From: an uncultured Nitrospiraceae bacterium
GTDB taxonomy: Bacteria > Nitrospirota > Thermodesulfovibrionia > Thermodesulfovibrionales > Dissulfurispiraceae
Assembly: GCA_963705105.1 (NCBI GenBank)
Contig: CAVPIW010000011.1
Span: forward strand, 24,080 to 88,079
Direction of reading: 5' to 3'
Length of the DNA: 64,000 nucleotides
Part shown: in pieces, positions 1-64,000 of the stretch
Layout: each line of letters opens with the position of its first letter
Position numbering within the stretch: the first letter of the stretch is position 1
Translations under genes and position numbers: made by a program
Notes under the pieces: generated by a model
Database searches by the model: none
What the model saw: only the letters and a program-made list of their open reading frames with translations
What the model was told of the DNA's origin: nothing

Positions 1-1275
1 TTTTCTCAGGAAGGTCGGGATGTCGTACATGTCCTCGACGGGAAAATCGGGCGTCGCGTCTTTGGGCGGATCTTTTTCGCTGCCCGGCGACACATCTGCC
101 GGTCCCTGCTGCTCCGGGACGCCGGCCGCGTCCTGTTCTCCCGATGAAGAGGACCCGACCCGGGGAGGTGGCGGCAATGTAATCTCCTCGGCCTTCCCGG
201 AAGGCGCCCTCGATGGAAAATCGATGCTCTTCGAGAGCAGCCGATCCGAAGCCTTCAGGCCGAAAGGCTCCCTCTTCGGCGCCCATTTCTTGATCGACGG
301 GATTTCAGGTCTTTCGACGGGCTCATCGAGACCGGTGGCGATGACGGTCACCCTCACCTCGTCATCCATATCGGCGTTGATGACGGCGCCGAGGATGATG
401 TTCGCATCCTCGTGAGCGGAGTCATGGATGAGCGATGCCGCGTCCTGGACGGTGTCAAGGGACATGGTGAGCCCGCCGGTGATGTTGATGAGGATACCCT
501 TCGCGCCCTCGATGGACGATTCTTCGAGGAGCGGGTTCGAAATCGCCTTTTTCGCCGCTTCGAAGGCTGCGTTTTCGCCCTTGCCCATGCCTGTCCCGAT
601 GACCGCCTTTCCGGCGTTCTCCATGACCGTCTTGACATCGGCGAAGTCGAGGTTGATGAGTCCGGGGACGACGATCAGGTCGGAGATGCCCTGGATCGCC
701 TGCTTCAGGACTTCATTCGCCACGGAGAAGGATTTCAGGAGGGGAGTTCCCTTGTCGACGACGAGATGGATGCGGTCATTGGGGATCACGATCAGCGTGT
801 CGACATTCATTCTCAGCTCGCGGATGCCCTCCTCCGCATTGATCGCCCTCTTTCTGCCCTCGTAGTAGAAAGGCTTTGTGACGACGGCCACGGTGAGAAT
901 GCGCAGTTCTTTGGCGACGGCTGCAATGACCGGGCTCGCACCGGTCCCTGTCCCGCCGCCCATCCCTGCCGTTATGAAGATCATGTCGGCGCCCTCCATG
1001 CAGGAGATCAGGGTTTCGCGGTCTTCGATGGCGGCCTGCCTTCCGATTGAGGGGTTCGCACCGGCGCCGAGTCCCTTGGTGATCTCCCTGCCGATCTGCA
1101 CCTTCAGGGGGGCGAGCGATTCTTCGAGATGCTGATTGTCCGTATTGACGGCGATGAATTCGACACCCAGCAGACTCGTGGCGACCATCGAATTGATGGC
1201 GTTGCCCCCCCCTCCGCCGACGCCCACGACCTTGATCCTCGCGACCATCTTCTCTTCCTCTACCAGCTCAAACAT
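1..1275 (-). CDS. ftsZ: Cell division protein FtsZ (3' end runs off the window)
   Basis: Not in the ORF track. Minus strand from ATG at 1275 reads MFELVEEEKMVARIKVVGVGGGGGNA, contains GGGTGTG and ends in the conserved tail YDIPTFLRK at the window edge. Confidence 0.97.
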   Translation of the reverse strand, partial: MFELVEEEKMVARIKVVGVGGGGGNAINSMVATSLLGVEFIAVNTDNQHLEESLAPLKVQIGREITKGLGAGANPSIGRQAAIEDRETLISCMEGADMIFITAGMGGGTGTGASPVIAAVAKELRILTVAVVTKPFYYEGRKRAINAEEGIRELRMNVDTLIVIPNDRIHLVVDKGTPLLKSFSVANEVLKQAIQGISDLIVVPGLINLDFADVKTVMENAGKAVIGTGMGKGENAAFEAAKKAISNPLLEESSIEGAKGILINITGGLTMSLDTVQDAASLIHDSAHEDANIILGAVINADMDDEVRVTVIATGLDEPVERPEIPSIKKWAPKREPFGLKASDRLLSKSIDFPSRAPSGKAEEITLPPPPRVGSSSSGEQDAAGVPEQQGPADVSPGSEKDPPKDATPDFPVEDMYDIPTFLRK

Positions 1276-1385
1276 GACACCCTCCTCGCAGACACGTCTC
1301 TATCCTCTATAAAACACTAGTCATTATTCATTAGTCATTAAGAACAAAACACCGTCAGGCAAACAGGCACTGTAAATGCTCCCTT

Positions 1386-1722
1386 TTACCTTATCGTTGC
1401 ATACGCCTTCCGGAAAGGCGGGGTGTATGCGCCACCGGACAGTAAACAATAGACAGTAGTCGGGAAAAGGCCACGAACAGCCGGCGGGAAGGTTGATGTG
1501 GTGAAAAGCCTTTCCGCTAAGATACCGTATTCATCCCCGGACCACACGTTGCCGTGTCTATCGATACCAAAATCCCGTCAGGCAACAGGCGCTGAACACC
1601 TGGAAAAGTCTCATCATCGCATTGGAAAGGCTTTGAACCATATCTGCCTTCCCGGCATCAACGCCTCGATCAGCAAGGCTTTGAGGCGCTTTGCCCCGCC
1701 TTTTCATACAACAGAAAGGTTT
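1386..1722 (+). repeat. Modular palindromic element E1 (end arms + heptamer tract + 168-bp hairpin module A at 1486-1653)
   Basis: Left arm TTACCTTATCGTTGCATACGCCTTCCGGAAAGGCGGGG, right arm CCCCGCCTTTTCATACAACAGAAAGGTTT; module A recurs across the window. Confidence 0.9.
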
Positions 1723-1757
1723 ACTCTCACTCACACTCGTACTCACACTGTCATTGT

Positions 1758-3059
1758 TCATCCCCTCCATGTCACCTTCTGGAACCAGCCCTTCATCTTG
1801 TCGAGAACATCCGCAAAGAGATTCCCTGAGGCCATGTCGGGGAAGTCGGACCTCATCATCTGGCCGCCGAACATCACAAGCCCGATTCCCGTGGCGTACA
1901 TAGGGCTGTTCAGCTCTATCCGGAGCATCGGTGCGACCTCCTGCCGGCCTGCCGCAACGGCCTCCCGGCCGGGGCCACGGCAGGGTACGTTTCCGGGAAA
2001 CCCCACCCGCACAGGCAGAGACAGCTCCGCCTCGGCAAGCCTGTCGAATCCCGTCAGGAGCGACGCTCCGCCGGTGAGCACCACTCCTGACAAGGTAAAA
2101 CCCTGTTCCTGGATCCTGTCGAGATCGTTCCTGATCAGGGCGAGCAGTTCTTCGCCCCGGGGCTGAAGGATCTCCGTCACGCAGGTCCTCTCCATGTGCT
2201 GCACCTGCCCGTCGATCGACACAACGTTCATAAAACCCGCCTGTTTCCCCTCTCTGCGGATCACGGAGCCGAATTCCTTCTTGATCCGCTCGGCCTCCTG
2301 AAAGGTGATCTTCAGCCCCACGGAGAGGTCATTGGTGAAATGATTCCCACCGATCCCGATGACGGAGGCATGCCTGAGCCATCCGTCACGGTAGACGGCG
2401 ATGTCCGTCGTGCCCCCGCCGATATCGACGAGGGCGATGCCCGACTCTCTTTCGTCGGCGGACAGCGTCGCCTCGGCGGAAGCGAGGGGCTGCATGACGA
2501 TATCCAGCACCTTCCTCTGTGCCCGCTCGCAGCAGCTTATGAGATTCTGCACGGATGCGACAGAACCGGTCACGATATAGACCTTCACCTCCAGCTTGTC
2601 ACCGGCGAGACCCACGGGGTCCCTGATACCCGCCCGGCCGTCGAGGATGAAGTCCGTCGGCAGCACATGGAGAATCTCGCGGTCGAGGGGAACGTACACG
2701 GCGCTTGCCGCATCGATGGCCCGTTCCACGTCTTCCTGTGTCACTGTCCGTCCCCTGACGGTCACGGCCCCGTGGCTGTCCAGGCTCTTCACGTGGCTTC
2801 CCGCTATGCCGACGAATACATCCCTGATCGGGATTCCCGCCTGTTCCTCCGCCCCCGCGACAGCCCGGCTTATGGCCTCTGCAGCGGCATCGACATCGGT
2901 CACCACACCCTTACGGAGTCCCTTCGACGGACCGGAGCTGAGGGCGATGATTTCGAGCCCCTTTGAGCCGACCGTTGCGACGATGGCGCAGATCTTCGTC
3001 GTGCCCACATCGAGACCGACGACATATCTAACGCCCTTTCTTCTTTTTATTCCGGTCAT
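1758..3059 (-). CDS. ftsA: Cell division protein FtsA
   Basis: VVGLDVGTTKI, LVDIGGGTTD and VLTGGASLL actin-fold motifs; lies between ftsQ and ftsZ. Confidence 0.97.
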   Translation of the reverse strand: MTGIKRRKGVRYVVGLDVGTTKICAIVATVGSKGLEIIALSSGPSKGLRKGVVTDVDAAAEAISRAVAGAEEQAGIPIRDVFVGIAGSHVKSLDSHGAVTVRGRTVTQEDVERAIDAASAVYVPLDREILHVLPTDFILDGRAGIRDPVGLAGDKLEVKVYIVTGSVASVQNLISCCERAQRKVLDIVMQPLASAEATLSADERESGIALVDIGGGTTDIAVYRDGWLRHASVIGIGGNHFTNDLSVGLKITFQEAERIKKEFGSVIRREGKQAGFMNVVSIDGQVQHMERTCVTEILQPRGEELLALIRNDLDRIQEQGFTLSGVVLTGGASLLTGFDRLAEAELSLPVRVGFPGNVPCRGPGREAVAAGRQEVAPMLRIELNSPMYATGIGLVMFGGQMMRSDFPDMASGNLFADVLDKMKGWFQKVTWRG

Positions 3060-3858
3060 GCCTGGTCTCTTTTGCGACAGCCGGTTTCGCCGGCCGCGGC
3101 GCCTTCGCAGGTTCAGTCACGTGCTCCACGGGCTGGACGATGATCCTGTTGGCGAACCGCAGATCGATGGACGCCACTTCGATGTTTCTCTTCCTGATTT
3201 CATCCTTCACAAACTGGAGTCTCTCAAGCTTTTTCTCGAAATCTCCGCTTCCCACCCTGACCGGTATGCCGTCGATCCTGAGCGTGATCTCCTCCGGCTT
3301 CTTCCCCGTCACTTCCATGTTGCCGTCAAGGACGAGCACCTTTCTCTCGTTGAGAAACCGCAGGAACGATATCACCTCGCGATAGGCCTCCCCGTTGTCC
3401 GTCGGATTGATATCCCGGATAACGGGAAGAAAGAGGGTCGTGTCCTCACGCATCCTCTCAAGGACGATGCCGTCCTTGTCGATGAGGAAAGGATCATCCT
3501 TTATGATGAGCAGGGCCACCGGCACAGCCTCACGGATACGGATTTCAACGGTCCCCGAAAGGTCCCTCCGAATGGCGGCATCTTTTATCCACGGCGATTT
3601 GATGAGTCTCTGATGAATTTCCGCAGGGGAGAGACGGAAGAGGTTGTCTTTGACTTTCAGACCCGACAGGCCCCTCAGTTCGTCTTCCTTGATGTGGTGG
3701 TTGCCGACGAAGGATATATCGGTAATAACGAGGGCATGGGCGGTGAGGTAGTACAGCAGGGCACCTGAGACGGACGCGAGAAGGACAAGAGATAACACAA
3801 AGCGGAGCCTTTTTTTCTCCTGCCTTTTTTTCAGGGTTCTCTTGCTTCTTCCTATCAC
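3028..3858 (-). CDS. ftsQ: Cell division protein FtsQ/DivIB
   Basis: Basic N-terminus, single TM helix, POTRA-like region, IDLRF C-terminal motif, dcw position. Confidence 0.9.
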
Positions 3859-4820
3859 TCTTTCCCGGCTTCTCCCATTGCAAGGCTGAGGATTTTACCG
3901 ACAAGATCACGAAAGGACAGACCGGACAGGCGGGCGATCTTGGGCAGGAGGCTCGTTTCGGTCATGCCGGGGATCGTGTTCACTTCGAGCACATAGGGTG
4001 TGCCGGAATCGGAGAGGATCAGGTCGACTCTCGTGGCGCCGGCGCATCCGAGGGCGTTGTGCGCCTTCAGCGCCGTCTGCCTGAGGATCTCGTATTCCTC
4101 GGCGCTCACCTCGGGAGGCAGGATGTATTCCGTCATGCCGGCAGTGTATTTCGCCTCATAGCTGTAGAATTCGAGGGACGGCCTGACCTCCACGCCGCCG
4201 AGGATCGTGCTGCCCAGTATCCCGATCTGGATCTCCTTCCCCTTGATGTACTGCTCGACGATCACCCTGTCGCCGTATTCGAATGCCGCGTCGAGGGCCG
4301 GGCCTGCCTCGGCGGTGGACCTGACGATGCTCACTCCGATACTCGATCCCTCGGCTGCAGGCTTGATCACCCAGGGCAGGTCAAAGGAAAGGGGCAGTGT
4401 TCCGTAAGGGGGAATATCGACACCTCCGGCGGCATCACCGGGATGCCCGGTCGATATGCCTCTTTGCAGCACGATGAAAGGCGCAACGGGGACGCCGTGA
4501 AAGGAGAAGAGCTTCTTGGACGCAACCTTGTCCATGGCCAGGGCCGATGCCAGCACGCCCGATCCCGTATAGGGTATTCCCATGACCTCCAGGAGGCCCT
4601 GAACGGCGCCGTTCTCACCCACCCCTCCATGAAGGGCGATGAAGGCGACGTCGACGGCTTCTTTCCTGAGCGTCTCACAGACCTGCGAGGAGGCATCGAT
4701 GAAGACGGAATCATGGCCGAGATCCAAAAGGGCCTGGTGAATCGCGGAGCCCGTTCTGAGCGAAACGTCCCGTTCCTCCGACGTTCCCCCCGCGAGCACT
4801 CCTATGCGTTTTCCCTTCAT
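3855..4820 (-). CDS. ddl: D-alanine--D-alanine ligase
   Basis: [26 protein letters not shown] and [10 protein letters not shown] motifs; start placed at ATG 4820 after GGAGG. Confidence 0.96.
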
Positions 4821-4923
4821 CGTCCGGTCCCTCCGTTCCATGGAATCATAAGTTGCCGCGTCGAACCAATAACGTAATAGTTTACATCAATTGCGCATGT
4901 GATATCACTCCTCTTATCCTGAG

Positions 4924-5264
4924 GTTACCTTATCTTTGCAGTTGCATGAAAAGGCAGGGCGAAGATGCCACTAAGCAGGAAGCAATAGACAGTAGGCTGC
5001 GGTGGGAATGAGACGACATATGCACCGACGGGAAGGCTGATGTGGTGAAAAGCCTTTCCGCTAAGATACCGCATTCATCCCCAGACCACACTTTGCCTTG
5101 TCAACCGATAACAAAAGCCCGTCAGGCAACAGGCGCTGAACACCTGGAAAGGTCTTATCATCGCATTGGAAAGGCTTTGAACCATATCTGCCTTCCCGTC
5201 GGCAGCATCGCATTCAGTAAGACTCCAAGGCATTCGCCCCGCCTTTCCGGATGGCCTATGCAAC
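4924..5264 (+). repeat. Modular palindromic element E2 (module A at 5030-5197)
   Basis: GTTGCATGAAAAGGCAGGGCGAAG ... module A ... CGCCCCGCCTTTCCGGATGGCCTATGCAAC. Confidence 0.88.
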
Positions 5265-5336
5265 GTTCAGAGCGTTCAGAGAACGGCACCTGCCGATCAA
5301 GTTGGCGTTGTCCTGCGAATTGTGCTATAAAGGTCC

Positions 5337-5960
5337 ATGATCATCCCTGTTTCACCGGTCAACGAGAAGAACGCAGTCGCCACAGCCCTGAAGGTCTTGA
5401 CGGAAGGAGGCATCATCGCCTATCCGACGGAGACCTTTTATGCACTCGGAGCCAGGTATGACCATCCCGTCGCACTGGAAAGACTTTGTTCTATAAAAAG
5501 CCGGGCGACGGACCGGACGCTGCCCCTCATCATCGGGTCCGAAGAGCACCTGCCATTGCTTGCCGAGCACGTGCCGGCCCTGGCGAGGAGGCTCATGGGG
5601 CGGTTTTGGCCCGGTCCCCTGACCGTCGTTCTCCCCGCCAGGGCCGGTCTTGACGACCGCATCACCAGTGGCGGGAAGGTGGCCCTGCGCATTCCCGGTG
5701 AGTCCTTCGCCCTCAGGCTCGCGAAAGTCTCCCCTTTCCCGGTGACGGCGACGAGCGCAAACATCTCGGGCAAGCCGCCGGCGGACACCGCCTCCATGGT
5801 GACCGCGTATTTCGGTGACTCCGTCGATGCCGTTTTCGACGGGGGGAAGACCCCCGGCGGTCTTCCGTCGACGATCGTCGATGCCGCCGGAGAGACCCTG
5901 CAGATCCTGAGGGAAGGAGCGATTCCGGCAAGAAATATCCTTCTTGCACTGACCTCCTGA
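5337..5960 (+). CDS. tsaC: L-threonylcarbamoyladenylate synthase (TsaC/YrdC)
   Basis: YPTETFYAL, FWPGPLT, TSANISG and PSTIVD motifs. Confidence 0.95.
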   Translation: MIIPVSPVNEKNAVATALKVLTEGGIIAYPTETFYALGARYDHPVALERLCSIKSRATDRTLPLIIGSEEHLPLLAEHVPALARRLMGRFWPGPLTVVLPARAGLDDRITSGGKVALRIPGESFALRLAKVSPFPVTATSANISGKPPADTASMVTAYFGDSVDAVFDGGKTPGGLPSTIVDAAGETLQILREGAIPARNILLALTS

Positions 5961-6160
5961 AGAGCCCGGCAGGACTGCCTCACCTTTCCTTCCTTTCCCC
6001 TTGAAAAAGGGGGTTGCAGGGGGTTGTCCTTCCCCGGCCTGCCGGAACTCCACATTCCCCCTCGACGGTGACAACAGTAAATGTCATTTGCTGAACGATC
6101 GTTGCCGGATCATGAATGTTCACTATTCGTATTTTTTTGTATCATATTCTAATTTTTTTG

Positions 6161-6190
6161 TTGACAAAGGTTATGTTTACTGTATACAAT
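6161..6190 (+). promoter_or_regulatory. Putative sigma70 promoter
   Basis: TTGACA-N18-TACAAT in an AT-rich stretch about 20 bp upstream of the 6210 ORF. Confidence 0.55.
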
Positions 6191-6209
6191 TTGACAATGG
6201 AGCGCACGC

Positions 6210-6755
6210 GTGCTTAAGACCCTGTTCTCCTCATCCATACGTGCTGAACTTCTGGCACTGCTGCTCAACAGGCCCGATGAGAAGTTTTACATCCGGGAAA
6301 TCGCGAAGATGCTGAAGAAGAATCCTTCGGGAGTAAAGAGGGAGCTCGACAAGCTGGAGGAGATGGAAATCGTTCTGAGTGAGAGAATCGCCAATCTCAG
6401 GTATTTCCGGTCGAACCGGAACTCTCCCTTTTTCACGGAGCTGAAGGATCTGATTTCCAAATCGATCGGCCTCAGCGGGAATCTGAAAGACCTGTTGCGG
6501 GCGAACGGCATTAAGACGGCTTTTATCCACGGTCCGTATGTAAACGGAGATGATGCCCCGAATGTTGATGTCATCGTAGTCGGCCCGGTCTCACCGGCGC
6601 TCACACACGGTTTGCAGGAGCTCGAAAAAAAATTCTGTAAAAAAATACAGTGTTCATTTATCGAAGAACCTGATTACAGGCTCAGAAAGAAGAAAGACCC
6701 GGAACTGAAGCTGATTCTCTCAGGCAAGAGAATTCCGCTGCTGGGACGGGCATGA
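6210..6755 (+). CDS. ArsR-like winged-helix protein fused to a degenerate nucleotidyltransferase-like domain
   Basis: N-terminal LFSSSIRAELL...FYIREIA...VKRELDKL wHTH pattern; C-terminal AFIHGPYVNG...NVDVIVVG resembles the MNT GS..DxD region. Confidence 0.75.
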   Translation: MLKTLFSSSIRAELLALLLNRPDEKFYIREIAKMLKKNPSGVKRELDKLEEMEIVLSERIANLRYFRSNRNSPFFTELKDLISKSIGLSGNLKDLLRANGIKTAFIHGPYVNGDDAPNVDVIVVGPVSPALTHGLQELEKKFCKKIQCSFIEEPDYRLRKKKDPELKLILSGKRIPLLGRA

Positions 6756-6820
6756 GCTTTTTCCACAGCCGTAGACCGTGTGATTGTGAGTGATCCAAAC
6801 AAAGAAAGGGGGTGAAGAGA

Positions 6821-6898
6821 ATGGCGACAAAGAAGGCTCCTGCGAAGAAGGCGGCGACGAAGACCACTGCGAAGAAGACGTCGACGAAGAAGAAATAG
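6821..6898 (+). CDS. 25-aa Lys/Ala/Thr-rich peptide MATKKAPAKKAATKTTAKKTSTKKK
   Basis: Strong SD (AAAGGGGGTGA) upstream, ATG to TAG, terminator directly downstream; below the ORF-track cutoff. Confidence 0.75.
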   Translation: MATKKAPAKKAATKTTAKKTSTKKK

Positions 6899-6913
6899 AA
6901 TCAGATCGACAGG

Positions 6914-6969
6914 AAGGGGATACCGGCGTTTCTCCGTGCCGTTATGGAGAAAGGCGGTATCCCCTTTTT
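6914..6969 (+). terminator. Intrinsic terminator
   Basis: Stem AAGGGGATACC..TTTCTCC / GGAGAAA..GGTATCCCCTT followed by a T run; sits between convergent genes. Confidence 0.8.
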
Positions 6970-7025
6970 ATTGCCCGAAGATATTTCTTCTTGATATCAG
7001 GGGGATGCGAAGGCGAGTCGCGGTG

Positions 7026-7910
7026 CTACGAGTAGTTCGAGACGTGCCTGCTCAGGTGGTCGACGTCGCTGACGAGCTGGTAGCAATCGACGGACGCGAA
7101 GAGCTTCTTGAGAAAATTGATGTTTGCCGTGTGACCCGACTTCTCGAAGATAATGTGCCCCTGGATGGGGAACCCGAGGAGGGAAATATCTCCGATGGAG
7201 TCGAGTATCTTGTGCCGCACGAACTCGTCATTAAAGCGGAGTCCCGATTTGTTGATGATCCCGTTGTCGCCGACGATGACCGCGTTGTCGAGGGATCCGC
7301 CCCTGGCAAGTCCCTTTGCCCTCAATTTTTCGACATCCCTGAGAAACCCGAAGGTTCTCGCCGGAGCGAGCTCACTGATGAAGCTGTTCTCGTTGAGATC
7401 GATAGTCATCTCCTGCTGCCCGATCAGGTTGTCGTGAAAATTGATATAGCAGGATATGCGCGTCGTCTCGCAGGGAAGGGCCAGGATCCGGGAATGCGCA
7501 TCTTCATACACGACGGGCCTCAGGATCTTGACGTAGGGGAGCTTTTTCCCCTGCTTTGCGATTCCCGCATCGAGGATGATCCCGACGAGATGGGTCGAGC
7601 TGCCGTCGAGTATGGGGATTTCAGGGCCTTCGACCTCGATGATAATGTTATCGATGCCGAGTCCGGACAGCGCGGCAAGAAGGTGTTCGACGGTCCTGAT
7701 CTTGACGCCGTTGAACCCGATCGTCGTTGCGAAGGCCGTGTCGACGACATAATTGACACTGGAACGCATGAGCGCGTTCTTGTCGGAACGGAAAAATATG
7801 ACGCCTGTATCCACCGGGGCGGGCTTCAGCCGCACCGTCGCATATTTGCCGGTATGCAGGCCGATACCGCCGAAGGTGATCTCTTTCTTGATTGTACGCT
7901 GTAATCTCAT
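7026..7910 (-). CDS. lpxC: UDP-3-O-acyl-N-acetylglucosamine deacetylase
   Basis: QRTI..GIGLHTG, TVEHLLAAL, PILDGS and RHKILDSIGD motifs. Confidence 0.97.
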   Translation of the reverse strand: MRLQRTIKKEITFGGIGLHTGKYATVRLKPAPVDTGVIFFRSDKNALMRSSVNYVVDTAFATTIGFNGVKIRTVEHLLAALSGLGIDNIIIEVEGPEIPILDGSSTHLVGIILDAGIAKQGKKLPYVKILRPVVYEDAHSRILALPCETTRISCYINFHDNLIGQQEMTIDLNENSFISELAPARTFGFLRDVEKLRAKGLARGGSLDNAVIVGDNGIINKSGLRFNDEFVRHKILDSIGDISLLGFPIQGHIIFEKSGHTANINFLKKLFASVDCYQLVSDVDHLSRHVSNYS

Positions 7911-7923
7911 CAGTTTGAAATTT

Positions 7924-7939
7924 AGCAATTAATATGCCA
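7924..7939 (-). promoter_or_regulatory. Sigma54 (-24/-12) promoter upstream of lpxC
   Basis: Minus strand TGGCAT-ATTAA-TTGCT matches TGGCAC-N5-TTGCW with correct spacing. Confidence 0.7.
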
Positions 7940-8048
7940 CTAAAATGTCCTGATAAAACAGTGCCCTTGAACGGCGATGGTGTTGATTAATTGCGATGCT
8001 GTGGAATATTTGCCACACCCCGCCCTCCCTTTCTTTATCTCAACGGTC

Positions 8049-8556
8049 GTTGCAACAGGACCTCCGGATAGACGGGGCGAAGATATCACTGAAAAATAGA
8101 CGGTAGACAGCAGACAATATATTGTATAGTCGGAACAAAGCCACGACCACCTGGGCGGGAAGGCCGATGTGGTGATAAGCCTTTCCGCTAAGATACCGTA
8201 TTCGTCACCAGACCACACTTTGCCGTGTCTATCGACAGCAAATGCCCGCCGGGCAGCAAGCGCTGAACACCCTGGGATGTCTCATCATCGCATTGGAAAG
8301 GCTTTGAACCATATATCTGCCTTCCCGAAGGGGGCGCAGATATCAGAACTATTCCTTTCACTCACACTCACACTCACACTCACACTGTTTTTCAGGAGCT
8401 ATTCCTTTCACTCACACTCACACTCACACTGTTTTTCAGGAGCTATTCCTTTCACTCACACTCACACTCACACTGTTTTTCAGAAGCTATTCCTTTCACT
8501 CACACTCACACTCACACTCACACTCACACTGTTTTTCAGAGCGCTTCACCCCGCCT
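8049..8556 (+). repeat. Modular element E3 (module A at 8157-8326) with a compound tandem repeat at 8349-8540
   Basis: Module A, then four units of CTATTCCTTT(CACTCA)nCACTGTTTTTCAG with n=4,3,3,5, then right arm GCGCTTCACCCCGCC. Confidence 0.9.
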
Positions 8557-8558
8557 TG

Positions 8559-9947
8559 CTACCGCTCCACCTCGCCCCCGACGACGATCTCCCGGATCCT
8601 CAGCGTCGGCATCGCATCGGAAACGGGTACTCCCTGCGAGTCCTTTCCGCAGGTCCCGATGGAAAACCCGAGGTCCGATCCGACCATATCGATGGACTGC
8701 AGGATCTCGGGGCCGTTCCCGATGAGTGTCGCGCCGCGGACCGGCTCTCCGGCCTCACCGTTTTCGATCAGGTATCCCTCCTGCACTTCAAAGACGAAAT
8801 CGCCCGACACGGTGTCAACCTGTCCTCCGCCCATCTTCCTGACAAGAAGCCCCCGGTCCGTCGACCTCATCACATCCCCGGGCGAGTCCTTGCCTGGTTC
8901 GATGAACGTGTTGGTCATCCGGGGGATCGGCTTGTGCGCGTACGACTCCCTCCTGCCGTTCCCTGTGGACCGGGTCCCGTCGACCATGGCCGTATACCGG
9001 TCATAGAGATATCCCGTCAATATGCCATCCCTGACAAGGACCGTCCTGCCCGCGGGAGTTCCCTCGTCGTCGCAGGCATAGGACCCCCTTTTGTTCGGCA
9101 AAGTGGCGTCATCGATGACCGTTATGACAGGGGATGCGACAGGTTTCCCCATCTTCCCCGAATAGATGGAGAGCCCCTGCTGTGCCAGGTCGGCCTCGAG
9201 TCCATGGCCGATCGCCTCGTGGATCATCGTGCCGCCTGCCTCGGATGAGATCACCACGGGCATCCTCCCGCCGGGAGCCCTCCGTGCTTTCAGCATCATG
9301 ACAGCCCTGGCAGCAGCCCTGTGGGCGACTTCATGGAACGGGAACTCCTCAAACAACTCAAAACCTGTATGCCCTCCCGCGGATTCATGGCCAGTCTGGA
9401 TGACGCCCCCGTCTATGGCGATGACATGGACAATCCCCGTCGTGTATGTCCGGTGATCCCCGACGATGGATCCCTCAGAGGTGGCGATTTTGACGTCCTG
9501 CACGGAGTCGCGGTACACCACCGACACCTGCCGGACAAGGCTGTCGAACGCACGGGCCCTCCTGTTGGCTTCCATCACAATGCCGATCTTGACAGGCACC
9601 GCCACATTATCGGGCGGCACCCTCACGGGGAATGACTTCACCGGCGTGCCGCCTGCCAGGTTGATGACCACATCCCTCTCAGCCTGGCGCGCCGCCTGGC
9701 TCACGGTACGCGCCAGATCGCCCAACACCGTCTCGTCAAAGTCGTTGCTGTATGCGTAGGCGGTCTTCCGCCCCCAGATCAGGCGAATGCCGACGCCGGC
9801 GCTCGATCCGGCGATCACCTTTTCGATCTTGTCATCCTCGACCTGTATTGAAAGTGTCTTCCTGCGTTCGATATACACGTCGGCGTATTCGCCGCCCCGG
9901 GAAAGGGCTTTCTTTAGAAGCTTCTGCAGGACCTTGTCATCGATCAT
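8559..9947 (-). CDS. tldD: TldD-family metalloprotease
   Basis: HEAIGHGLEAD, DDEG, GNGRRESY, PRMTNT and CGKDSQ motifs. Confidence 0.95.
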   Translation of the reverse strand: MIDDKVLQKLLKKALSRGGEYADVYIERRKTLSIQVEDDKIEKVIAGSSAGVGIRLIWGRKTAYAYSNDFDETVLGDLARTVSQAARQAERDVVINLAGGTPVKSFPVRVPPDNVAVPVKIGIVMEANRRARAFDSLVRQVSVVYRDSVQDVKIATSEGSIVGDHRTYTTGIVHVIAIDGGVIQTGHESAGGHTGFELFEEFPFHEVAHRAAARAVMMLKARRAPGGRMPVVISSEAGGTMIHEAIGHGLEADLAQQGLSIYSGKMGKPVASPVITVIDDATLPNKRGSYACDDEGTPAGRTVLVRDGILTGYLYDRYTAMVDGTRSTGNGRRESYAHKPIPRMTNTFIEPGKDSPGDVMRSTDRGLLVRKMGGGQVDTVSGDFVFEVQEGYLIENGEAGEPVRGATLIGNGPEILQSIDMVGSDLGFSIGTCGKDSQGVPVSDAMPTLRIREIVVGGEVER

Positions 9948-10019
9948 GTATCCTCCCACTTTTGTCCAAAATCGCTCTCAATGGATCATTTACTCCGGCA
10001 ATTGAATCCTTTTAACCCT

Positions 10020-10108
10020 GTCAGTGCCGCAACCCCGCACCTGATGCGGGGGCGTCGGCAATCCTTCTGAAAACAAGAAGGATTCCGGACAATCCGGAAT
10101 GACAAACC
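10020..10108. repeat. REP-like doublet (family C, copy 1)
   Basis: GATTCCGG-N4-CCGGAATGAC hairpin plus an inverted partner hairpin; homologous copies at 31431 and 42705. Confidence 0.8.
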
Positions 10109-10184
10109 TCAATACGTTTGATGTGTTTAATTGCCTGATTAATAGAAAAACGATACTATCCATATTACCATACCGGCCGGGCCG

Positions 10185-10365
10185 GTAAGACAGTCATAGG
10201 CAGGTAGACAGTAAACCCCGTAGTTGCATGGAAAGGCGGGCGGGAAGGCCGATGTGCTTTGAACCACATCTGACTTCCCGGCAAAACAGCATTCTAATCG
10301 GAACCGAACAGAAGACTGCCGACTTTTGCCTTGACTGACACAGACACTGACACGAACACTGACTA
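10185..10365 (+). repeat. Modular element E4 with a miniature module A (about 10242-10279)
   Basis: TAAACCCCGTAGTTGCATGGAAAGGCGGG, GGGAAGGCCGATGTG..CACATCTGACTTCCC, hexamer tract. Confidence 0.75.
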
Positions 10366-10382
10366 TAAGGTACAATATCTTT

Positions 10383-11168
10383 ATGACACTGGCAGTCATC
10401 GGCGGCAGCGGACTCCAGGACATCCCGGGCCTGCGCAGGAAGAAGGAGGTGCACATCACGACTCCCTTCGGGGAGCCGTCGGCGCCCTATACGATCTGCT
10501 CGCTCGGTGACAGAGACATCGTTTTTCTCTCACGCCATGGCAGGGAACACACGATCCCGCCGCACCGCATCAACTACCGCGCCAATCTCTGGGGCCTGAA
10601 ATCTCTCGGCGTCGAGCGCATCATCTCCATCAGTGCCGTCGGCTCTATGAACAGCTCCTTCAGGCCGGGAGCGATCGTCCTCCTTGACCAGGTGATCGAT
10701 TATACGGGGGGATCACGGCCGTCGACGTTTCATGACGAGGGAACGGTCATTCATATCGATCTCACCGATCCTTTTTGCGGTGAGATGAGGGGAGCGATCC
10801 TGGAGGCGGGACGCCGGTGCGGTGTGCCGGTCCATACCCCGGGCACATACATCTGCGTCAACGGTCCCCGGCTGGAAACGGCGGCGGAAATCCGTTTTTT
10901 TACTCAGATCGGCGCCGATGTGGTCGGGATGACGGCAATGCCTGAAGCCGCCCTGGCACGGGAAAGCGAGATCTGCATGTCCTTGCTGGGGGTGGTAACG
11001 AACGCCGCAGCCGGCATCTCTGAAAGGAAGCTGACGACGACAGAAGTCATTGAAACCATGGGACGATCTCTCGATGTGGTCCGCACGCTCCTCGTCGATT
11101 CCGCTGGTCTGATTCCCACTTTGCGAACGTGCCCCTGCAGGCACGCCCTCGCGGACGCCGGGATGTAA
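10383..11168 (+). CDS. mtnP: S-methyl-5'-thioadenosine/thioinosine phosphorylase
   Basis: IGGSG, TPFGEPS, RHG..H..PPHRINYRAN, GPRLET.AE and VGMT motifs. Confidence 0.92.
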   Translation: MTLAVIGGSGLQDIPGLRRKKEVHITTPFGEPSAPYTICSLGDRDIVFLSRHGREHTIPPHRINYRANLWGLKSLGVERIISISAVGSMNSSFRPGAIVLLDQVIDYTGGSRPSTFHDEGTVIHIDLTDPFCGEMRGAILEAGRRCGVPVHTPGTYICVNGPRLETAAEIRFFTQIGADVVGMTAMPEAALARESEICMSLLGVVTNAAAGISERKLTTTEVIETMGRSLDVVRTLLVDSAGLIPTLRTCPCRHALADAGM

Positions 11169-11170
11169 AT

Positions 11171-11330
11171 GGACAGTTGACAGCAGACAGTAGTCGGAAT
11201 AAGACCGTAAAAAGGCGGACGGGAAGGCTGAACATCGCATTGGAAAGGATTTGAACCATATCTGCATTCCCGGTAAAAGCGTCGCAATCGGCTACACATA
11301 GAGAAACTTCAACCTGCCTTTTCATGAAAC
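11171..11330 (+). repeat. Modular element E5 with internally deleted module A (11221-11271)
   Basis: GGGAAGGCTGA joined to CATCGCATTGGAAAGG..GAACCATATCTGCATTCCC; tail shared with 31711-31763. Confidence 0.8.
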
Positions 11331-11464
11331 GGCAGGTTGACAGAAAATAACTAATCATATTATTCTAAAACAATACGTTATTCATTCTACGCATACCCTG
11401 CACTACTCAGCGACAGCATCCAGGCATCTTATCCGGTCTACATGATGAGAGGGGGCCAACAACG

Positions 11465-12217
11465 ATGGCGGGACATTCCAAATGGGCTCAGATCAAGCAT
11501 AAGAAGGCACACACAGACGCAAAAAGGGGAAAGGCGTTCACGAAGGTCGTGAAGGAGATTTCCGTCGCCGCCCGCATCGGCGGCGGCGATGCCGATGGCA
11601 ATCCCCGCCTGAGGGCGGCAATCGAGAAGGCGAAAGAGGCGAACATGCCGTCCGAGAACATCAAGCGTGCGGTCATGAAAGGCACCGGCGAACTTCCCGG
11701 CACGACCTATGAGGAATCGGTCTATGAAGGGTACGGACCCGGCGGTGTCGCCCTCCTCATAGAGGTGCTCACGGACAACAAGAACCGCACCGTATCGGAG
11801 GTGAGGCACATCCTGTCGAAGCAGGGCGGGTCCCTCGGTGAGGCGGGCTGCGTGTCCTGGATGTTCGAAAAAAAAGGGTATATACTCGTCGAAAAAACGA
11901 AGGTCGATGAAGACACCCTCATCAGCGTCGCCCTCGACTCCGGCGCCGACGACATGAAAAACGATCCCAAAGAGGACAATTATGAGATCATCACGGCGCC
12001 TGAGAGCCTCGGGACCGTTCAGAAAGCCCTGCAAGAAGCCGGGATCCCCATTTCCCTCGCCGAGATAACGATGCTGCCGAAGAGTTACGTATCCCTGGAA
12101 GGACAGGCGGCGGACCAGATGCTCAGGCTCCTCGATGCCCTCGAAGACAACGAAGACGTGCAGAATGTCTACGCGAACTTCAACGTGCCCGATGAAGCGA
12201 TGGTGATGGGAGATTAA
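11465..12217 (+). CDS. yebC: YebC/PmpR family protein
   Basis: [22 protein letters not shown] and TDNKNRT motifs. Confidence 0.97.
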
Positions 12218-12285
12218 GGCAACGCGCCAGGGTCCGGGCAGCACATTGAAATAAGGGAGAATCAGCAAGTAAAATATAGGGGTAT

Positions 12286-12945
12286 ATGGTCGATTCGATC
12301 CGAACTACCATCAGGCGAAAATTTCTCACCGGTCTCATCATTACAATCCCAGGTGTTATCACATTATTCGTCATCCTCACCCTCTTCAAGTTCATCGACG
12401 GACTCCTCGGTCCTTTTATCGACCTCTTCCTCGGCAAGCATGTGGCCGGTCTGGGTTTTGTCGCCGTCATCGCCGTCATCTTCCTGACGGGCATCTTATC
12501 GACGAATGTCTTCGGTCAGCGCCTCGTCAGGATCGTCGAGACCCTCTTTCTGAGCATGCCCGTCGTCAAGAGCGTTTACACCGCCGTCAAACAGCTCCTC
12601 GATGCCTTCTCCCCGCACAACAAGAGCTCTTTCAGACGTTTCGTCATCGTCGAATACCCGAGGCCGGGCGCCTACGCCTTCGGGTTTCTGACGAAAGAGT
12701 GCGTCATCCATTCCTGCAGCGCCGAGATACCCCTGAAGGCCGTCTATGTGCCGACGAACAACCTCTATCTCGGTGAGGTCGTCCTTCTTGAAGATAAAAA
12801 CATTACCTATACGGACATCCCGATCGATGAGGGTATCCGCATCATCCTGTCCGGAGGCACCGCGGCTCCCCCGACGATCATGGAATCGATGCGCAGCGAT
12901 CCGGACCAGGCAAGCCGGGTGCTCTTCGATAAGGTAACAGGCTGA
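12286..12945 (+). CDS. DUF502 membrane protein
   Basis: Two TM helices, P.VKSVY..VKQ, VEYPR and VPT.N...G motifs. Confidence 0.85.
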   Translation: MVDSIRTTIRRKFLTGLIITIPGVITLFVILTLFKFIDGLLGPFIDLFLGKHVAGLGFVAVIAVIFLTGILSTNVFGQRLVRIVETLFLSMPVVKSVYTAVKQLLDAFSPHNKSSFRRFVIVEYPRPGAYAFGFLTKECVIHSCSAEIPLKAVYVPTNNLYLGEVVLLEDKNITYTDIPIDEGIRIILSGGTAAPPTIMESMRSDPDQASRVLFDKVTG

Positions 12946-12947
12946 AC

Positions 12948-14330
12948 ATGAATCTCTCAACGGTCATCCTTGCGGCAGGCCTCGGCACGAGAATGAAGTC
13001 GGCCACGCCCAAGGTGCTTCACCGGATTTACGGGAAACCCCTCGTGCGGTACGTCATGGATGCGCTCCTCCCGATGCGCCCCCGGAAGGCCGTCGTCGTC
13101 ATCGGGCCCGAAGGCGACGCAGTCAGGGAGGCCCTGCAGGAATGTGCCGTCGATTTCGCCCTTCAGCCCGTGCCGAAGGGCACCGGCGACGCCATGAAAG
13201 CCGCTGCGCAGGTGATCGGTCACTTTGACGGGACGGTCATCGTCGTGAGCGGCGACACACCTCTGATCAGGACATCGACGATAGAGCGGTTCCTGGACCT
13301 TCATCACGGGAACGGAGAAGACCTGTCCATCCTTTCATTCACAGCCACTGGGGACCATGCTTACGGCCGGATCGTCAGGAATAACGGAGCCGTCGCCGCC
13401 GTCGTCGAGGACAGGGACGCCCGCGGCACAATCAGGGAGATCCGGGAGGTCAACAGCGGCATCTATGCGATCGGGTCCCGCCTGCTCTCTCTCCTCGCGG
13501 ACATACCCCTGAATGAAGACAAGGGTGAATACTATCTCACCGATATCGTCGGCATCGCCGCCGGCAGGGGGCACAGGATAGGCGCCCATATGCTCGGTGA
13601 CGAACTGGAGCTGACAGGCATCAACACGAGGGCTGAGCTTCAGCGGGCCGGTCTTGCCCTCAGGGACAGGATCGTTGCGGAATGGATGGACCGGGGGGTC
13701 TCCTTCATCGACGCCTCGGCGGTCCACATCCATCCTGACGTGGTCATCGGGGCGGATACCTGCATTTACCCGAACGTGTTCCTCGAGGGGAAAACGGTCG
13801 TCGGCAGGGGCTGCATCATTTACCCGGGAGCGAGGGTCGTCGGCAGCAGGCTCGGAGACAATGTGACGATACTGGACTCGACACTTATCGAATCGTCGGA
13901 GGTCCTCGACGGCACCGTCATCGGCCCCTTTGCGCACCTCAGGCCCGGCTGTGTCATCGGCCCGTCGGCGAAGATCGGCAATTTCGTCGAGGTCAAGAAG
14001 TCTTCGATCGGGAGCAATACCAAGGCGTCTCATCTCAGCTACATCGGCGACGCCGAAATCGGCAGTAATGTCAATGTCGGAGCGGGGACCATCACCTGCA
14101 ATTACGACGGTGCGAAGAAGCACAGGACCGTCATCGAAGACGGCGCCTTTATCGGCAGCGACAGCCAGCTCGTCGCGCCGGTCCGCATCGGAAAGGGGGC
14201 CTACATCGGCTCGGGCACGACCGTCACGCGAGACGTCCCCGACGATGCCCTCGCCGTCAGCAGGGTGAAGCAGCGGAACTTCGAAGACTGGGCAACACGG
14301 AAACGGGGCGCCGGTCCCGGCAAGAAATAA
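12948..14330 (+). CDS. glmU: Bifunctional UDP-GlcNAc pyrophosphorylase / glucosamine-1-P acetyltransferase
   Basis: ILAAGLGTRMKS..PKVLH, EYYLTD, GNFVEVK and HLSYIGD motifs. Confidence 0.98.
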   Translation: MNLSTVILAAGLGTRMKSATPKVLHRIYGKPLVRYVMDALLPMRPRKAVVVIGPEGDAVREALQECAVDFALQPVPKGTGDAMKAAAQVIGHFDGTVIVVSGDTPLIRTSTIERFLDLHHGNGEDLSILSFTATGDHAYGRIVRNNGAVAAVVEDRDARGTIREIREVNSGIYAIGSRLLSLLADIPLNEDKGEYYLTDIVGIAAGRGHRIGAHMLGDELELTGINTRAELQRAGLALRDRIVAEWMDRGVSFIDASAVHIHPDVVIGADTCIYPNVFLEGKTVVGRGCIIYPGARVVGSRLGDNVTILDSTLIESSEVLDGTVIGPFAHLRPGCVIGPSAKIGNFVEVKKSSIGSNTKASHLSYIGDAEIGSNVNVGAGTITCNYDGAKKHRTVIEDGAFIGSDSQLVAPVRIGKGAYIGSGTTVTRDVPDDALAVSRVKQRNFEDWATRKRGAGPGKK

Positions 14331-14381
14331 AGAAAAGGAGGGCTGAGCGGCGGCCCCGCAGGGCCGGCGAGAGCAACTGCC

Positions 14382-16208
14382 ATGTGCGGAATTATCGGAT
14401 ATATCGGTAGCCGGAACGCCATCCCGATCGTGATGGACGGATTGAAGCGCCTCGAATACAGGGGGTATGACTCCGCGGGCATCGCCTATGTGGACGGTGA
14501 CAGGATCGACGTCAGGCGCTGCAAGGGAAAGATCCAGGCCCTCGACAACCTCATCGCCCCTCTGAATGTCTCGAGCACCGTCGCCATCGGGCACACCCGG
14601 TGGGCGACCCACGGAAAGCCGTCCGACGAGAACGCCCATCCCCACCGGTCCGGCCCGATCGTCGTCGTCCATAACGGGATTATCGAAAACTACGTCGAAC
14701 TGAAGCACAAACTCCAGAAGGAGGGCTTCACCTTCACGTCCGAGACGGATACAGAGGTGCTCTGTCACCTGATCCACAAGTATGCCGATTCGCAGCCCCT
14801 TGACGAGGCCGTCAGGACCGCCCTCAGGGAGGTGAAGGGCGCATACGCCTTCGCCGTGATCAACGAGAACGAACCCGACAAGATCATCGCCGTCAGGAAG
14901 GAGAGCCCCCTTGTCCTCGGGCTCGGTGACGGCGAGTTTTTCCTCGCCTCCGACGTCCCCGCCTTCCTCAGCCATTCCAAGGAGGTCATCTTCCTTGACA
15001 ACAATGAAATGGCGATCCTGCACAGTGACGGCATCATCATCACCGATTTCGATGGAAACCTCCTCCAGAAATCCGTTGTCACCATCTCGTGGAGCCCGTC
15101 GATGGCTGAAAAGGGGGGATACCGCCATTTCATGCTCAAGGAGATCTACGAGCAGCCCCGGTCGATCGCCGACACGATACGGGGACGGGTGTTCGCCGAG
15201 GCGGGAGATGTCGTCCTGGAAGAGTTCGGCCTCAACGCCGACACGATAAAAGCCGTCGAAAAGGTCTTCATCGTCGCCTGCGGCACATCCTATCACGCGG
15301 GGATGGTCGGGAAGTACATGATCGAGGAACTCGCCCGGATTCCCGTGGAGGTGGACATCGCCTCGGAGTTCCGGTACCGCGACCCGATTTTGAGCGACCG
15401 GGCCCTTTTCGTGGTCATAACACAATCCGGCGAGACCGCCGACACCCTCGCCGCCCTCAGGGAGGCGAAACGCCTCGGCGCCGGAGGTCTCAGCATCTGC
15501 AACGTCATCGGCAGCACCGCATCCCGCGAGTCGGACTTCGTCTTCTACACCCATTCGGGACCCGAAATCGGCGTTGCGTCGACGAAGGCCTTCACGGCCC
15601 AGATCGTGGCCCTCTACCTGCTGGCGATCTCCCTCGCCAAAGTGCGGGGGAATATTTCCGACACCAGGTCGTCGGAACTCATCGAAGACCTGCTGTCGCT
15701 CCCTGCAAAGGTGGAAGACGCTCTGGAGCGGGACGGCGAAATCCGCAAAATTGCGAAGGACCTCTTCAAGACAAGCGACTTTCTATACCTCGGCAGGGGT
15801 GTCCTGTATCCCATCGCCCTGGAGGGCGCCCTCAAGCTGAAGGAGATCTCGTACATCCACGCCGAGGGCTACCCTGCCGGCGAAATGAAACACGGCCCCA
15901 TCGCCCTGATCGACGAGGATCTGCCCGTTGTCGTTCTCCTGCCCTCGGGCAGGCTCCATGACAAGGTGCTGTCCAACATGGAGGAGGTCAAGAGCAGGGG
16001 CGGCACGATCATCACCATCTCTTCGAAAGAGACCGAGGCGATCAGGAAGCTTTCGAACTACACGGTCTGCATCGACGAGAGCAACAGCTATCTGAACGCC
16101 GTCCTGATGACGGTTCCGCTGCAGCTCCTTGCCTATCACATCGCCGTCCTGAGGGGATGCGATGTCGATCAGCCGAGAAACCTGGCAAAGAGCGTGACAG
16201 TGGAATAG
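14382..16208 (+). CDS. glmS: Glutamine--fructose-6-phosphate transaminase
   Basis: MCGIIG, GHTRWATHG, QSGETADT and DQPRNLAKSVTVE. Confidence 0.98.
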   Translation: MCGIIGYIGSRNAIPIVMDGLKRLEYRGYDSAGIAYVDGDRIDVRRCKGKIQALDNLIAPLNVSSTVAIGHTRWATHGKPSDENAHPHRSGPIVVVHNGIIENYVELKHKLQKEGFTFTSETDTEVLCHLIHKYADSQPLDEAVRTALREVKGAYAFAVINENEPDKIIAVRKESPLVLGLGDGEFFLASDVPAFLSHSKEVIFLDNNEMAILHSDGIIITDFDGNLLQKSVVTISWSPSMAEKGGYRHFMLKEIYEQPRSIADTIRGRVFAEAGDVVLEEFGLNADTIKAVEKVFIVACGTSYHAGMVGKYMIEELARIPVEVDIASEFRYRDPILSDRALFVVITQSGETADTLAALREAKRLGAGGLSICNVIGSTASRESDFVFYTHSGPEIGVASTKAFTAQIVALYLLAISLAKVRGNISDTRSSELIEDLLSLPAKVEDALERDGEIRKIAKDLFKTSDFLYLGRGVLYPIALEGALKLKEISYIHAEGYPAGEMKHGPIALIDEDLPVVVLLPSGRLHDKVLSNMEEVKSRGGTIITISSKETEAIRKLSNYTVCIDESNSYLNAVLMTVPLQLLAYHIAVLRGCDVDQPRNLAKSVTVE

Positions 16209-16286
16209 CCCGTTCGGTCTATCGGCGGGAGCATTAAGGCCCTTATCTTAAGTAAGGGTTTAGACTGTGAGAGTGAGGAGAGACGT

Positions 16287-18392
16287 ATGGCAAAGGAAGT
16301 CTTATTGGATGAGCTTAACACCCAGCAACGTGAGGCGATCCTCTATTCGAAGGGACCCCTCCTCGTCCTGGCTGGAGCAGGAAGCGGTAAGACAAGGGTC
16401 ATATCCCACAAGTTTGCCTATCTCGCGAAGAAGAAAAAATTCCATCCCTCATCAATCCTGACCGTCACTTCTTCCAACAGGGCCGCCTCCGAGATGAAGG
16501 AACGCATCTGCAAGCTCGCCGACTCAGACCTGAAGAACGCCTGGATAGGGACGTTCCATGCCCTGTGCAACAGAATCCTAAGGAAGGAGATCAAGGTCCT
16601 CGGATACCGTTCCGACTTCACCATTTACGATGAAGACGACCAGTGCTGCCTCGTCAGAAACATTCTGAGGGATTTCAATATGTACGAGGCATTGTACAAG
16701 GGCGTGGCTTCAAGGATCAGCCTCCTGAAGGCCGCGTGCATCTCGCCGGAGGAATTCCTCGCCCAAGGCGACGGGTTCAGTTTCGATGAAAAACTGGGAA
16801 GGATTTATTTCCGGTACCAGGACGAACTCAGGCGCTGCAACGCCCTCGACAATGACGACCTGACGATGCTGACGGCACGGTTGTTCACGGAGAACGCCAA
16901 GATCCTCCGCAAGTACTGCGACTCCTTTCCCTATCTCCTCATAGACGATTTCCAGGACATCAATCCTTCCCAGTACCGCCTCATTCAGCTCCTGACACAG
17001 CTCCATTCATGTATCTGCGCCGCCGGGGACGACAACCAGAGCATCCTCAAAAGCAAGGGCGCCGACATCAACAACATCCTGAATTTCGAGAGGGACTTTC
17101 ACCATGCCAAGGTCATCCACCTCGAACAGAACTACCGGTCCACGAAAAATATCCTGAACGCCTCGTCGTCGGTCATCGTCCGGAATGCGGAACGGAAGAC
17201 GAAAGACCTCTGGACGGACAAGCTCTGCGGTGACAAGGTGTTTTTCTGCCGCCTCGGGACCGAGGAGGAGGAGGCGAAATATGTGGCCCGGACGATCAAG
17301 GACCTCTACCTGCGAAACGATTACGATTACAGGAGCTTCGCGATCCTTTACCGTATCAATCTCCAGGCCCGGGCGCTCGAGGATGCCCTGTCGGAAGAGG
17401 GCATCCCCTATCACATGACAAGCTGCGTCAGTTTCTACCAGCGGCGGGAAATCAAGGACCTTCTTTCGTACATGAAAGTCGCCCTGAACAACAACGACAA
17501 CGTCAGCCTCCGCAGGATCATCAACTGCCCGCCGAGGGGTGTCGGCCCGTCGACGCTGACCAAAATCGAGCAGGAAGCGAAGAAGAACGATACAGGCCTC
17601 TTCCAGACCGCCAAGCTCATGCTCAAGACGAATGCCATCTCTCCGTCCCTCAAGGCAAAGCTCGGAGAACTCGTCGAGATCGTCGAGAAGCTCAAAGAGA
17701 CCTCGTACAGGACAGCGAGTGACATGCTCAAGGATATCATCGAGAAGACGGCCTATCTCGATGAAGTCGAGGACGACCGGCTGCAGAACATCCTGGAACT
17801 CGTCGCCTCGGCGGAAAACGTCTCCGTCAATGAATTCTCCGATCGCGTCTCTCTCTCCATGCCGACAGACGACCCGGCAAAGGGACACGCCGTCTCGCTC
17901 ATGCCCCTTCATTGCGCCAAGGGAGCCGAATTTCCCGTCGTGTTCATCACCGGGCTTGAAGAGGGCATCCTCCCCTATTTCAAGGCGGTCAGGGATGATA
18001 CGGACGTCCAGGAAGAGCGGAGGCTCTTCTACGTCGGGATGACGAGGGCAAGGGATGTCCTCTGCCTCACAAGCGTCAGGAAAAGAAAGCTCTATTCCAG
18101 GGTCCAGGAGCAAGAACTGTCGCAGTTCCTCTCCGATATCCCGAAAGAGTGCTGCAACTGGGTGGAACGTGTCTGCAGGCTTTCCGAGGGAAAGACAGAC
18201 ACAGTGAAGTCCCTCCCGAAAAAGCCCGCGTCATTCTATGTCGTGGGATGCCGGGTGAAACATCCTTCCTGGGGCATCGGCGTCGTTCGGGACTGCTGTG
18301 GTGAGGGCGACGACGTCAAGGTGACCGTCAACTTTCCGACCGTCGGCCTGAAGAGGCTCGCGACGCGTTTTGCGAACCTCGTGAAGGTGTAG
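16287..18392 (+). CDS. PcrA/UvrD-family helicase homologue with degenerate motifs
   Basis: AGAGSGKT, LEQNYRST, EERRLFYVGMTRA and a C-terminal VKHPSWGIG domain; Walker B reads IDDFQD. Confidence 0.9.
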   Translation: MAKEVLLDELNTQQREAILYSKGPLLVLAGAGSGKTRVISHKFAYLAKKKKFHPSSILTVTSSNRAASEMKERICKLADSDLKNAWIGTFHALCNRILRKEIKVLGYRSDFTIYDEDDQCCLVRNILRDFNMYEALYKGVASRISLLKAACISPEEFLAQGDGFSFDEKLGRIYFRYQDELRRCNALDNDDLTMLTARLFTENAKILRKYCDSFPYLLIDDFQDINPSQYRLIQLLTQLHSCICAAGDDNQSILKSKGADINNILNFERDFHHAKVIHLEQNYRSTKNILNASSSVIVRNAERKTKDLWTDKLCGDKVFFCRLGTEEEEAKYVARTIKDLYLRNDYDYRSFAILYRINLQARALEDALSEEGIPYHMTSCVSFYQRREIKDLLSYMKVALNNNDNVSLRRIINCPPRGVGPSTLTKIEQEAKKNDTGLFQTAKLMLKTNAISPSLKAKLGELVEIVEKLKETSYRTASDMLKDIIEKTAYLDEVEDDRLQNILELVASAENVSVNEFSDRVSLSMPTDDPAKGHAVSLMPLHCAKGAEFPVVFITGLEEGILPYFKAVRDDTDVQEERRLFYVGMTRARDVLCLTSVRKRKLYSRVQEQELSQFLSDIPKECCNWVERVCRLSEGKTDTVKSLPKKPASFYVVGCRVKHPSWGIGVVRDCCGEGDDVKVTVNFPTVGLKRLATRFANLVKV

Positions 18393-18394
18393 CG

Positions 18395-18682
18395 ATGAAG
18401 ATCACGAGGGAGGAGGTCTTTCATATCAGTCAGCTTTCGAGGCTTCAGCTCTCGGAAGGAGAGATCGACGCCTTCGAAGGCCAGTTAAACACGATCCTCG
18501 AATACGTCGGTCAGCTGAACGGCCTGGACACGGCGGGCGTCGAGCCTACATCCCATGTGCTGCCTCTCAGCAACGTCATGAGGGACGACGAGGTCAGTGC
18601 GTCCCTTCCCGTAGGGGAGGCGCTGAAAAACAGCCCCGACGCGACGGAGAGATTCTACAGGGTGCCGAAGATCATCGAGTGA
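18395..18682 (+). CDS. gatC: Asp/Glu-tRNA amidotransferase subunit C
   Basis: ITREEV.HI..L.RL, VEPTSH, MRDD and VPKIIE. Confidence 0.95.
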   Translation: MKITREEVFHISQLSRLQLSEGEIDAFEGQLNTILEYVGQLNGLDTAGVEPTSHVLPLSNVMRDDEVSASLPVGEALKNSPDATERFYRVPKIIE

Positions 18683-18782
18683 CGCAGACATCAACGCCGG
18701 ACGGCGGCGATATTTTTGATAATTTCTTCGAAATTGGTATAATATTGATCGACTGATTTCACCGGACAAGGAAGACCAATAC

Positions 18783-19136
18783 ATGTTCAGATGTTTCTTG
18801 AGATCGAAAATACACATGGCCACCGTCACGGAGTCTAACCTGAACTATGAGGGGAGCATCACCATCGATCAGGACCTCATGGACATGGTCGGGATGTTGC
18901 CTTTTGAGCAGGTCATGATCAGCAACATGAACAACGGTGAGCGCTTCGAAACATACGCAATACCCGGCAAGCGGGGCGCCCGCGAGTTCTGCCTCAACGG
19001 TCCCACGGCACGCAAAGGGGCTGTCGGCGACCGCATCATCATCTTCGCCTATTGCTATCTTTCAGACGAGGAAATGATGAAGGGATTCAAACCCAAGATC
19101 ATCAAAATGGGAAAGCACAACTCCCTGCCCAAGTAA
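18783..19136 (+). CDS. panD: Aspartate 1-decarboxylase
   Basis: SKIH.ATVT..NLNYEGSITID, NGERFETY and LNGPTAR. Confidence 0.96.
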   Translation: MFRCFLRSKIHMATVTESNLNYEGSITIDQDLMDMVGMLPFEQVMISNMNNGERFETYAIPGKRGAREFCLNGPTARKGAVGDRIIIFAYCYLSDEEMMKGFKPKIIKMGKHNSLPK

Positions 19137-19172
19137 GCCCCGGCAGTTCCCGCCTCCCGGTCCCTCCGGCAG

Positions 19173-19420
19173 TAACCCCTGCAGTTGTATGAAAAGGCGC
19201 GGCGAGGGCGCCTCAACGCCTTGCTGAAAACCTTACCGTTGGCATACACTCCCGCGAAAGGCGGGGTGTATGCGCCGAAAACCTTGCTGCGGCGACACCG
19301 TAACCCTCACAGAAGACAACCTTTCAAGCCAATGGTCGAAAAAAGTGAGCCTTTTCCCCGGCACTCACACTGACACTCACACTGTCTTTCAGAGCGCTTC
19401 GCCCCGCCTTTCTATGCAAC
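19173..19420 (+). repeat. Modular element E6 (B + hexamer module)
   Basis: TAACCCCTGCAGTTGTATGAAAAGGCG ... GAAAACCTTGCTGCGGCGACACC ... ATGGTCGA ... CACTGA tract ... GCCCCGCCTTTCTATGCAAC. Confidence 0.88.
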
Positions 19421-19520
19421 GACACGGTGACGTCGACGATGAGGCAGCCAATTTTTTTGTTGAATCCCGCGACGTCATGTGATATATGTTGATATATAGC
19501 ATGTGACGAAGGAGGCACCT

Positions 19521-21233
19521 ATGTCCTGCAGAGGGATCATGTCTTTTCTCGTGAGAGGTCTTTTCCTTGTTTGTCTTGCCATATTGTTCACATTCCGGCA
19601 GTCGGAGGCGGCGATTCTGACCTACCCGGGGTCTCCGCCCTGCAATTCGACCCTGCAGGCATGCATTGACGGGGCAGGCACGGGGGACACCGTGGATATC
19701 GGGACGAATGAGGCTATCGAGGAGCACCTCGATATAACAAGAAGCATTGTCCTCAAAGCGGCGGCGGGTTTCAAACCCGTCATCGGGGGTCAGACAGGAG
19801 GCATCATCCGATTCCGGGGACCTGATGGGGCGGATAATTCCTTTACTTTCCAGGGGATTACCGTGCGGGATGGGAATATCGATATAACGCATAGCAGCAC
19901 CGGCACGCTGACAGTTATTGTCTCTGATAATGACCTTCTCGTTTTCACCGGGACACAGCAATCGGGCATCTCGATCAGCGACTACTGCTATAACAATACC
20001 AGCACCCGCTGTGGAGACCTCTTCTTCCTCGTATCGGGCAACAGGATGACTGTCCCGCCGAGCACGGGTCAGGCCGAGGGCATTTCGGTGTCGTCGACGG
20101 GAAGCGGGCACGCGACAGGGGCCATTCAAAATAACGACATACTCATGGGGGGAAATCATCAGGGCGCAGCCATCGACGTTTACAACGGCGGCACCATCCT
20201 CGCCGTTGACGTTTCAGGAAATACTGCCTCGGGAACGAATTACAATAACGGTATCAGCCTCTTCCAGACGTCCGCCGGCGCATCGACCACAGCGAGGATC
20301 ACGAACAACCTTGTGACAGGACAGAACGGGAATGTCGGGAACTCGGGCGCTATCGCGGTCTACGGCAGCAACGGAGAACTGGATGTCGCCGTGATGAACA
20401 ACACTATGGCGGGAAACAGAGACGGCATCAGTGTAGGGGCAAGACACGATCAGGGCGCGATAGTACGTGCGAGAGTCGCCAACAACATCATAGCGAACAG
20501 CGCCGAAACGGGGCTGAGCCTGGACTCCGATTTCGTCCGGACCATCGACAACAGATACAACCTCGTCTTCGGTAACAAGTTGAATGTTTACGTGCCGGGG
20601 CCGGGCACCGTCACCTCTGACCCAATGTTCGTGGGAAACGGCAATTACCGGCTCAGGCCCGACTCGCCGGCAGTGAACAAGGGGCTGAATACGCCTGTTG
20701 ACGGTATTCCTTCCACCGACCTCGACGGCCTCAGCCGCATTTTCGGGGGGACTGTCGACATCGGCGCCTACGAGTATGCGATCATGACGGCCCCTGAAAA
20801 CCAGCAGTATCACACGTACTCTGCATCGGCATCGCCCGTGAGGAGCCCTGCCCCTGCTCATGCCCGGCCGCTCGGCATCGGTCCCTTCGCCGCCGGCGGG
20901 TCGGACATCCGGCTTTCCGTCGACGTCGGTCCGCTCAGCAATCCCGTCGATGTGTATATCGCTGCGGCTTACCTCGGGATTGCGGCGCCGCCGCAACCGG
21001 ACATCTTCATCCTGAGACCGGACAACACTTTCCAGAATTCATCGGTGGGAGTCGTCCCATGGAAGACAGGGATCACGGAAGCCGTCGAAGCGCTCACGGG
21101 AAACATCCCGATTGCGTCGCTTCCGTCCGGTTTCTACCGCTTCTATGTTGCCGTTACTCCGGTCGACTCAACAAGCGCTTACTATATCTGGGAAACGGGT
21201 TTCTTCATCCCGTTCTTCATCATTATTCAGTAG
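19521..21233 (+). CDS. Secreted right-handed beta-helix protein with shared C-terminal domain
   Basis: Signal peptide, Asn-rich (I.NN) repeats, YRLRPDSPAVNKG...DLDG..R...VDIGAYE motif typical of choice-of-anchor Q-like domains. Confidence 0.8.
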   Translation: MSCRGIMSFLVRGLFLVCLAILFTFRQSEAAILTYPGSPPCNSTLQACIDGAGTGDTVDIGTNEAIEEHLDITRSIVLKAAAGFKPVIGGQTGGIIRFRGPDGADNSFTFQGITVRDGNIDITHSSTGTLTVIVSDNDLLVFTGTQQSGISISDYCYNNTSTRCGDLFFLVSGNRMTVPPSTGQAEGISVSSTGSGHATGAIQNNDILMGGNHQGAAIDVYNGGTILAVDVSGNTASGTNYNNGISLFQTSAGASTTARITNNLVTGQNGNVGNSGAIAVYGSNGELDVAVMNNTMAGNRDGISVGARHDQGAIVRARVANNIIANSAETGLSLDSDFVRTIDNRYNLVFGNKLNVYVPGPGTVTSDPMFVGNGNYRLRPDSPAVNKGLNTPVDGIPSTDLDGLSRIFGGTVDIGAYEYAIMTAPENQQYHTYSASASPVRSPAPAHARPLGIGPFAAGGSDIRLSVDVGPLSNPVDVYIAAAYLGIAAPPQPDIFILRPDNTFQNSSVGVVPWKTGITEAVEALTGNIPIASLPSGFYRFYVAVTPVDSTSAYYIWETGFFIPFFIIIQ

Positions 21234-21301
21234 CCCGGCAGTGTTTCCCGCGGCGAACTTTAAAGACGCCCTTTTTCATTGACCTGCGGAGAGGAGGAAA
21301 A

Positions 21302-23014
21302 ATGGTTCCGACAACGGCAGTCACTTCCCTGATCATTCTTCTGATTCCCTGTGTCGTCCTTGCCGCTCCGGGGGACTTCGACAGGACCTTCAATGCGCCT
21401 TCGGGGCTCGTCTTCTATGACCCCGGCGAATCGGGCAATGCCGTGGCTGTTCAGGATGACGGAGGCATCATCGTCGCCGGCACCATCAAGAGCGGAGGGA
21501 CCTCGGACGTCCTTGTCCTGCGCTACGACAGCTCCGGCGTCCTCGACGCCTCCTTCGGGTCGAAAGGCGCCGTCACGTACGGCCTTCCGGCCAGGGACGA
21601 GTCGGTGACAGCCGTCGCCGTCCAGCATGACGGCAGGATCGTCGTTGCCGGCGCAGCGCACAACGGCAGCAACAACGATGTGCTCGTTCTCCGGTATAAC
21701 AGCGACGGGACACCCGACACGACCTTCGGGACCGGAGGCGTTTTCATGTACAACGCCCCGGCAAACGGCGACGACTTTGCCAAGGCTGTGGCGCTCCAGC
21801 CGGAAAGCGGAAAGATCGTCGTTGTCGGTGGGACATATAACGGAAAAAACACCGATGTACTGGCCCTTACGTTGCACACGAACGGCACGCTGGACACGGC
21901 TTTCGGAGCGGGTGGTGCCGTCGTCTACAATGGCGCAGCCGACGGCGATGACGTGGGCGAGGCACTTGCCGTTCAGAGGGACGGAAAGATCGTCGTGGCC
22001 GGCGGCACCTTCAACGGATCGGACAATGACGTCCTGTTGCTCAGGTATACCCCGGACGGTGCGCCCGATGTGACCTTTGCCGGCGGTGACGGTGTCGCAT
22101 CCTTCAATCCCTCTTCGGGGACAAATGAAGCAGCCAAGGCTGTGTCCCTGCAGCGGGACGGAAAGATCGTCCTTGCCGGTGGCGTCGTCGTGGCGTCGTC
22201 GATCGATCTCCTGGTCCTGAGATACAACGGAAACGGTCTTCCCGACGCGGGCTTCGGGACCGGCGGGGCCGTCATCTACGGCGGGGGAAGCACCAATGAA
22301 TCGGCCAGGTCACTGTCTGTCCAGGCCGACGGAAAGATCGTTGTCGGGGGGATTGTGCAGGATACCGCCCAGGTCGACGGGATCATCATCCGGTATGACG
22401 ACCATGGCGTTCCCGACCCTGCCTTCGGTTCGGCCGGTGTCGTGACCTTCGGCACCTCCCTGGGATCGAGCGATTACATCAATGCCCTTCTGATGCAGCG
22501 GGATGGGAAAATCGTCGCCACAGGCCGCACATCTCCTCCGGCCATAGCGAGTTCCGATATTGTTGTCATGAGGGTCACCGGGCAGGAGTTCATGGAGCCG
22601 CCCACGGGCATGCAGACCTTTTCATACCCCGCAACGATGGCCCCTGTGCGGGGCGTCGACCCTGAGCTGGCCTGGCCTATCGGCACAGGCCCCTTCGTTG
22701 CCGGGGGAGACGTGGTCAATATCCGCGTCGGTCTGACCGGGTTTTCCTCACCTGTCGACATGTACGTCATCATCTCGGCGCCGTCCCTTTCGTCGGAACT
22801 CTGGCTGATGGGCCCGGACGGCGGCCTTCAACCCGCCTCATCAGGAATCGTGAAATGGAAAGATAATACTGCAAGGCCCGTCGATACGTCGCTCTTCGGT
22901 GATATTCCGTTGCGGATTTTCCCGCCGGGGACATATCAATTTTACATGGGAGTGACGACCGCCGGCAGCCTGGACGGTATCTATCTCTGGACGACCAATT
23001 TCGTCGTACCGTAA
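21302..23014 (+). CDS. Secreted delta-60 repeat (beta-propeller) protein with shared C-terminal domain
   Basis: Seven repeats of A.A.Q.DGKIVVAG...RY..DG..D..FG; SD GGAGG before ATG 21302. Confidence 0.88.
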   Translation: MVPTTAVTSLIILLIPCVVLAAPGDFDRTFNAPSGLVFYDPGESGNAVAVQDDGGIIVAGTIKSGGTSDVLVLRYDSSGVLDASFGSKGAVTYGLPARDESVTAVAVQHDGRIVVAGAAHNGSNNDVLVLRYNSDGTPDTTFGTGGVFMYNAPANGDDFAKAVALQPESGKIVVVGGTYNGKNTDVLALTLHTNGTLDTAFGAGGAVVYNGAADGDDVGEALAVQRDGKIVVAGGTFNGSDNDVLLLRYTPDGAPDVTFAGGDGVASFNPSSGTNEAAKAVSLQRDGKIVLAGGVVVASSIDLLVLRYNGNGLPDAGFGTGGAVIYGGGSTNESARSLSVQADGKIVVGGIVQDTAQVDGIIIRYDDHGVPDPAFGSAGVVTFGTSLGSSDYINALLMQRDGKIVATGRTSPPAIASSDIVVMRVTGQEFMEPPTGMQTFSYPATMAPVRGVDPELAWPIGTGPFVAGGDVVNIRVGLTGFSSPVDMYVIISAPSLSSELWLMGPDGGLQPASSGIVKWKDNTARPVDTSLFGDIPLRIFPPGTYQFYMGVTTAGSLDGIYLWTTNFVVP

Positions 23015-23362
23015 ACAGGCATTGGACCATTGGTGTCCGGATTAATCTGGAACAGGATAGGCGATCCCGGATTTGAACGTCCCCTGGTGCCCGCGATACT
23101 CCGGGCACGGGCCAGGCTATGGAACGGCGGGAACGTTATTTTCCTGTTGACAACCACGGTTTTGCCGGTTATACATGAGGTAAGAAGCGGGAGGCTGCTC
23201 CATGTTGCCGAGAAGGGAGGACAATGTGTTCGGTATTATCGGATAGTGTGTTTTGGAAAGGCAAGGGTGTCTTGCATGATTGTCATTTGGCAGGGGCAGA
23301 CCCCAAAGCGCTAAGCCTTGATCATCCGACGCAGGCCGGAAGAAGCACGAGGAGGGAGGAAG

Positions 23363-25537
23363 ATGAAAAGGAAGGCAGTTGCATTTTTTTCGCTTGCCGT
23401 TCTCGTTATCGTCTCGGTATCGCTCACTGATGCGTTGTCTCAACAGCCTGTCCCCGCTGTCAGGATAAACGATATGAGTGGCTCCATTCAGTTGGCTCAG
23501 CCCAACACATTCAAACTATCGTTGTCGCTCAACAGCGGCGAAAATACCGGGAATGCGGACTGGTGGCTTGCGGCAGCCACACCGGCCGGCATTTATTTTC
23601 TGTCTCCTGCCGGCTGGACACCCACCGTAGCCCCGGTTTATCAAGGGCCTCTCCTGAACATTCCGCCTCTCACGTTGTTTGATTTTCCGGTTACGGGGCT
23701 TCCGCCGTCAACATTCGCTTTTTACTTTGGCATTGATACGGAAATGGACGGGGCTATTACGGGGGATAGGCTCTTCTTCGACTGGGCGGAGGTATCATTT
23801 GCCGACAGTCCTCAGCCGGTTCAAGGTGCTGCAAAGGTCACCGTACCCGTCCTCATGTACTATTTGGAGCGTTACTTCACCCAAGCTGCCGGGCCAACCG
23901 ACCACGACAAGGCAATTGCGTCGGTTCTCGACAACTCCCCACAGAACAGGACATATTTTCGATCACTTCTCGATGCGTATAGAGCAATTCCATCTGGGAT
24001 GAAAATCCTGGTCTTTGACCAGTCAACACTTCAGATTACGGCAAATGTGACTGCACCGCTCGATCTCAGTTCTGTCAGGCAGAGGATTGCATTCTACGAT
24101 TCCGAACTCATGAGGAACAGACCGGATGCCCCAACGGGCCTCGCGGCTAAAAACGCATCCGTCCCGCCTGATCCTGATACTCCCGGCAGCGACAAATTTC
24201 AGGTCGAGCTGAAATGGGTCGACAACTCAGCGGATGAGGACGGGTTCGTCGTCTATCGTGCGAAGCAAGACGCCCTTACCAACAAGTTGACTATCGTATC
24301 AAGCCAGAAGGTTGCACCTGGTGTCATGACGTTTATTGATAAGCTTGCACAACCATCAAATATTGACGACCAATACTGCTATCAAGTCACCGCTTTCAGG
24401 CAGGTCGGCCAAAAATCAATAGAGTCTGACCTTTCCAATGTTGCCTGCTCATACTATCACTGGGTCAAGCTGCCGCAGCCGCCTGACGCCGATAAGGACG
24501 GTTTTTCGGACTCCTATGACAAGTGCCCTTTCGAAACAGGCATCAATCTCTTTGGTGCAGAGGGATGCCCTGACCTTGACGCTGATGGAGTAGCGGACAA
24601 GGACGATTCCTGCCCAATCACATGGGGAGAGGGCTCTGACGGGTGCCCCCTCAGGTACAATATCCGATGGATGGGCATGAAGGTTTTGAACAACTCCGGG
24701 ACGGTGGCGTATTACCCCTATCAAGTGATAGATGCAGAAGGAAAAGTCTTGTACGACATGGACTCTGATGATGAAGAGCCTTACCTGCTTTTTACGTCAA
24801 TAAATGGCATGACGCAGGGGGGTATGGCTCAACACTGGGTTGCGAATTGGTGTTGCGGAGAGAAGGTGAATGTGAAAAAGGGAGATGACTTTGAGCCTGA
24901 CAATGACATAAGCGGTGAAGAAACGTATAACACATCCCCTCTGCTGCAGGATCTTCTGAATCACGGACACACGGTATTCCCGGAGTTTCAAAAACAATTT
25001 GCCGAAATCGACAAGAAATTTGGCCTTGCCATGACAGTCTCCCTGAGAGAGCACGACGGTTTACAAACAGTGACGCTCGATGAGGCGGATAAGCTCGGTG
25101 ACGCCGTCAAACTCGGCGGCGTGGTCGCTGGCGCAGTTTCAACATGTGTGGGCACCGGCGGCTTTGGCTGTCTGGCTGCTATAGGGAAAGCCATAAAAGA
25201 CTTCGTCGATACGATATTTGGTTGGATGCAGCCTTCACAAACGGTGACGATAGACAATCCCGAAGACCACATGGGAAGCGTTTCCTGGGTCTTGGACCGT
25301 TCTGACGCTGCATATAAAACGAGTACGAACGGCACCTATGGATTCTCCTTCGACGTGCCGAAACAATATACCGCCGGGTGTCTCTATATCCCGTGCAGCG
25401 TCGCAAACAGCGTACCCTGGACCATGCGTGCCAGAGTCTATTTTTGCCTCTATCGGGAAGGCATACAGGAGAAAGACCTGAAAAGCCTCTGCGGCAACCT
25501 GACGAGTTATGCGAACGAGAATCCTAACGTGCAATAA
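23363..25537 (+). CDS. Large secreted protein: Ig-like domain, FN3-like domain, TSP3-like Ca-binding repeats, unknown C-terminal half
   Basis: Signal peptide; PDAPTGL..LKWVDNS.DEDGFVVYR..YCYQVTA (FN3-like); DADKDGFSDSYDKCP and DLDADGVADKDDSCP. Confidence 0.8.
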   Translation: MKRKAVAFFSLAVLVIVSVSLTDALSQQPVPAVRINDMSGSIQLAQPNTFKLSLSLNSGENTGNADWWLAAATPAGIYFLSPAGWTPTVAPVYQGPLLNIPPLTLFDFPVTGLPPSTFAFYFGIDTEMDGAITGDRLFFDWAEVSFADSPQPVQGAAKVTVPVLMYYLERYFTQAAGPTDHDKAIASVLDNSPQNRTYFRSLLDAYRAIPSGMKILVFDQSTLQITANVTAPLDLSSVRQRIAFYDSELMRNRPDAPTGLAAKNASVPPDPDTPGSDKFQVELKWVDNSADEDGFVVYRAKQDALTNKLTIVSSQKVAPGVMTFIDKLAQPSNIDDQYCYQVTAFRQVGQKSIESDLSNVACSYYHWVKLPQPPDADKDGFSDSYDKCPFETGINLFGAEGCPDLDADGVADKDDSCPITWGEGSDGCPLRYNIRWMGMKVLNNSGTVAYYPYQVIDAEGKVLYDMDSDDEEPYLLFTSINGMTQGGMAQHWVANWCCGEKVNVKKGDDFEPDNDISGEETYNTSPLLQDLLNHGHTVFPEFQKQFAEIDKKFGLAMTVSLREHDGLQTVTLDEADKLGDAVKLGGVVAGAVSTCVGTGGFGCLAAIGKAIKDFVDTIFGWMQPSQTVTIDNPEDHMGSVSWVLDRSDAAYKTSTNGTYGFSFDVPKQYTAGCLYIPCSVANSVPWTMRARVYFCLYREGIQEKDLKSLCGNLTSYANENPNVQ

Positions 25538-25735
25538 CCCTGCAGTTGCATGAAAAGGCGGGGGGAAGCGCTCTGAAAAAAAAGTGTCAGTGGCAGTGTG
25601 AGTGTCAGCAAAAAGCTCCTTTTTCAGACATTGGCTTAAAGTATTGTCTTCCGTCTCGATACAGGTGTCGCCGCAGCATGGTTTTCGGCGTATACACCCC
25701 GCCTTTCCGGAAAGCGTATGCAACGATACGGTGAA
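25535..25735 (-). repeat. Modular element E7 (B'' + hexamer module)
   Basis: Begins at the TAA stop of the upstream gene: TAACCCTGCAGTTGCATGAAAAGGCGGGG ... CCCCGCCTTTCCGGAAAGCGTATGCAACGATACGGTGA. Confidence 0.88.
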
Positions 25736-25763
25736 CCTTCACCAGCAGACAGGAGAACTAAAG

Positions 25764-27476
25764 ATGATCGGAAAAATCGTATTCTTTGTCCTTACATTAT
25801 CTCTGGCATCAGGAGCCGCCTTTGCAGCGCCCGGCGATCTCGACCCGACCTTCAATGCGCCGACAGGATTCCTTTTTTACGAGCCTGGCTTATCAGTCAG
25901 CGGGGTCGCCGTTCAGGAGGACGGACGGATGGTTGTCGCCGGGATGTCATCCAACGGTATGAATGAAGATATGCTGGTCTTCAGGTACCTTGAGAACGGT
26001 CTCTTCGATCCCTCTTTCGGCAACAACGGCATCGTCACCTTTGACGGTCCTGCCGGGTACATCGACCGCGCCAATACCGTCGCAATGCAGCCCGACGGCA
26101 AGATCGTCGTCGCCGGCAGCAGCCACGGCGGACCGAGTCAGTTCGATGCGGTGATCCTTCGCCTGACCCGGAGCGGCATTCCCGATCCCGACTTCGGGGG
26201 CGGAGACGGGCTCGCCGTGTTCAATACCGCCGGAAACGGCAATGAATACGCGAATGATCTGCTGGTGCAGCCGGACGGGAAGATCGTCGTCGTCGGCAAG
26301 ATCGTCAACAGTACGGACAGCGACGTCCTCATCCTCCGCTATAACAGCAACGGGACCCTTGACTCGGCCTTCGGAATGAACGGTGTCGCGACGTACAATC
26401 ACGGTACGAATACCGATGAGGAGGCATACAGCGCAGCCCTTCAGCCCGACGGGAAGATCGTCGTCACGGGATACACGAAGGACGGCCCGGACACGGAAAT
26501 CATCCTCGTCCTGCGTTTCAACGGCAACGGCACGCTTGACAACAACTTCGGCGGAGGGGACGGCATCGTCACATATTCCAGTGCCGTACCCGGTCCTGAC
26601 ATGGGCTTTGCTGTCGCCCTTCAGAGAGACGGGAAGATCGTCGTCGGAGGAGTACTCGATCTGACCGATTTCCTCGTCATGCGTTTCAACGCCAACGGTA
26701 CCGTCGATGCGGGCTTCGGCACGAACGGTGTCGTCACCTTTTCAGGACCCCTATCAGGATTGAACAAGGCCATAAGCATTGCCATCCAACCTGACGGGAA
26801 GATCGTCGTCGGCGGTTCGGCCCAGTACGAAGCGCCGGATCTCGTCGTGCTCCGTTATACCGAAAGCGGCAGTCTCGACGATACCTTCGCCGAAGGGGGA
26901 GTCTTCAGGTACAACGGTCCTGCGAGGATATACGCCGACGAGGCCTCGGCGGTCGCCATAGGCCCCGACGGAAAAATCGTCGTCGCAGGAAATATCGGCA
27001 GCGTAACGGGCAACGACATTATCACCATGAGGCTGGTCGGACAGGAGCGGCTCATGGTGCCTGTCGCGGAGACGGTCATATCCTATCCTCAGGTCGTCCA
27101 GTCTTATGTCAGCGTCGACCCCCTCCTGTCGAAGCCCGTCGGCCTCGGCCCTGTCGCTGCGGGGAATCCCGTCCTGGACCTTCAGGTCGGTCTGCACAGC
27201 CTGTCCGGACCCGTCGACGTCTACCTCGCCATCCATGCGCCCGTCCTCGATCCGAACACCTTCTTCATCATCAAACCGGACAACTCCGTCCAGCCCCACA
27301 GGGAGGGAATCGTCCCCTGGAGGTCGGCGACGGAAGGGCCCCTGTCCTTGAGCCTCTACGGACCGGTTCCCATAGAGGGGCTCGCCGCGGGCACATATTA
27401 TTTTTACGCCGTTGTGTTGCCCCACGGCGCTCCGGGTGGCTATTACCTCTGGCAAACCTCGTTCACCGTCCCCTGA
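25764..27476 (+). CDS. Secreted delta-60 repeat protein, paralogue of 21302-23014
   Basis: AAPGDLDPTFNAP start, seven QPDGKIVV repeats and the same C-terminal domain. Confidence 0.88.
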   Translation: MIGKIVFFVLTLSLASGAAFAAPGDLDPTFNAPTGFLFYEPGLSVSGVAVQEDGRMVVAGMSSNGMNEDMLVFRYLENGLFDPSFGNNGIVTFDGPAGYIDRANTVAMQPDGKIVVAGSSHGGPSQFDAVILRLTRSGIPDPDFGGGDGLAVFNTAGNGNEYANDLLVQPDGKIVVVGKIVNSTDSDVLILRYNSNGTLDSAFGMNGVATYNHGTNTDEEAYSAALQPDGKIVVTGYTKDGPDTEIILVLRFNGNGTLDNNFGGGDGIVTYSSAVPGPDMGFAVALQRDGKIVVGGVLDLTDFLVMRFNANGTVDAGFGTNGVVTFSGPLSGLNKAISIAIQPDGKIVVGGSAQYEAPDLVVLRYTESGSLDDTFAEGGVFRYNGPARIYADEASAVAIGPDGKIVVAGNIGSVTGNDIITMRLVGQERLMVPVAETVISYPQVVQSYVSVDPLLSKPVGLGPVAAGNPVLDLQVGLHSLSGPVDVYLAIHAPVLDPNTFFIIKPDNSVQPHREGIVPWRSATEGPLSLSLYGPVPIEGLAAGTYYFYAVVLPHGAPGGYYLWQTSFTVP

Positions 27477-27592
27477 ATTCCTGTGAACTGTCTCAAAAGG
27501 GTATTCACAGAAACCCCTCTCCCCTCATGCCCTGTTCTCGTGTCACATTATTTTTGGACAGCAGTGTGCCACGGTAGTCTGAGGAGAACACA

Positions 27593-28321
27593 GTGATCGC
27601 CGATGAACTCGTCGATGAGATTATCGAGGCACATGGCGGGCGGGCTTTATGGAACAGCATAGAGACCGTAGAGGCGGTTATCTCTGCCCGGGGCTTCCTC
27701 TTCACAGCCAAGCGGAGGCCGGTCCTGGACCGCGTCAGGGTCACCGCAAATGCGCAAGAGCCGCGCCTCGTCTTTCACGACTTTCCCTCGCCCGGCTCGA
27801 CGGCGGAGCTCGTGGGGAACAAAGAGGTGCGGATCACCGGACGGGAAGGGAGGCTTGTCTGGAAGCGACTCAACCCCCGGCAGGCATTCAAGAGACTGAG
27901 ACATATCATCTGGTGGGATGACCTCGATTTCGTCTATTTCGGGGGGTATGCCCTGTGGAATTATCTCACCACACCCTTTCTCTTTGTCCGCGAAGGCTTT
28001 CAATTCGCGGTCCCTGATTTCTCCGGCGACGGCCCGTCGTCATGGACAAGACTGCTTGTCACCTTCCCGGACGGGATTCCGACCCATTGCAAAAGGCAGA
28101 TATTCCACGTTGACGAGAACCGGTATATCCGTCGTCTCGACTATACGGCCGAGGTGGTCGCAGGCTGGGCGAGGGCGGCCCATGTCTGTGAACTATACCA
28201 GGACTTTAAGGGATACAAGGCACCCACGCGGAGGCGGATCCTCCCGATGCCATGGGGAAATATGCCGCTGCCCGGCCCGGTCCTCGTCGCAATAGACATT
28301 CACGACATCCGAACCCTCTGA
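27593..28321 (+). CDS. Conserved hypothetical protein
   Basis: SD GAGGAG; I.AHGG...W and YFGGYALWNYLTTPF segments; function not recognised. Confidence 0.75.
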   Translation: MIADELVDEIIEAHGGRALWNSIETVEAVISARGFLFTAKRRPVLDRVRVTANAQEPRLVFHDFPSPGSTAELVGNKEVRITGREGRLVWKRLNPRQAFKRLRHIIWWDDLDFVYFGGYALWNYLTTPFLFVREGFQFAVPDFSGDGPSSWTRLLVTFPDGIPTHCKRQIFHVDENRYIRRLDYTAEVVAGWARAAHVCELYQDFKGYKAPTRRRILPMPWGNMPLPGPVLVAIDIHDIRTL

Positions 28322-28362
28322 GCTTCGTCCGCAGGGGACGGCGAATAAGCTATAATGGTGTC

Positions 28363-29643
28363 ATGGAGGATCTCTTTACCGGAAGAAGCGTGCTCACCCT
28401 CTCCGAGTTGAACGGACTCATCCGTTCGGTCCTCGGCGATGCCTTTCCCGATTCATACTGGATCATTGCAGAAATCGCCGATGTCCGCAGCAATCAGCGG
28501 GGCCACTGCTATCTCGAGCTCGTCCAGAAGGAGGGCCCGCAGACTGTCGCCCAGATGAGGGCCACGATCTGGGCATACGAGTACCGGCGCATCGGCGCGA
28601 AGTTCGCCCAAGTGACGGGGGAGCGGCCAAAACCGGGGATGAAGGCGCTCCTTCTCGTCACGGTGAATTTCCACGAAGTCTACGGCATGAGCCTCAATGT
28701 CCGGGATATCGATCCCTCCTACACCCTCGGGGAGATGGCCCGGAAGAAACAGGAGATCATCGCGCGTCTCAGGGCGGAGGGCCTCATCGACCTCAACAAG
28801 GGCCTGGACCTCCCCCTCGTCCCGCAGCGCATCGCCGTCATATCTTCGCCCACTGCTGCGGGGTACGGGGACTTCTTCCATCAACTCGACGGGAACGTCT
28901 ATGGTTACCGTTTCATCCACATCCTTTTTCCTGCGGTCATGCAGGGCCAGGAGGCGGAGGTGTCGATCCTCGGGGCCCTCGAACGGATCAGGGCCGTACG
29001 GCATCTCTACGACATCGTCGCGATCATCCGCGGGGGAGGCTCCGTCGTCGACCTGAGCTGCTTCGACAGCTACGACCTCGGAGCGGCGGTCGCGCGGTTT
29101 CCCCTGCCTGTGGTCACCGGCATCGGCCATGAGCGGGATGAGACGGTCGTGGATGCCGTCGCCCACACGAGGATGAAAACACCCACGGCCGTCGCCGAGT
29201 TCTTCCTTTCGGGCATGCGGGGCTTCGAGGAACAGGTCATCGCGCTCCTGAACAGGCTCAGGAGCTCCGTCGGGCATGCCGTTAAGGATGAGCGTCACCG
29301 GCTCCGGGACCTGGTCCACAGGCTCAGATATGCCCCGTCCCAGGCCGCGGTCTCATCACGAGCGCATCTGTCCCGGATGCGGGCAAACCTGAAGTCCGCC
29401 GTCCTGCGGATCATCGATCGCGAGACGAACAGGCTGGCACGCATGGAGCAGGCGGCGCGTCATCTCGATCCGTCCAACGTCCTGAGGAGGGGGTACAGCA
29501 TCACCCGCGTCGGGGGAAAAGTCATAAGGGATCTGTCCGGGCTCCGCAAGGGCTCCTCCATCGAGACGGAGCTTCACTGCGGATCCGTTGTCAGCACCGT
29601 CGAAAGCGTGCAGTTGGAGGGAAAAGCGGCGCCTATGCGATGA
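28363..29643 (+). CDS. xseA: Exodeoxyribonuclease VII large subunit
   Basis: GHCYLEL, IIRGGGS..DL..F, TGIGHERD and TPTAVAE motifs. Confidence 0.95.
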   Translation: MEDLFTGRSVLTLSELNGLIRSVLGDAFPDSYWIIAEIADVRSNQRGHCYLELVQKEGPQTVAQMRATIWAYEYRRIGAKFAQVTGERPKPGMKALLLVTVNFHEVYGMSLNVRDIDPSYTLGEMARKKQEIIARLRAEGLIDLNKGLDLPLVPQRIAVISSPTAAGYGDFFHQLDGNVYGYRFIHILFPAVMQGQEAEVSILGALERIRAVRHLYDIVAIIRGGGSVVDLSCFDSYDLGAAVARFPLPVVTGIGHERDETVVDAVAHTRMKTPTAVAEFFLSGMRGFEEQVIALLNRLRSSVGHAVKDERHRLRDLVHRLRYAPSQAAVSSRAHLSRMRANLKSAVLRIIDRETNRLARMEQAARHLDPSNVLRRGYSITRVGGKVIRDLSGLRKGSSIETELHCGSVVSTVESVQLEGKAAPMR

Positions 29644-29649
29644 TGTCAT

Positions 29650-29845
29650 TTCCGGAAAGGCGGGGGGAATGCGCCGACAAGCCTCGGTGCTGCGAAACCT
29701 TTGTCTTCCCGCGAAGATCATCTCAGGTCGATGGTCGATGACATAAAGGATGAAGTCCTGATACACCAATAATAACCGATCATGCTCGCTATCAGCGAGG
29801 CTCTGAGGCGCTTTGCCCCGCCTTTTCATGCAACGGCAAAGTTAA
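29650..29845 (+). repeat. Modular element E8 (B' + C module), between xseA and xseB
   Basis: TCCGGAAAGGCGGGG ... GCCTCGGTGCTGCGAAACC ... GATGGTCGA ... GCCCCGCCTTTTCATGCAACGGCAAAGTTA. Confidence 0.85.
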
Positions 29846-29862
29846 GGAGGAGGGAATAAAAC

Positions 29863-30105
29863 ATGGAAACTGAAAGTCAGGGGAGCTATCGGGAGGCTCT
29901 CACGGAACTGGAGGGCATCATGGCTGAAATCGAAGCGGAAGATGTTGATCTCGATACGCTCACGGACCGTGTCAGACGGGCCGCTTCCCTGATCGGCCTG
30001 TGCCGGGGGAGACTGAGGAATGCCGAGGAGGAACTTAAAAAAATGCTGGCCGAGATGGAGGAAACCCTTCCCGGAGACTCATTCCAGTCCCAGGGGAATG
30101 ATTGA
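29863..30105 (+). CDS. xseB: Exodeoxyribonuclease VII small subunit
   Basis: SYREAL.ELE.I...IE...DLD.L...C...L..AE pattern; downstream of xseA. Confidence 0.92.
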   Translation: METESQGSYREALTELEGIMAEIEAEDVDLDTLTDRVRRAASLIGLCRGRLRNAEEELKKMLAEMEETLPGDSFQSQGND

Positions 30106-30636
30106 ACGATAGAGTGACGTAAACCATTCCACCGCCTCGGGGTCCCTCTTCGCCATGGTCCAGACGTGCTCGCCCATGCCCATCTGTGCCAGCACGTACT
30201 TTCCGAACCCGAACTGGCCGATCGCCGTATGGGCCGCTCCGAACTGACCGAGGCAAAAACTGAGCGCCAGGGCGAGTTGTCCGACCGAAAAAAAACCGAA
30301 GGCGGCCTGCCCGAGGGCGAAGACGAGCCCCACCGACACCTGGCCGACGGCGACGACACCTGCCGAGGCCTGTCCCACGGCGCAGATTCCCGCGGCAATC
30401 CTGCCGACGGCGAGGACACCCTTTGCGATCTTCCGTGATCCCGTTTCCGGGCAGATCCCGCTCGTGTAATGGATAAGAGGCAGCCCGAGGAACCTCTCAT
30501 GGGACGTGAATTCGGCGAAGGACATGCCGTTCGGATAGAGAAAACGTCGCCACTCACCGAGGCGGGTCCTCTCGATTTTATATTCCACCCGGCCGAGGAG
30601 CATGTTCATAGCCTTCTCACGTCTTTCTCCGTTCAT
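30079..30636 (-). CDS. Hypothetical membrane protein with Gly-Gln repeats
   Basis: LGLPLIH..AKGVLAVG followed by repeated (A/V)GQ hydrophobic units; start moved out of the upstream repeat. Confidence 0.75.
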   Translation of the reverse strand: MNGERREKAMNMLLGRVEYKIERTRLGEWRRFLYPNGMSFAEFTSHERFLGLPLIHYTSGICPETGSRKIAKGVLAVGRIAAGICAVGQASAGVVAVGQVSVGLVFALGQAAFGFFSVGQLALALSFCLGQFGAAHTAIGQFGFGKYVLAQMGMGEHVWTMAKRDPEAVEWFTSLYRSIIPLGLE

Positions 30637-30657
30637 GTTTTCACCTTCACAACAGGA

Positions 30658-30836
30658 CTTCCGGAAAGGCGGGGCGTATGTGCCGAAAAGCCTCGGTGCT
30701 GCGAAACCTCTGCCTTCCCATAAAGACCATTTCAGACCGACGATCGGAAAGAATGATCCTTTTACTGACACTCACACTGTCACTGACGCTGTTTTTCAGA
30801 GCGCTTTGCCCCGCCTTTTCATGCAACGGGAAGTTT
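30658..30836 (+). repeat. Modular element E9 (B' + hexamer module)
   Basis: Same arms as E8 with the hexamer module on the right. Confidence 0.85.
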
Positions 30837-31190
30837 CAGCTCATGCTCCGGCAAAGGCTCCCGGAGTTCACGATGCGTAAACGCTTCATACCCTATAAAC
30901 TCGTCGTCGGCATTCGGGCGGTACACCTTGATTTCCCGGAGGGAAAGGATTGTGTAGACCATTTCCGTCCCGTGACGGAGAAGGCGCCCTATGAATTGAA
31001 CGATGCTCATGAGGTATGACCCCGTTTATCCTGCCCATTGAGAACCTGGTTTTTACTTCGTTATCGGCCGGAAGCGCCTGCTGCTGAAGGACACGTCTGG
31101 CCTGATTGTTTCAGGGAGCGTTGCAAAGGGCGGGGCGAAAACAAGATGAGAAAGAAAAAATAGACATCATGAACCCGATTAACACGCTAA

Positions 31191-31411
31191 TTAACCTTTT
31201 CGTTGCAATACACTTCCGGGAAAGGCGGGGCGTATGCGCCGAAAACCTTGCTGCGGCGACACCATAACTCTCGCAGAAGACAACCTTTCAAACCAATGGT
31301 CGACCACACAAAGAGTGGAATCCTGAAAGACAAACCTGACGAGGCTTATCGTCGCCTTCAGCAAGGCTTTGAGGCGTTTCGCCACGCCTTTCCATGCAAC
31401 AGAAAGGTTAA
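31191..31411 (+). repeat. Modular element E10 (B + C module), both ends intact
   Basis: TTAACCTTTTCGTTGCA ... TGCAACAGAAAGGTTAA. Confidence 0.9.
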
Positions 31412-31430
31412 CAAAATGATTTGCTTCCCC

Positions 31431-31529
31431 GGTTTGTCATTCCGGCTCGACCGGAATCCCTCCTTGTTTTCAGAAGGATTGCCGACGCGCGGAGCCTGTC
31501 CCGGCTTGACCGGGGCTTGCGGCAATGAC
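31431..31529. repeat. REP-like doublet (family C, copy 2)
   Basis: GTCATTCCGGCTCGACCGGAATC ... GATTGCCGACGC[nested hairpin]GCTTGCGGCAATGAC. Confidence 0.8.
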
Positions 31530-31579
31530 GTTGCTTTAGATTTTCATCGCCTGGTTGATAGTTGGAACAGGGCCACGGA

Positions 31580-31763
31580 CACCCCGACGGGGAGGCTGAT
31601 GTGCCGTGTCTGTTGATGCCGAGAGACTGCCGGGCAACAGGCGCTGAACACCTGAAAATGTCTCATCATCGCATTGGAAAGGCTTTGAACCATATCTGCC
31701 TCCCCGGAGAAAGCGTCGCAACCGACTGAACTTAGAGAAACCTCTTCTTGTCTTTTCATGAAA
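31580..31763 (+). repeat. Modular element E11 with partly deleted module A (31589-31705)
   Basis: GGGGAGGCTGATGTG ... CATATCTGCCTCCCC. Confidence 0.82.
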
Positions 31764-31776
31764 CTGAAAAGCACGT

Positions 31777-34149
31777 CTACATCAGCGTCGCGACGGTCAC
31801 GCCGTTTCCGCCCTCGTCGGGATTGCCCGCCCTGAAACCACTCACCAGCGGATGTCCCTTGAGATGTTCACGGACGGCCCTCATGAGCAGGCCCTTGCCG
31901 AAACCGTGGATGACAGTCACCTCCCGCATCCCTGCGAGAGAAGCGTCGTTGAGGAAGTGTTCGAGAACGGACAGGGCTTCATCGACCCTGAGACCGACGA
32001 GGTTGATCCTCGTCTCAACCGTTTCAGGCTTCGGCATCCCCGTGCTGATATCGTCTGTCGCCTTTTCATCGGGACGGCGGCCCCTGCGGTGCCGTATATC
32101 CGTCGCCGGCACCTCGATTTCCTTGTTTCTCGCCATCACCCTGAGGCGGCCCGTCTTCAGATTTACCTCAATGACTGATGCGTCACACCCCAGGGACTTG
32201 ATGTACACTAAGTCTCCTTCCATCACCTCGTCGATGGAGATGGGACCCTCGGGTTCGCCGGCAAACTGCAAAGCCTTCTCCTCGAGATCAGCCTGTTGTG
32301 CACCGGCCTGTCTCATCGATTCCCTGATCTGCTGCCTGTCCCTCCGCTTGAGGTCCTCCAGGAATGCCCCCATCTGCCGCTTTGCTTCGGCGACGACGGA
32401 CGATGCCTCCCTGTATGCCTCCGCAAAGGTTTCCCTTTTTTTCGCTTCTGCGTCGGCGAGCAGGTGGTCCAATTCGCGCTTCCGGTTTTCCAGATCAAAT
32501 CGATCCCTTTCGAGGTCGACGAGAGTTCTCTCGCACTGGAGCCTCTTGTCGTTGAGGTCGGCAATCAGGTTGTCCAGTTCCACCTTCATGCTGCCCATCA
32601 TCTCCCGTGCCGAGGCGATGACCCTCGCCGGCAGCCCGTACCTGCCGGCGACATCGAGCGCGTGGGACTGGCCCGGCTCGCCCGTGCGGAGCCTGTAGAG
32701 GGGGGTCAGGGTCCTGCGATCGAACTCCATGGAGGCGTTGACCATACCCTCCGTCCTATGGACGAAACCCTTTATGTCCGTGAGGTGCGTCGTGGCGAAG
32801 ACGAGGGCTTTCGCTTCCCTCAGCTCTTTCAGGACGGCGCAGGACAGAGCGGCCCCCTCGTCCGGATCGGTGCCGGTGCCGAGTTCGTCAATGAGCACGA
32901 GGCTCTTCGGATCGGATCGCTCCAGGATCTCCGTGATGTTTTCCACGTGGGCCGCGAAGGTGGAGAGGTTGCTCTCGATGGACTGCTCGTCTCCTATGTC
33001 GACAAGGAGGTTTTCGAAGAGGGGAAAGTGGGAGGAGGAATCGGCAGGCACGGGCATGCCTGTCAGGGCCATCGCCGTGAGCAGGCCGATGGTCTTGATG
33101 GCGATCGTTTTTCCGCCGGCGTTCGACCCCGTGATGATCATCACCGTCCTGTCGCCGCCGAGGGACACATCGAGGGGGACGACATCGGCCTGGAACCCGC
33201 GCTCCCGGAAAGACCGGACAAGAAGGGGATGGCGCGCCTTTGTGAGACGGAGCATGTCGTCCTCGCCGACGACGGGAATGTCCATATCGAGCAGATCGGC
33301 GAACTGCGCGACGGCGTTGAGCGCATCGAGGACGACGATAATGCCGAACTCGGCGTCGATCTCATGGACCACGGCCCGGATCTCCGCCGAGATCGACCGG
33401 AGTATCCTGATTTCCTCGGCCTTCTCGTCGGCGATCAGGTTTTCCAGTTCGTTGGAGAGGTTGATGACGGCAAGGGGCTCGACAAAGGCCGTTTCACCGG
33501 ACTTCGAGACATCGTGGACCACACCCGGTATCTGCCCCTTGGAGTCCATCCTGACGGGAATCACCCACCGGCCGGACCGCGTGGTGATGAAGTCATCCTG
33601 AAGAAAGACGGAGACCCGCTCATCCCTTACCATCTCCTCGAGTCTTCTCTGTATGCCGCTCTCGAGCCTCCGTCTCCGGGCCCTCAGCTCCGACAGCAGG
33701 TGTGACGCGCTGTCAAGGATATTGCCGTCACTGTCAATGGATCGCACGAGGGTCCGCAGGATGGAAGGATGCCCCGAAATGTCACGGGTGAGCTCCCGCA
33801 GCGCCTCCAGGTCTTCCCGCCCCTGCAGTTGGGAGACGACGTCGGAGGCGATGCGGAGGAGTATCGTGAACGCTGTCAGCTCCAGGGGATCGAGAACGGC
33901 TCCCTCGGGCATGACCTTTTCAAGCAGAGGGGAAATGTCCTGAAAGGGACCGAGCCTCAGGGGCCTGCCTTCCTCGATCAACCGGAGCATGTCCCTGATC
34001 TGCCGCTGCCTCTTTTCGACATCCGCCTTCGACGAGAGAGGTCCCATCCCGAAGAGGGACTCTTTCGAGGCGTCACTGTTGACGAACACCGAAATCTGCG
34101 CGAGGAGCTTCGGAAACTCGATAAGATCGAGAGAGTCTTCAGCGAACAT
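31777..34149 (-). CDS. mutS2: Endonuclease MutS2
   Basis: ITGSNAGGKT, DIGDEQSIE.NLSTF, DELGTGTDP and a C-terminal Smr domain (IHGFGKG). Confidence 0.96.
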   Translation of the reverse strand: MFAEDSLDLIEFPKLLAQISVFVNSDASKESLFGMGPLSSKADVEKRQRQIRDMLRLIEEGRPLRLGPFQDISPLLEKVMPEGAVLDPLELTAFTILLRIASDVVSQLQGREDLEALRELTRDISGHPSILRTLVRSIDSDGNILDSASHLLSELRARRRRLESGIQRRLEEMVRDERVSVFLQDDFITTRSGRWVIPVRMDSKGQIPGVVHDVSKSGETAFVEPLAVINLSNELENLIADEKAEEIRILRSISAEIRAVVHEIDAEFGIIVVLDALNAVAQFADLLDMDIPVVGEDDMLRLTKARHPLLVRSFRERGFQADVVPLDVSLGGDRTVMIITGSNAGGKTIAIKTIGLLTAMALTGMPVPADSSSHFPLFENLLVDIGDEQSIESNLSTFAAHVENITEILERSDPKSLVLIDELGTGTDPDEGAALSCAVLKELREAKALVFATTHLTDIKGFVHRTEGMVNASMEFDRRTLTPLYRLRTGEPGQSHALDVAGRYGLPARVIASAREMMGSMKVELDNLIADLNDKRLQCERTLVDLERDRFDLENRKRELDHLLADAEAKKRETFAEAYREASSVVAEAKRQMGAFLEDLKRRDRQQIRESMRQAGAQQADLEEKALQFAGEPEGPISIDEVMEGDLVYIKSLGCDASVIEVNLKTGRLRVMARNKEIEVPATDIRHRRGRRPDEKATDDISTGMPKPETVETRINLVGLRVDEALSVLEHFLNDASLAGMREVTVIHGFGKGLLMRAVREHLKGHPLVSGFRAGNPDEGGNGVTVATLM

Positions 34150-34172
34150 CAGGAATTTCGGGCCGGTCCTCC

Positions 34173-34514
34173 CTACATCCCGAGGGCATCGATGATCCTG
34201 TTTTTCTGCCTTTCAATCACCTTCTGTCCCTGGTCGAAGGTCCTGATGATCTCCTTCTTCGCCGATTCGGAGAGATCTATGCCCGTGTCGATGATATCCG
34301 TCACGCGATCTTTTACTTCATCAGCAAAATCGTTCACCCGTTCGAGCGTGTCGTCCACGAGATCGACGGCGTCTTCCTTCAATCTCCTCGATGTCTTGGC
34401 GATGTCCCGCCTTGTCTGCTGCCCCGACTTCGGCGCGTAGAGAAGCGCGATGGTCGCCCCGATGAGCCCGCCGAGAAGAAAAGCCCCTGCCAGTTTTGCC
34501 GAATCTTCGTTCAT
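34173..34514 (-). CDS. YtxH-domain protein
   Basis: FLLGGLIGA.IALLYAPKSG..TR motif. Confidence 0.9.
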   Translation of the reverse strand: MNEDSAKLAGAFLLGGLIGATIALLYAPKSGQQTRRDIAKTSRRLKEDAVDLVDDTLERVNDFADEVKDRVTDIIDTGIDLSESAKKEIIRTFDQGQKVIERQKNRIIDALGM

Positions 34515-34632
34515 AGTGCCTCCTGTTTCATGAATGTTCTTGTATTGAAACAACCTTGCTTACATCCCGATGTAAATGTATCAGGAAAGTCCTCCACTGT
34601 CAATGTCATTCTTCCCTGCCGTCTGAGATGTA

Positions 34633-35040
34633 TTCCCTTATCGTTGCATACGCTTTCCGGAAAGGCGGGGTGTATGCGCCACCGGAGAGTAAACAATAGA
34701 CAGCAGTCAGTAGTCGGCAAAGGCCACGAACAGCCCACGGGAAGGCTGATGTGGTGAAAAGCCTTTCCGCTAAGATACCGTATTCATCCCCGGACCACAC
34801 TTTGCCGTGTCTATCGATACCAAAATCCCGTCAGGCAACAGGCGCTGAACACCTGGAAAAGTCTCATCATCGCATTGGAAAGGCTTTGAACCATATCTGC
34901 CTTCCCGGCATCAGCGCCGGCGGTAGTGACACCAACACTGACACTCACACTGTCACTGTTTTTCAGAGCGCTTCGCCCAGTCTTTTCACGCAACTGATCG
35001 GTCATTCCTTTCACTCACACTCCCACTGACACTTACACTA
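34633..35040 (+). repeat. Modular element E12 (module A at 34739-34906, hexamer modules)
   Basis: Left part nearly identical to E1; right part is the hexamer module. Confidence 0.9.
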
Positions 35041-35669
35041 CCTCGCCGTCCTATCCTCCTGCCCCAGTGATTCAGGAGCACATAGGTCGCGCCCAGTCCC
35101 CCATCGCAATCCTTGGCGGACGCATAGGCGAGGACCCATTTCCGGAAAGCGCTCTGCAGCCACTCCGTCACGGCCTCCTTCAGAACGGGGCCCGCCGGCG
35201 ACCGGAGACCCCGGCCGTGGATGATCTTGACGCAGATGTGCCGGTGACGCAGGGCTTCAGCGATGAATCCGACAAGGGCCTCTTCCGCCTCCGCAAGGAC
35301 CATCCCGTGCAGATCGATGGTGTCCTGTATGCAGAATTCACCGTGATGGAGCCTCCGGGCAAGATCCTTCCGGGCGGACGGGTGGAGCCACTCCACATAT
35401 TCCCCCGTGTCGGAGAGCCGTATCTTCGACTTGCCCCCGACTATTCTCCTCAGCTCCTCGTATCCGTCAGCATCGCAGGACCTGAAGGGCTTCACTCCTT
35501 CAGGGCTGCGATAAGGGATTTCTCTGAACTCGGGGATCTCCCTGACATCGGCCATCGCCTCCGCGAAGATCTCGTCCTCCGTCTTTACCTTCTCTTCTGC
35601 CGTCCCACTCGTCTCCGGGCTCTGCAGGACATCCCGGAGATCACAAAAGGACCGGAGCCGCCTCTTCAT
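34986..35669 (-). CDS. Smr-domain protein
   Basis: IDLHGM, IIHGRGLRS..PVLK and DGGLGATYVLL; SD GGAGGTGA. Confidence 0.9.
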   Translation of the reverse strand: MKRRLRSFCDLRDVLQSPETSGTAEEKVKTEDEIFAEAMADVREIPEFREIPYRSPEGVKPFRSCDADGYEELRRIVGGKSKIRLSDTGEYVEWLHPSARKDLARRLHHGEFCIQDTIDLHGMVLAEAEEALVGFIAEALRHRHICVKIIHGRGLRSPAGPVLKEAVTEWLQSAFRKWVLAYASAKDCDGGLGATYVLLNHWGRRIGRRGSVSVSGSVSERNDRSVA

Positions 35670-35710
35670 GATTTCACCTCCCGAAACCTGATGCCGCCGG
35701 GAACAGGCTT

Positions 35711-36229
35711 TCACCTGATCAGGTTGAGCAGGATCCTCGCCGACGCAAAGACCCTGATGTATCGTTCATCCCGGTAATCACGGTACGTGTTGACCAGGGG
35801 GACGAATTTTCCCTTGCCGTACATGAGGGTCACCTCGGCGAAGATGCCGTCCCTCAGGTAAATCCTGTGACTGTAATCCTTTGTCGACGCAAGGACGATC
35901 TTCGCCCTCGTCAGGTACCCGGGATCGATGTTGACCGCCCTTTTCCCTTCCCTGGCGAACGTCTCTTCGATGTCGTTCGTTCTCAGCTTGATATCCGCGA
36001 GGGCATCCTGACCGACAAGGTTTCTGAAAAAAATGAACCTCCGGAATATCCTCTGTCCCATCTCTTCGCGGTAATAGTCGGAAAAATTCCACGGGAAAGT
36101 CGGGCTCTCCATGGCGATGTCGCCGAAGGCTGCGGCAAGCGCAGACCGCACCTTTTCGAGCATGTCGTAATCGGTGAACAGGAGACCGGTGAAGAGCAAG
36201 GCAGGCGCCGGTTTTTTCGGCTTGCCCAT
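35711..36229 (-). CDS. DUF4416 family protein
   Basis: YY.EEMG, R.VNIDPGY and LASTKDYSHRIYL..GI.AE motifs. Confidence 0.85.
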   Translation of the reverse strand: MGKPKKPAPALLFTGLLFTDYDMLEKVRSALAAAFGDIAMESPTFPWNFSDYYREEMGQRIFRRFIFFRNLVGQDALADIKLRTNDIEETFAREGKRAVNIDPGYLTRAKIVLASTKDYSHRIYLRDGIFAEVTLMYGKGKFVPLVNTYRDYRDERYIRVFASARILLNLIR

Positions 36230-36260
36230 GGGTTGATATCACCTCCGGTTGAGCGCCGGC

Positions 36261-36428
36261 GTGAAGGCTGATGTGGTGAAAAGCCTTTCCGCTAAGACAC
36301 CTTATTGATCACCAGACCACCCTTTGCCGTGTCTATCGATGCCAAAAGCCCGTCAGGCAACAGGCACTGAACAGCTGAAGATGTCTCATCATCGCATTGG
36401 AAAGGCTTTGAACCATATCTGCCTTCCC
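36261..36428 (+). repeat. Module A copy (E13)
   Basis: 168-bp match to 1486-1653. Confidence 0.9.
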
Positions 36429-36476
36429 GGAGGCAGAGTCACTATCGCCAAATCTTTGAGGCGCCCGGCGCTTCCT

Positions 36477-37007
36477 TCAGACCCGCTCTTCGATGATGCG
36501 CGACACCGCAGACATCGCTTCCGGGGAGTCCCACATGACAGGGCCGATGAATTTATCCCGCAGCACGCCTCTCTTGTCGATCAGAAAGGTCTCCGGCACA
36601 CCGGTGACGCCATACTGGGCAGCCACATTCCGGTCATCGATGAGAACGGGGAAACGGTAGCCGTTATCCCTGAGATAACCGGCGACCTTTGCAGGATCGT
36701 CCCTGTACAGGATCGTCAGGTAGACGAATTGATCGTTCCCCTTCTTTGCATTGACGAGATTCACCTGTGAGGGCTTCTCGGACTTGCAGGAGTCGCACCA
36801 GGTCGCCCAGAAATTAACGAGGACGGCCTTACCCTTGAGATCAGTGAGCTTCCAGACCCTGCCCTCGATGTCTTTCAGTTCGAAGGACGGTGCGTCGAGA
36901 CCCACGGCTGCGGACCTGGCCGGACCGGTCTTGTCCCTCATGGTCATGACGATGGCTGCGATGCCGACAATCAGGATGACGACGAGGATGATGCCTTTCT
37001 TGTTCAT
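36477..37007 (-). CDS. TlpA/ResA-like thiol-disulfide oxidoreductase
   Basis: N-terminal TM helix, VNFWATWCDSC and YGVTGVPETFLID. Confidence 0.92.
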   Translation of the reverse strand: MNKKGIILVVILIVGIAAIVMTMRDKTGPARSAAVGLDAPSFELKDIEGRVWKLTDLKGKAVLVNFWATWCDSCKSEKPSQVNLVNAKKGNDQFVYLTILYRDDPAKVAGYLRDNGYRFPVLIDDRNVAAQYGVTGVPETFLIDKRGVLRDKFIGPVMWDSPEAMSAVSRIIEERV

Positions 37008-37055
37008 GAGAGTCCCCTTTTGAAGGATTTGGAATGGAAGCCGAAAGAGACGGAT

Positions 37056-37094
37056 CAGGGACGCCTCAGGCCGGAGATGGCCTGAGGGTCCCTG
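37056..37094. other. Strong GC-rich stem-loop downstream of clpC
   Basis: CAGGGAC-G-CCTCAGGCC / GGCCTGAGG-GTCCCTG; no clear U tract, so function is uncertain. Confidence 0.55.
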
Positions 37095-37106
37095 CGTATG
37101 TCATTC

Positions 37107-39557
37107 CTAATTGACCGACAGGAGGACCGATTCCTCAGCGACGACGAAGACGGGCTTGTCCTCTTCGAGGACTGCCTTGACACTGTGGGCATGCCTGAAC
37201 ATGCCCTTGATGATATCCTCGGAGAGGGGATCTTCGATCTCCCGGGCGATGGCCCTTCTCATGGGCCGCGCGCCGTACGTCGGCTGATAGTACTTATTCA
37301 GGAGCCACTCTTTCACCTCCGTCGACACCGTGAGGGTCAGCTCGTGCTCGGCCAGCTTCCTGTTCGTCTCCTCCAAGAGAAGGTCGATGATCGCCATGAG
37401 GTGATCCTTTTCGAGGGAGTGGAAGACCACGATCTCGTCGACGCGGTTCAGGAACTCGGGATTGAACGTCTTCCTCAGCTCCGTCAGGACGTTGTCCTTC
37501 ATCTTGACATAGTCGTCGCCGGACGAACTGCGGTGGAACCCGAGGGGCGTGGCTTTATCGATGAGCCGCGCGCCGAGGTTCGACGTCATGATGATGATGG
37601 CGTTCCTGAAGTCGACCTTCCGGCCGAAGCTGTCCGTCAGCGTCCCCTCGTCGAGGATCTGCAGGAGTATGTTGAAGACGTCGTTGTGCGCCTTTTCGAT
37701 CTCGTCGAAGAGGATCACGGAGTAGGGCCTCTTCCTGACTTTCTCCGTGAGCTGCCCCCCTTCATCGTACCCGACATAGCCGGGCGGCGCCCCGGTAAGA
37801 CGGGACACGTTGAATCTCTCCATGTACTCGGACATGTCGATCTTCACCAGGGCGTTCTGGTCGTTGAACATGAATTCCGCGAGCGCCTTCGCGAGCTCCG
37901 TCTTTCCGACACCGGTGGGGCCGAGGAAGAAGAAGGAGCCCACGGGCCTGTTCTTCGTCTTGAGCCCCGCCCGGGACCGCCGGATGGCCTTTGCGACGGC
38001 CCTGATGGCGTCATCCTGCCCGATGATGCGCTTGTGTATGGTGTCTTCCATCTTGATGAGCTTTTCCGACTCCGTCTCCTCGAGCTTGTACAGGGGGATT
38101 CCCGTCATCTTGGAGATGGTGTACGACACGTCATCCTCGTCGACGATAGGCACCTCCTTGTTCAGGAGGTCCTTCCACTTCTTGTACTGTATCTCGTAGC
38201 TCTTTCTGACGGATTCCTCCTGGAGCCTGATGCTCTGCGCCTTTTCGATGTCATGGAGCCGCATGTACAGGCTCTTTTCGTTCGAGAGCTGGATGAGCTC
38301 GGACTCCATCGACCTCAGTTCCTGGGGCATGACGGACCTTTTGAGTTTCAGGCGTGAGCCCGTCTCGTCGATCACATCGATGGCCTTGTCAGGAAGGAAC
38401 CGGTCGGTGATGTACCGGTCCGAGAGCTGCGCCGCCGAATCGATGGCGTCGTCGCCGATCTTGACCTTGTGATGGCTCTCGTACCGCGGACGGAGTCCCT
38501 TGAGGATATCGACGGTCGTTTCGACTGTCGGCGCCTGAATGTAAATGGGCTGGAACCTGCGTTCAAGCGCCCCGTCTTTCTCGATGTATTTCCGGTATTC
38601 GTCGGGCGTCGTCGCGCCGATGCACTGAAGCTCGCCGCGTGACAGGGCCGGCTTCAGCATATTGGAAGCGTCGACGGACCCTTCCGCTGCGCCGGCTCCG
38701 ACGAGGGTGTGAAACTCGTCGACGAAGAGGACGACGTTCTCGGACTGGAGGATTTCACGCATAACCGCCTTGAGCCTCTCCTCGAACTGGCCCCGGTATT
38801 TCGTTCCGGCGATGAGGGCGCCCAGATCGAGGGAGATGATCCGCTTGCCGATCATGATGTCCGGCACGTCGCCCGCCACGATTTTCTGGGCCAGTCCCTC
38901 GACGATGGCGGTCTTGCCGACGCCCGGCTCGCCGATAATGGCCGGGTTATTCTTCAGTCTCCTGCCGAGGACCTGGAGGACCCGCTCGATCTCGTCCTCC
39001 CTGCCGATGACCGGGTCGAGCTTGCCTTCAACGGCGAGCATGGTGAGATCCCTGCCGAACTCGTCGAGAGCAGGCGTGTTCGTCTTCCTCCTCTCCTTCT
39101 GCTGCGACTGCTGAAACTGGGGTTTGACGGCGAGATTGATCGTGAGCTGGCGGGCGCCAAGGAGATTGGCTCCCATGTTTCTCAGGATCTTTCCCGCGAC
39201 GCCCTCGTCTTCCCTGATAAGGCCGAGCAGGAGGTGTTCGCTGCCGATGTAATTGTGACCGAGAAGCCGCGCCTCCTCGATGGCGAGCTCGAGGACCTTC
39301 TTTGCCCTCGGCGTGAACGGGATATCGCCGAAGGTGAGCAGGCTGCTCCCGGACGGGAGGTTGCGCTCCACCTCGAGCCTCAGTTCGTCGATGGATACGC
39401 CCATCTTCTTGAGTATGTTGATGGGGGAACTGTCCTCTTCCCTCAGGAGAGCCAGGAGCAGGTGCTCCGTCCCCAGGTAGTCGTTATTCCTCCTTTCGGC
39501 TTCTTCTTTCGCATATATGATTACCTTTCTGCCTCTTTCAGTAAACTTTTCAAACAT
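37107..39557 (-). CDS. clpC: ATP-dependent Clp protease ATP-binding subunit ClpC
   Basis: MFEKFT Clp-N repeats, [16 protein letters not shown] and an LGF ClpP-docking loop. Confidence 0.96.
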
Positions 39558-39823
39558 TGTATTCTCCTTGATGGTTTAATGGCCCTAACTAAATATTATC
39601 GCTTTGTCACAGGCCTTGTCAAATGAGTCCGATCCTTGATTTGCGGGATTTCAGGCGGGCCAGGACGCCACGACAGGGAATTCCGAAAGGGATTGTGAAG
39701 AACCGAAGGACAGGGAAAATGCGTAATCGAGTTGATTTGTTGATTAAGTTGATTGAGCTGATTGAGTTTACCTGCTCATCTGCTTGACTCAATGAACCTA
39801 TTCAACTTAATCAACTGAGTAGT

Positions 39824-39875
39824 TAACTCTGTAGTTGCATTGAAAGGCGGGGCGTGCATTGCAACGATAAGGTTA
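39824..39875. repeat. Minimal 52-bp element E14 (both end motifs, no cargo)
   Basis: TAACTCTGTAGTTGCATTGAAAGGCGGGGCGTGCATTGCAACGATAAGGTTA. Confidence 0.8.
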
Positions 39876-41159
39876 ACTCTCTCTGTGAACGATCCGTCCG
39901 CCCACCATCGTCAGAACGGCCACTCCCTTCAGCACCCAGCCCCGGAAGGGGGTGTTCCTGCCCAGTGACGCGAACCGTTCCGGGTCGACGGTGAACTCCC
40001 TCGACGGATCGATAACGGTGATGTCGGCGTCCGCTCCTTCTGCAAGGGTGCCTCCCGGCAGGCCGAGAATCATCGACGGCGCCAGGGACATCCTGTCCAC
40101 GAGTTGTGCCAGGCTGAGGACCCCTTCATCGACAAGGCGCAGGCTCAGCGCCAGGGCCGTTTCGAGACCGGATATCCCCGATGCCGCCTTGTCGAACTCG
40201 ATGTTCTTGTCGTCCCAGTGATGGGGAGCATGATCCGTGGCGATGACGTCGATCGTACCGTCACGGAGGCCTTCCCTGATTGCCGCAACATCGGCCTCTG
40301 TCCGGAGGGGAGGATTGACGCGGGCGTTCGTGTCGTATCCCCCGACGGCCTCTTCGGTGATGGTGAAATAATGGGGGCATGTTTCGGCCGTCACACGGAC
40401 GCCGTCCGCCTTGGCGCGCCTGACGATCTCGACGGACCCCTTCGTGGAAACATGGGCGATGTGCAGACGGCCGCCCGTCAGCCCTGCCAGGAGACAGTCC
40501 CGCGCGACCATCACATCCTCTGCCGCCGCGGGCATGCCCCTCAGTCCGAGGTGCGTCGCCAGGGCGCCCTCGTTCATCACCCCACCCTCGGCAAGTTCGA
40601 CGTCCTCGCAGTGGGAGATGATGGGGGCCGAGAACCGCTTCGCATACTCCAGGGCCCGTCGCATCATGAGGGAGTTCATGACGGGCCTGCCGTCGTCGGA
40701 GAAGGCGACACAGCCCGCTTCGTGCATGAGTCCGATCTCGGCAAGCTCTTTCCCCAGTTGTCCCTTCGTGATCGCCCCGATGGGACGAACGTGGCAGAGG
40801 CCTTCATCGGCGGCCTTCCTGAGGATAAAGGCGGTGACGGTTGGATTGTCATTGGCCGGGTTCGTGTTCGGCATGGGACAGACGACGGTGAAGCCGCCCC
40901 TGACGGCCGCCAAAGTTCCCGTCCTGATTGTTTCCTTGTGCTCATATCCAGGTTCCCGGAGGTGGGTGTGCATGTCGGCGAGACCGGGCATAACGACCAA
41001 CCCTGTGGCATCAATGATGACGGCTGCATCCGGCTGATCGGCATCTCCGGTAATAACGCGGGCGATCTTCCCGTCCCTGACAAGGACGCTCCCGATGCCG
41101 TCAATGCGCCGGGAAGGATCGATGATCCTCCCGTTCCTTATAAGAATCTCTTCATGCAT
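39873..41159 (-). CDS. pyrC: Dihydroorotase
   Basis: [20 protein letters not shown] and ATDHAPH motifs. Confidence 0.96.
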
Positions 41160-42072
41160 GGTCTTTCATGCCTCCCAGCAGATAGAGGACGGCCATACGC
41201 GCCGCAAGTCCGTTCGTCACCTGTTCGAGGATGATCGACTGGTCCGAGTCGGCCACATCGGAGCTGATCTCGATGCCCCGGTTCATCGGACCGGGATGCA
41301 TGACGATCGCGTCTTCCCTGGCGAGACGAAGTCTCTCCCTCGTGAGCCCCCAGAAGTGGAAGTATTCCTGGACGGAGGGGAAGAACCCTCCCGACTGGCG
41401 CTCCATCTGGATCCTCAGCATCATGACCACGTCAGCGCCCCTGAGTCCCTCATCCATGTCATAGTATATCTTGACGTTACGTTCCCTGATGTCGGGGACA
41501 AGGGTCGGGGGGCCGATGAGCCGGACCTGCGTGTCGAACTTCGAAAGCAGGTAGACGTTCGATTTTGCCACCCTGCTGTGGTATATGTCGCCGACGATCG
41601 CGACGGTGAGCCCGTCGAGGGTCCCCTTCTTCTCGACAATGCTCAGTGCGTCCAGCAGGGCCTGGGTCGGGTGCTCGTTGATCCCGTCGCCGGCATTAAT
41701 GACAGCGGCGTCGACGTTCCGGGCGATGAAGTGGGGCGCCCCGCTCGATGCATGCCGGATGACGACGAAATCGACACCGTAGGACTCGATGGTCTTGATC
41801 GTGTCATAGAGTGTCTCACCCTTGACGACACTGCTCGTCGAGACGGCGAAATTCAGCACGTCCGTGCTCAGCCTCTTTTCGGCCAGCTCGAAGGACGTCT
41901 TCGTCCTCGTCGAGGGTTCGAAGAAGAGGTTGACCACCGTCTTTCCCCTCAGGGCGGGCACTTTCTTGATGTCCCGCCTGAGGACGTCCTTGAAGGACGA
42001 TGCGGTGCTCAGGATGAGCTCGATGTCTTCCCGGGTCAGGCCCTTGATGCCGGTGAGATCTTTCTGTAACAC
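41152..42072 (-). CDS. pyrB: Aspartate carbamoyltransferase
   Basis: [16 protein letters not shown] and MHPGPMNRG motifs. Confidence 0.97.
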
Positions 42073-42073
42073 C

Positions 42074-42622
<549 letters not shown>

Positions 42623-42704
42623 TCACCTCACATCTCCTTTTTCGATTGCCGAATAATGACTTACTAATGGGTTCATTGATGGAGCCACGGTCAGCATAAG
42701 ATTC

Positions 42705-42787
42705 TGTCATTCCGGTTTGTCCGGAATCTTTCTCTTTTCAAAAGAATTCCCGGCGCCCCCGCATCAAGTGCGGGGTTGCGGGAATGA
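42705..42787. repeat. REP-like doublet (family C, copy 3)
   Basis: GTCATTCCGGTTTGTCCGGAATC ... ATTCCCG..CCCCGCATCAAGTGCGGGG..CGGGAATGA. Confidence 0.78.
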
Positions 42788-42888
42788 AAAAATTGTGTGG
42801 TGTTACTCCCGACATTCTTAGTAATGACGCAACCGCTCAATGACTCAATAACTCCTTAATGACTCAATGACTTCGTTCCGGTCACATT

Positions 42889-43449
42889 TCACCACCGGGG
42901 ATAACGGTGCCAGTAATAGGGTCTTCCCCAGGGATCGTACCATCCGTAAGGATACCAACCCGGGGAGTAATAATAGTAGGGTGACGCCGCAGGCCCGTAA
43001 TAGGCCCGGTCATCCCAGAGATAGATCTCGACGATGTCAAAGACGGGATAGACGTACTCCATCTCGTCGATCTTTCCGCTTTCCAGGCCGGAAAAGACAC
43101 CCGCAAGAGTAATCTCACGGTCCTTCGTGTAGACGTATGGGTCGAGGATGCCCGTTTTTTTCGGAAATACAGCAAGAAACCTCACATTCGATGCCGCTCC
43201 GTACGTAAAATATCCCCGTTGATTGACGGGGACATAGAGGGCCTCGATCTCGGAACCCTCCCGGGTGAGTGTCGTCTTCAGGATGATCCCGCCGAGGATG
43301 AAAAGCCTGCCCTGATAGGGAGCGGGGTGCTGTTTCATCTCCTGGAAGGGGATGACCCGGGCGCCCTGCTCCATCAGGTCCGGTCGCAGCACCGGGGCAC
43401 AGGAGAGGACGAGAAGGACAAGGGGAATGACGATCAATAATCTCTTCAT
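42889..43449 (-). CDS. Slp-family outer membrane lipoprotein
   Basis: Lipobox LSC, LGGII, RFLA...LDP..Y...REIT.AG and a Tyr/Pro/Trp-rich tail. Confidence 0.88.
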   Translation of the reverse strand: MKRLLIVIPLVLLVLSCAPVLRPDLMEQGARVIPFQEMKQHPAPYQGRLFILGGIILKTTLTREGSEIEALYVPVNQRGYFTYGAASNVRFLAVFPKKTGILDPYVYTKDREITLAGVFSGLESGKIDEMEYVYPVFDIVEIYLWDDRAYYGPAASPYYYYSPGWYPYGWYDPWGRPYYWHRYPRW

Positions 43450-43665
43450 AACCCTGCAGTTGCATGAAAAGGCGGGGCGAAGAGCCTCAAAGGCTTGCTG
43501 AAGGCGACGATGATCATTGTCATCTTCGTGTTTCAGGATTCCTCTCTTTGTGTCATCGACCATTTGCGTATAGTATGTCTTTCGTCTCGATACAGGTGTC
43601 GCCGCAGCAAGGTTTTCGGCACATACCCCCCGCCTTTCCGGGAGTGTATTGCACCGATAAGGATA
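43449..43665 (-). repeat. Modular element E15 (B'' + C module)
   Basis: TAACCCTGCAGTTGCATGAAAAGGCGGGG ... TTGCACCGATAAGGATA; its terminal base overlaps the slp ATG. Confidence 0.88.
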
Positions 43666-43718
43666 ACGTGTGTCCTGACGCGCCAACTTTCTGGAAAGAT
43701 TATATCACATTTCATTTC

Positions 43719-43954
43719 CGCCCGAAATATCTCTACGGCGGGACTTTGCAAACGAGGATGGGGTTTGGTTTCTGAAGCAAAATTCACGGGTAATGTGAAC
43801 TGCGGCGGGAGTCGAAGGCGGAAGCCGCAGCGGGAGCCGCACAGCGCACCTGCGAAGACATCTATTTTCATAACAAAGACATGCACTTGAGAAGAGGTAG
43901 TTTATTTTGCGAAGAAATCATGCCCCATCCTCGTGTCACGTTATTTTGGACACC
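43719..43954. repeat. Family D element (long imperfect inverted arms)
   Basis: 43719-43790 matches 63726-63797 and 43900-43954 matches 63461-63515, both as reverse complements. Confidence 0.82.
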
Positions 43955-43982
43955 AATGATCACATTTTCAATCGCGGGAAGG

Positions 43983-46019
43983 TCACTGCTCTCTCCTGAA
44001 GTAATCGGTGATCTTCTTCAGCAGACTGCCCTTGTCAAGCCCGGCCTGTCCCTCCCCCTCCTCCGCCGCTTCCACAAAGGGCTGCCTTTGCTCCATCATC
44101 ATGTGAAGCTGAAGACGCTCCCTCAACTCGGGCGTATCGATGAAACGGGAGACCTTGTGAAACTGCGTGATGCCCCCGCGGAATCCCTGGTGATGAAGGG
44201 ACAGGAAAAGGCGCTTCTTCGCCCTCGTGACAGCGACGTAAAAGAGCCGGTGCTCCTCTTCGATCTCCTCCTCGGAGTCGAGGGCGAACCCGACGGGCAG
44301 CACACCGTCCATGAGGCCGACGACGAAGACGGCGTCCCATTCGAGCCCCTTCGCAGAGTGGATCGTCGACAGGACCACGGGCTTCTCCTCCTCGGGCGTC
44401 TCCGGTTCCACAGCCCAGATGCCCCTCTCGGGCGGCTCAATGGCAAAGTCCAGGAGAAACTCCTCGATGGAGCGATACCGCATCGAGACCTGTCTCAGCG
44501 TCTCCAGGTCATTCCGCCTGAGGTGCCAGTCGTCGAACTTTTCCCGCAGGAAGGGCTCATAATAGCGCAGGACGATTTCAAACTGCTCACCGACGGGGAT
44601 CGTCTCCCCGTATGCCCCCTTGAGGGCATTTTCGAGCCGGACGATCCCCCGTGAAAACCGCGCGCCTTTCCTGTATTTCCCGAAGACCGCCGTGAAAACC
44701 TCTTCCAGGGACCGGCAATCCATGATCTCTCCGAGGATCCGCTCCGTGATCCGGGGACCCACGCCGTCGAGGAGCATGAGGGCCCTGTTCCAGGAGAGCT
44801 CGTCACGGGGATTGTCGATGACCTTCAGGTGCGCCATCACGTCCTTCACGTGGGCCGTCTCGTAGAATTTGAGCCCCCCGAAGGTGATGTAGGGGATGTT
44901 TCTCCTGCTCAGCTCCGCCTGAAGAGGAATGGAGATGAAGGAGGATCGGAAGAGCACCGCCTGGTGATGCAGCGGCATGCCTTCGTCCATCTGCCGCTTG
45001 ATCATGCCGGCCACCCAGTCCGCCTCCTCGTAGGCGTCCTTGAAGTGCAGGAGCTGCGGCATGACGCCCTCCTCTCCCTTCGCCGCAACGAGGCACTTCG
45101 AGTACCTGTTCGTCATCCCTTCCAGCACCGTATTCGCCACGTTGAGAATCGCCTGGGTGCTGCGGTAGTTCTCGGCAAGCGTGATGACCTTGCATTCGGG
45201 AAACCTCTTGGGGAAGTCCATGATGTTCTCGTGGGAGGCCCCGCGGAACCCGTAGATACTCTGTGCGTCGTCGCCGACGGCCATCACGTTGCGATGGCTC
45301 TCGCCGAGGAGGTAGGTGATGTCGCCCTGGAGGGCGTTCGTGTCCTGGTACTCGTCGACCATGATGTAGTGATACTTCCGCGAGAGCAGGTCCCTCACAT
45401 CGTCGTTTTCGAGCAGGATCCGCAGGAGCAGGAGCAGATCATCGTAATCGAGGTAGTTCTTTGCGATCTTGTATTCCGTGTACCGCTCCCTGATATCCTC
45501 GATCACCGCGGCGTATTCGAGGAAGTGGGGGTAGTCCCTCTTGAGCACCTCGCCGATCGTCATGTTCCGGTTGATGGACATGCTGATGATGCCCTTGAGT
45601 GTGTCCTTTTTGGGAAAGCGCTTCTCCTTGTCGAAAACTCCGAGCCTGGACGAGCAGATATGGACCGCCTCCTCGGCATCCCCTTCGTCGAGGACCGAGA
45701 AGACCGTCGGCAGGCCGATGAAGTTCGCATATCTCTTCAGGGTCCTGTAAGCGAAGGAGTGGAATGTGCCCCCCTCGACATCCTTGCACCGGGGATCGTG
45801 CCGCGCCGCCCGCTCGAGCATCTCCCGGGCCGCCCTCCGCGTGAACGTGAGGAGAAGGATCGTGCCGGGGATGATGCCCTGCTGCACGAGGTGGAAGACA
45901 CGGTATTCGATCACCCGCGTCTTGCCCGATCCGGCGCCGGCGATCACGAGGAGGGGACCGTCGACGGTCGTCACGGCTTCATACTGTGCGGCGTTGAGCC
46001 TCTTATGGAGATCGGTCAT
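43983..46019 (-). CDS. UvrD/Rep-family ATP-dependent helicase (intact motifs)
   Basis: AGAGSGKT, TFTRRAA, VDEYQD, GDDAQSIYGFRGA and TIHSAKGLEW. Confidence 0.94.
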   Translation of the reverse strand: MTDLHKRLNAAQYEAVTTVDGPLLVIAGAGSGKTRVIEYRVFHLVQQGIIPGTILLLTFTRRAAREMLERAARHDPRCKDVEGGTFHSFAYRTLKRYANFIGLPTVFSVLDEGDAEEAVHICSSRLGVFDKEKRFPKKDTLKGIISMSINRNMTIGEVLKRDYPHFLEYAAVIEDIRERYTEYKIAKNYLDYDDLLLLLRILLENDDVRDLLSRKYHYIMVDEYQDTNALQGDITYLLGESHRNVMAVGDDAQSIYGFRGASHENIMDFPKRFPECKVITLAENYRSTQAILNVANTVLEGMTNRYSKCLVAAKGEEGVMPQLLHFKDAYEEADWVAGMIKRQMDEGMPLHHQAVLFRSSFISIPLQAELSRRNIPYITFGGLKFYETAHVKDVMAHLKVIDNPRDELSWNRALMLLDGVGPRITERILGEIMDCRSLEEVFTAVFGKYRKGARFSRGIVRLENALKGAYGETIPVGEQFEIVLRYYEPFLREKFDDWHLRRNDLETLRQVSMRYRSIEEFLLDFAIEPPERGIWAVEPETPEEEKPVVLSTIHSAKGLEWDAVFVVGLMDGVLPVGFALDSEEEIEEEHRLFYVAVTRAKKRLFLSLHHQGFRGGITQFHKVSRFIDTPELRERLQLHMMMEQRQPFVEAAEEGEGQAGLDKGSLLKKITDYFRREQ

Positions 46020-46127
46020 GCCTGAATGTCACGATTGGTTTATCATAGGGATGACTCTCAAGATTATACCAGATCGACCCGGATCTTCCCCGGCGTCCAT
46101 CCCGCCATTCACATCCGTGAGCAGGAA

Positions 46128-46312
46128 TCCCATCGTTGCATACGGCAGATCGAAAGGCGGGGAGAATGCGCCGAAAACCTTGATGCGGCGACACCATAAC
46201 CGTTACGGAAGACAGCGTTTCAAGCCGATGGCCGAAAAGTGAGCCTTTTTACTGACACTGACACTCACACTGACACTGTTTTTCAGAGCGCTTTGCCCCG
46301 CCTTTTCATGCA
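46128..46312 (+). repeat. Modular element E16 (B + hexamer module)
   Basis: ATCGTTGCATACG..GAAAGGCGGGG ... GCCCCGCCTTTTCATGCA. Confidence 0.87.
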
Positions 46313-46366
46313 TCACCAGGAGGTGAATTTGCCCGCCCCGCCCTTCCTGTTCTATACTTTCCCGGT

Positions 46367-46765
46367 ATGTCCCACACCATCCAAATCAAGGTCTACTATG
46401 AAGACACCGACGCGGGAGGCGTCGTCTACTACGGCAACTACCTTCGTTTTCTTGAAAGAGCCCGGACGGAGCTCCTTCTCGAGCACGGCGTCCATGTCGC
46501 AGATTACCACAATAAGGGCATCTACTTCGTCATAGCCCATGTCGATATCACCTACCGGAAACCGGCACGCCTCGGTGAAATCGTCGATGTGACCACCGCC
46601 GTCAAGGAGGTCCGGAACGCCTCAATGATCCTTCACCAAACCGTCACGCGCGACCGAACTCTCCTCGCCGAGGCCGACGTGACCATAGCCTGTGTCGACC
46701 AGAGGGGAAAGCCGATCCGCCTGCCCGAAGGGTTGAGAAATCTACCGGGAGAGACGGCGGGATGA
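46367..46765 (+). CDS. YbgC-like acyl-CoA thioesterase
   Basis: VYYEDTDAGGVVYYGNYL.F.ERARTE. Confidence 0.92.
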   Translation: MSHTIQIKVYYEDTDAGGVVYYGNYLRFLERARTELLLEHGVHVADYHNKGIYFVIAHVDITYRKPARLGEIVDVTTAVKEVRNASMILHQTVTRDRTLLAEADVTIACVDQRGKPIRLPEGLRNLPGETAG

Positions 46766-46806
46766 TATGCGGGTGTGTGGCGGATAAGAAAGACTGCGAT
46801 GACGGA

Positions 46807-47364
46807 CTATCCGAAGAGCCGTTCCAGAGAGACGCCGAAGCCCTGGAGAACGGCTGAGCTGATTTCGCCCTCAGTTCGCCTGGACGCGGCGAGTTCGAAC
46901 CGTGATTCCTTGTTGACGTAAATCTCGATGCTTTTCTGGATAGGATCAACAATCCAGTATTCCCTGACTCCTGACTGTTCATAGACGTCTTTCTTTGTCC
47001 TAAGGTCATAGTAAGCGTTTGCGGGGGAAAGGATCTCGATCACAAGGTCGGGCGCTCCTTCTATCTTTTTCTCTCCGATGATCGAAAGCCTCTCCTTCGC
47101 GATGAAGATGATATCCGGCTGAAAGGTGTTGGTCTCGGAGAGATGCACATCGATCGGCGCGCTGAGGACCAAACCTGCATCTCTTTCTCTTGCAAATGTC
47201 ATCAATTCATACATGATCCGGGATAGAATGATCTGATGAAACGGCGCGGGCGACGGGGTCATCACAAGTTCCCCTTCGATGAGCTCATAAGGTGCGCCCT
47301 CAGGCAGGGCGTCATAGTCCTTGTATGTAAATATTTTTTTCTGTTTCTCTGCGGCTATTGCCAT
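46807..47364 (-). CDS. Uma2 family endonuclease
   Basis: YELIEG, QPDI.F, GAPDLVIEILSP and K..YE..GVREYWIVDP. Confidence 0.93.
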   Translation of the reverse strand: MAIAAEKQKKIFTYKDYDALPEGAPYELIEGELVMTPSPAPFHQIILSRIMYELMTFARERDAGLVLSAPIDVHLSETNTFQPDIIFIAKERLSIIGEKKIEGAPDLVIEILSPANAYYDLRTKKDVYEQSGVREYWIVDPIQKSIEIYVNKESRFELAASRRTEGEISSAVLQGFGVSLERLFG

Positions 47365-47511
47365 GGCTCTTTCCCTGCAACCCCGTCTTTCCCTAATTAT
47401 AGGGCTTGCGCTCCCCCATTGCAAGCGACGCCTGAAACCTTGTCAATCCTTTTTTGCGAACGCTATAATACGTGATTATCGCATATGTCAGAATAATTCT
47501 CAGGAGGATTC

Positions 47512-48771
47512 ATGACCATCACGGAAAAAATACTGGCGGTCCATTGCGGGAAGGAGGCGGTTGCGCCGGGCGAGCTGATCAACGCCAGGGTCGACCTCAT
47601 CCTCGCCAATGACATCACCGCCCCCATAGCGATACAGGAATTCAGGAAGATCGGCGCAAAGGACGTCTTTGACAGGGAGCGCATCGCCTTCATCCCCGAC
47701 CACTTCACCCCCCAGAAGGACATCAAGGCCGCCGAACAGTGCAAAATGTTGCGGGAGTTCTCCCATGAATACCATCTGGGACTCTACTTCGAGGTCGGCA
47801 GGATGGGGATCGAACACGCCCTCCTGCCCGAACAGGGACTCGTCGTGCCCGGCGACCTCGTCATCGGCGCCGACAGCCACACCTGCACCTACGGAGCGCT
47901 CGGCGCCTTCGCGACGGGCGTCGGTTCGACGGACGTGGCCTCCGCCATGGCCACAGGCGAGTGCTGGTTCAAGGTGCCCGAATCGATGAAGTTCATCTAT
48001 TACGGCAAGCTGAACAAATGGGTGGGCGGCAAAGACCTCATCCTCCACACGATCGGCGACATCGGCGTCGACGGCGCCCTTTACATGGCCATGGAATTCG
48101 AGGGGGAGGCGATCAGGGAGCTCTCCATGGCCGGCAGGCTGACCATGTGCAACATGGCGATCGAAGCGGGCGGCAAGTCCGGTATCATCGTTCCCGACGT
48201 GGTCACCGAGGAGTATGTCAGGGACAGGGCGAAAAGACCCTATATTTTTTATGCATCGAACGGAACGGGTTCCTACAGTGAGGTCAGGGAGTACGACTGC
48301 TCGAAGATCCTCCCGACCGTCTCGTGCCCTCACCTGCCGTCAAACACAAAACCGGCTGCGGAGCTCTCGCACGTCGTGATCGACCAGGTCGTCGTCGGCT
48401 CCTGCACGAACGGCCGTCTCGAAGACCTCCGTGAGGCCGCTGCAGTGATCAAAGGCAGAAAAGTGCATCCCAATGTCCGGATGATCGTCTTCCCTGCGAC
48501 GCAGCAGATCTTCAAGGATGCGATGAAGGAAGGACTCATCGAGACCTTCATCGATGCGGGCGCGGTCTTCTCAACGCCCACCTGCGGACCCTGCCTGGGC
48601 GGCCACATGGGCATCCTTGCCAAAGGGGAGAGGGCGATCGCGACGACGAACCGGAACTTCGTGGGGCGCATGGGGCACCCCGAGAGCGAAGTCTACCTGT
48701 CGAATCCCGCCGTCGCGGCGGCTTCCGCGGTTCTCGGAAGGATCGGGACCCCTGAGGAGCTGGGCATTTAA
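47512..48771 (+). CDS. leuC: 3-isopropylmalate dehydratase large subunit (LeuC/HacA type)
   Basis: [23 protein letters not shown] and TNRNF.GRMG motifs. Confidence 0.93.
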
Positions 48772-48791
48772 ATATCCTGAGGTTGAAAACC

Positions 48792-49043
48792 ATGCTGACA
48801 GAATACATTGATGAAGCACTCCGTCAGGCGCATTACGAAATAATCAATGACGAAGAGCCATACTACGGTGAAGTAAAAGCCCTCAAGGGTGTCTGGGCAA
48901 CGGGAAGGTCCCTGGAAGAGTGCCGACAAAATCTCAAAGACGTTATCGAGGGATGGATACTTGTCAGCATCAAAAAGGGCCTGCCCATTCCTGCGCTTGG
49001 AGAATGCGAGATCAAAGAGGCGCTCGAAGAAATTGTGATGTAA
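48792..49043 (+). CDS. hicB: HicB-family antitoxin
   Basis: MLTEYI..AL..A.YE, G.WATG.SLEEC..NL..VIEGW and GLPIP. Confidence 0.88.
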   Translation: MLTEYIDEALRQAHYEIINDEEPYYGEVKALKGVWATGRSLEECRQNLKDVIEGWILVSIKKGLPIPALGECEIKEALEEIVM

Positions 49044-49265
49044 ATGGCCGGATTGCGCCCTTTGTCGCGTTCTCAACTCATTGCCCGCTTGAAAGAATTC
49101 GGCTTTCAGGGTCCTTTCACGGGAGGCAGGCATGCTTATATGATCAAAGGCGATATTCGTTTGACCATCCCGAATCCTCATAGACATGATATAGGCGCCG
49201 ATCTTCTCACAAGACTGCTGAAGCAGGCAGGTATCGAGAAAGAGGCCTGGCTGAGAAAGGACTGA
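49044..49265 (+). CDS. hicA: HicA-family toxin
   Basis: L...GF.GP..GGRH..M, TIPNPH..DI and LLKQAGI. Confidence 0.88.
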   Translation: MAGLRPLSRSQLIARLKEFGFQGPFTGGRHAYMIKGDIRLTIPNPHRHDIGADLLTRLLKQAGIEKEAWLRKD

Positions 49266-49267
49266 GA

Positions 49268-49726
49268 TTGAATATTAAAAAGAGACTGAATGAGTTGGGC
49301 ATCACATTGCAGGAGGGGCCGAAACCTCTCGGTTCTTATGTACCCTGTGTGCAGACGGGCAACCTGCTTTTTCTGAGCGGGATTCTGCCCCTGCGGGAGG
49401 GGAAGCTGACGAGGACCGGCAGGGTCGGTGAGTCCGTGACCCTCGAAGAGGCGCAGGACGAGGCGAGGCAGATCGTCGTGAACGCCCTCTCCGTCCTGAA
49501 GGGCCATCTCGGGGCCCTGAACCGCATCAGCCGGTGCGTGAAGCTGAACGGGTTCGTCGCCTCGGCTCCGTCGTTCTACGACCAACCGAAGGTCCTCAAT
49601 GCGGCATCGGACCTGCTCTTTGAGATCTTCGGCGAAGCGGGACGGCATACGAGGGCCGCTGTCGGCGTCGCCGTGCTCCCCCTGAATGCGGCCGTCGAGA
49701 TCGACTTCATCTTCGAGATCGACTAA
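49268..49726 (+). CDS. RidA/YjgF family protein
   Basis: YVP..QTGNLLFLSG, NAASDLL and GRHTRAAVGV..LP. Confidence 0.92.
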   Translation: MNIKKRLNELGITLQEGPKPLGSYVPCVQTGNLLFLSGILPLREGKLTRTGRVGESVTLEEAQDEARQIVVNALSVLKGHLGALNRISRCVKLNGFVASAPSFYDQPKVLNAASDLLFEIFGEAGRHTRAAVGVAVLPLNAAVEIDFIFEID

Positions 49727-50040
49727 CCCGCAGTTGCTGAAAAGGCGGGACAAAGTGCCTCGAAGCCTTGCTTATCGTGACGCTCCTCCGGGAAGGCAGA
49801 TATGGTTCAAAGCCTTTCCAATGCGATGATGAGACATGTCAGGTGTTCAGCGCCTGTTGCCTGACGGGCGCTTGGCATCAACAGACACAGCAAAGGGTGG
49901 TCTGGTGATAAATGAGGTATCTTAGCGGAAAGGCTTTTCACCACATCAACCTCCCCGTCGTGCTTTTGTAGTCTGATTCTGTCTATTGTCTATTGTTTAC
50001 TGTTTACTGTTCTATGGCATCTTCGCCCCGCCTTTCCGTT
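49724..50040 (-). repeat. Modular element E17 (module A reverse-complemented at 49790-49956)
   Basis: Starts at the ridA TAA (TAACCCGCAGTTGCTGAAAAGGCGGG); heptamer tract at 49980-50012. Confidence 0.88.
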
Positions 50041-50079
50041 AATTGTATTAACCCGTAACTTGTAACGCGCAACGTATCC

Positions 50080-51108
50080 ATGAAAGTCGCAAAACTCTAT
50101 TCCTTTACCGACATCAGGATCGAGGAGATGCCTGTCCCCACCATCGGACCCGGCGATGCACTGCTGAAGACGGCGGCCTGCGGCATCTGTTCGGGCGATG
50201 TCATGCCGTGGTATATCGAGAAGAAGGCTCCTGTTGTCATCGGGCACGAGCCTGCCGGGACCATCGTCGACATCGGCACTGACGTCGCCCACCTGTTCGG
50301 CAAGGGTGACCGCGTCTTTGTCCATCACCACGCGCCGTGCATGAGCTGCCTTTGCTGCGAAAGAGGGGATCATGTGCAATGCGAAACCTGGCGGAAGACC
50401 TCACTTTTCCCGGGCGGCATTGCAGAATACGTCCTCATCCCGGAAAGGAACCTCAGGAACGACACGCTCCTGCTGCCCCCCGGCGTCAGCTTCGAAGACG
50501 GCACCCTTGTCGAGCCACTGGCCTGCGTTGTCAAATCCCTCCGGAGGGCCCGCATCAGGAAAGGAGACACGGTGCTCGTCATCGGCCTCGGTGTCATGGG
50601 GCAAATGCACATCCTCCTGTGCCGCGAATTCGGCGCAGGCCGGGTGATCGGGGCGGACCTCATCCACTACCGTCTTGAAAAGGCCCTCCGCTTCGGCGCC
50701 GACGAGGTCATCAATGTTTCTCAACAGGAACTGGCGGAAGGGGTCGGAAACCTAACGAATGGCGCCATGGCGGATATCGTCATCGTCGGCCCGAACAGTG
50801 CCGACGTCATGTCCCAGGGAATCCGCTGCGTTGCAGGAGGAGGAACCGTCGTCCTCTTCACGCCCGCCAGACCGGGTGAACTGCTGCAGATCGACCCGAA
50901 CGACCTCTATTTCCGCGATGTGTCGATCATCACGAGCTATTCCTGCGGTCCCGATGACACGACGCAGGCCCTGAGTTTCATCGGGAAGGGCGTTGTCACG
51001 GCAGAGAAGCTCGTCACGCACCGCTTTCCGATCGGGGAGACGGAAAAAGCCTATCGTCTCACTGCCGAGGCGGGAGAATCCCTCAAGAGCCTGATCGTTT
51101 TCCCCTGA
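50080..51108 (+). CDS. Zinc-dependent alcohol dehydrogenase (MDR family)
   Basis: GICSGD, GHE, C-x2-C-x2-C-x7-C and GLGVMG. Confidence 0.92.
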   Translation: MKVAKLYSFTDIRIEEMPVPTIGPGDALLKTAACGICSGDVMPWYIEKKAPVVIGHEPAGTIVDIGTDVAHLFGKGDRVFVHHHAPCMSCLCCERGDHVQCETWRKTSLFPGGIAEYVLIPERNLRNDTLLLPPGVSFEDGTLVEPLACVVKSLRRARIRKGDTVLVIGLGVMGQMHILLCREFGAGRVIGADLIHYRLEKALRFGADEVINVSQQELAEGVGNLTNGAMADIVIVGPNSADVMSQGIRCVAGGGTVVLFTPARPGELLQIDPNDLYFRDVSIITSYSCGPDDTTQALSFIGKGVVTAEKLVTHRFPIGETEKAYRLTAEAGESLKSLIVFP

Positions 51109-51134
51109 ATCCCTTCCATCCGGTATAATTGAGA

Positions 51135-51623
51135 ATGCGAAAGAAGGGAAAAACATCACCCCCTTCCTGTGACTGGAGTCTTCCGGAAGAGAAAAAGGCC
51201 GAGGGCAACGAAGACAGGATCTACCGTTACAAAGGCAATTACCGCTGGTCCGGTGTCAGGATTGAGAGGTACAAGTCCGATGAGGGAGGATGGTCAGCCA
51301 TCTCACGGCAGGTCCTTATCGGCAACGGCGGGGAATCGGCGAAGTTCCATCTCCGCTACTTCGAAATCGCTCCGGGCGGATACAGCAGCCATGAACGGCA
51401 CCGCCACGAGCACGTCGTCGTCTGCGTGAGAGGAAAAGGAAAGATCATCATCGGCACGAAAACGTATGCCGTGAATCACCTCGACACGGTCTACGTCGCC
51501 CCCGACACCGTCCACCAGCTCCGCAATCCCTATGACGAGCCCTTCGGCTTCCTCTGCATCGTCAATGCGCGCCGCGACCGCCCGAAGATCGTTTCTACAT
51601 CGCCGCAAAAGAACAGCGGGTGA
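51135..51623 (+). CDS. Cupin-domain protein
   Basis: RYFEIAPGG.S..ERH.HEH.V...G.G and HQLRN. Confidence 0.88.
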   Translation: MRKKGKTSPPSCDWSLPEEKKAEGNEDRIYRYKGNYRWSGVRIERYKSDEGGWSAISRQVLIGNGGESAKFHLRYFEIAPGGYSSHERHRHEHVVVCVRGKGKIIIGTKTYAVNHLDTVYVAPDTVHQLRNPYDEPFGFLCIVNARRDRPKIVSTSPQKNSG

Positions 51624-51660
51624 ACAAACTCTCTGATAGTTCTGATTTCCCTCTCCGCAC

Positions 51661-52884
51661 TCAGGAGAGCAGGAGGGCAAGGGGGATCGCCCAGAGGCGG
51701 TCGCCCAGTCGCACGGCGTCCCTGCCGTTGTATGCCAGAATGCCGGCTATGCAATGAGGCGTTGAAGAAAGAAAAGCTTTGAGTCCCGAGAGGTCTCCCG
51801 ATTCCCATCGGGCGCCCGCTTTGACTTCCAGAGCAATACACCTGTTCTCTGCCTCCACGACGAAGTCGACTTCATGCCTGCCCTGGATGTTCCAGAAATG
51901 CAGGCCCGCCTCCGGCCATGTCGAGTCGAGGATTGATAACAGATTATGGGCTGCATAGGTCTCAAAGAAGGCTCCCATCAACGGATCAGCAGGGTTCAAA
52001 TCTTTCAGGCCCGCAAGATGGCAGGCGAGGCCCGAATCGCTGACGTAGAGCTTCGGCGATTTAATGAGCCTGCTTGCCTTGTTTTGCAGATAGGGGTGCA
52101 CCCGGTATATAACGAACGACGCTTCAAGCAGCGCGAGATATCGTGATGCCGTGGCTGCGCTCAGCTTTGCGTCCCTTCCTATTTCACTGGGGCTTAAGAG
52201 TTGGCCGGTCCTGAGCGAGGTCAACCTGAGGAGTTGCCTGAATGCGATGATGTTTCCGATCCCGCTGAGGTCCCTCACGTCTCTCTCCAGATAGGTCTGC
52301 TCGTATCCCTTAAACCACAGTGACCGATTCTCCACCGCGCCTGTCGCGATCAGGGGCATGCCTCCCTTTACGATTTCCTCAATGCTGACAGGATTGGGCC
52401 CGTCGGTCTTTGGGATCTTCTGTTCAGCAAAGAAACTCTGCAGGAATGGTTGTTGTGCAATCCTGCCGAAGATCTCGCGGCGATTGAAAGGATGCATGAT
52501 GAAGTAGACGGCCCGGCCCGCGAGGCTCTCTGATATGCCCTTGAGCAGAGAGAAGTTGGCGGAACCGGAAAGAAGAAATTGTCCGGGCATTCTTTTCTTG
52601 TCCACAGCTCTTTTAATGGCGATGAGGATTTCCGGGCATTTCTGCGCCTCGTCGATTGAAAGCCGCTCCCCGCCGCCGACAAAGCCGTCAGGGTCTCGTT
52701 TAGCCGCTTCGAGTTGAGCGAAGTCGTCAAGAGAGACGTATTGTCGTCCCGAAAATTCCCGCTGTTCCTGGAGAAAGGTGCTTTTGCCCGTCTGGCGGAG
52801 ACCGGTCACAACGACAACGGGCATCGTTCGGAGCGCCGCATGCACCGTTGCAGCCATGTCCCTTTGAATATAAAGCGTTGTCAT
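51661..52884 (-). CDS. AAA_14 ATPase with DUF4143 domain
   Basis: GLRQTGKST, IDEAQK, ESLAGR, K.PKLY..DSG and EVDFV..LEVK. Confidence 0.9.
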   Translation of the reverse strand: MTTLYIQRDMAATVHAALRTMPVVVVTGLRQTGKSTFLQEQREFSGRQYVSLDDFAQLEAAKRDPDGFVGGGERLSIDEAQKCPEILIAIKRAVDKKRMPGQFLLSGSANFSLLKGISESLAGRAVYFIMHPFNRREIFGRIAQQPFLQSFFAEQKIPKTDGPNPVSIEEIVKGGMPLIATGAVENRSLWFKGYEQTYLERDVRDLSGIGNIIAFRQLLRLTSLRTGQLLSPSEIGRDAKLSAATASRYLALLEASFVIYRVHPYLQNKASRLIKSPKLYVSDSGLACHLAGLKDLNPADPLMGAFFETYAAHNLLSILDSTWPEAGLHFWNIQGRHEVDFVVEAENRCIALEVKAGARWESGDLSGLKAFLSSTPHCIAGILAYNGRDAVRLGDRLWAIPLALLLS

Positions 52885-52892
52885 TTTATTTC

Positions 52893-52921
52893 ATAATACT
52901 ATGACAAAATGACAATGTCAA
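52893..52921 (-). promoter_or_regulatory. Sigma70 promoter of the DUF4143 ATPase gene
   Basis: Minus strand TTGACA-N17-TATTAT, 8 nt before the ATG. Confidence 0.65.
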
Positions 52922-52972
52922 GTGAAGCATTTTGCCAGCAATGCGAACTCTGAAACTGAGAACAGTCGCGGA

Positions 52973-53371
52973 TCAGTGAGGAATCAGTTTGGCGCGGGCT
53001 TCAGCGATGAGGCAGCCGTCGGATTTCCGGATGAGGCGTGACACGGCCTCGACGATCCGGGAGCGTCTCTTCGTCGTCTCCGCTTCGACAAGCGTCTCCT
53101 CGCCGACCATCAGGGGCGCCCTGAACCGTATGGTCAGCTCCGCCGTGACGGGCGTCATTCCATCCGCCAGCGCCGCGTGAATGATCGCTTCATCGAGGAC
53201 AGACGCGATGATGCCGCCGTGGGTGATGTCTTTGTATCCCTGGTGGATTTTCTGCGGGGTGAACGTGGCCTGCGTCTTTCCGTCTTGCCGCCGGAAGGTC
53301 AGGCGGAGACCGGCATGATTGTCAGGACCGCAAACGAAACAGAAACCGTCATCGTCCCTGGTGAGTTTCAT
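52973..53371 (-). CDS. PaaI-family thioesterase
   Basis: CFVCG.DN..GL and HQGY....HGGII..VLDE. Confidence 0.9.
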   Translation of the reverse strand: MKLTRDDDGFCFVCGPDNHAGLRLTFRRQDGKTQATFTPQKIHQGYKDITHGGIIASVLDEAIIHAALADGMTPVTAELTIRFRAPLMVGEETLVEAETTKRRSRIVEAVSRLIRKSDGCLIAEARAKLIPH

Positions 53372-53384
53372 AGGCGAGGGTCGC

Positions 53385-54647
53385 CTACTTGTTCATCATG
53401 TCGAGGAAGTCCTTGTTGTGTTTTGTGCCCTTGAGCTTGCTCATCAGGAACTCCATGCTCTCGACGGTGCTGAGGGGATTGAGGACCTTGCGGAGAATCC
53501 ACATCTTGTTGAGCACGTCCCTGTCGACGAGAAGCTCCTCTTTTCTCGTGCCAGAGGCGTTGATGTCGATGCTCGGGAAGATGCGCTTGTCCACGAGCTT
53601 CCTGTCGAGGTGGAGTTCCATGTTGCCCGTGCCCTTGAACTCTTCGAAAATGACGTCGTCCATCCTGCTGCCCGTGTCGACGAGAGCCGTCGCGAGGATG
53701 GTGAGGCTGCCGCCCTCCTCGATGTTCCTCGCCGTGCCGAAGAATCGCTTCGGCTTCTGAAGGGCATTGGCATCAAGTCCGCCTGAGAGCACCTTGCCGC
53801 TCGTCGGCGTGATCGTATTGTACGCCCTTGCGAGCCGTGTGATGCTGTCGAGGAGGATCACGACGTCCCGTCTCGCCTCGATCAGCCTCTTCGCCCGCTC
53901 GATGACCATCTCGGAAACCTGGCAGTGGCGCTGGGGGGGCTCGTCAAAGGTCGAACTGATGATCTCGGCAGTGCTCACCTGGCGTTTCCAGTCCGTCACC
54001 TCCTCGGGACGCTCATCGATGAGCAGAATGATCAGGTGAATCTCTCTGTGGTTCTTCTTGACCGCCTTTGCAATAGACTGGAGGAGCATCGTCTTGCCCG
54101 TCCTGGGGGCGGCGACGACGAGTCCGCGCTGACCCATGCCGATCGGTGTGATGAGGTCCATGACCCTCATGGTGAAGTCAGCGGCTTCATATTCAAGATT
54201 GATTTTCCGCGTCGGATAATAAGGCGTGAGGTTGTCGAAGAGAGGCCGGGTCACATTGCTCTCGGGGGTATCATCATTGATCGTCTCGACCTTCAGCAGG
54301 GCGAAGTACCGCTCGTTTTCCTTCGGAGGTCGTATCTGTCCGGAGACGAAATCGCCCGTCCTGAGCGTGAAGCGCCGGATCTGGGACGGGGAAATGTAAA
54401 TGTCGTCCGGTGAGGGCAGATAGCTGTAATCGGGGGAACGCAGAAAGCCGAAACCGTCAGAGAGGATTTCGAGGACACCGGAGCCGTATACATTTCCGGC
54501 TTTTTCAGACTGGGCCTGCAGAATGGCGAAAATGAGGTCCTGCTTCCGCATGCCCGTCGCGTCGTCGACGTTGAGCTCCTTTGCTATGTATGTGAGGTCA
54601 TCGATTGTTTTCTGTTTCAGTTCGGAAATAGAAATATAGTTTTCCAT
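53385..54647 (-). CDS. rho: Transcription termination factor Rho
   Basis: [26 protein letters not shown] and [10 protein letters not shown]. Confidence 0.98.
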
Positions 54648-54867
54648 TCGGTTTATTCCTCTTTGGACGGTCATGATAGATTAAAATGTGCAGTAAAAAA
54701 GATTACTGAAATGGTCGGATTTTCTCTTCGATTGTCTTTAAGAAAGTCTTGTAATATGTCTTCGTGAAACGACCCTGCTTCAGGGTGGGTAACGCTGAGC
54801 TTTCATTTAGCATACATAAAGAAATTCCCTTTGTCAATACAAGTCGCCGCTGCAACAAAGGGGAATC

Positions 54868-55175
54868 ACATTGGAAAGGCTTTGATCCGATAGTGCTCCT
54901 TTTTCCTGACACTCACGCTGTCACTGACACTATTTTTCAGAGCGCTTCGTCCCGCCTTTTTATGACAATGCAGGGTATAATAACCTTATCGTTGCATACG
55001 CCTTCCGGAAAGGCGGGGTGTATGCGCTGAAAACCTTGCTGCGGCGACACCTTAACCGTCACAAAAGAGGACGTTTCAAGCCGATGATCGAAAAAGTGTT
55101 TACTGACACTGACACTCACACTGACACTGTTTTTCAGAGCGCTTCGCTCCGCCTTTTCATGCAACTGTAAAGTAT
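54868..55175 (+). repeat. Tandem modular elements E18a (module A right-half + hexamer) and E18b (B + hexamer, 54981-55175)
   Basis: CATTGGAAAGGCTTTGATCC fragment, then TAACCTTATCGTTGCATACGCC ... ATGCAACTGTAAAGTA. Confidence 0.87.
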
Positions 55176-55211
55176 AATCGAGGAATGTAAAGGGAGAGGG
55201 GGGAACTGTCC

Positions 55212-56222
55212 GTGGATTACCGCCTGACAGAACGCGTAAAGGCGGCGGGTTGAGCTGCAAAGATGGGTCCGTCGGACCTTGAGGATATTCTCGGATCTCT
55301 CCGCCCCTTCGACAACAGGGAGATTCTCGTCGGACCGGGAGACGACGCCGGGGTCTGCCTCATCGGGCAGACGGCCATCGTCGAGACCGTCGACATCATC
55401 ACTCCCGTTGTCAACGATCCGTTCACTTTCGGAGCGATCAGCGCAAATAACTCCATCAGCGACGTCTATGCCATGGGAGGCAGACCCGTTTCAGCCCTCG
55501 CCATTGCCGGCTTCTCCTCCTGCACATACGGGCCTGAAGTCCTGAAAGAGATCCTCCGGGGAGCGGTGGAGACGCTCCGGAGGGCCGGCGCCTTTCTCAT
55601 CGGGGGCCACAGTTTTGAGGATGAAGAACTGAAGTTCGGCCTCTCCGTGACCGGCGCCATCGACAGAGACCGGATACTCCGGGTCACCGGCGCCGGCGCC
55701 GGCGATGCCATCGTCCTGACGAAGCCGATCGGTGTGGGGGTTCTCACAACGGCACTGAAGGGCGGAAAGATGGACGACGGTGATATGGGGACGGTCATTT
55801 CGTGGATGACAACACTGAACGACGAGGCGTCGAGGATCGCCCTGCAAGCGGGTGCGACTGCCTGCACCGACGTGACGGGCTTCGGACTCCTCGGCCATGC
55901 CCTGTCAATGGTCAGAAAGACCTCCGTCGATTTCGTCCTCGACCATTCCATCCTTCCCGTCCTTGATCGGGTAAAGGACATGATCGAAAAGGGAATGGTT
56001 CCCGAGGGCGCTTACAACAATCTCCGCTTCCTCGATGGCAAGGTGGATTTCTCCGCTGAAATCGGAGAGGAGGAGCGCCTCCTGATGGCCGATCCCCAAA
56101 CTTCGGGAGGTCTGCTGATCACCCTGCCTCCCGGCGGCGTACGGTTGTTCAGGGAAGCGGGCCTGTTCCACGTCGTCGTCGGGAAAGTCGTCAGCGGGTC
56201 AGGACGCATCCGCGTCGTCTAA
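55212..56222 (+). CDS. selD: Selenide, water dikinase with in-frame UGA (selenocysteine) at codon 14
   Basis: GTG 55212 reads MDYRLTERVKAAG-TGA(55251)-AAKMGP, the SelD (C/U)xxK motif; downstream DDAGV, SDVYAMGG, TDVTGFGLLGH and DPQTSGGLL. Confidence 0.93.
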
Positions 56223-56242
56223 GCCACCTCCGTATCTCTCTC

Positions 56243-56432
56243 TAAACCTTATCGTTGCATAGGCCCGACCGAAAGGCGGGGTGTATGCGCCGAAAACCTT
56301 GATGCGGCGACACCTTAACCGTCCGAAAGACGAAGTTTCAACGCGATGGTCGAAAAAGTGAGCTTTTTTACTGACACTGACACTCACACTGACACTATTT
56401 TTCAGAGCGTTTCGCCCCGCCTTTTCATGCAA
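56243..56432 (+). repeat. Modular element E19 (B + hexamer module)
   Basis: Same arms; close to E22 in sequence. Confidence 0.88.
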
Positions 56433-56435
56433 GGC

Positions 56436-57362
56436 TTATATCTTGGATTCGGCGAGAAGAACGTCAAAGCTGTAGGACTTGAGGTAGGCGAGAAACTCGT
56501 CGACGGCGGGGGACAGGACGGCGTTCTTGCAGCGGATAAGGGAGAAATCCCGGACGATCCTTCCCTCTTTCGGCGTCAGGAACCGCAGGCTGCCGCATTT
56601 CGCCTCCCGCCGCGCCGCCCATTTCGACACGATCGAGATGCCCATGCCGCTCTCGACGGCGCCCTTGATCGATTCGGTGCTCCCGAATATCAGCGGTATG
56701 TGCATGTCTATGGGGTTGATCCCGTGCGAGGCGAGATACTTCTCGACGATCTGACGCGTTCCCGATCCCTCCTCCCTAAGGATGAACGGCTCCTTCGTGA
56801 TCTCCAGGATCGAGACGGTCTTCTTTTTTGCCCAGGGGTGATGGGAGGGGACGAGTATGATCAGTTCATCGGAGATGAAGGGCTCGACCTTGATCTTCTG
56901 GCGCGACGTCACCTCCCCGACGAAGCCGAAATCGATGACGCCGAGATTCACGAGGTCGGTGATGACCTTCGTGTTGCCGATGGTGACGTTGATCTTGATC
57001 TTGGGATGCTTCTTCTTGAAATCGAAGATCGCCTGCGGGAGAAGGTAGTTGCCGACCGTCGTCCCCGCCCCGATCTTGATACTGCCCTTGATAAGACCGG
57101 TGATCTTGCCGATGTCCTTCTCGACCTGCGCGTAGAGGGAGAGTATTTCCTTCGCATACTGGTACAGGATCTCTCCCGCCTGCGTCAGCGTAATGAAGCT
57201 GCTCGACCGGTCAAAGAGCTTTGTTTCGTAGATCTCCTCGAGGGCCTGGATCTGCAGGCTCACGGCAGGTTGCGTCACATGGATGATTTCCGAGGTTTTC
57301 GAGAAACTCTTCGTCTCCGCGACGGTGCAGAATACCTTGAGCTTATGATCCTCCATTCCCAT
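56436..57362 (-). CDS. LysR-family regulator (CysL-like), convergent with selD
   Basis: F..VAE.KSFS....TQPAVS.QI..LE..LFDR HTH and REEGSGTR; start is ATG 57362 or 57356. Confidence 0.93.
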   Translation of the reverse strand: MGMEDHKLKVFCTVAETKSFSKTSEIIHVTQPAVSLQIQALEEIYETKLFDRSSSFITLTQAGEILYQYAKEILSLYAQVEKDIGKITGLIKGSIKIGAGTTVGNYLLPQAIFDFKKKHPKIKINVTIGNTKVITDLVNLGVIDFGFVGEVTSRQKIKVEPFISDELIILVPSHHPWAKKKTVSILEITKEPFILREEGSGTRQIVEKYLASHGINPIDMHIPLIFGSTESIKGAVESGMGISIVSKWAARREAKCGSLRFLTPKEGRIVRDFSLIRCKNAVLSPAVDEFLAYLKSYSFDVLLAESKI

Positions 57363-57441
57363 AGCGCGAGTATATAATATCATAAATTTTTCTAATAAGC
57401 AAACGCCGGGAATGTCGTGAAAGGGGCGACTGACGGGGAGA

Positions 57442-57879
57442 TTACTTGCGCGACCGGACTGCCTGTCTCGCGAGCCTGTCGGCCTCGCTGTTGTCTTCCC
57501 TGGGTATATGAGCGATGGTGTATGAAGAGAACTGCTTGAGAAGGGAAAGGGCCTTCCGGTGGAGTGCCTGCAGATGAGGCTGTTTCACCCTGTATTGACC
57601 GGTGAGCTGCCGGACGATGAGCTCTGAATCGGCACGGATCTCGACTTCACAGGCTCCTCTTCCCAGGGCCTCCTCGACACCCCGGATGAGGGCGCTGTAT
57701 TCTGCGATGTTGTTCGTGGCTTCGCCGATGAATTCCGATATGGTCACCCTCTGTCCGTCCAGGTCAAGAACGGCGCCGATCCCGGAATCCCCCGGGTTCC
57801 CGCTCGACGCGCCGTCACAATAGAGAAGGGCTTTCTTACCGGCGTGAAAGGACAGGGACTGCTGTGAGGGGTTGCTCAT
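57442..57879 (-). CDS. rnhA: Ribonuclease HI (archaeal-like type)
   Basis: DGASSGNPG, TNNIAEY.AL, DSEL and HIPRE.N.EAD.LA. Confidence 0.92.
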   Translation of the reverse strand: MSNPSQQSLSFHAGKKALLYCDGASSGNPGDSGIGAVLDLDGQRVTISEFIGEATNNIAEYSALIRGVEEALGRGACEVEIRADSELIVRQLTGQYRVKQPHLQALHRKALSLLKQFSSYTIAHIPREDNSEADRLARQAVRSRK

Positions 57880-58655
57880 ACATCACCGCTTCCGCCTTCA
57901 GGACCTGCCGGGGCGGCAGGCAGCCCTGTCTCCGCCTCATTTTCAGGCTTGAGATAATAGAGGATACGCCGGCACTGAGGGCAATGGAAGATCTCATCGG
58001 TGCTCTTGATCTCGACGAAAAACTGGGGTGGGATATGGATGTTGCAGCCCTGGCAGATCTCCCCTTTTGCCTCGACAACGGCAATGCCGCGACCCACCTT
58101 CAGCAGCTCCATGTACTCCTTGTAGATATCCTTCCGGATGGACGAGACGATGCCCTTCCTCGCCTCTTTCAGGCGCTCCAGGATCTCCTCGTGATGCCGC
58201 ACGTCTTTCTGGAGTTCCTTTGTCACCCCTTCGATACGCTCCTGCTCAACGGCGAAAAGGCTCTTTCTTTCACCGACGACCTTCGATGATTCCTCGATCG
58301 CCTCCATGAGACCGAGCACTTCATCCTCCCGGGACCGTATCTCCTCTTCGATCTTCTCGATTTCCCTGAGGTGCGCCTGGTACTCCTTGTTCGTCTTGAT
58401 GTCTAAAGTCCTCTGCCGGAGCTTCAGGATCTTCGCCTGAATTTCCTCGATCTCGCGCTCCTTATCGCGCTTCTTCTTCTCGAGGAGTTCGTGTTTTTGC
58501 CTTGCTTGCTCATACATATCGCGGGCCCTGTCGAGGGCGCTGTCCTCACTGGCGATCTGACCGGGAATGGTCTTGATCTTCACGCGCGTCGAGAGGATCT
58601 GCGAATCGATCTTCTGGAGTTCTATGAGTAACGGTATATGTTCGTTCACAGGCAT
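57876..58655 (-). CDS. Coiled-coil C4-type zinc-ribbon protein (DUF164-like)
   Basis: LIELQKID, long coiled coil, CQGC and CPQCRRILY; the ORF-track N-terminal extension overlaps the tRNA. Confidence 0.88.
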   Translation of the reverse strand: MPVNEHIPLLIELQKIDSQILSTRVKIKTIPGQIASEDSALDRARDMYEQARQKHELLEKKKRDKEREIEEIQAKILKLRQRTLDIKTNKEYQAHLREIEKIEEEIRSREDEVLGLMEAIEESSKVVGERKSLFAVEQERIEGVTKELQKDVRHHEEILERLKEARKGIVSSIRKDIYKEYMELLKVGRGIAVVEAKGEICQGCNIHIPPQFFVEIKSTDEIFHCPQCRRILYYLKPENEAETGLPAAPAGPEGGSGDV

Positions 58656-58723
58656 TCCTGCAGGTGTTTTTCCCCCGGGCCGTCTCCCGGAAGAGACTGC
58701 CCTGCATCGGTCTTTGTGAGAAG

Positions 58724-58796
58724 TGGGCCCACCAGGACTCGAACCTGGGACCAACCGGTTATGAGCCGGCAGCTCTACCAGCTGAGCTATGGGCCC
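58724..58796 (-). tRNA. tRNA with CAU anticodon, probably tRNA-Ile2 (lysidine); CCA not encoded
   Basis: GGGCCCATAGCTCAGCTGGTAGAGCTGCCGGCTCATAACCGGTTGGTCCCAGGTTCGAGTCCTGGTGGGCCCA folds as a cloverleaf; paired G1-C72 excludes the initiator; position after dnaG-rpoD favours Ile2. Confidence 0.92.
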
Positions 58797-58877
58797 TCTG
58801 CCGCTGCCAAAGACCGGCCTTCGCGCATGCGTACACAAACGTCAGATCTAAACTATAAATTCCGCGATTTCCTGAAG

Positions 58878-60395
58878 TCAAGGCTGGGAAACGAAATCCA
58901 TGAGCCACCGGCATCGGGACGGGTGCTTCAGTTTCTTGATGGCCTTCATTTCGATCTGGCGTATCCTCTCCCTCGTCACATCGAATTCCAGTCCCACCTC
59001 CTCCAGGGTGAGCGGCATATCTTCCCCGAGTCCGTAACGTTTCTTGATCACCATGGCCTCTTTCGGGGAGAGGGTCCTCAGGATCTTTCCGATGACGTCC
59101 CGCAGGTCGCTCTGCATCACATAATCAAGGGGTGAGAGGTGCGTCTTGTCCTCTATGAAGTCCTTCAGCATCGACTCTTCATCCTCGCCGATGGGCGTCT
59201 CGATGGAAATGGGGTCCTTTGATATTTTCAGGATACTTTTTACCCGCTGCAGGGGCATACGCGCCCGTTTCGCGATCTCCTCGGGACCGGGTTCGACGCC
59301 ATGCTCCTGCACATATTCCTTCACTATCCGGCTCACGCGCTGGATGTTCTCGATCATGTGAACGGGAATCCTGATCGTTCTCGACTGGTCTGCAATGGCC
59401 CTCGTCACGGCCTGCCTGATCCACCAGGTGGCGTAGGTGCTGAATTTATAGCCCCGCCGGTATTCGAATTTGTCCACAGCCTTCATCAGCCCGATGTTGC
59501 CCTCCTGAATGAGGTCGGCCAGATTGAGACCCTTGCCGATATATTTTTTCGCAATGCTGATGACGAGCCTGAGATTGGATTCGACGAGGAACTGCTTCGC
59601 CGTTATGACCTGCAGCTCCGCTTCATAACAGGACCGTATCCGTTCGTCGAATTCCCGCGCCGGCAGCCCGACGGTGCCCTCCATCCGGGAAATGTCAGCC
59701 TTCAGTTGCTTCCTCTCCGGCGCGCCTCTCCTGGCTCCACCGAGATCCCTGACCTTCAGGGCAAGGGACTGCATTTTCGTGTTCGTTTCCTTCATTTCGT
59801 CAAGAAAAATCCCCATAACCTCTTCGCGCAGGTGAAGTTCCGAGATCTTTTCGCAGATCTCCTTCCTCTTCTTCCAGGCTGAACGGCGAAGGACCGTCGC
59901 CTGTGTGACACCGACCGGCCCGCCGGACTGTCCCTCCGGGCCGGTGATCATTCCTGAGATTTCCCTCGTGATGGCGGCGAAGCGATCCTTCTCCTCCAGC
60001 ATATCCTGTTCGGACAGGTCATCGCCGTCCTGGAGAATGTCTCTCAGGGGAGCCTCGCCCCGTTCGACAAGCCTGCCGAGTTTGATGATCTTCTGGAGAA
60101 CAAGGGGTATCGTGAAGAGAGTCTCGACGATCTTTCTCTTCCCGTTTTCGATCTGCTTCGAGATGACGACCTCCTTCTCCTTGTCAAGAAGGGAGAAGGC
60201 GCTGATCGCCTTCAGATAGAGCCTCAGGGGATCGGACTCGTGTTCGGCTTCGTCATGATCCGGTTCAGTCTTGAGGGGAAAGTCGTCCCTGTCTTCCCGG
60301 AAAAGCATGTCACGGAGGTGATCGTTCCGGAGGCTTTCGTCGCCTTCGTCACCTTCTCCGCCCGCAGGACCGATCATGTTGATTGGTCTTTTCAC
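58878..60395 (-). CDS. rpoD: RpoD-like sigma70 factor
   Basis: [45 protein letters not shown] and [12 protein letters not shown] start overlaps the dnaG TGA and follows GGAGG. Confidence 0.9.
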
Positions 60396-62146
60396 GGGCC
60401 CTCCGGTGGTCTGTCCGCCTGATCGCTCCGCCCGGAAGCGCCGGCGATCTCCCTCTTTTGCGCGAAGAGGTCCTTCAGCAACTCCGCGTCGCCGCTTTCG
60501 CCCGCCTCGGCGATCTTTTTTTCCAGGCCCCTCAGGGCGATCGTCCTGAGACACCTCCCAAGCATCTCGTCAACCTTGGAATCGTCGATGTCCGGCCCCA
60601 TGGTGATCCCCGTGATGAGCCTTTGCTCCTCGGTGGTGCAGGCGTCAAGGAGTTTCTGCAGGCTGAACGACCCGGGGTCTTCCGCCACGATGGAGCGCAC
60701 TTTTTCGATAATGCCGCAAGCGGCCGTGTCGCCGAGACTGCCGGGATCGAAGGACGCGGCGATCTTCCAGGCCTTCCCGGGATGTTCAACGAGAATGTTC
60801 AGGATCAATTCCACCTCTTTCCGCATCCCCTCGTCGCCGCGCATCCCGTCATCACGTGCAGGAGACCGCTGCCCTGCGGCGGGCCGGCGGCCCGACGCGC
60901 GGAGTTCCTCACGGAGCGTCTTCTCAGGAATTTTTGACCGTTCCGACAGCTCCCGGAGGGTGTCATCCCGCTGGAGCGGGTCCTGGGAAGCCGACAGGAG
61001 CCCGAGGATGAACCGTACGGCGTCTATCCTGTTCCTCGTCGTCCAGGTGAGCACAAAATCAACGGGAGAAAGGGCCTTGCCCATGAGAGACTTAAACCGC
61101 CTGTCTCCGTGTTTGCGAAGAAACGTGTCAGGGTCATCCCCCTCGGGGAGACGGAGGATCTTTGCAGTCATGCCCTCCGAAAAGACGACCTCCAGTGCAC
61201 GCTTCGCAGCGGCGAGGCCGGCAGCGTCGCCATCGAAAACAAGGAGGATGTTCTTCGCGTACTTCTTCAGCGCCTTCGCCTGACCCGCCGTGAGTGCCGT
61301 GCCGAGGGGGGCGACGGTGTTGGTGAAATCGTGCTGGTGACAGCGGATGACGTCGAAGTAGCCCTCGACGATGATCGCGTATCCCTTCCGTGCGATCGTC
61401 GTCCGCGCATGATTGATGCCGTACAGTGACTCACCCTTCCTGAATATGGCGCTGTCCGGCGAATTGAGGTATTTCGGTCCTTTCGGCTGCGCTGTCAGAA
61501 TCCTTCCGCCGAAGGCGACGACCCTGTCCCTCCCATCGACAATGGGGAACATAAGCCTGTCCCTGAAGAAATCGAACTGTCCCTTTTCACCGGTACTGAC
61601 GACACCGGACGCCCTGATCTGGTCGGAGCTGAATCCCTTTCCCGTCAAATGACGCAGCAGCGCATCCCGCTCTCTCCCGCTGTAGCCGAGGGAAAAGCGC
61701 TCCTCCGTTTCAGCATCGATGGCACGGTCGGCGAGATAGGCCCTGCACTGATCGGAGCGGACGAGGTTGTCCCGGAAGAAGAGCATCGCCTCGCGCTGAG
61801 CCTCATAGAGTGCCTGGCGCATGCCTTCGGCACGGGACGAACCGGACCGGAGGCGGTCCGTGTTCACCCCCGCCCTGCGGCCGAGGGCCGTCAGGGCCTC
61901 GGGAAAGGTCAGGTGATCCTGTTCCATGACGAACGTAAAGATATCGCCCCCCTTGTGACAGCCGAAGCAGTGGAAGATCTGCTTGGAAGGGCTCACCATG
62001 AAAGACGGGGTCTTCTCCGGGTGGAACGGGCAAAGTCCCTTGTAATTCTGTCCCGCCTTCTTCAGGTCGACATACTCGCCCACAAGATCGACGATGTCGA
62101 TCCTCGCCTTGATCTCTTCGCGCAGATCATCAGGTCCCATGGTCAC
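60392..62146 (-). CDS. dnaG: DNA primase
   Basis: [29 protein letters not shown] and FDGDAAG. Confidence 0.97.
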
Positions 62147-62278
62147 CCTTCATCATCCGCCCCGTCCGCTGGGCTGCCGTCATCCCCTTCAAGCCGCCGA
62201 CGCACCGGTATTATACACGACGATATCAGTCCTGCACAGTCCGTGAGAACACCGGAACCAAAGCGTGAACACACGGAC

Positions 62279-62446
62279 GGGAAGGCTGATGTGGTGAAAA
62301 GCCTTTCCGCTAAGATGCCTCATACATCCCCGGATCACCCTTTGCCGTGTCTGCTGATACCGGAAGCCCGTCGGGCAACAAGAGCTGAACACAGCGAGAT
62401 GTCTCATCATCGCACTGGAAAGGCTTTGATCCGTATCTGCCTTCCC
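62279..62446 (+). repeat. Module A copy (E20)
   Basis: 168-bp diverged match with both arms conserved. Confidence 0.9.
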
Positions 62447-62468
62447 GGCGACACTCTGCACGCCATTG

Positions 62469-63422
62469 CTACCTCCGGAATCTCCTGAAGCCCGAGCACT
62501 CGTACACAGCACAGGAATTGCCGTCCAGCACCCTGTCAAGGAGCAGGTTCACCCCGATATTGTCGCTGGCGATATGCCCCGCGAGGACAACATTGACATG
62601 ATGCTTTTCCGCCTCGGTGCGGTGCTCCTCGCTCAGGTGCATGACAAGCATCGTGTTGATGCCGCTCATCGTGATGCTCTGAAAGATCTCCTTTGACCCC
62701 TCCGTTCCTCCCGTCATATCGACAAAAACCTTGCCCACCTTCCGCTTCTTCGATCCAAGGAGCACCCGGGGACCTGCCCCGACTTTTTCGGCATCGCGAT
62801 ACTCCGGGATGTCCCGCAACAAATCGATGAGGTCCTCGAGCGTGTAGGGCTGCTTCTCGGCACAGAGATGCTGAAGATAGGAAGCCACCATGTTGTCCGC
62901 AGGCGTGTGGAGACAGGCGAAGGGCAGATCGAGCAGCCGCGCCGCGTCGACTGCGCGGGAGTGATTGATCGGCATGAGCCGGCGCTCGATTTCCTTGACC
63001 CTTCCTTCCATAAGGTCTTCGGCAATATTGATGGGAACGCCGAACCTGCTCAGGATGTCCGCCTGCATGTACATGACGGAATAGAGAGTCGCATAAGCCC
63101 TGCCCTCGGGATGATGGGAGACGATCAGATCGATCGGGGAACCCCTCTTCCCGAGTGTCTCTGCGAGCAGCACCTCGCCGACCTCGATGTCGATACCCAC
63201 AAGGATATTCGATATTTCCCCGTCGCCGTCACCGTAAAGGATTCTCGAATCGGCATAGGGATTTTCAAGGCTTTCGGGATCGAAGAACTCCTTTTCCTTC
63301 GGCGGCAGATTGGCGAAGTCCTTCTGCCTCTGCTGCAGTTCACGGGCGACGAAGTCGCTCCCCCGCGGGTCGTTTGCAATGCCCGTATCAATGGCCTTTT
63401 TAAAAAATTCCGAGAGTTTCAT
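62469..63422 (-). CDS. NIF3/NGG1p-interacting-factor-like protein
   Basis: NPYADSRI, SHHPEG, HTPADN, DMTGGTEG and AGHIASDNIG. Confidence 0.85.
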   Translation of the reverse strand: MKLSEFFKKAIDTGIANDPRGSDFVARELQQRQKDFANLPPKEKEFFDPESLENPYADSRILYGDGDGEISNILVGIDIEVGEVLLAETLGKRGSPIDLIVSHHPEGRAYATLYSVMYMQADILSRFGVPINIAEDLMEGRVKEIERRLMPINHSRAVDAARLLDLPFACLHTPADNMVASYLQHLCAEKQPYTLEDLIDLLRDIPEYRDAEKVGAGPRVLLGSKKRKVGKVFVDMTGGTEGSKEIFQSITMSGINTMLVMHLSEEHRTEAEKHHVNVVLAGHIASDNIGVNLLLDRVLDGNSCAVYECSGFRRFRR

Positions 63423-63460
63423 GTCATGTCATCCTTTCAATAGACGCTATCACAACCACC

Positions 63461-63797
63461 GGTGTCCAAAATAATCTGACACGAGGATAGGGCATGATTT
63501 CTTCGCAAAATAAACCCTTATCACCCCAATGAGATCTCAGGAAAGACGGGGCGAATGCGCCGAAAAGCATCGGTGCTGCGAAACCTCTGCCTTCCCGTAC
63601 AGACCATTGCAGACCAACGATCGATGCCACCGAGAATGAATTCCTGATTCACCAATAATAAACAATCATGCTCGCTATCAGCGAGGCTTTGAGGCGCTTT
63701 GCACCGTCTTTTCGTGCAAGGCAACCGTGAATTTTGCTTCAGAAACCAAACCCTATCCTCGTTTTCAAGGTCCCGCTGTCAGACTATTTCGGACACG
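63461..63797. repeat. Family D element enclosing modular element E21 (63540-63722)
   Basis: Arms GGTGTCCAAAATAATCTGACA... and ...TGTCAGACTATTTCGGACAC flank a B'+C element. Confidence 0.85.
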
Positions 63798-63825
63798 AGT
63801 GTATCACAACAGACACTTCGAACGT

Positions 63826-64000
63826 TAACCTTATCGTTGCACTACACTTCCGGGAAAGGCGGGGCGTATGCGCCGAAAACCTTGCTGCGGCGACACCATA
63901 ACCATCCGAAAGACGAAGTTTCAACGCGATGGTCGAAAAAGTGAGCTTTGTTACTGACACTCACACTGACACTGTTTTTCAGAGCGTTTCGCCACGCCTT
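63826..64000 (+). repeat. Modular element E22 (B + hexamer module), cut by the window edge
   Basis: TTAACCTTATCGTTGCACTACAC ... CAGAGCGTTTCGCCACGCCTT. Confidence 0.87.

Follow-up and report, generated by a model that had tools for sequence, protein, structure and literature searches.

What are the repeats that lie between so many genes of this uncultured Nitrospiraceae bacterium, and how did they get there? The 64,000-nt stretch of DNA analysed here (the window) had been described in an earlier note as carrying about 22 loci built from common parts, and an arm or a core was indeed present at 23/23 of the coordinates listed there (Table 1). Nineteen of the 23 overlap a match to the profile of a 213-bp element or of a 168-bp core; coordinates 10185 and 39824 are arm-profile matches (E 1.9e-5 and 1.2e-5), whereas 11171 consists of a partial core with a weak arm and 8049 of a core with a variant arm. 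In a self-comparison against the whole genome, DNA with at least five genome copies accounted for 24 stretches of the window, amounting to 6,107 bp or 9.5% of its length. The two arm strings occur four and two times in the window (≤3 mismatches) vs. 0 expected from shuffles, and the arm profile gives 25 arm sites at E ≤ 10, seven of which have an E between 2 and 8. The window also contains two unrelated repeat families, F3 and F4, which were absent from the earlier list. Elements separate ftsA from ftsZ and xseA from xseB (genes assigned by Pfam), so that core operons are split as proposed, and the statement that the window is devoid of transposase, RAYT or integrase genes agrees with our scan, in which 0/60 window ORFs matched such families. 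The further claim that most large intergenic gaps are occupied is valid inside the window but does not extend to the genome, where, based on crude ORF-based gene calls, 241/626 gaps of 300–599 bp and 137/252 gaps of ≥600 bp hold a copy.

Table 1. Copies, cores and fragments of the repeat family in the 64-kb window, with one adjacent F4-family repeat (window coordinates).
Position	Strand	Feature	Parts	Flanks or neighbours
1388..1720	+	composite copy, 333 bp	arm A, AGACAGT-type short repeats, core 1486-1653, arm B	ftsA stop to ftsZ start; TTTA/TTTA
4930..5270	-	composite copy	arm B 4930-4964, core 5030-5197, arm A 5226-5270	ddl and hypothetical gene
8049..8561	+	variant arm, short repeats and core	core 8157-8326, then tandem 44-bp units of CACTCA hexamers 8351-8540, then arm-B remnant	
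10212..10291	+	arm-B fragment and core deletion derivative	only the two ends of the core kept	
11222..11338	+	partial core and degenerate arm	core profile 119-168	
19177..19428	+	arm-B fragment abutting 199-bp hexamer-type copy	fragment 19177-19229, copy 19230-19428	
25537..25732	-	hexamer-type copy, 196 bp		two beta-propeller-repeat genes, one on each side
29649..29841	+	copy without first 19 profile positions		xseA stop 29643, xseB start 29863
30655..30833	+	hexamer-type copy	profile 17-211	
31194..31408	+	canonical copy, 215 bp		TTAA/TTAA
about 31420-31545		F4-family repeat		just upstream of 31601..31771
31601..31771	+	partial core and arm remnant	core profile 64-167	
34636..35002	+	composite copy	arm A, core 34739-34906, hexamers, arm B	
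36263..36428	.	168-bp core, no recognisable outer arms	then partial arm-B inner repeat	
39823..39875	+	minimal copy, ~50 bp	two arm tips only	TTAA both sides (direct reading)
43451..43663	-	canonical copy, 213 bp		ATAA/ATAA
46132..46315	+	hexamer-type copy		
49725..50038	-	composite copy	arm B, core 49790-49956, short repeats, arm-A-like end	
54892..55173	+	hexamer and arm-B fragment, then 191-bp hexamer-type copy	fragment 54892-54979, copy 54983-55173	rho and AIR-synthase-like gene
56246..56432	+	hexamer-type copy		
62279..62446	.	168-bp core without outer arms		
63532..63720	+	element variant	within F3 repeat copy 63454-63810	
63828..64000	+	hexamer-type copy	interrupted by window end	

The basic unit is the 213-bp element (the number of positions of its profile), which leaves no room for an encoded transposase. 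It starts with ACCTTATCGTTGCAT (arm A, carrying an extra 11-nt palindrome) and ends with GCAACTGNAAGGT (arm B); the two arms differ from each other but form imperfect inverted repeats of ~75 bp. Across 148 copies, 48 long-range pairs link the two ends, with 90% of cells paired. Of 285 two-ended copies, 270 combine a single A arm with a single B arm, and 183 are 200–219 bp long and share one fixed interior, while the longest common form of 333–393 bp contains the palindromic 168-bp core. According to their interior, the copies group into a canonical subfamily, a hexamer type, in which hexamers replace the inner arm B, and the composites with the 168-bp core. The CACTGA/CACTCA hexamers themselves occur as runs of 3–7 units at 320 places in the genome.

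Insertion has left a trace at the ends of these copies. A perfect 4-bp duplication with the consensus T-W-W-A (target logo: T 0.91, T/A, A/T, A 0.91) flanks 138/285 two-ended copies, and the central 2 bp match in 181/285. Among the full-length copies, the end dinucleotides are identical in 152/209 vs. ~31 expected from base composition, and 119/209 match as a 4-mer. Since 24 of the 138 matching 4-mers are not of the form T..A (e.g., TTAT or GAAA), the outer two positions must be duplicated too, and the duplication is one of 4 bp, not 2 bp; read in this way, the element runs CCTT...AAGG. A perfect duplication was likewise present in 7/14 core-bearing composites, which therefore move as units. 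Not even a 2-bp duplication was found for 104/285 two-ended copies, and 316/886 termini stay unpaired at distances of up to 900 bp; we read both the absent duplications and the partnerless termini as decay. Paralogous uninterrupted sites were identified for 14/138 copies, with the junction spanned at 85–96% identity. In five filled/empty pairs that were inspected, the empty site showed one tetranucleotide each, which was identical to the duplication in three pairs, differed from it by one base in a fourth and had diverged in the fifth. At the orthologous level, where the earlier note had suggested looking for empty sites, the ftsA-ftsZ gap measures 479 bp here vs. −49 to 213 bp in the relatives and was empty in 29/29 of them.

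Throughout the genome, 743 profile matches at E ≤ 1e-3 merged into 707 loci, which cover 104,158 bp, i.e., 2.46% of 4.23 Mb. By crude gene calls, 258/270 copies are intergenic (outside long ORFs), and neither their orientation relative to genes (88 vs. 70) nor the mix of gap types, which resembles the background, reveals a bias. Siblings at ≥98% identity exist for 36/151 canonical copies, which we read as recent activity. No polymorphic insertion was detected among the contigs of five public metagenome runs over 32.5 kb of the window, which is a weak test because these contigs mostly break at repeats. Based on the duplications, the empty sites, the abundance, the ftsA-ftsZ gap and the unbiased gene context, the repeats are most probably a MITE family that is moved by a transposase encoded outside the element. 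The non-autonomous and mobile nature with conserved ends, as already proposed in the earlier note, is in particular backed by the 4-bp target duplications, the paralogous empty sites and the empty ftsA-ftsZ gap. Such a transposase would bind the CCTT...GTTGCAT tips, make cuts in the target that are staggered by 4 bp and insert the element; gap repair after insertion would create the 4-bp duplication, and selection would remove genic copies, so that intergenic ones remain.

The search for this enzyme yielded no cognate transposase with matching ends in this assembly of 19 contigs, in which a repeated insertion sequence could have stayed unassembled. The ends of the resident IS256, IS3, ISL3, IS1634, IS4, IS1182 and IS110 elements differ from the arms, and multi-copy DNA of ≥500 bp led to IS256, IS3, ISL3, IS1634 and IS4 elements, none of which has related ends. 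The single IS1182 was rejected as a parent for its unrelated ends, and an IS4-type element (6–7 bp duplication) shares 12 identical nt with arm B in a subterminal position, probably by chance. PF07282 (TnpB) and PF13701 had 0 matches in this genome. Arms facing each other at a distance of 0.7–8 kb with matching 4-mers form 14 pairs and were considered as candidate autonomous copies, as it had been suggested to look for arms enclosing a transposase; the six pairs examined all contain housekeeping genes (purH, gltX, an efflux pump, an ABC ATPase etc.), and all 14 appear to be chance pairs. In the genome designated G015, which carries a related family (see below), partial element ends adjoin ordinary genes and no transposase.

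The genome contains 332 occurrences of the 19-mer arm core, which is absent from 39/40 relatives and was found once in the fortieth; in a collection of 185,579 species it was present in two stretches, both of which are likely to be chance occurrences. The bacterial family includes at least two further genera with related elements. Those of G004, with 40 scored matches, and of G015, with five near-full-length copies, are ~215 bp long, have the tip motif of the present element and again combine unlike ends with a 4-bp duplication. BLAST with a G004 copy against 68 genomes of the family gave matches limited to G000 and G004; no match was obtained to the arm 18-mer in viral contigs or to the whole element in a plasmid collection. 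The elements could be viewed as the visible side of an old association with a so far unrecognised transposase across several genera, with the core selected by the host or the enzyme, which we regard as unlikely. Such a partnership would resemble REPIN-RAYT, except that its enzyme would work by cut-and-paste or copy-in and leave 4-bp T-W-W-A duplications; the selected part would be the 168-bp core, whose conservation exceeds that of the arms (mean identity 0.898 vs. 0.79 in 14 composites) and for which no target duplication of its own was found. The genome holds 97 full copies of this core (83 loci match on both strands and were counted once), 38 of which have no element-profile match within 160 bp. 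A by-eye impression that the core ends are related to the inner arms was not clearly borne out by a MAFFT alignment (55% mean column identity).

The earlier note had proposed a mobile or recombination system with exchangeable cargo; as cassette exchange, this would mean that fixed arms serve as recombination sites and interiors are swapped between them. Several interiors do occur between the same arms, and other repeat families adjoin or sit inside copies. Nevertheless, the pairing of one A with one B arm in nearly all two-ended copies and the one fixed-length interior of most of them do not fit this idea, the variants fall into distinct subfamilies, each with many members, and the mosaics that were checked are explained by an element that landed in another repeat and made a 4-bp duplication of its own there. 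The supposed modules are subfamilies on the one hand and, on the other, copies that landed in another repeat, at times an older member of the family itself; these insertions account for part of the mosaic look. In addition, the window contains no integrase or recombinase linked to the arms, and the metagenome contigs, which mostly break at repeats, showed no interior-only strain differences. Cassette exchange is consequently very unlikely in our view.

Still less probable is a spread, by recombination and not by transposition, of modules selected by the host, such as terminators, promoters, protein-binding sites or structured RNA. Copies in the ftsA/ftsZ and xseA/xseB operons without obvious harm and the conservation of the core would be in line with a host function, as would the very stable long hairpin: as single-stranded DNA, the copy at 31194..31408 forms a single long hairpin of −49.5 kcal/mol (z −7.05). 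On the other hand, compensatory changes in the consensus fold are few relative to broken pairs (83 vs. 692 cells in the element, 20 vs. 413 in the core), the core's 20 merely equalling the maximum of 200 shuffles, and no consensus structure emerged when RNAalifold was run on the alignment of 148 copies. Neither promoter-like (4 vs. 6.3 expected) nor terminator-like sites (16 vs. 16.6 expected) were enriched in 20 kb, and Rfam, which had been named as a place to search, returned no family for the element, the only match in the window at gathering score being a tRNA (58724-58796). The lack of orientation and gap-type bias as well as the insertion evident from target duplications and empty sites also speak against such modules.

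The least credible option is a REP/REPIN-like system, in which the arms are REP doublets copied by a single-copy HUH tyrosine transposase (RAYT) via single-stranded hairpins: the genome does encode four Y1_Tnp proteins of 222–326 aa, each gene with its own flanking inverted repeats and the best scoring 72.2 bits against the NCBIfam model for REP-associated tyrosine transposases (under the cut-off of 80), the element forms a long hairpin with a small palindrome in arm A, and related families are kept in several genera, but the repeats at the Y1 genes (GGGGTCAG... types; 5–21 copies each at ≤4 mismatches) show no relationship to the arms, every Y1 gene is at least 1.4 kb away from the nearest arm, and the elements have 4-bp target duplications, which HUH single-strand or RAYT-type transposition is not known to make.

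At ~2.5% of the genome, the family matters in practice for work on a widespread uncultured bacterium of sediment and soil: intergenic gaps become larger, assemblies from short reads are broken and spurious ORFs arise, and annotation and binning of this lineage would benefit from a profile of the element. The copies in essential operons (ftsA-ftsZ) represent a natural test of how well transcripts tolerate long hairpin-forming inserts. The sharp 4-bp T-W-W-A target and the conserved CCYT...GTTGCAT tips furthermore offer a handle for a transposase search.

In comparison with known systems, we considered as MITEs elements of ~50–800 bp with terminal inverted repeats of at least 10–15 bp and a target-site duplication of 2–10 bp, and the family described here shows the size, the terminal inverted repeats, the target duplication, many dispersed and mostly intergenic copies, and filled/empty sites. 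Among insertion sequences, the IS1380 family has CC...GG termini and a 4–5 bp duplication, and the element resembles it in ends that start with CC and finish with GG and in its 4-bp target duplication. IS1380 (PF13701) is present in 24/68 genomes of this bacterial family, and all five copies in G060 and G061 have the ends CCCAG...CTGGG and the duplication NTAR. However, an origin as an IS1380-derived MITE is not supported, given that the IS1380 ends of the three types examined (CCCAGATAATTCATAAAT in G060 and G061; CCCACATAATTCATAAAC in G004) share CC alone with the MITE tips, none of the copies in these three genomes having ends that match the element, that the target is N-T-A-R instead of T-W-W-A, and that PF13701, as mentioned, is without a match in the present genome. 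Correia elements (CREE/NEMIS) have a terminal sequence of their own and duplicate TA, whereas our element duplicates 4 bp at T-W-W-A and in this respect differs from that class. With REPIN-RAYT systems the family shares palindromic doublets, high copy number and persistence in related genera; it differs in its target duplications and in arms without an associated RAYT. Compared to known MITEs, the inverted repeats are unusually long (~75 bp), the ends are unlike, arm A carries its 11-nt palindrome, and neither this assembly nor the IS1380 copies of G004, G060 and G061 yielded a parent insertion sequence. A full-text literature search gave no description of MITEs in Nitrospirota, one of the papers returned being an unrelated bioreactor study. 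The prokaryotic MITEs covered in PMC10969869 and PMC11602168 (Correia/CREE, ERIC) resemble the family in their small size, lack of coding capacity, terminal inverted repeats and short duplications, in reaching hundreds of copies that are chiefly intergenic and in some cases within operons, and in having internal-deletion subtypes and forming a hairpin if transcribed. For ERIC in Photorhabdus, PMC10969869 gives 711 copies, and the 707 loci found here are in the same range. The tandem repeats, i.e., the 3–7-unit hexamers and the 44-bp array at 8351-8540, can be likened to BrickBuilt of Porphyromonas gingivalis, which is described in PMC4596501 as a MITE containing a minisatellite and is thus alike in its internal short tandem repeat, while organism and sequence differ. 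The sequence is new, the type of element is a fairly ordinary selfish one, and the general picture of MITEs is left unchanged by this family.

The repeats that fill many of the gaps between genes in this chromosome belong to a real and abundant MITE family, ordinary in kind, whose ~213-bp element inserts with a 4-bp duplication. Alignment of two-armed copies of 190-235 bp defined the canonical unit, with the facing tips CCYTNNNGTTGCAT ... ATGCAACNNNARGG. Arm A, at the start, begins with ACCTTATCGTTGCAT, followed by an 11-nt insert forming a small palindrome (CGCCTTCCGGAAAGGCG), and continues with AAAGGCGGGG and the inner repeat GCGCCGAAAACCTTGCTGCGGCGAC. Since arm B, at the end of the unit, mirrors arm A without this insert (GTCGCCTTCAGCAAGGCTTTGAGGCGC..CCCCGCCTTTTCATGCAACTGNAAGGT), the inverted repeats of about 75 bp are imperfect. 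As single-stranded DNA, one copy is predicted to form a single long hairpin (-49.5 kcal/mol, z -7.05). Across the assembly (4,226,846 bp in 19 contigs, G+C 57%), 743 matches to the 213-position profile (E <= 1e-3) merge into 707 loci that cover 104,158 bp, or 2.46% of the genome. Recognisable termini number 886: 570 could be paired, giving 285 two-ended elements, and 316 lack a partner. An A arm is combined with a B arm in 270 of the two-ended elements.

The duplication is evident from the flanks. In 152 of 209 full-length copies the dinucleotide just outside one end recurs just outside the other, where about 31 such copies are expected from base composition. With the element read as CCTT...AAGG, identical 4-mers flank 119 of these 209 copies and 138 of the 285 two-ended ones, most often TTTA (25), TTAA (25), TAAA (18), TGAA (9) and TATA (8). 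The target logo reads T (0.91), T/A, A/T and A (0.91), and because 24 of the 138 matching 4-mers depart from T..A (TTAT, GAAA, TTAC, ATTA and others), the outer positions are part of the duplication and not of the element.

Empty sites, which the earlier note had proposed to look for, exist within the genome itself. When the joined flanks of the 138 perfect-duplication copies were searched against the genome, self-matches excluded, 14 copies had an uninterrupted paralogous look-alike (85-96% identity, at least 25 nt spanned on each side), because they had landed in another repeat; hosts among the examples are a 168-bp palindromic core, a repeat of the unrelated F3 family and an older copy of the element's own family. 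Five such pairs were aligned, e.g., ..GCATGATTG[TTTA]..[TTTA]TTATTGG.. against ..GCATGATTGTTTATTATTGG.., and in each the empty site holds one tetranucleotide, which equals the duplication in three pairs, differs from it by a single base in another and has diverged in the last. Moreover, the ftsA-ftsZ gap measures 479 bp here vs -49 to 213 bp in all 29 relatives in which both genes were found, and stays below 100 bp in 27 of them.

Within the window, which spans 24080-88079 of contig C11, blastn against the whole genome delimited 24 stretches with at least five genomic copies (6,107 bp, 9.5% of the window). The two arm strings recognised from the sequence alone occur four and two times (<=3 mismatches) where none is expected, and all 23 coordinates at which modular elements had been placed contain an arm or core: 19 through a match to the element or core profile, the remaining four through the arm profile or a variant arm. 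Elements do split ftsA from ftsZ and xseA from xseB, as had been claimed. The 60 window ORFs encode ordinary chromosomal functions according to Pfam, including ftsQ, ftsA, ftsZ, ddl, glmU, glmS, two uvrD-like genes, xseA, xseB (confirmed by PF02609), mutS2, a Clp-type AAA+ ATPase gene (clpB/clpC-like), pyrR, pyrB, pyrC, rho, rpoD and dnaG. None of them matches a transposase, RAYT or integrase family, in agreement with the earlier note, and the Rfam search suggested there returned tRNA as its sole match, with no family for the elements. The window also holds 35 direct-repeat families, several of which stem from the internal repeats (~171-177 bp) of two large genes encoding DUF5122 beta-propeller repeats and are unrelated to the elements.

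What had been described as exchangeable modules are hexamer, composite and minimal forms of the element, together with nested copies. The hexamer type (~190-200 bp) carries CACTGA/CACTCA hexamers and GTTTTTCAGAGCGC in place of the inner repeat of arm B; the genome holds 320 hexamer runs of 3-7 units each, and a 44-bp unit containing the hexamers is itself tandemly repeated in the window. The composite type (333-393 bp) encloses AT-rich short repeats and the 168-bp core between its arms. Seven of the 14 composites with both termini carry a perfect duplication, and composites therefore move as units. Minimal forms keep the two tips alone, and further mosaics arose from copies inserted into other repeats. 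The core has 97 distinct full-length loci, 38 of them with no element match within 160 bp, and has no target duplication of its own. We take the lone cores to be decayed composites. Within composites the core is better conserved than the arm tips (0.898 vs 0.79). Its pair counts showed little compensatory change (20 compensatory cells vs 413 broken; shuffle maximum 20), and we see no evidence of a structured RNA. An extra perfect hairpin, GGGGCCGTTCCCCGAACGGCCCC, lies inside some copies and may be another small insert or REP-like unit. One ISL3-family element has inserted among the AT-rich short repeats of a composite copy and is flanked on either side by GTAACTAAG; these repeats may act more generally as a hot spot for insertion.

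Positions of elements, other repeats and genes named in the text (window positions unless a contig, C, or locus, L, is given)
Feature	Position	Remark
Element between ftsA and ftsZ	1388-1720	
Tandemly repeated 44-bp hexamer unit	8351-8540	
Element between xseA and xseB	29649-29841	
Minimal form	39823-39875	TTAA flanks
F3 repeats	43722-43961, 63454-63810	
F4 repeats	9985-10144, 42662-42823, ~31420-31545	
Genes encoding DUF5122 repeats	21059-23014, 25602-27476	
Copies with the extra hairpin	C14:122620-122902, C6:257885-258151	examples
ISL3-family element	C6:856616-857946	5 genomic copies
IS110-family copies inside an F4 hairpin	C5:53831-55377, C5:59225-60778	1.55 kb
Y1_Tnp (IS200/RAYT-like) genes	C5:264943-265275, C7:292773-293102, C5:339860-340186, C6:957998-958324	222-326 aa; loci L017-L020
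IS1380-family element	L107-L111, in G060 and G061	1,652 bp; ends CCCAGATAATTCATAAAT

Among canonical copies the identity to the nearest neighbour has a median of 94.4%, and since 36 of 151 match a sibling at >=98%, some of the spread is recent. Gene calls were crude (3,672 genes, taken greedily as the longest ORFs), and by them 258 of 270 copies fall between genes. Tandem gaps contain 158 of them, divergent gaps 50 and convergent gaps 48 (background 1,745, 618 and 583). Copies in tandem gaps have the A end upstream 88 times and the B end 70 times. Promoter-like and terminator-like motifs were not enriched over 20 kb. The pattern is the one left by a selfish insertion that is purged from genes, not by a regulatory module.

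Of 40 relatives, 39 lack the exact arm core. In a genome collection of 185,579 species it turns up in only two stretches, which we read as chance; viral contigs lack the arm core and the plasmid collection lacks the whole element. In G004, a genome of another genus of the same bacterial family, 40 of 104 candidate matches to a diverged, related element of ~215 bp were scored; it shares the tip motif (ACCCTAACGTTGCA...TGCAACTGTCAGGT) and the unlike ends, and 4-bp duplications are visible in several copies. A third genus (G015) has five near-full-length copies, one with TAAA on both sides, and two further genomes (G019, G013) hold fragments. BLAST with a G004 copy against 68 genomes of the family matched only G004 and the source genome.

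The organism or close strains were detected in 20 public runs from 13 studies (sediment, soil, water). Contigs from five runs revealed no filled/empty difference for the main family over 32.5 kb of the window, a weak test as they mostly stop at repeats. Two loci of F4, an unrelated family of 73-80 loci that combines a TGTCATTCCGG...CCGGAATC hairpin with a GC-rich hairpin, do differ among strains: 42630-42888 is replaced by 8 letters in X3 and X5 of the metagenome data, and 9989-10235 by 88 letters in X3 and X9. The F3 family comprises 111 loci of ~240 bp with inverted ends GGTGTCCAAAATAA...CGAGGATGGGGCATGATTTCTTCGCAAAATAAAC, and main-element copies have inserted into it at TTTA.

Resident insertion sequences belong to the IS256 (~17 copies), IS3, ISL3, IS1634, IS4, IS1182 and IS110 families, and the genome has four Y1_Tnp genes; the arm tips were found on none of these. 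Nor do arms occur within 1.4 kb of the Y1_Tnp genes. Each of these genes lies between inverted repeats of its own (20-29 nt, mostly beginning with GGGGTCAG), and each repeat has 5-21 genomic copies (<=4 mismatches). The four loci resemble small RAYT-type systems with no relation to the main family. The IS1380 family has CC...GG termini and a 4-bp duplication, and the element likewise starts with CC, ends with GG and duplicates 4 bp. The likeness gains support from the IS1380 copies of two relatives (G060 and G061), which have CCCAG...CTGGG ends and clean NTAR duplications in all five examined (CTAA, GTAG, TTAG, TTAG, CTAG). However, the MITE tips differ from the IS1380 ends seen in G004, G060 and G061, and PF13701 (IS1380) has no match in the source genome.

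The family is apparently undescribed: a full-text literature search found no description of it, and the main text of a 2024 MITE survey of 183,232 genomes does not mention Nitrospirota (PMC11602168). What is newly provided here are its target duplication, empty sites, genome-wide counts, relatives in other genera and a negative transposase search. It is marked by long inverted repeats that differ between the two ends, a well-defined 4-bp target (T-W-W-A) and a division into several subfamilies. Judged against the copy numbers quoted in a review of prokaryotic MITEs, >120 for Correia elements and 711 for ERIC in Photorhabdus (PMC10969869), its 707 loci stand at the high end.
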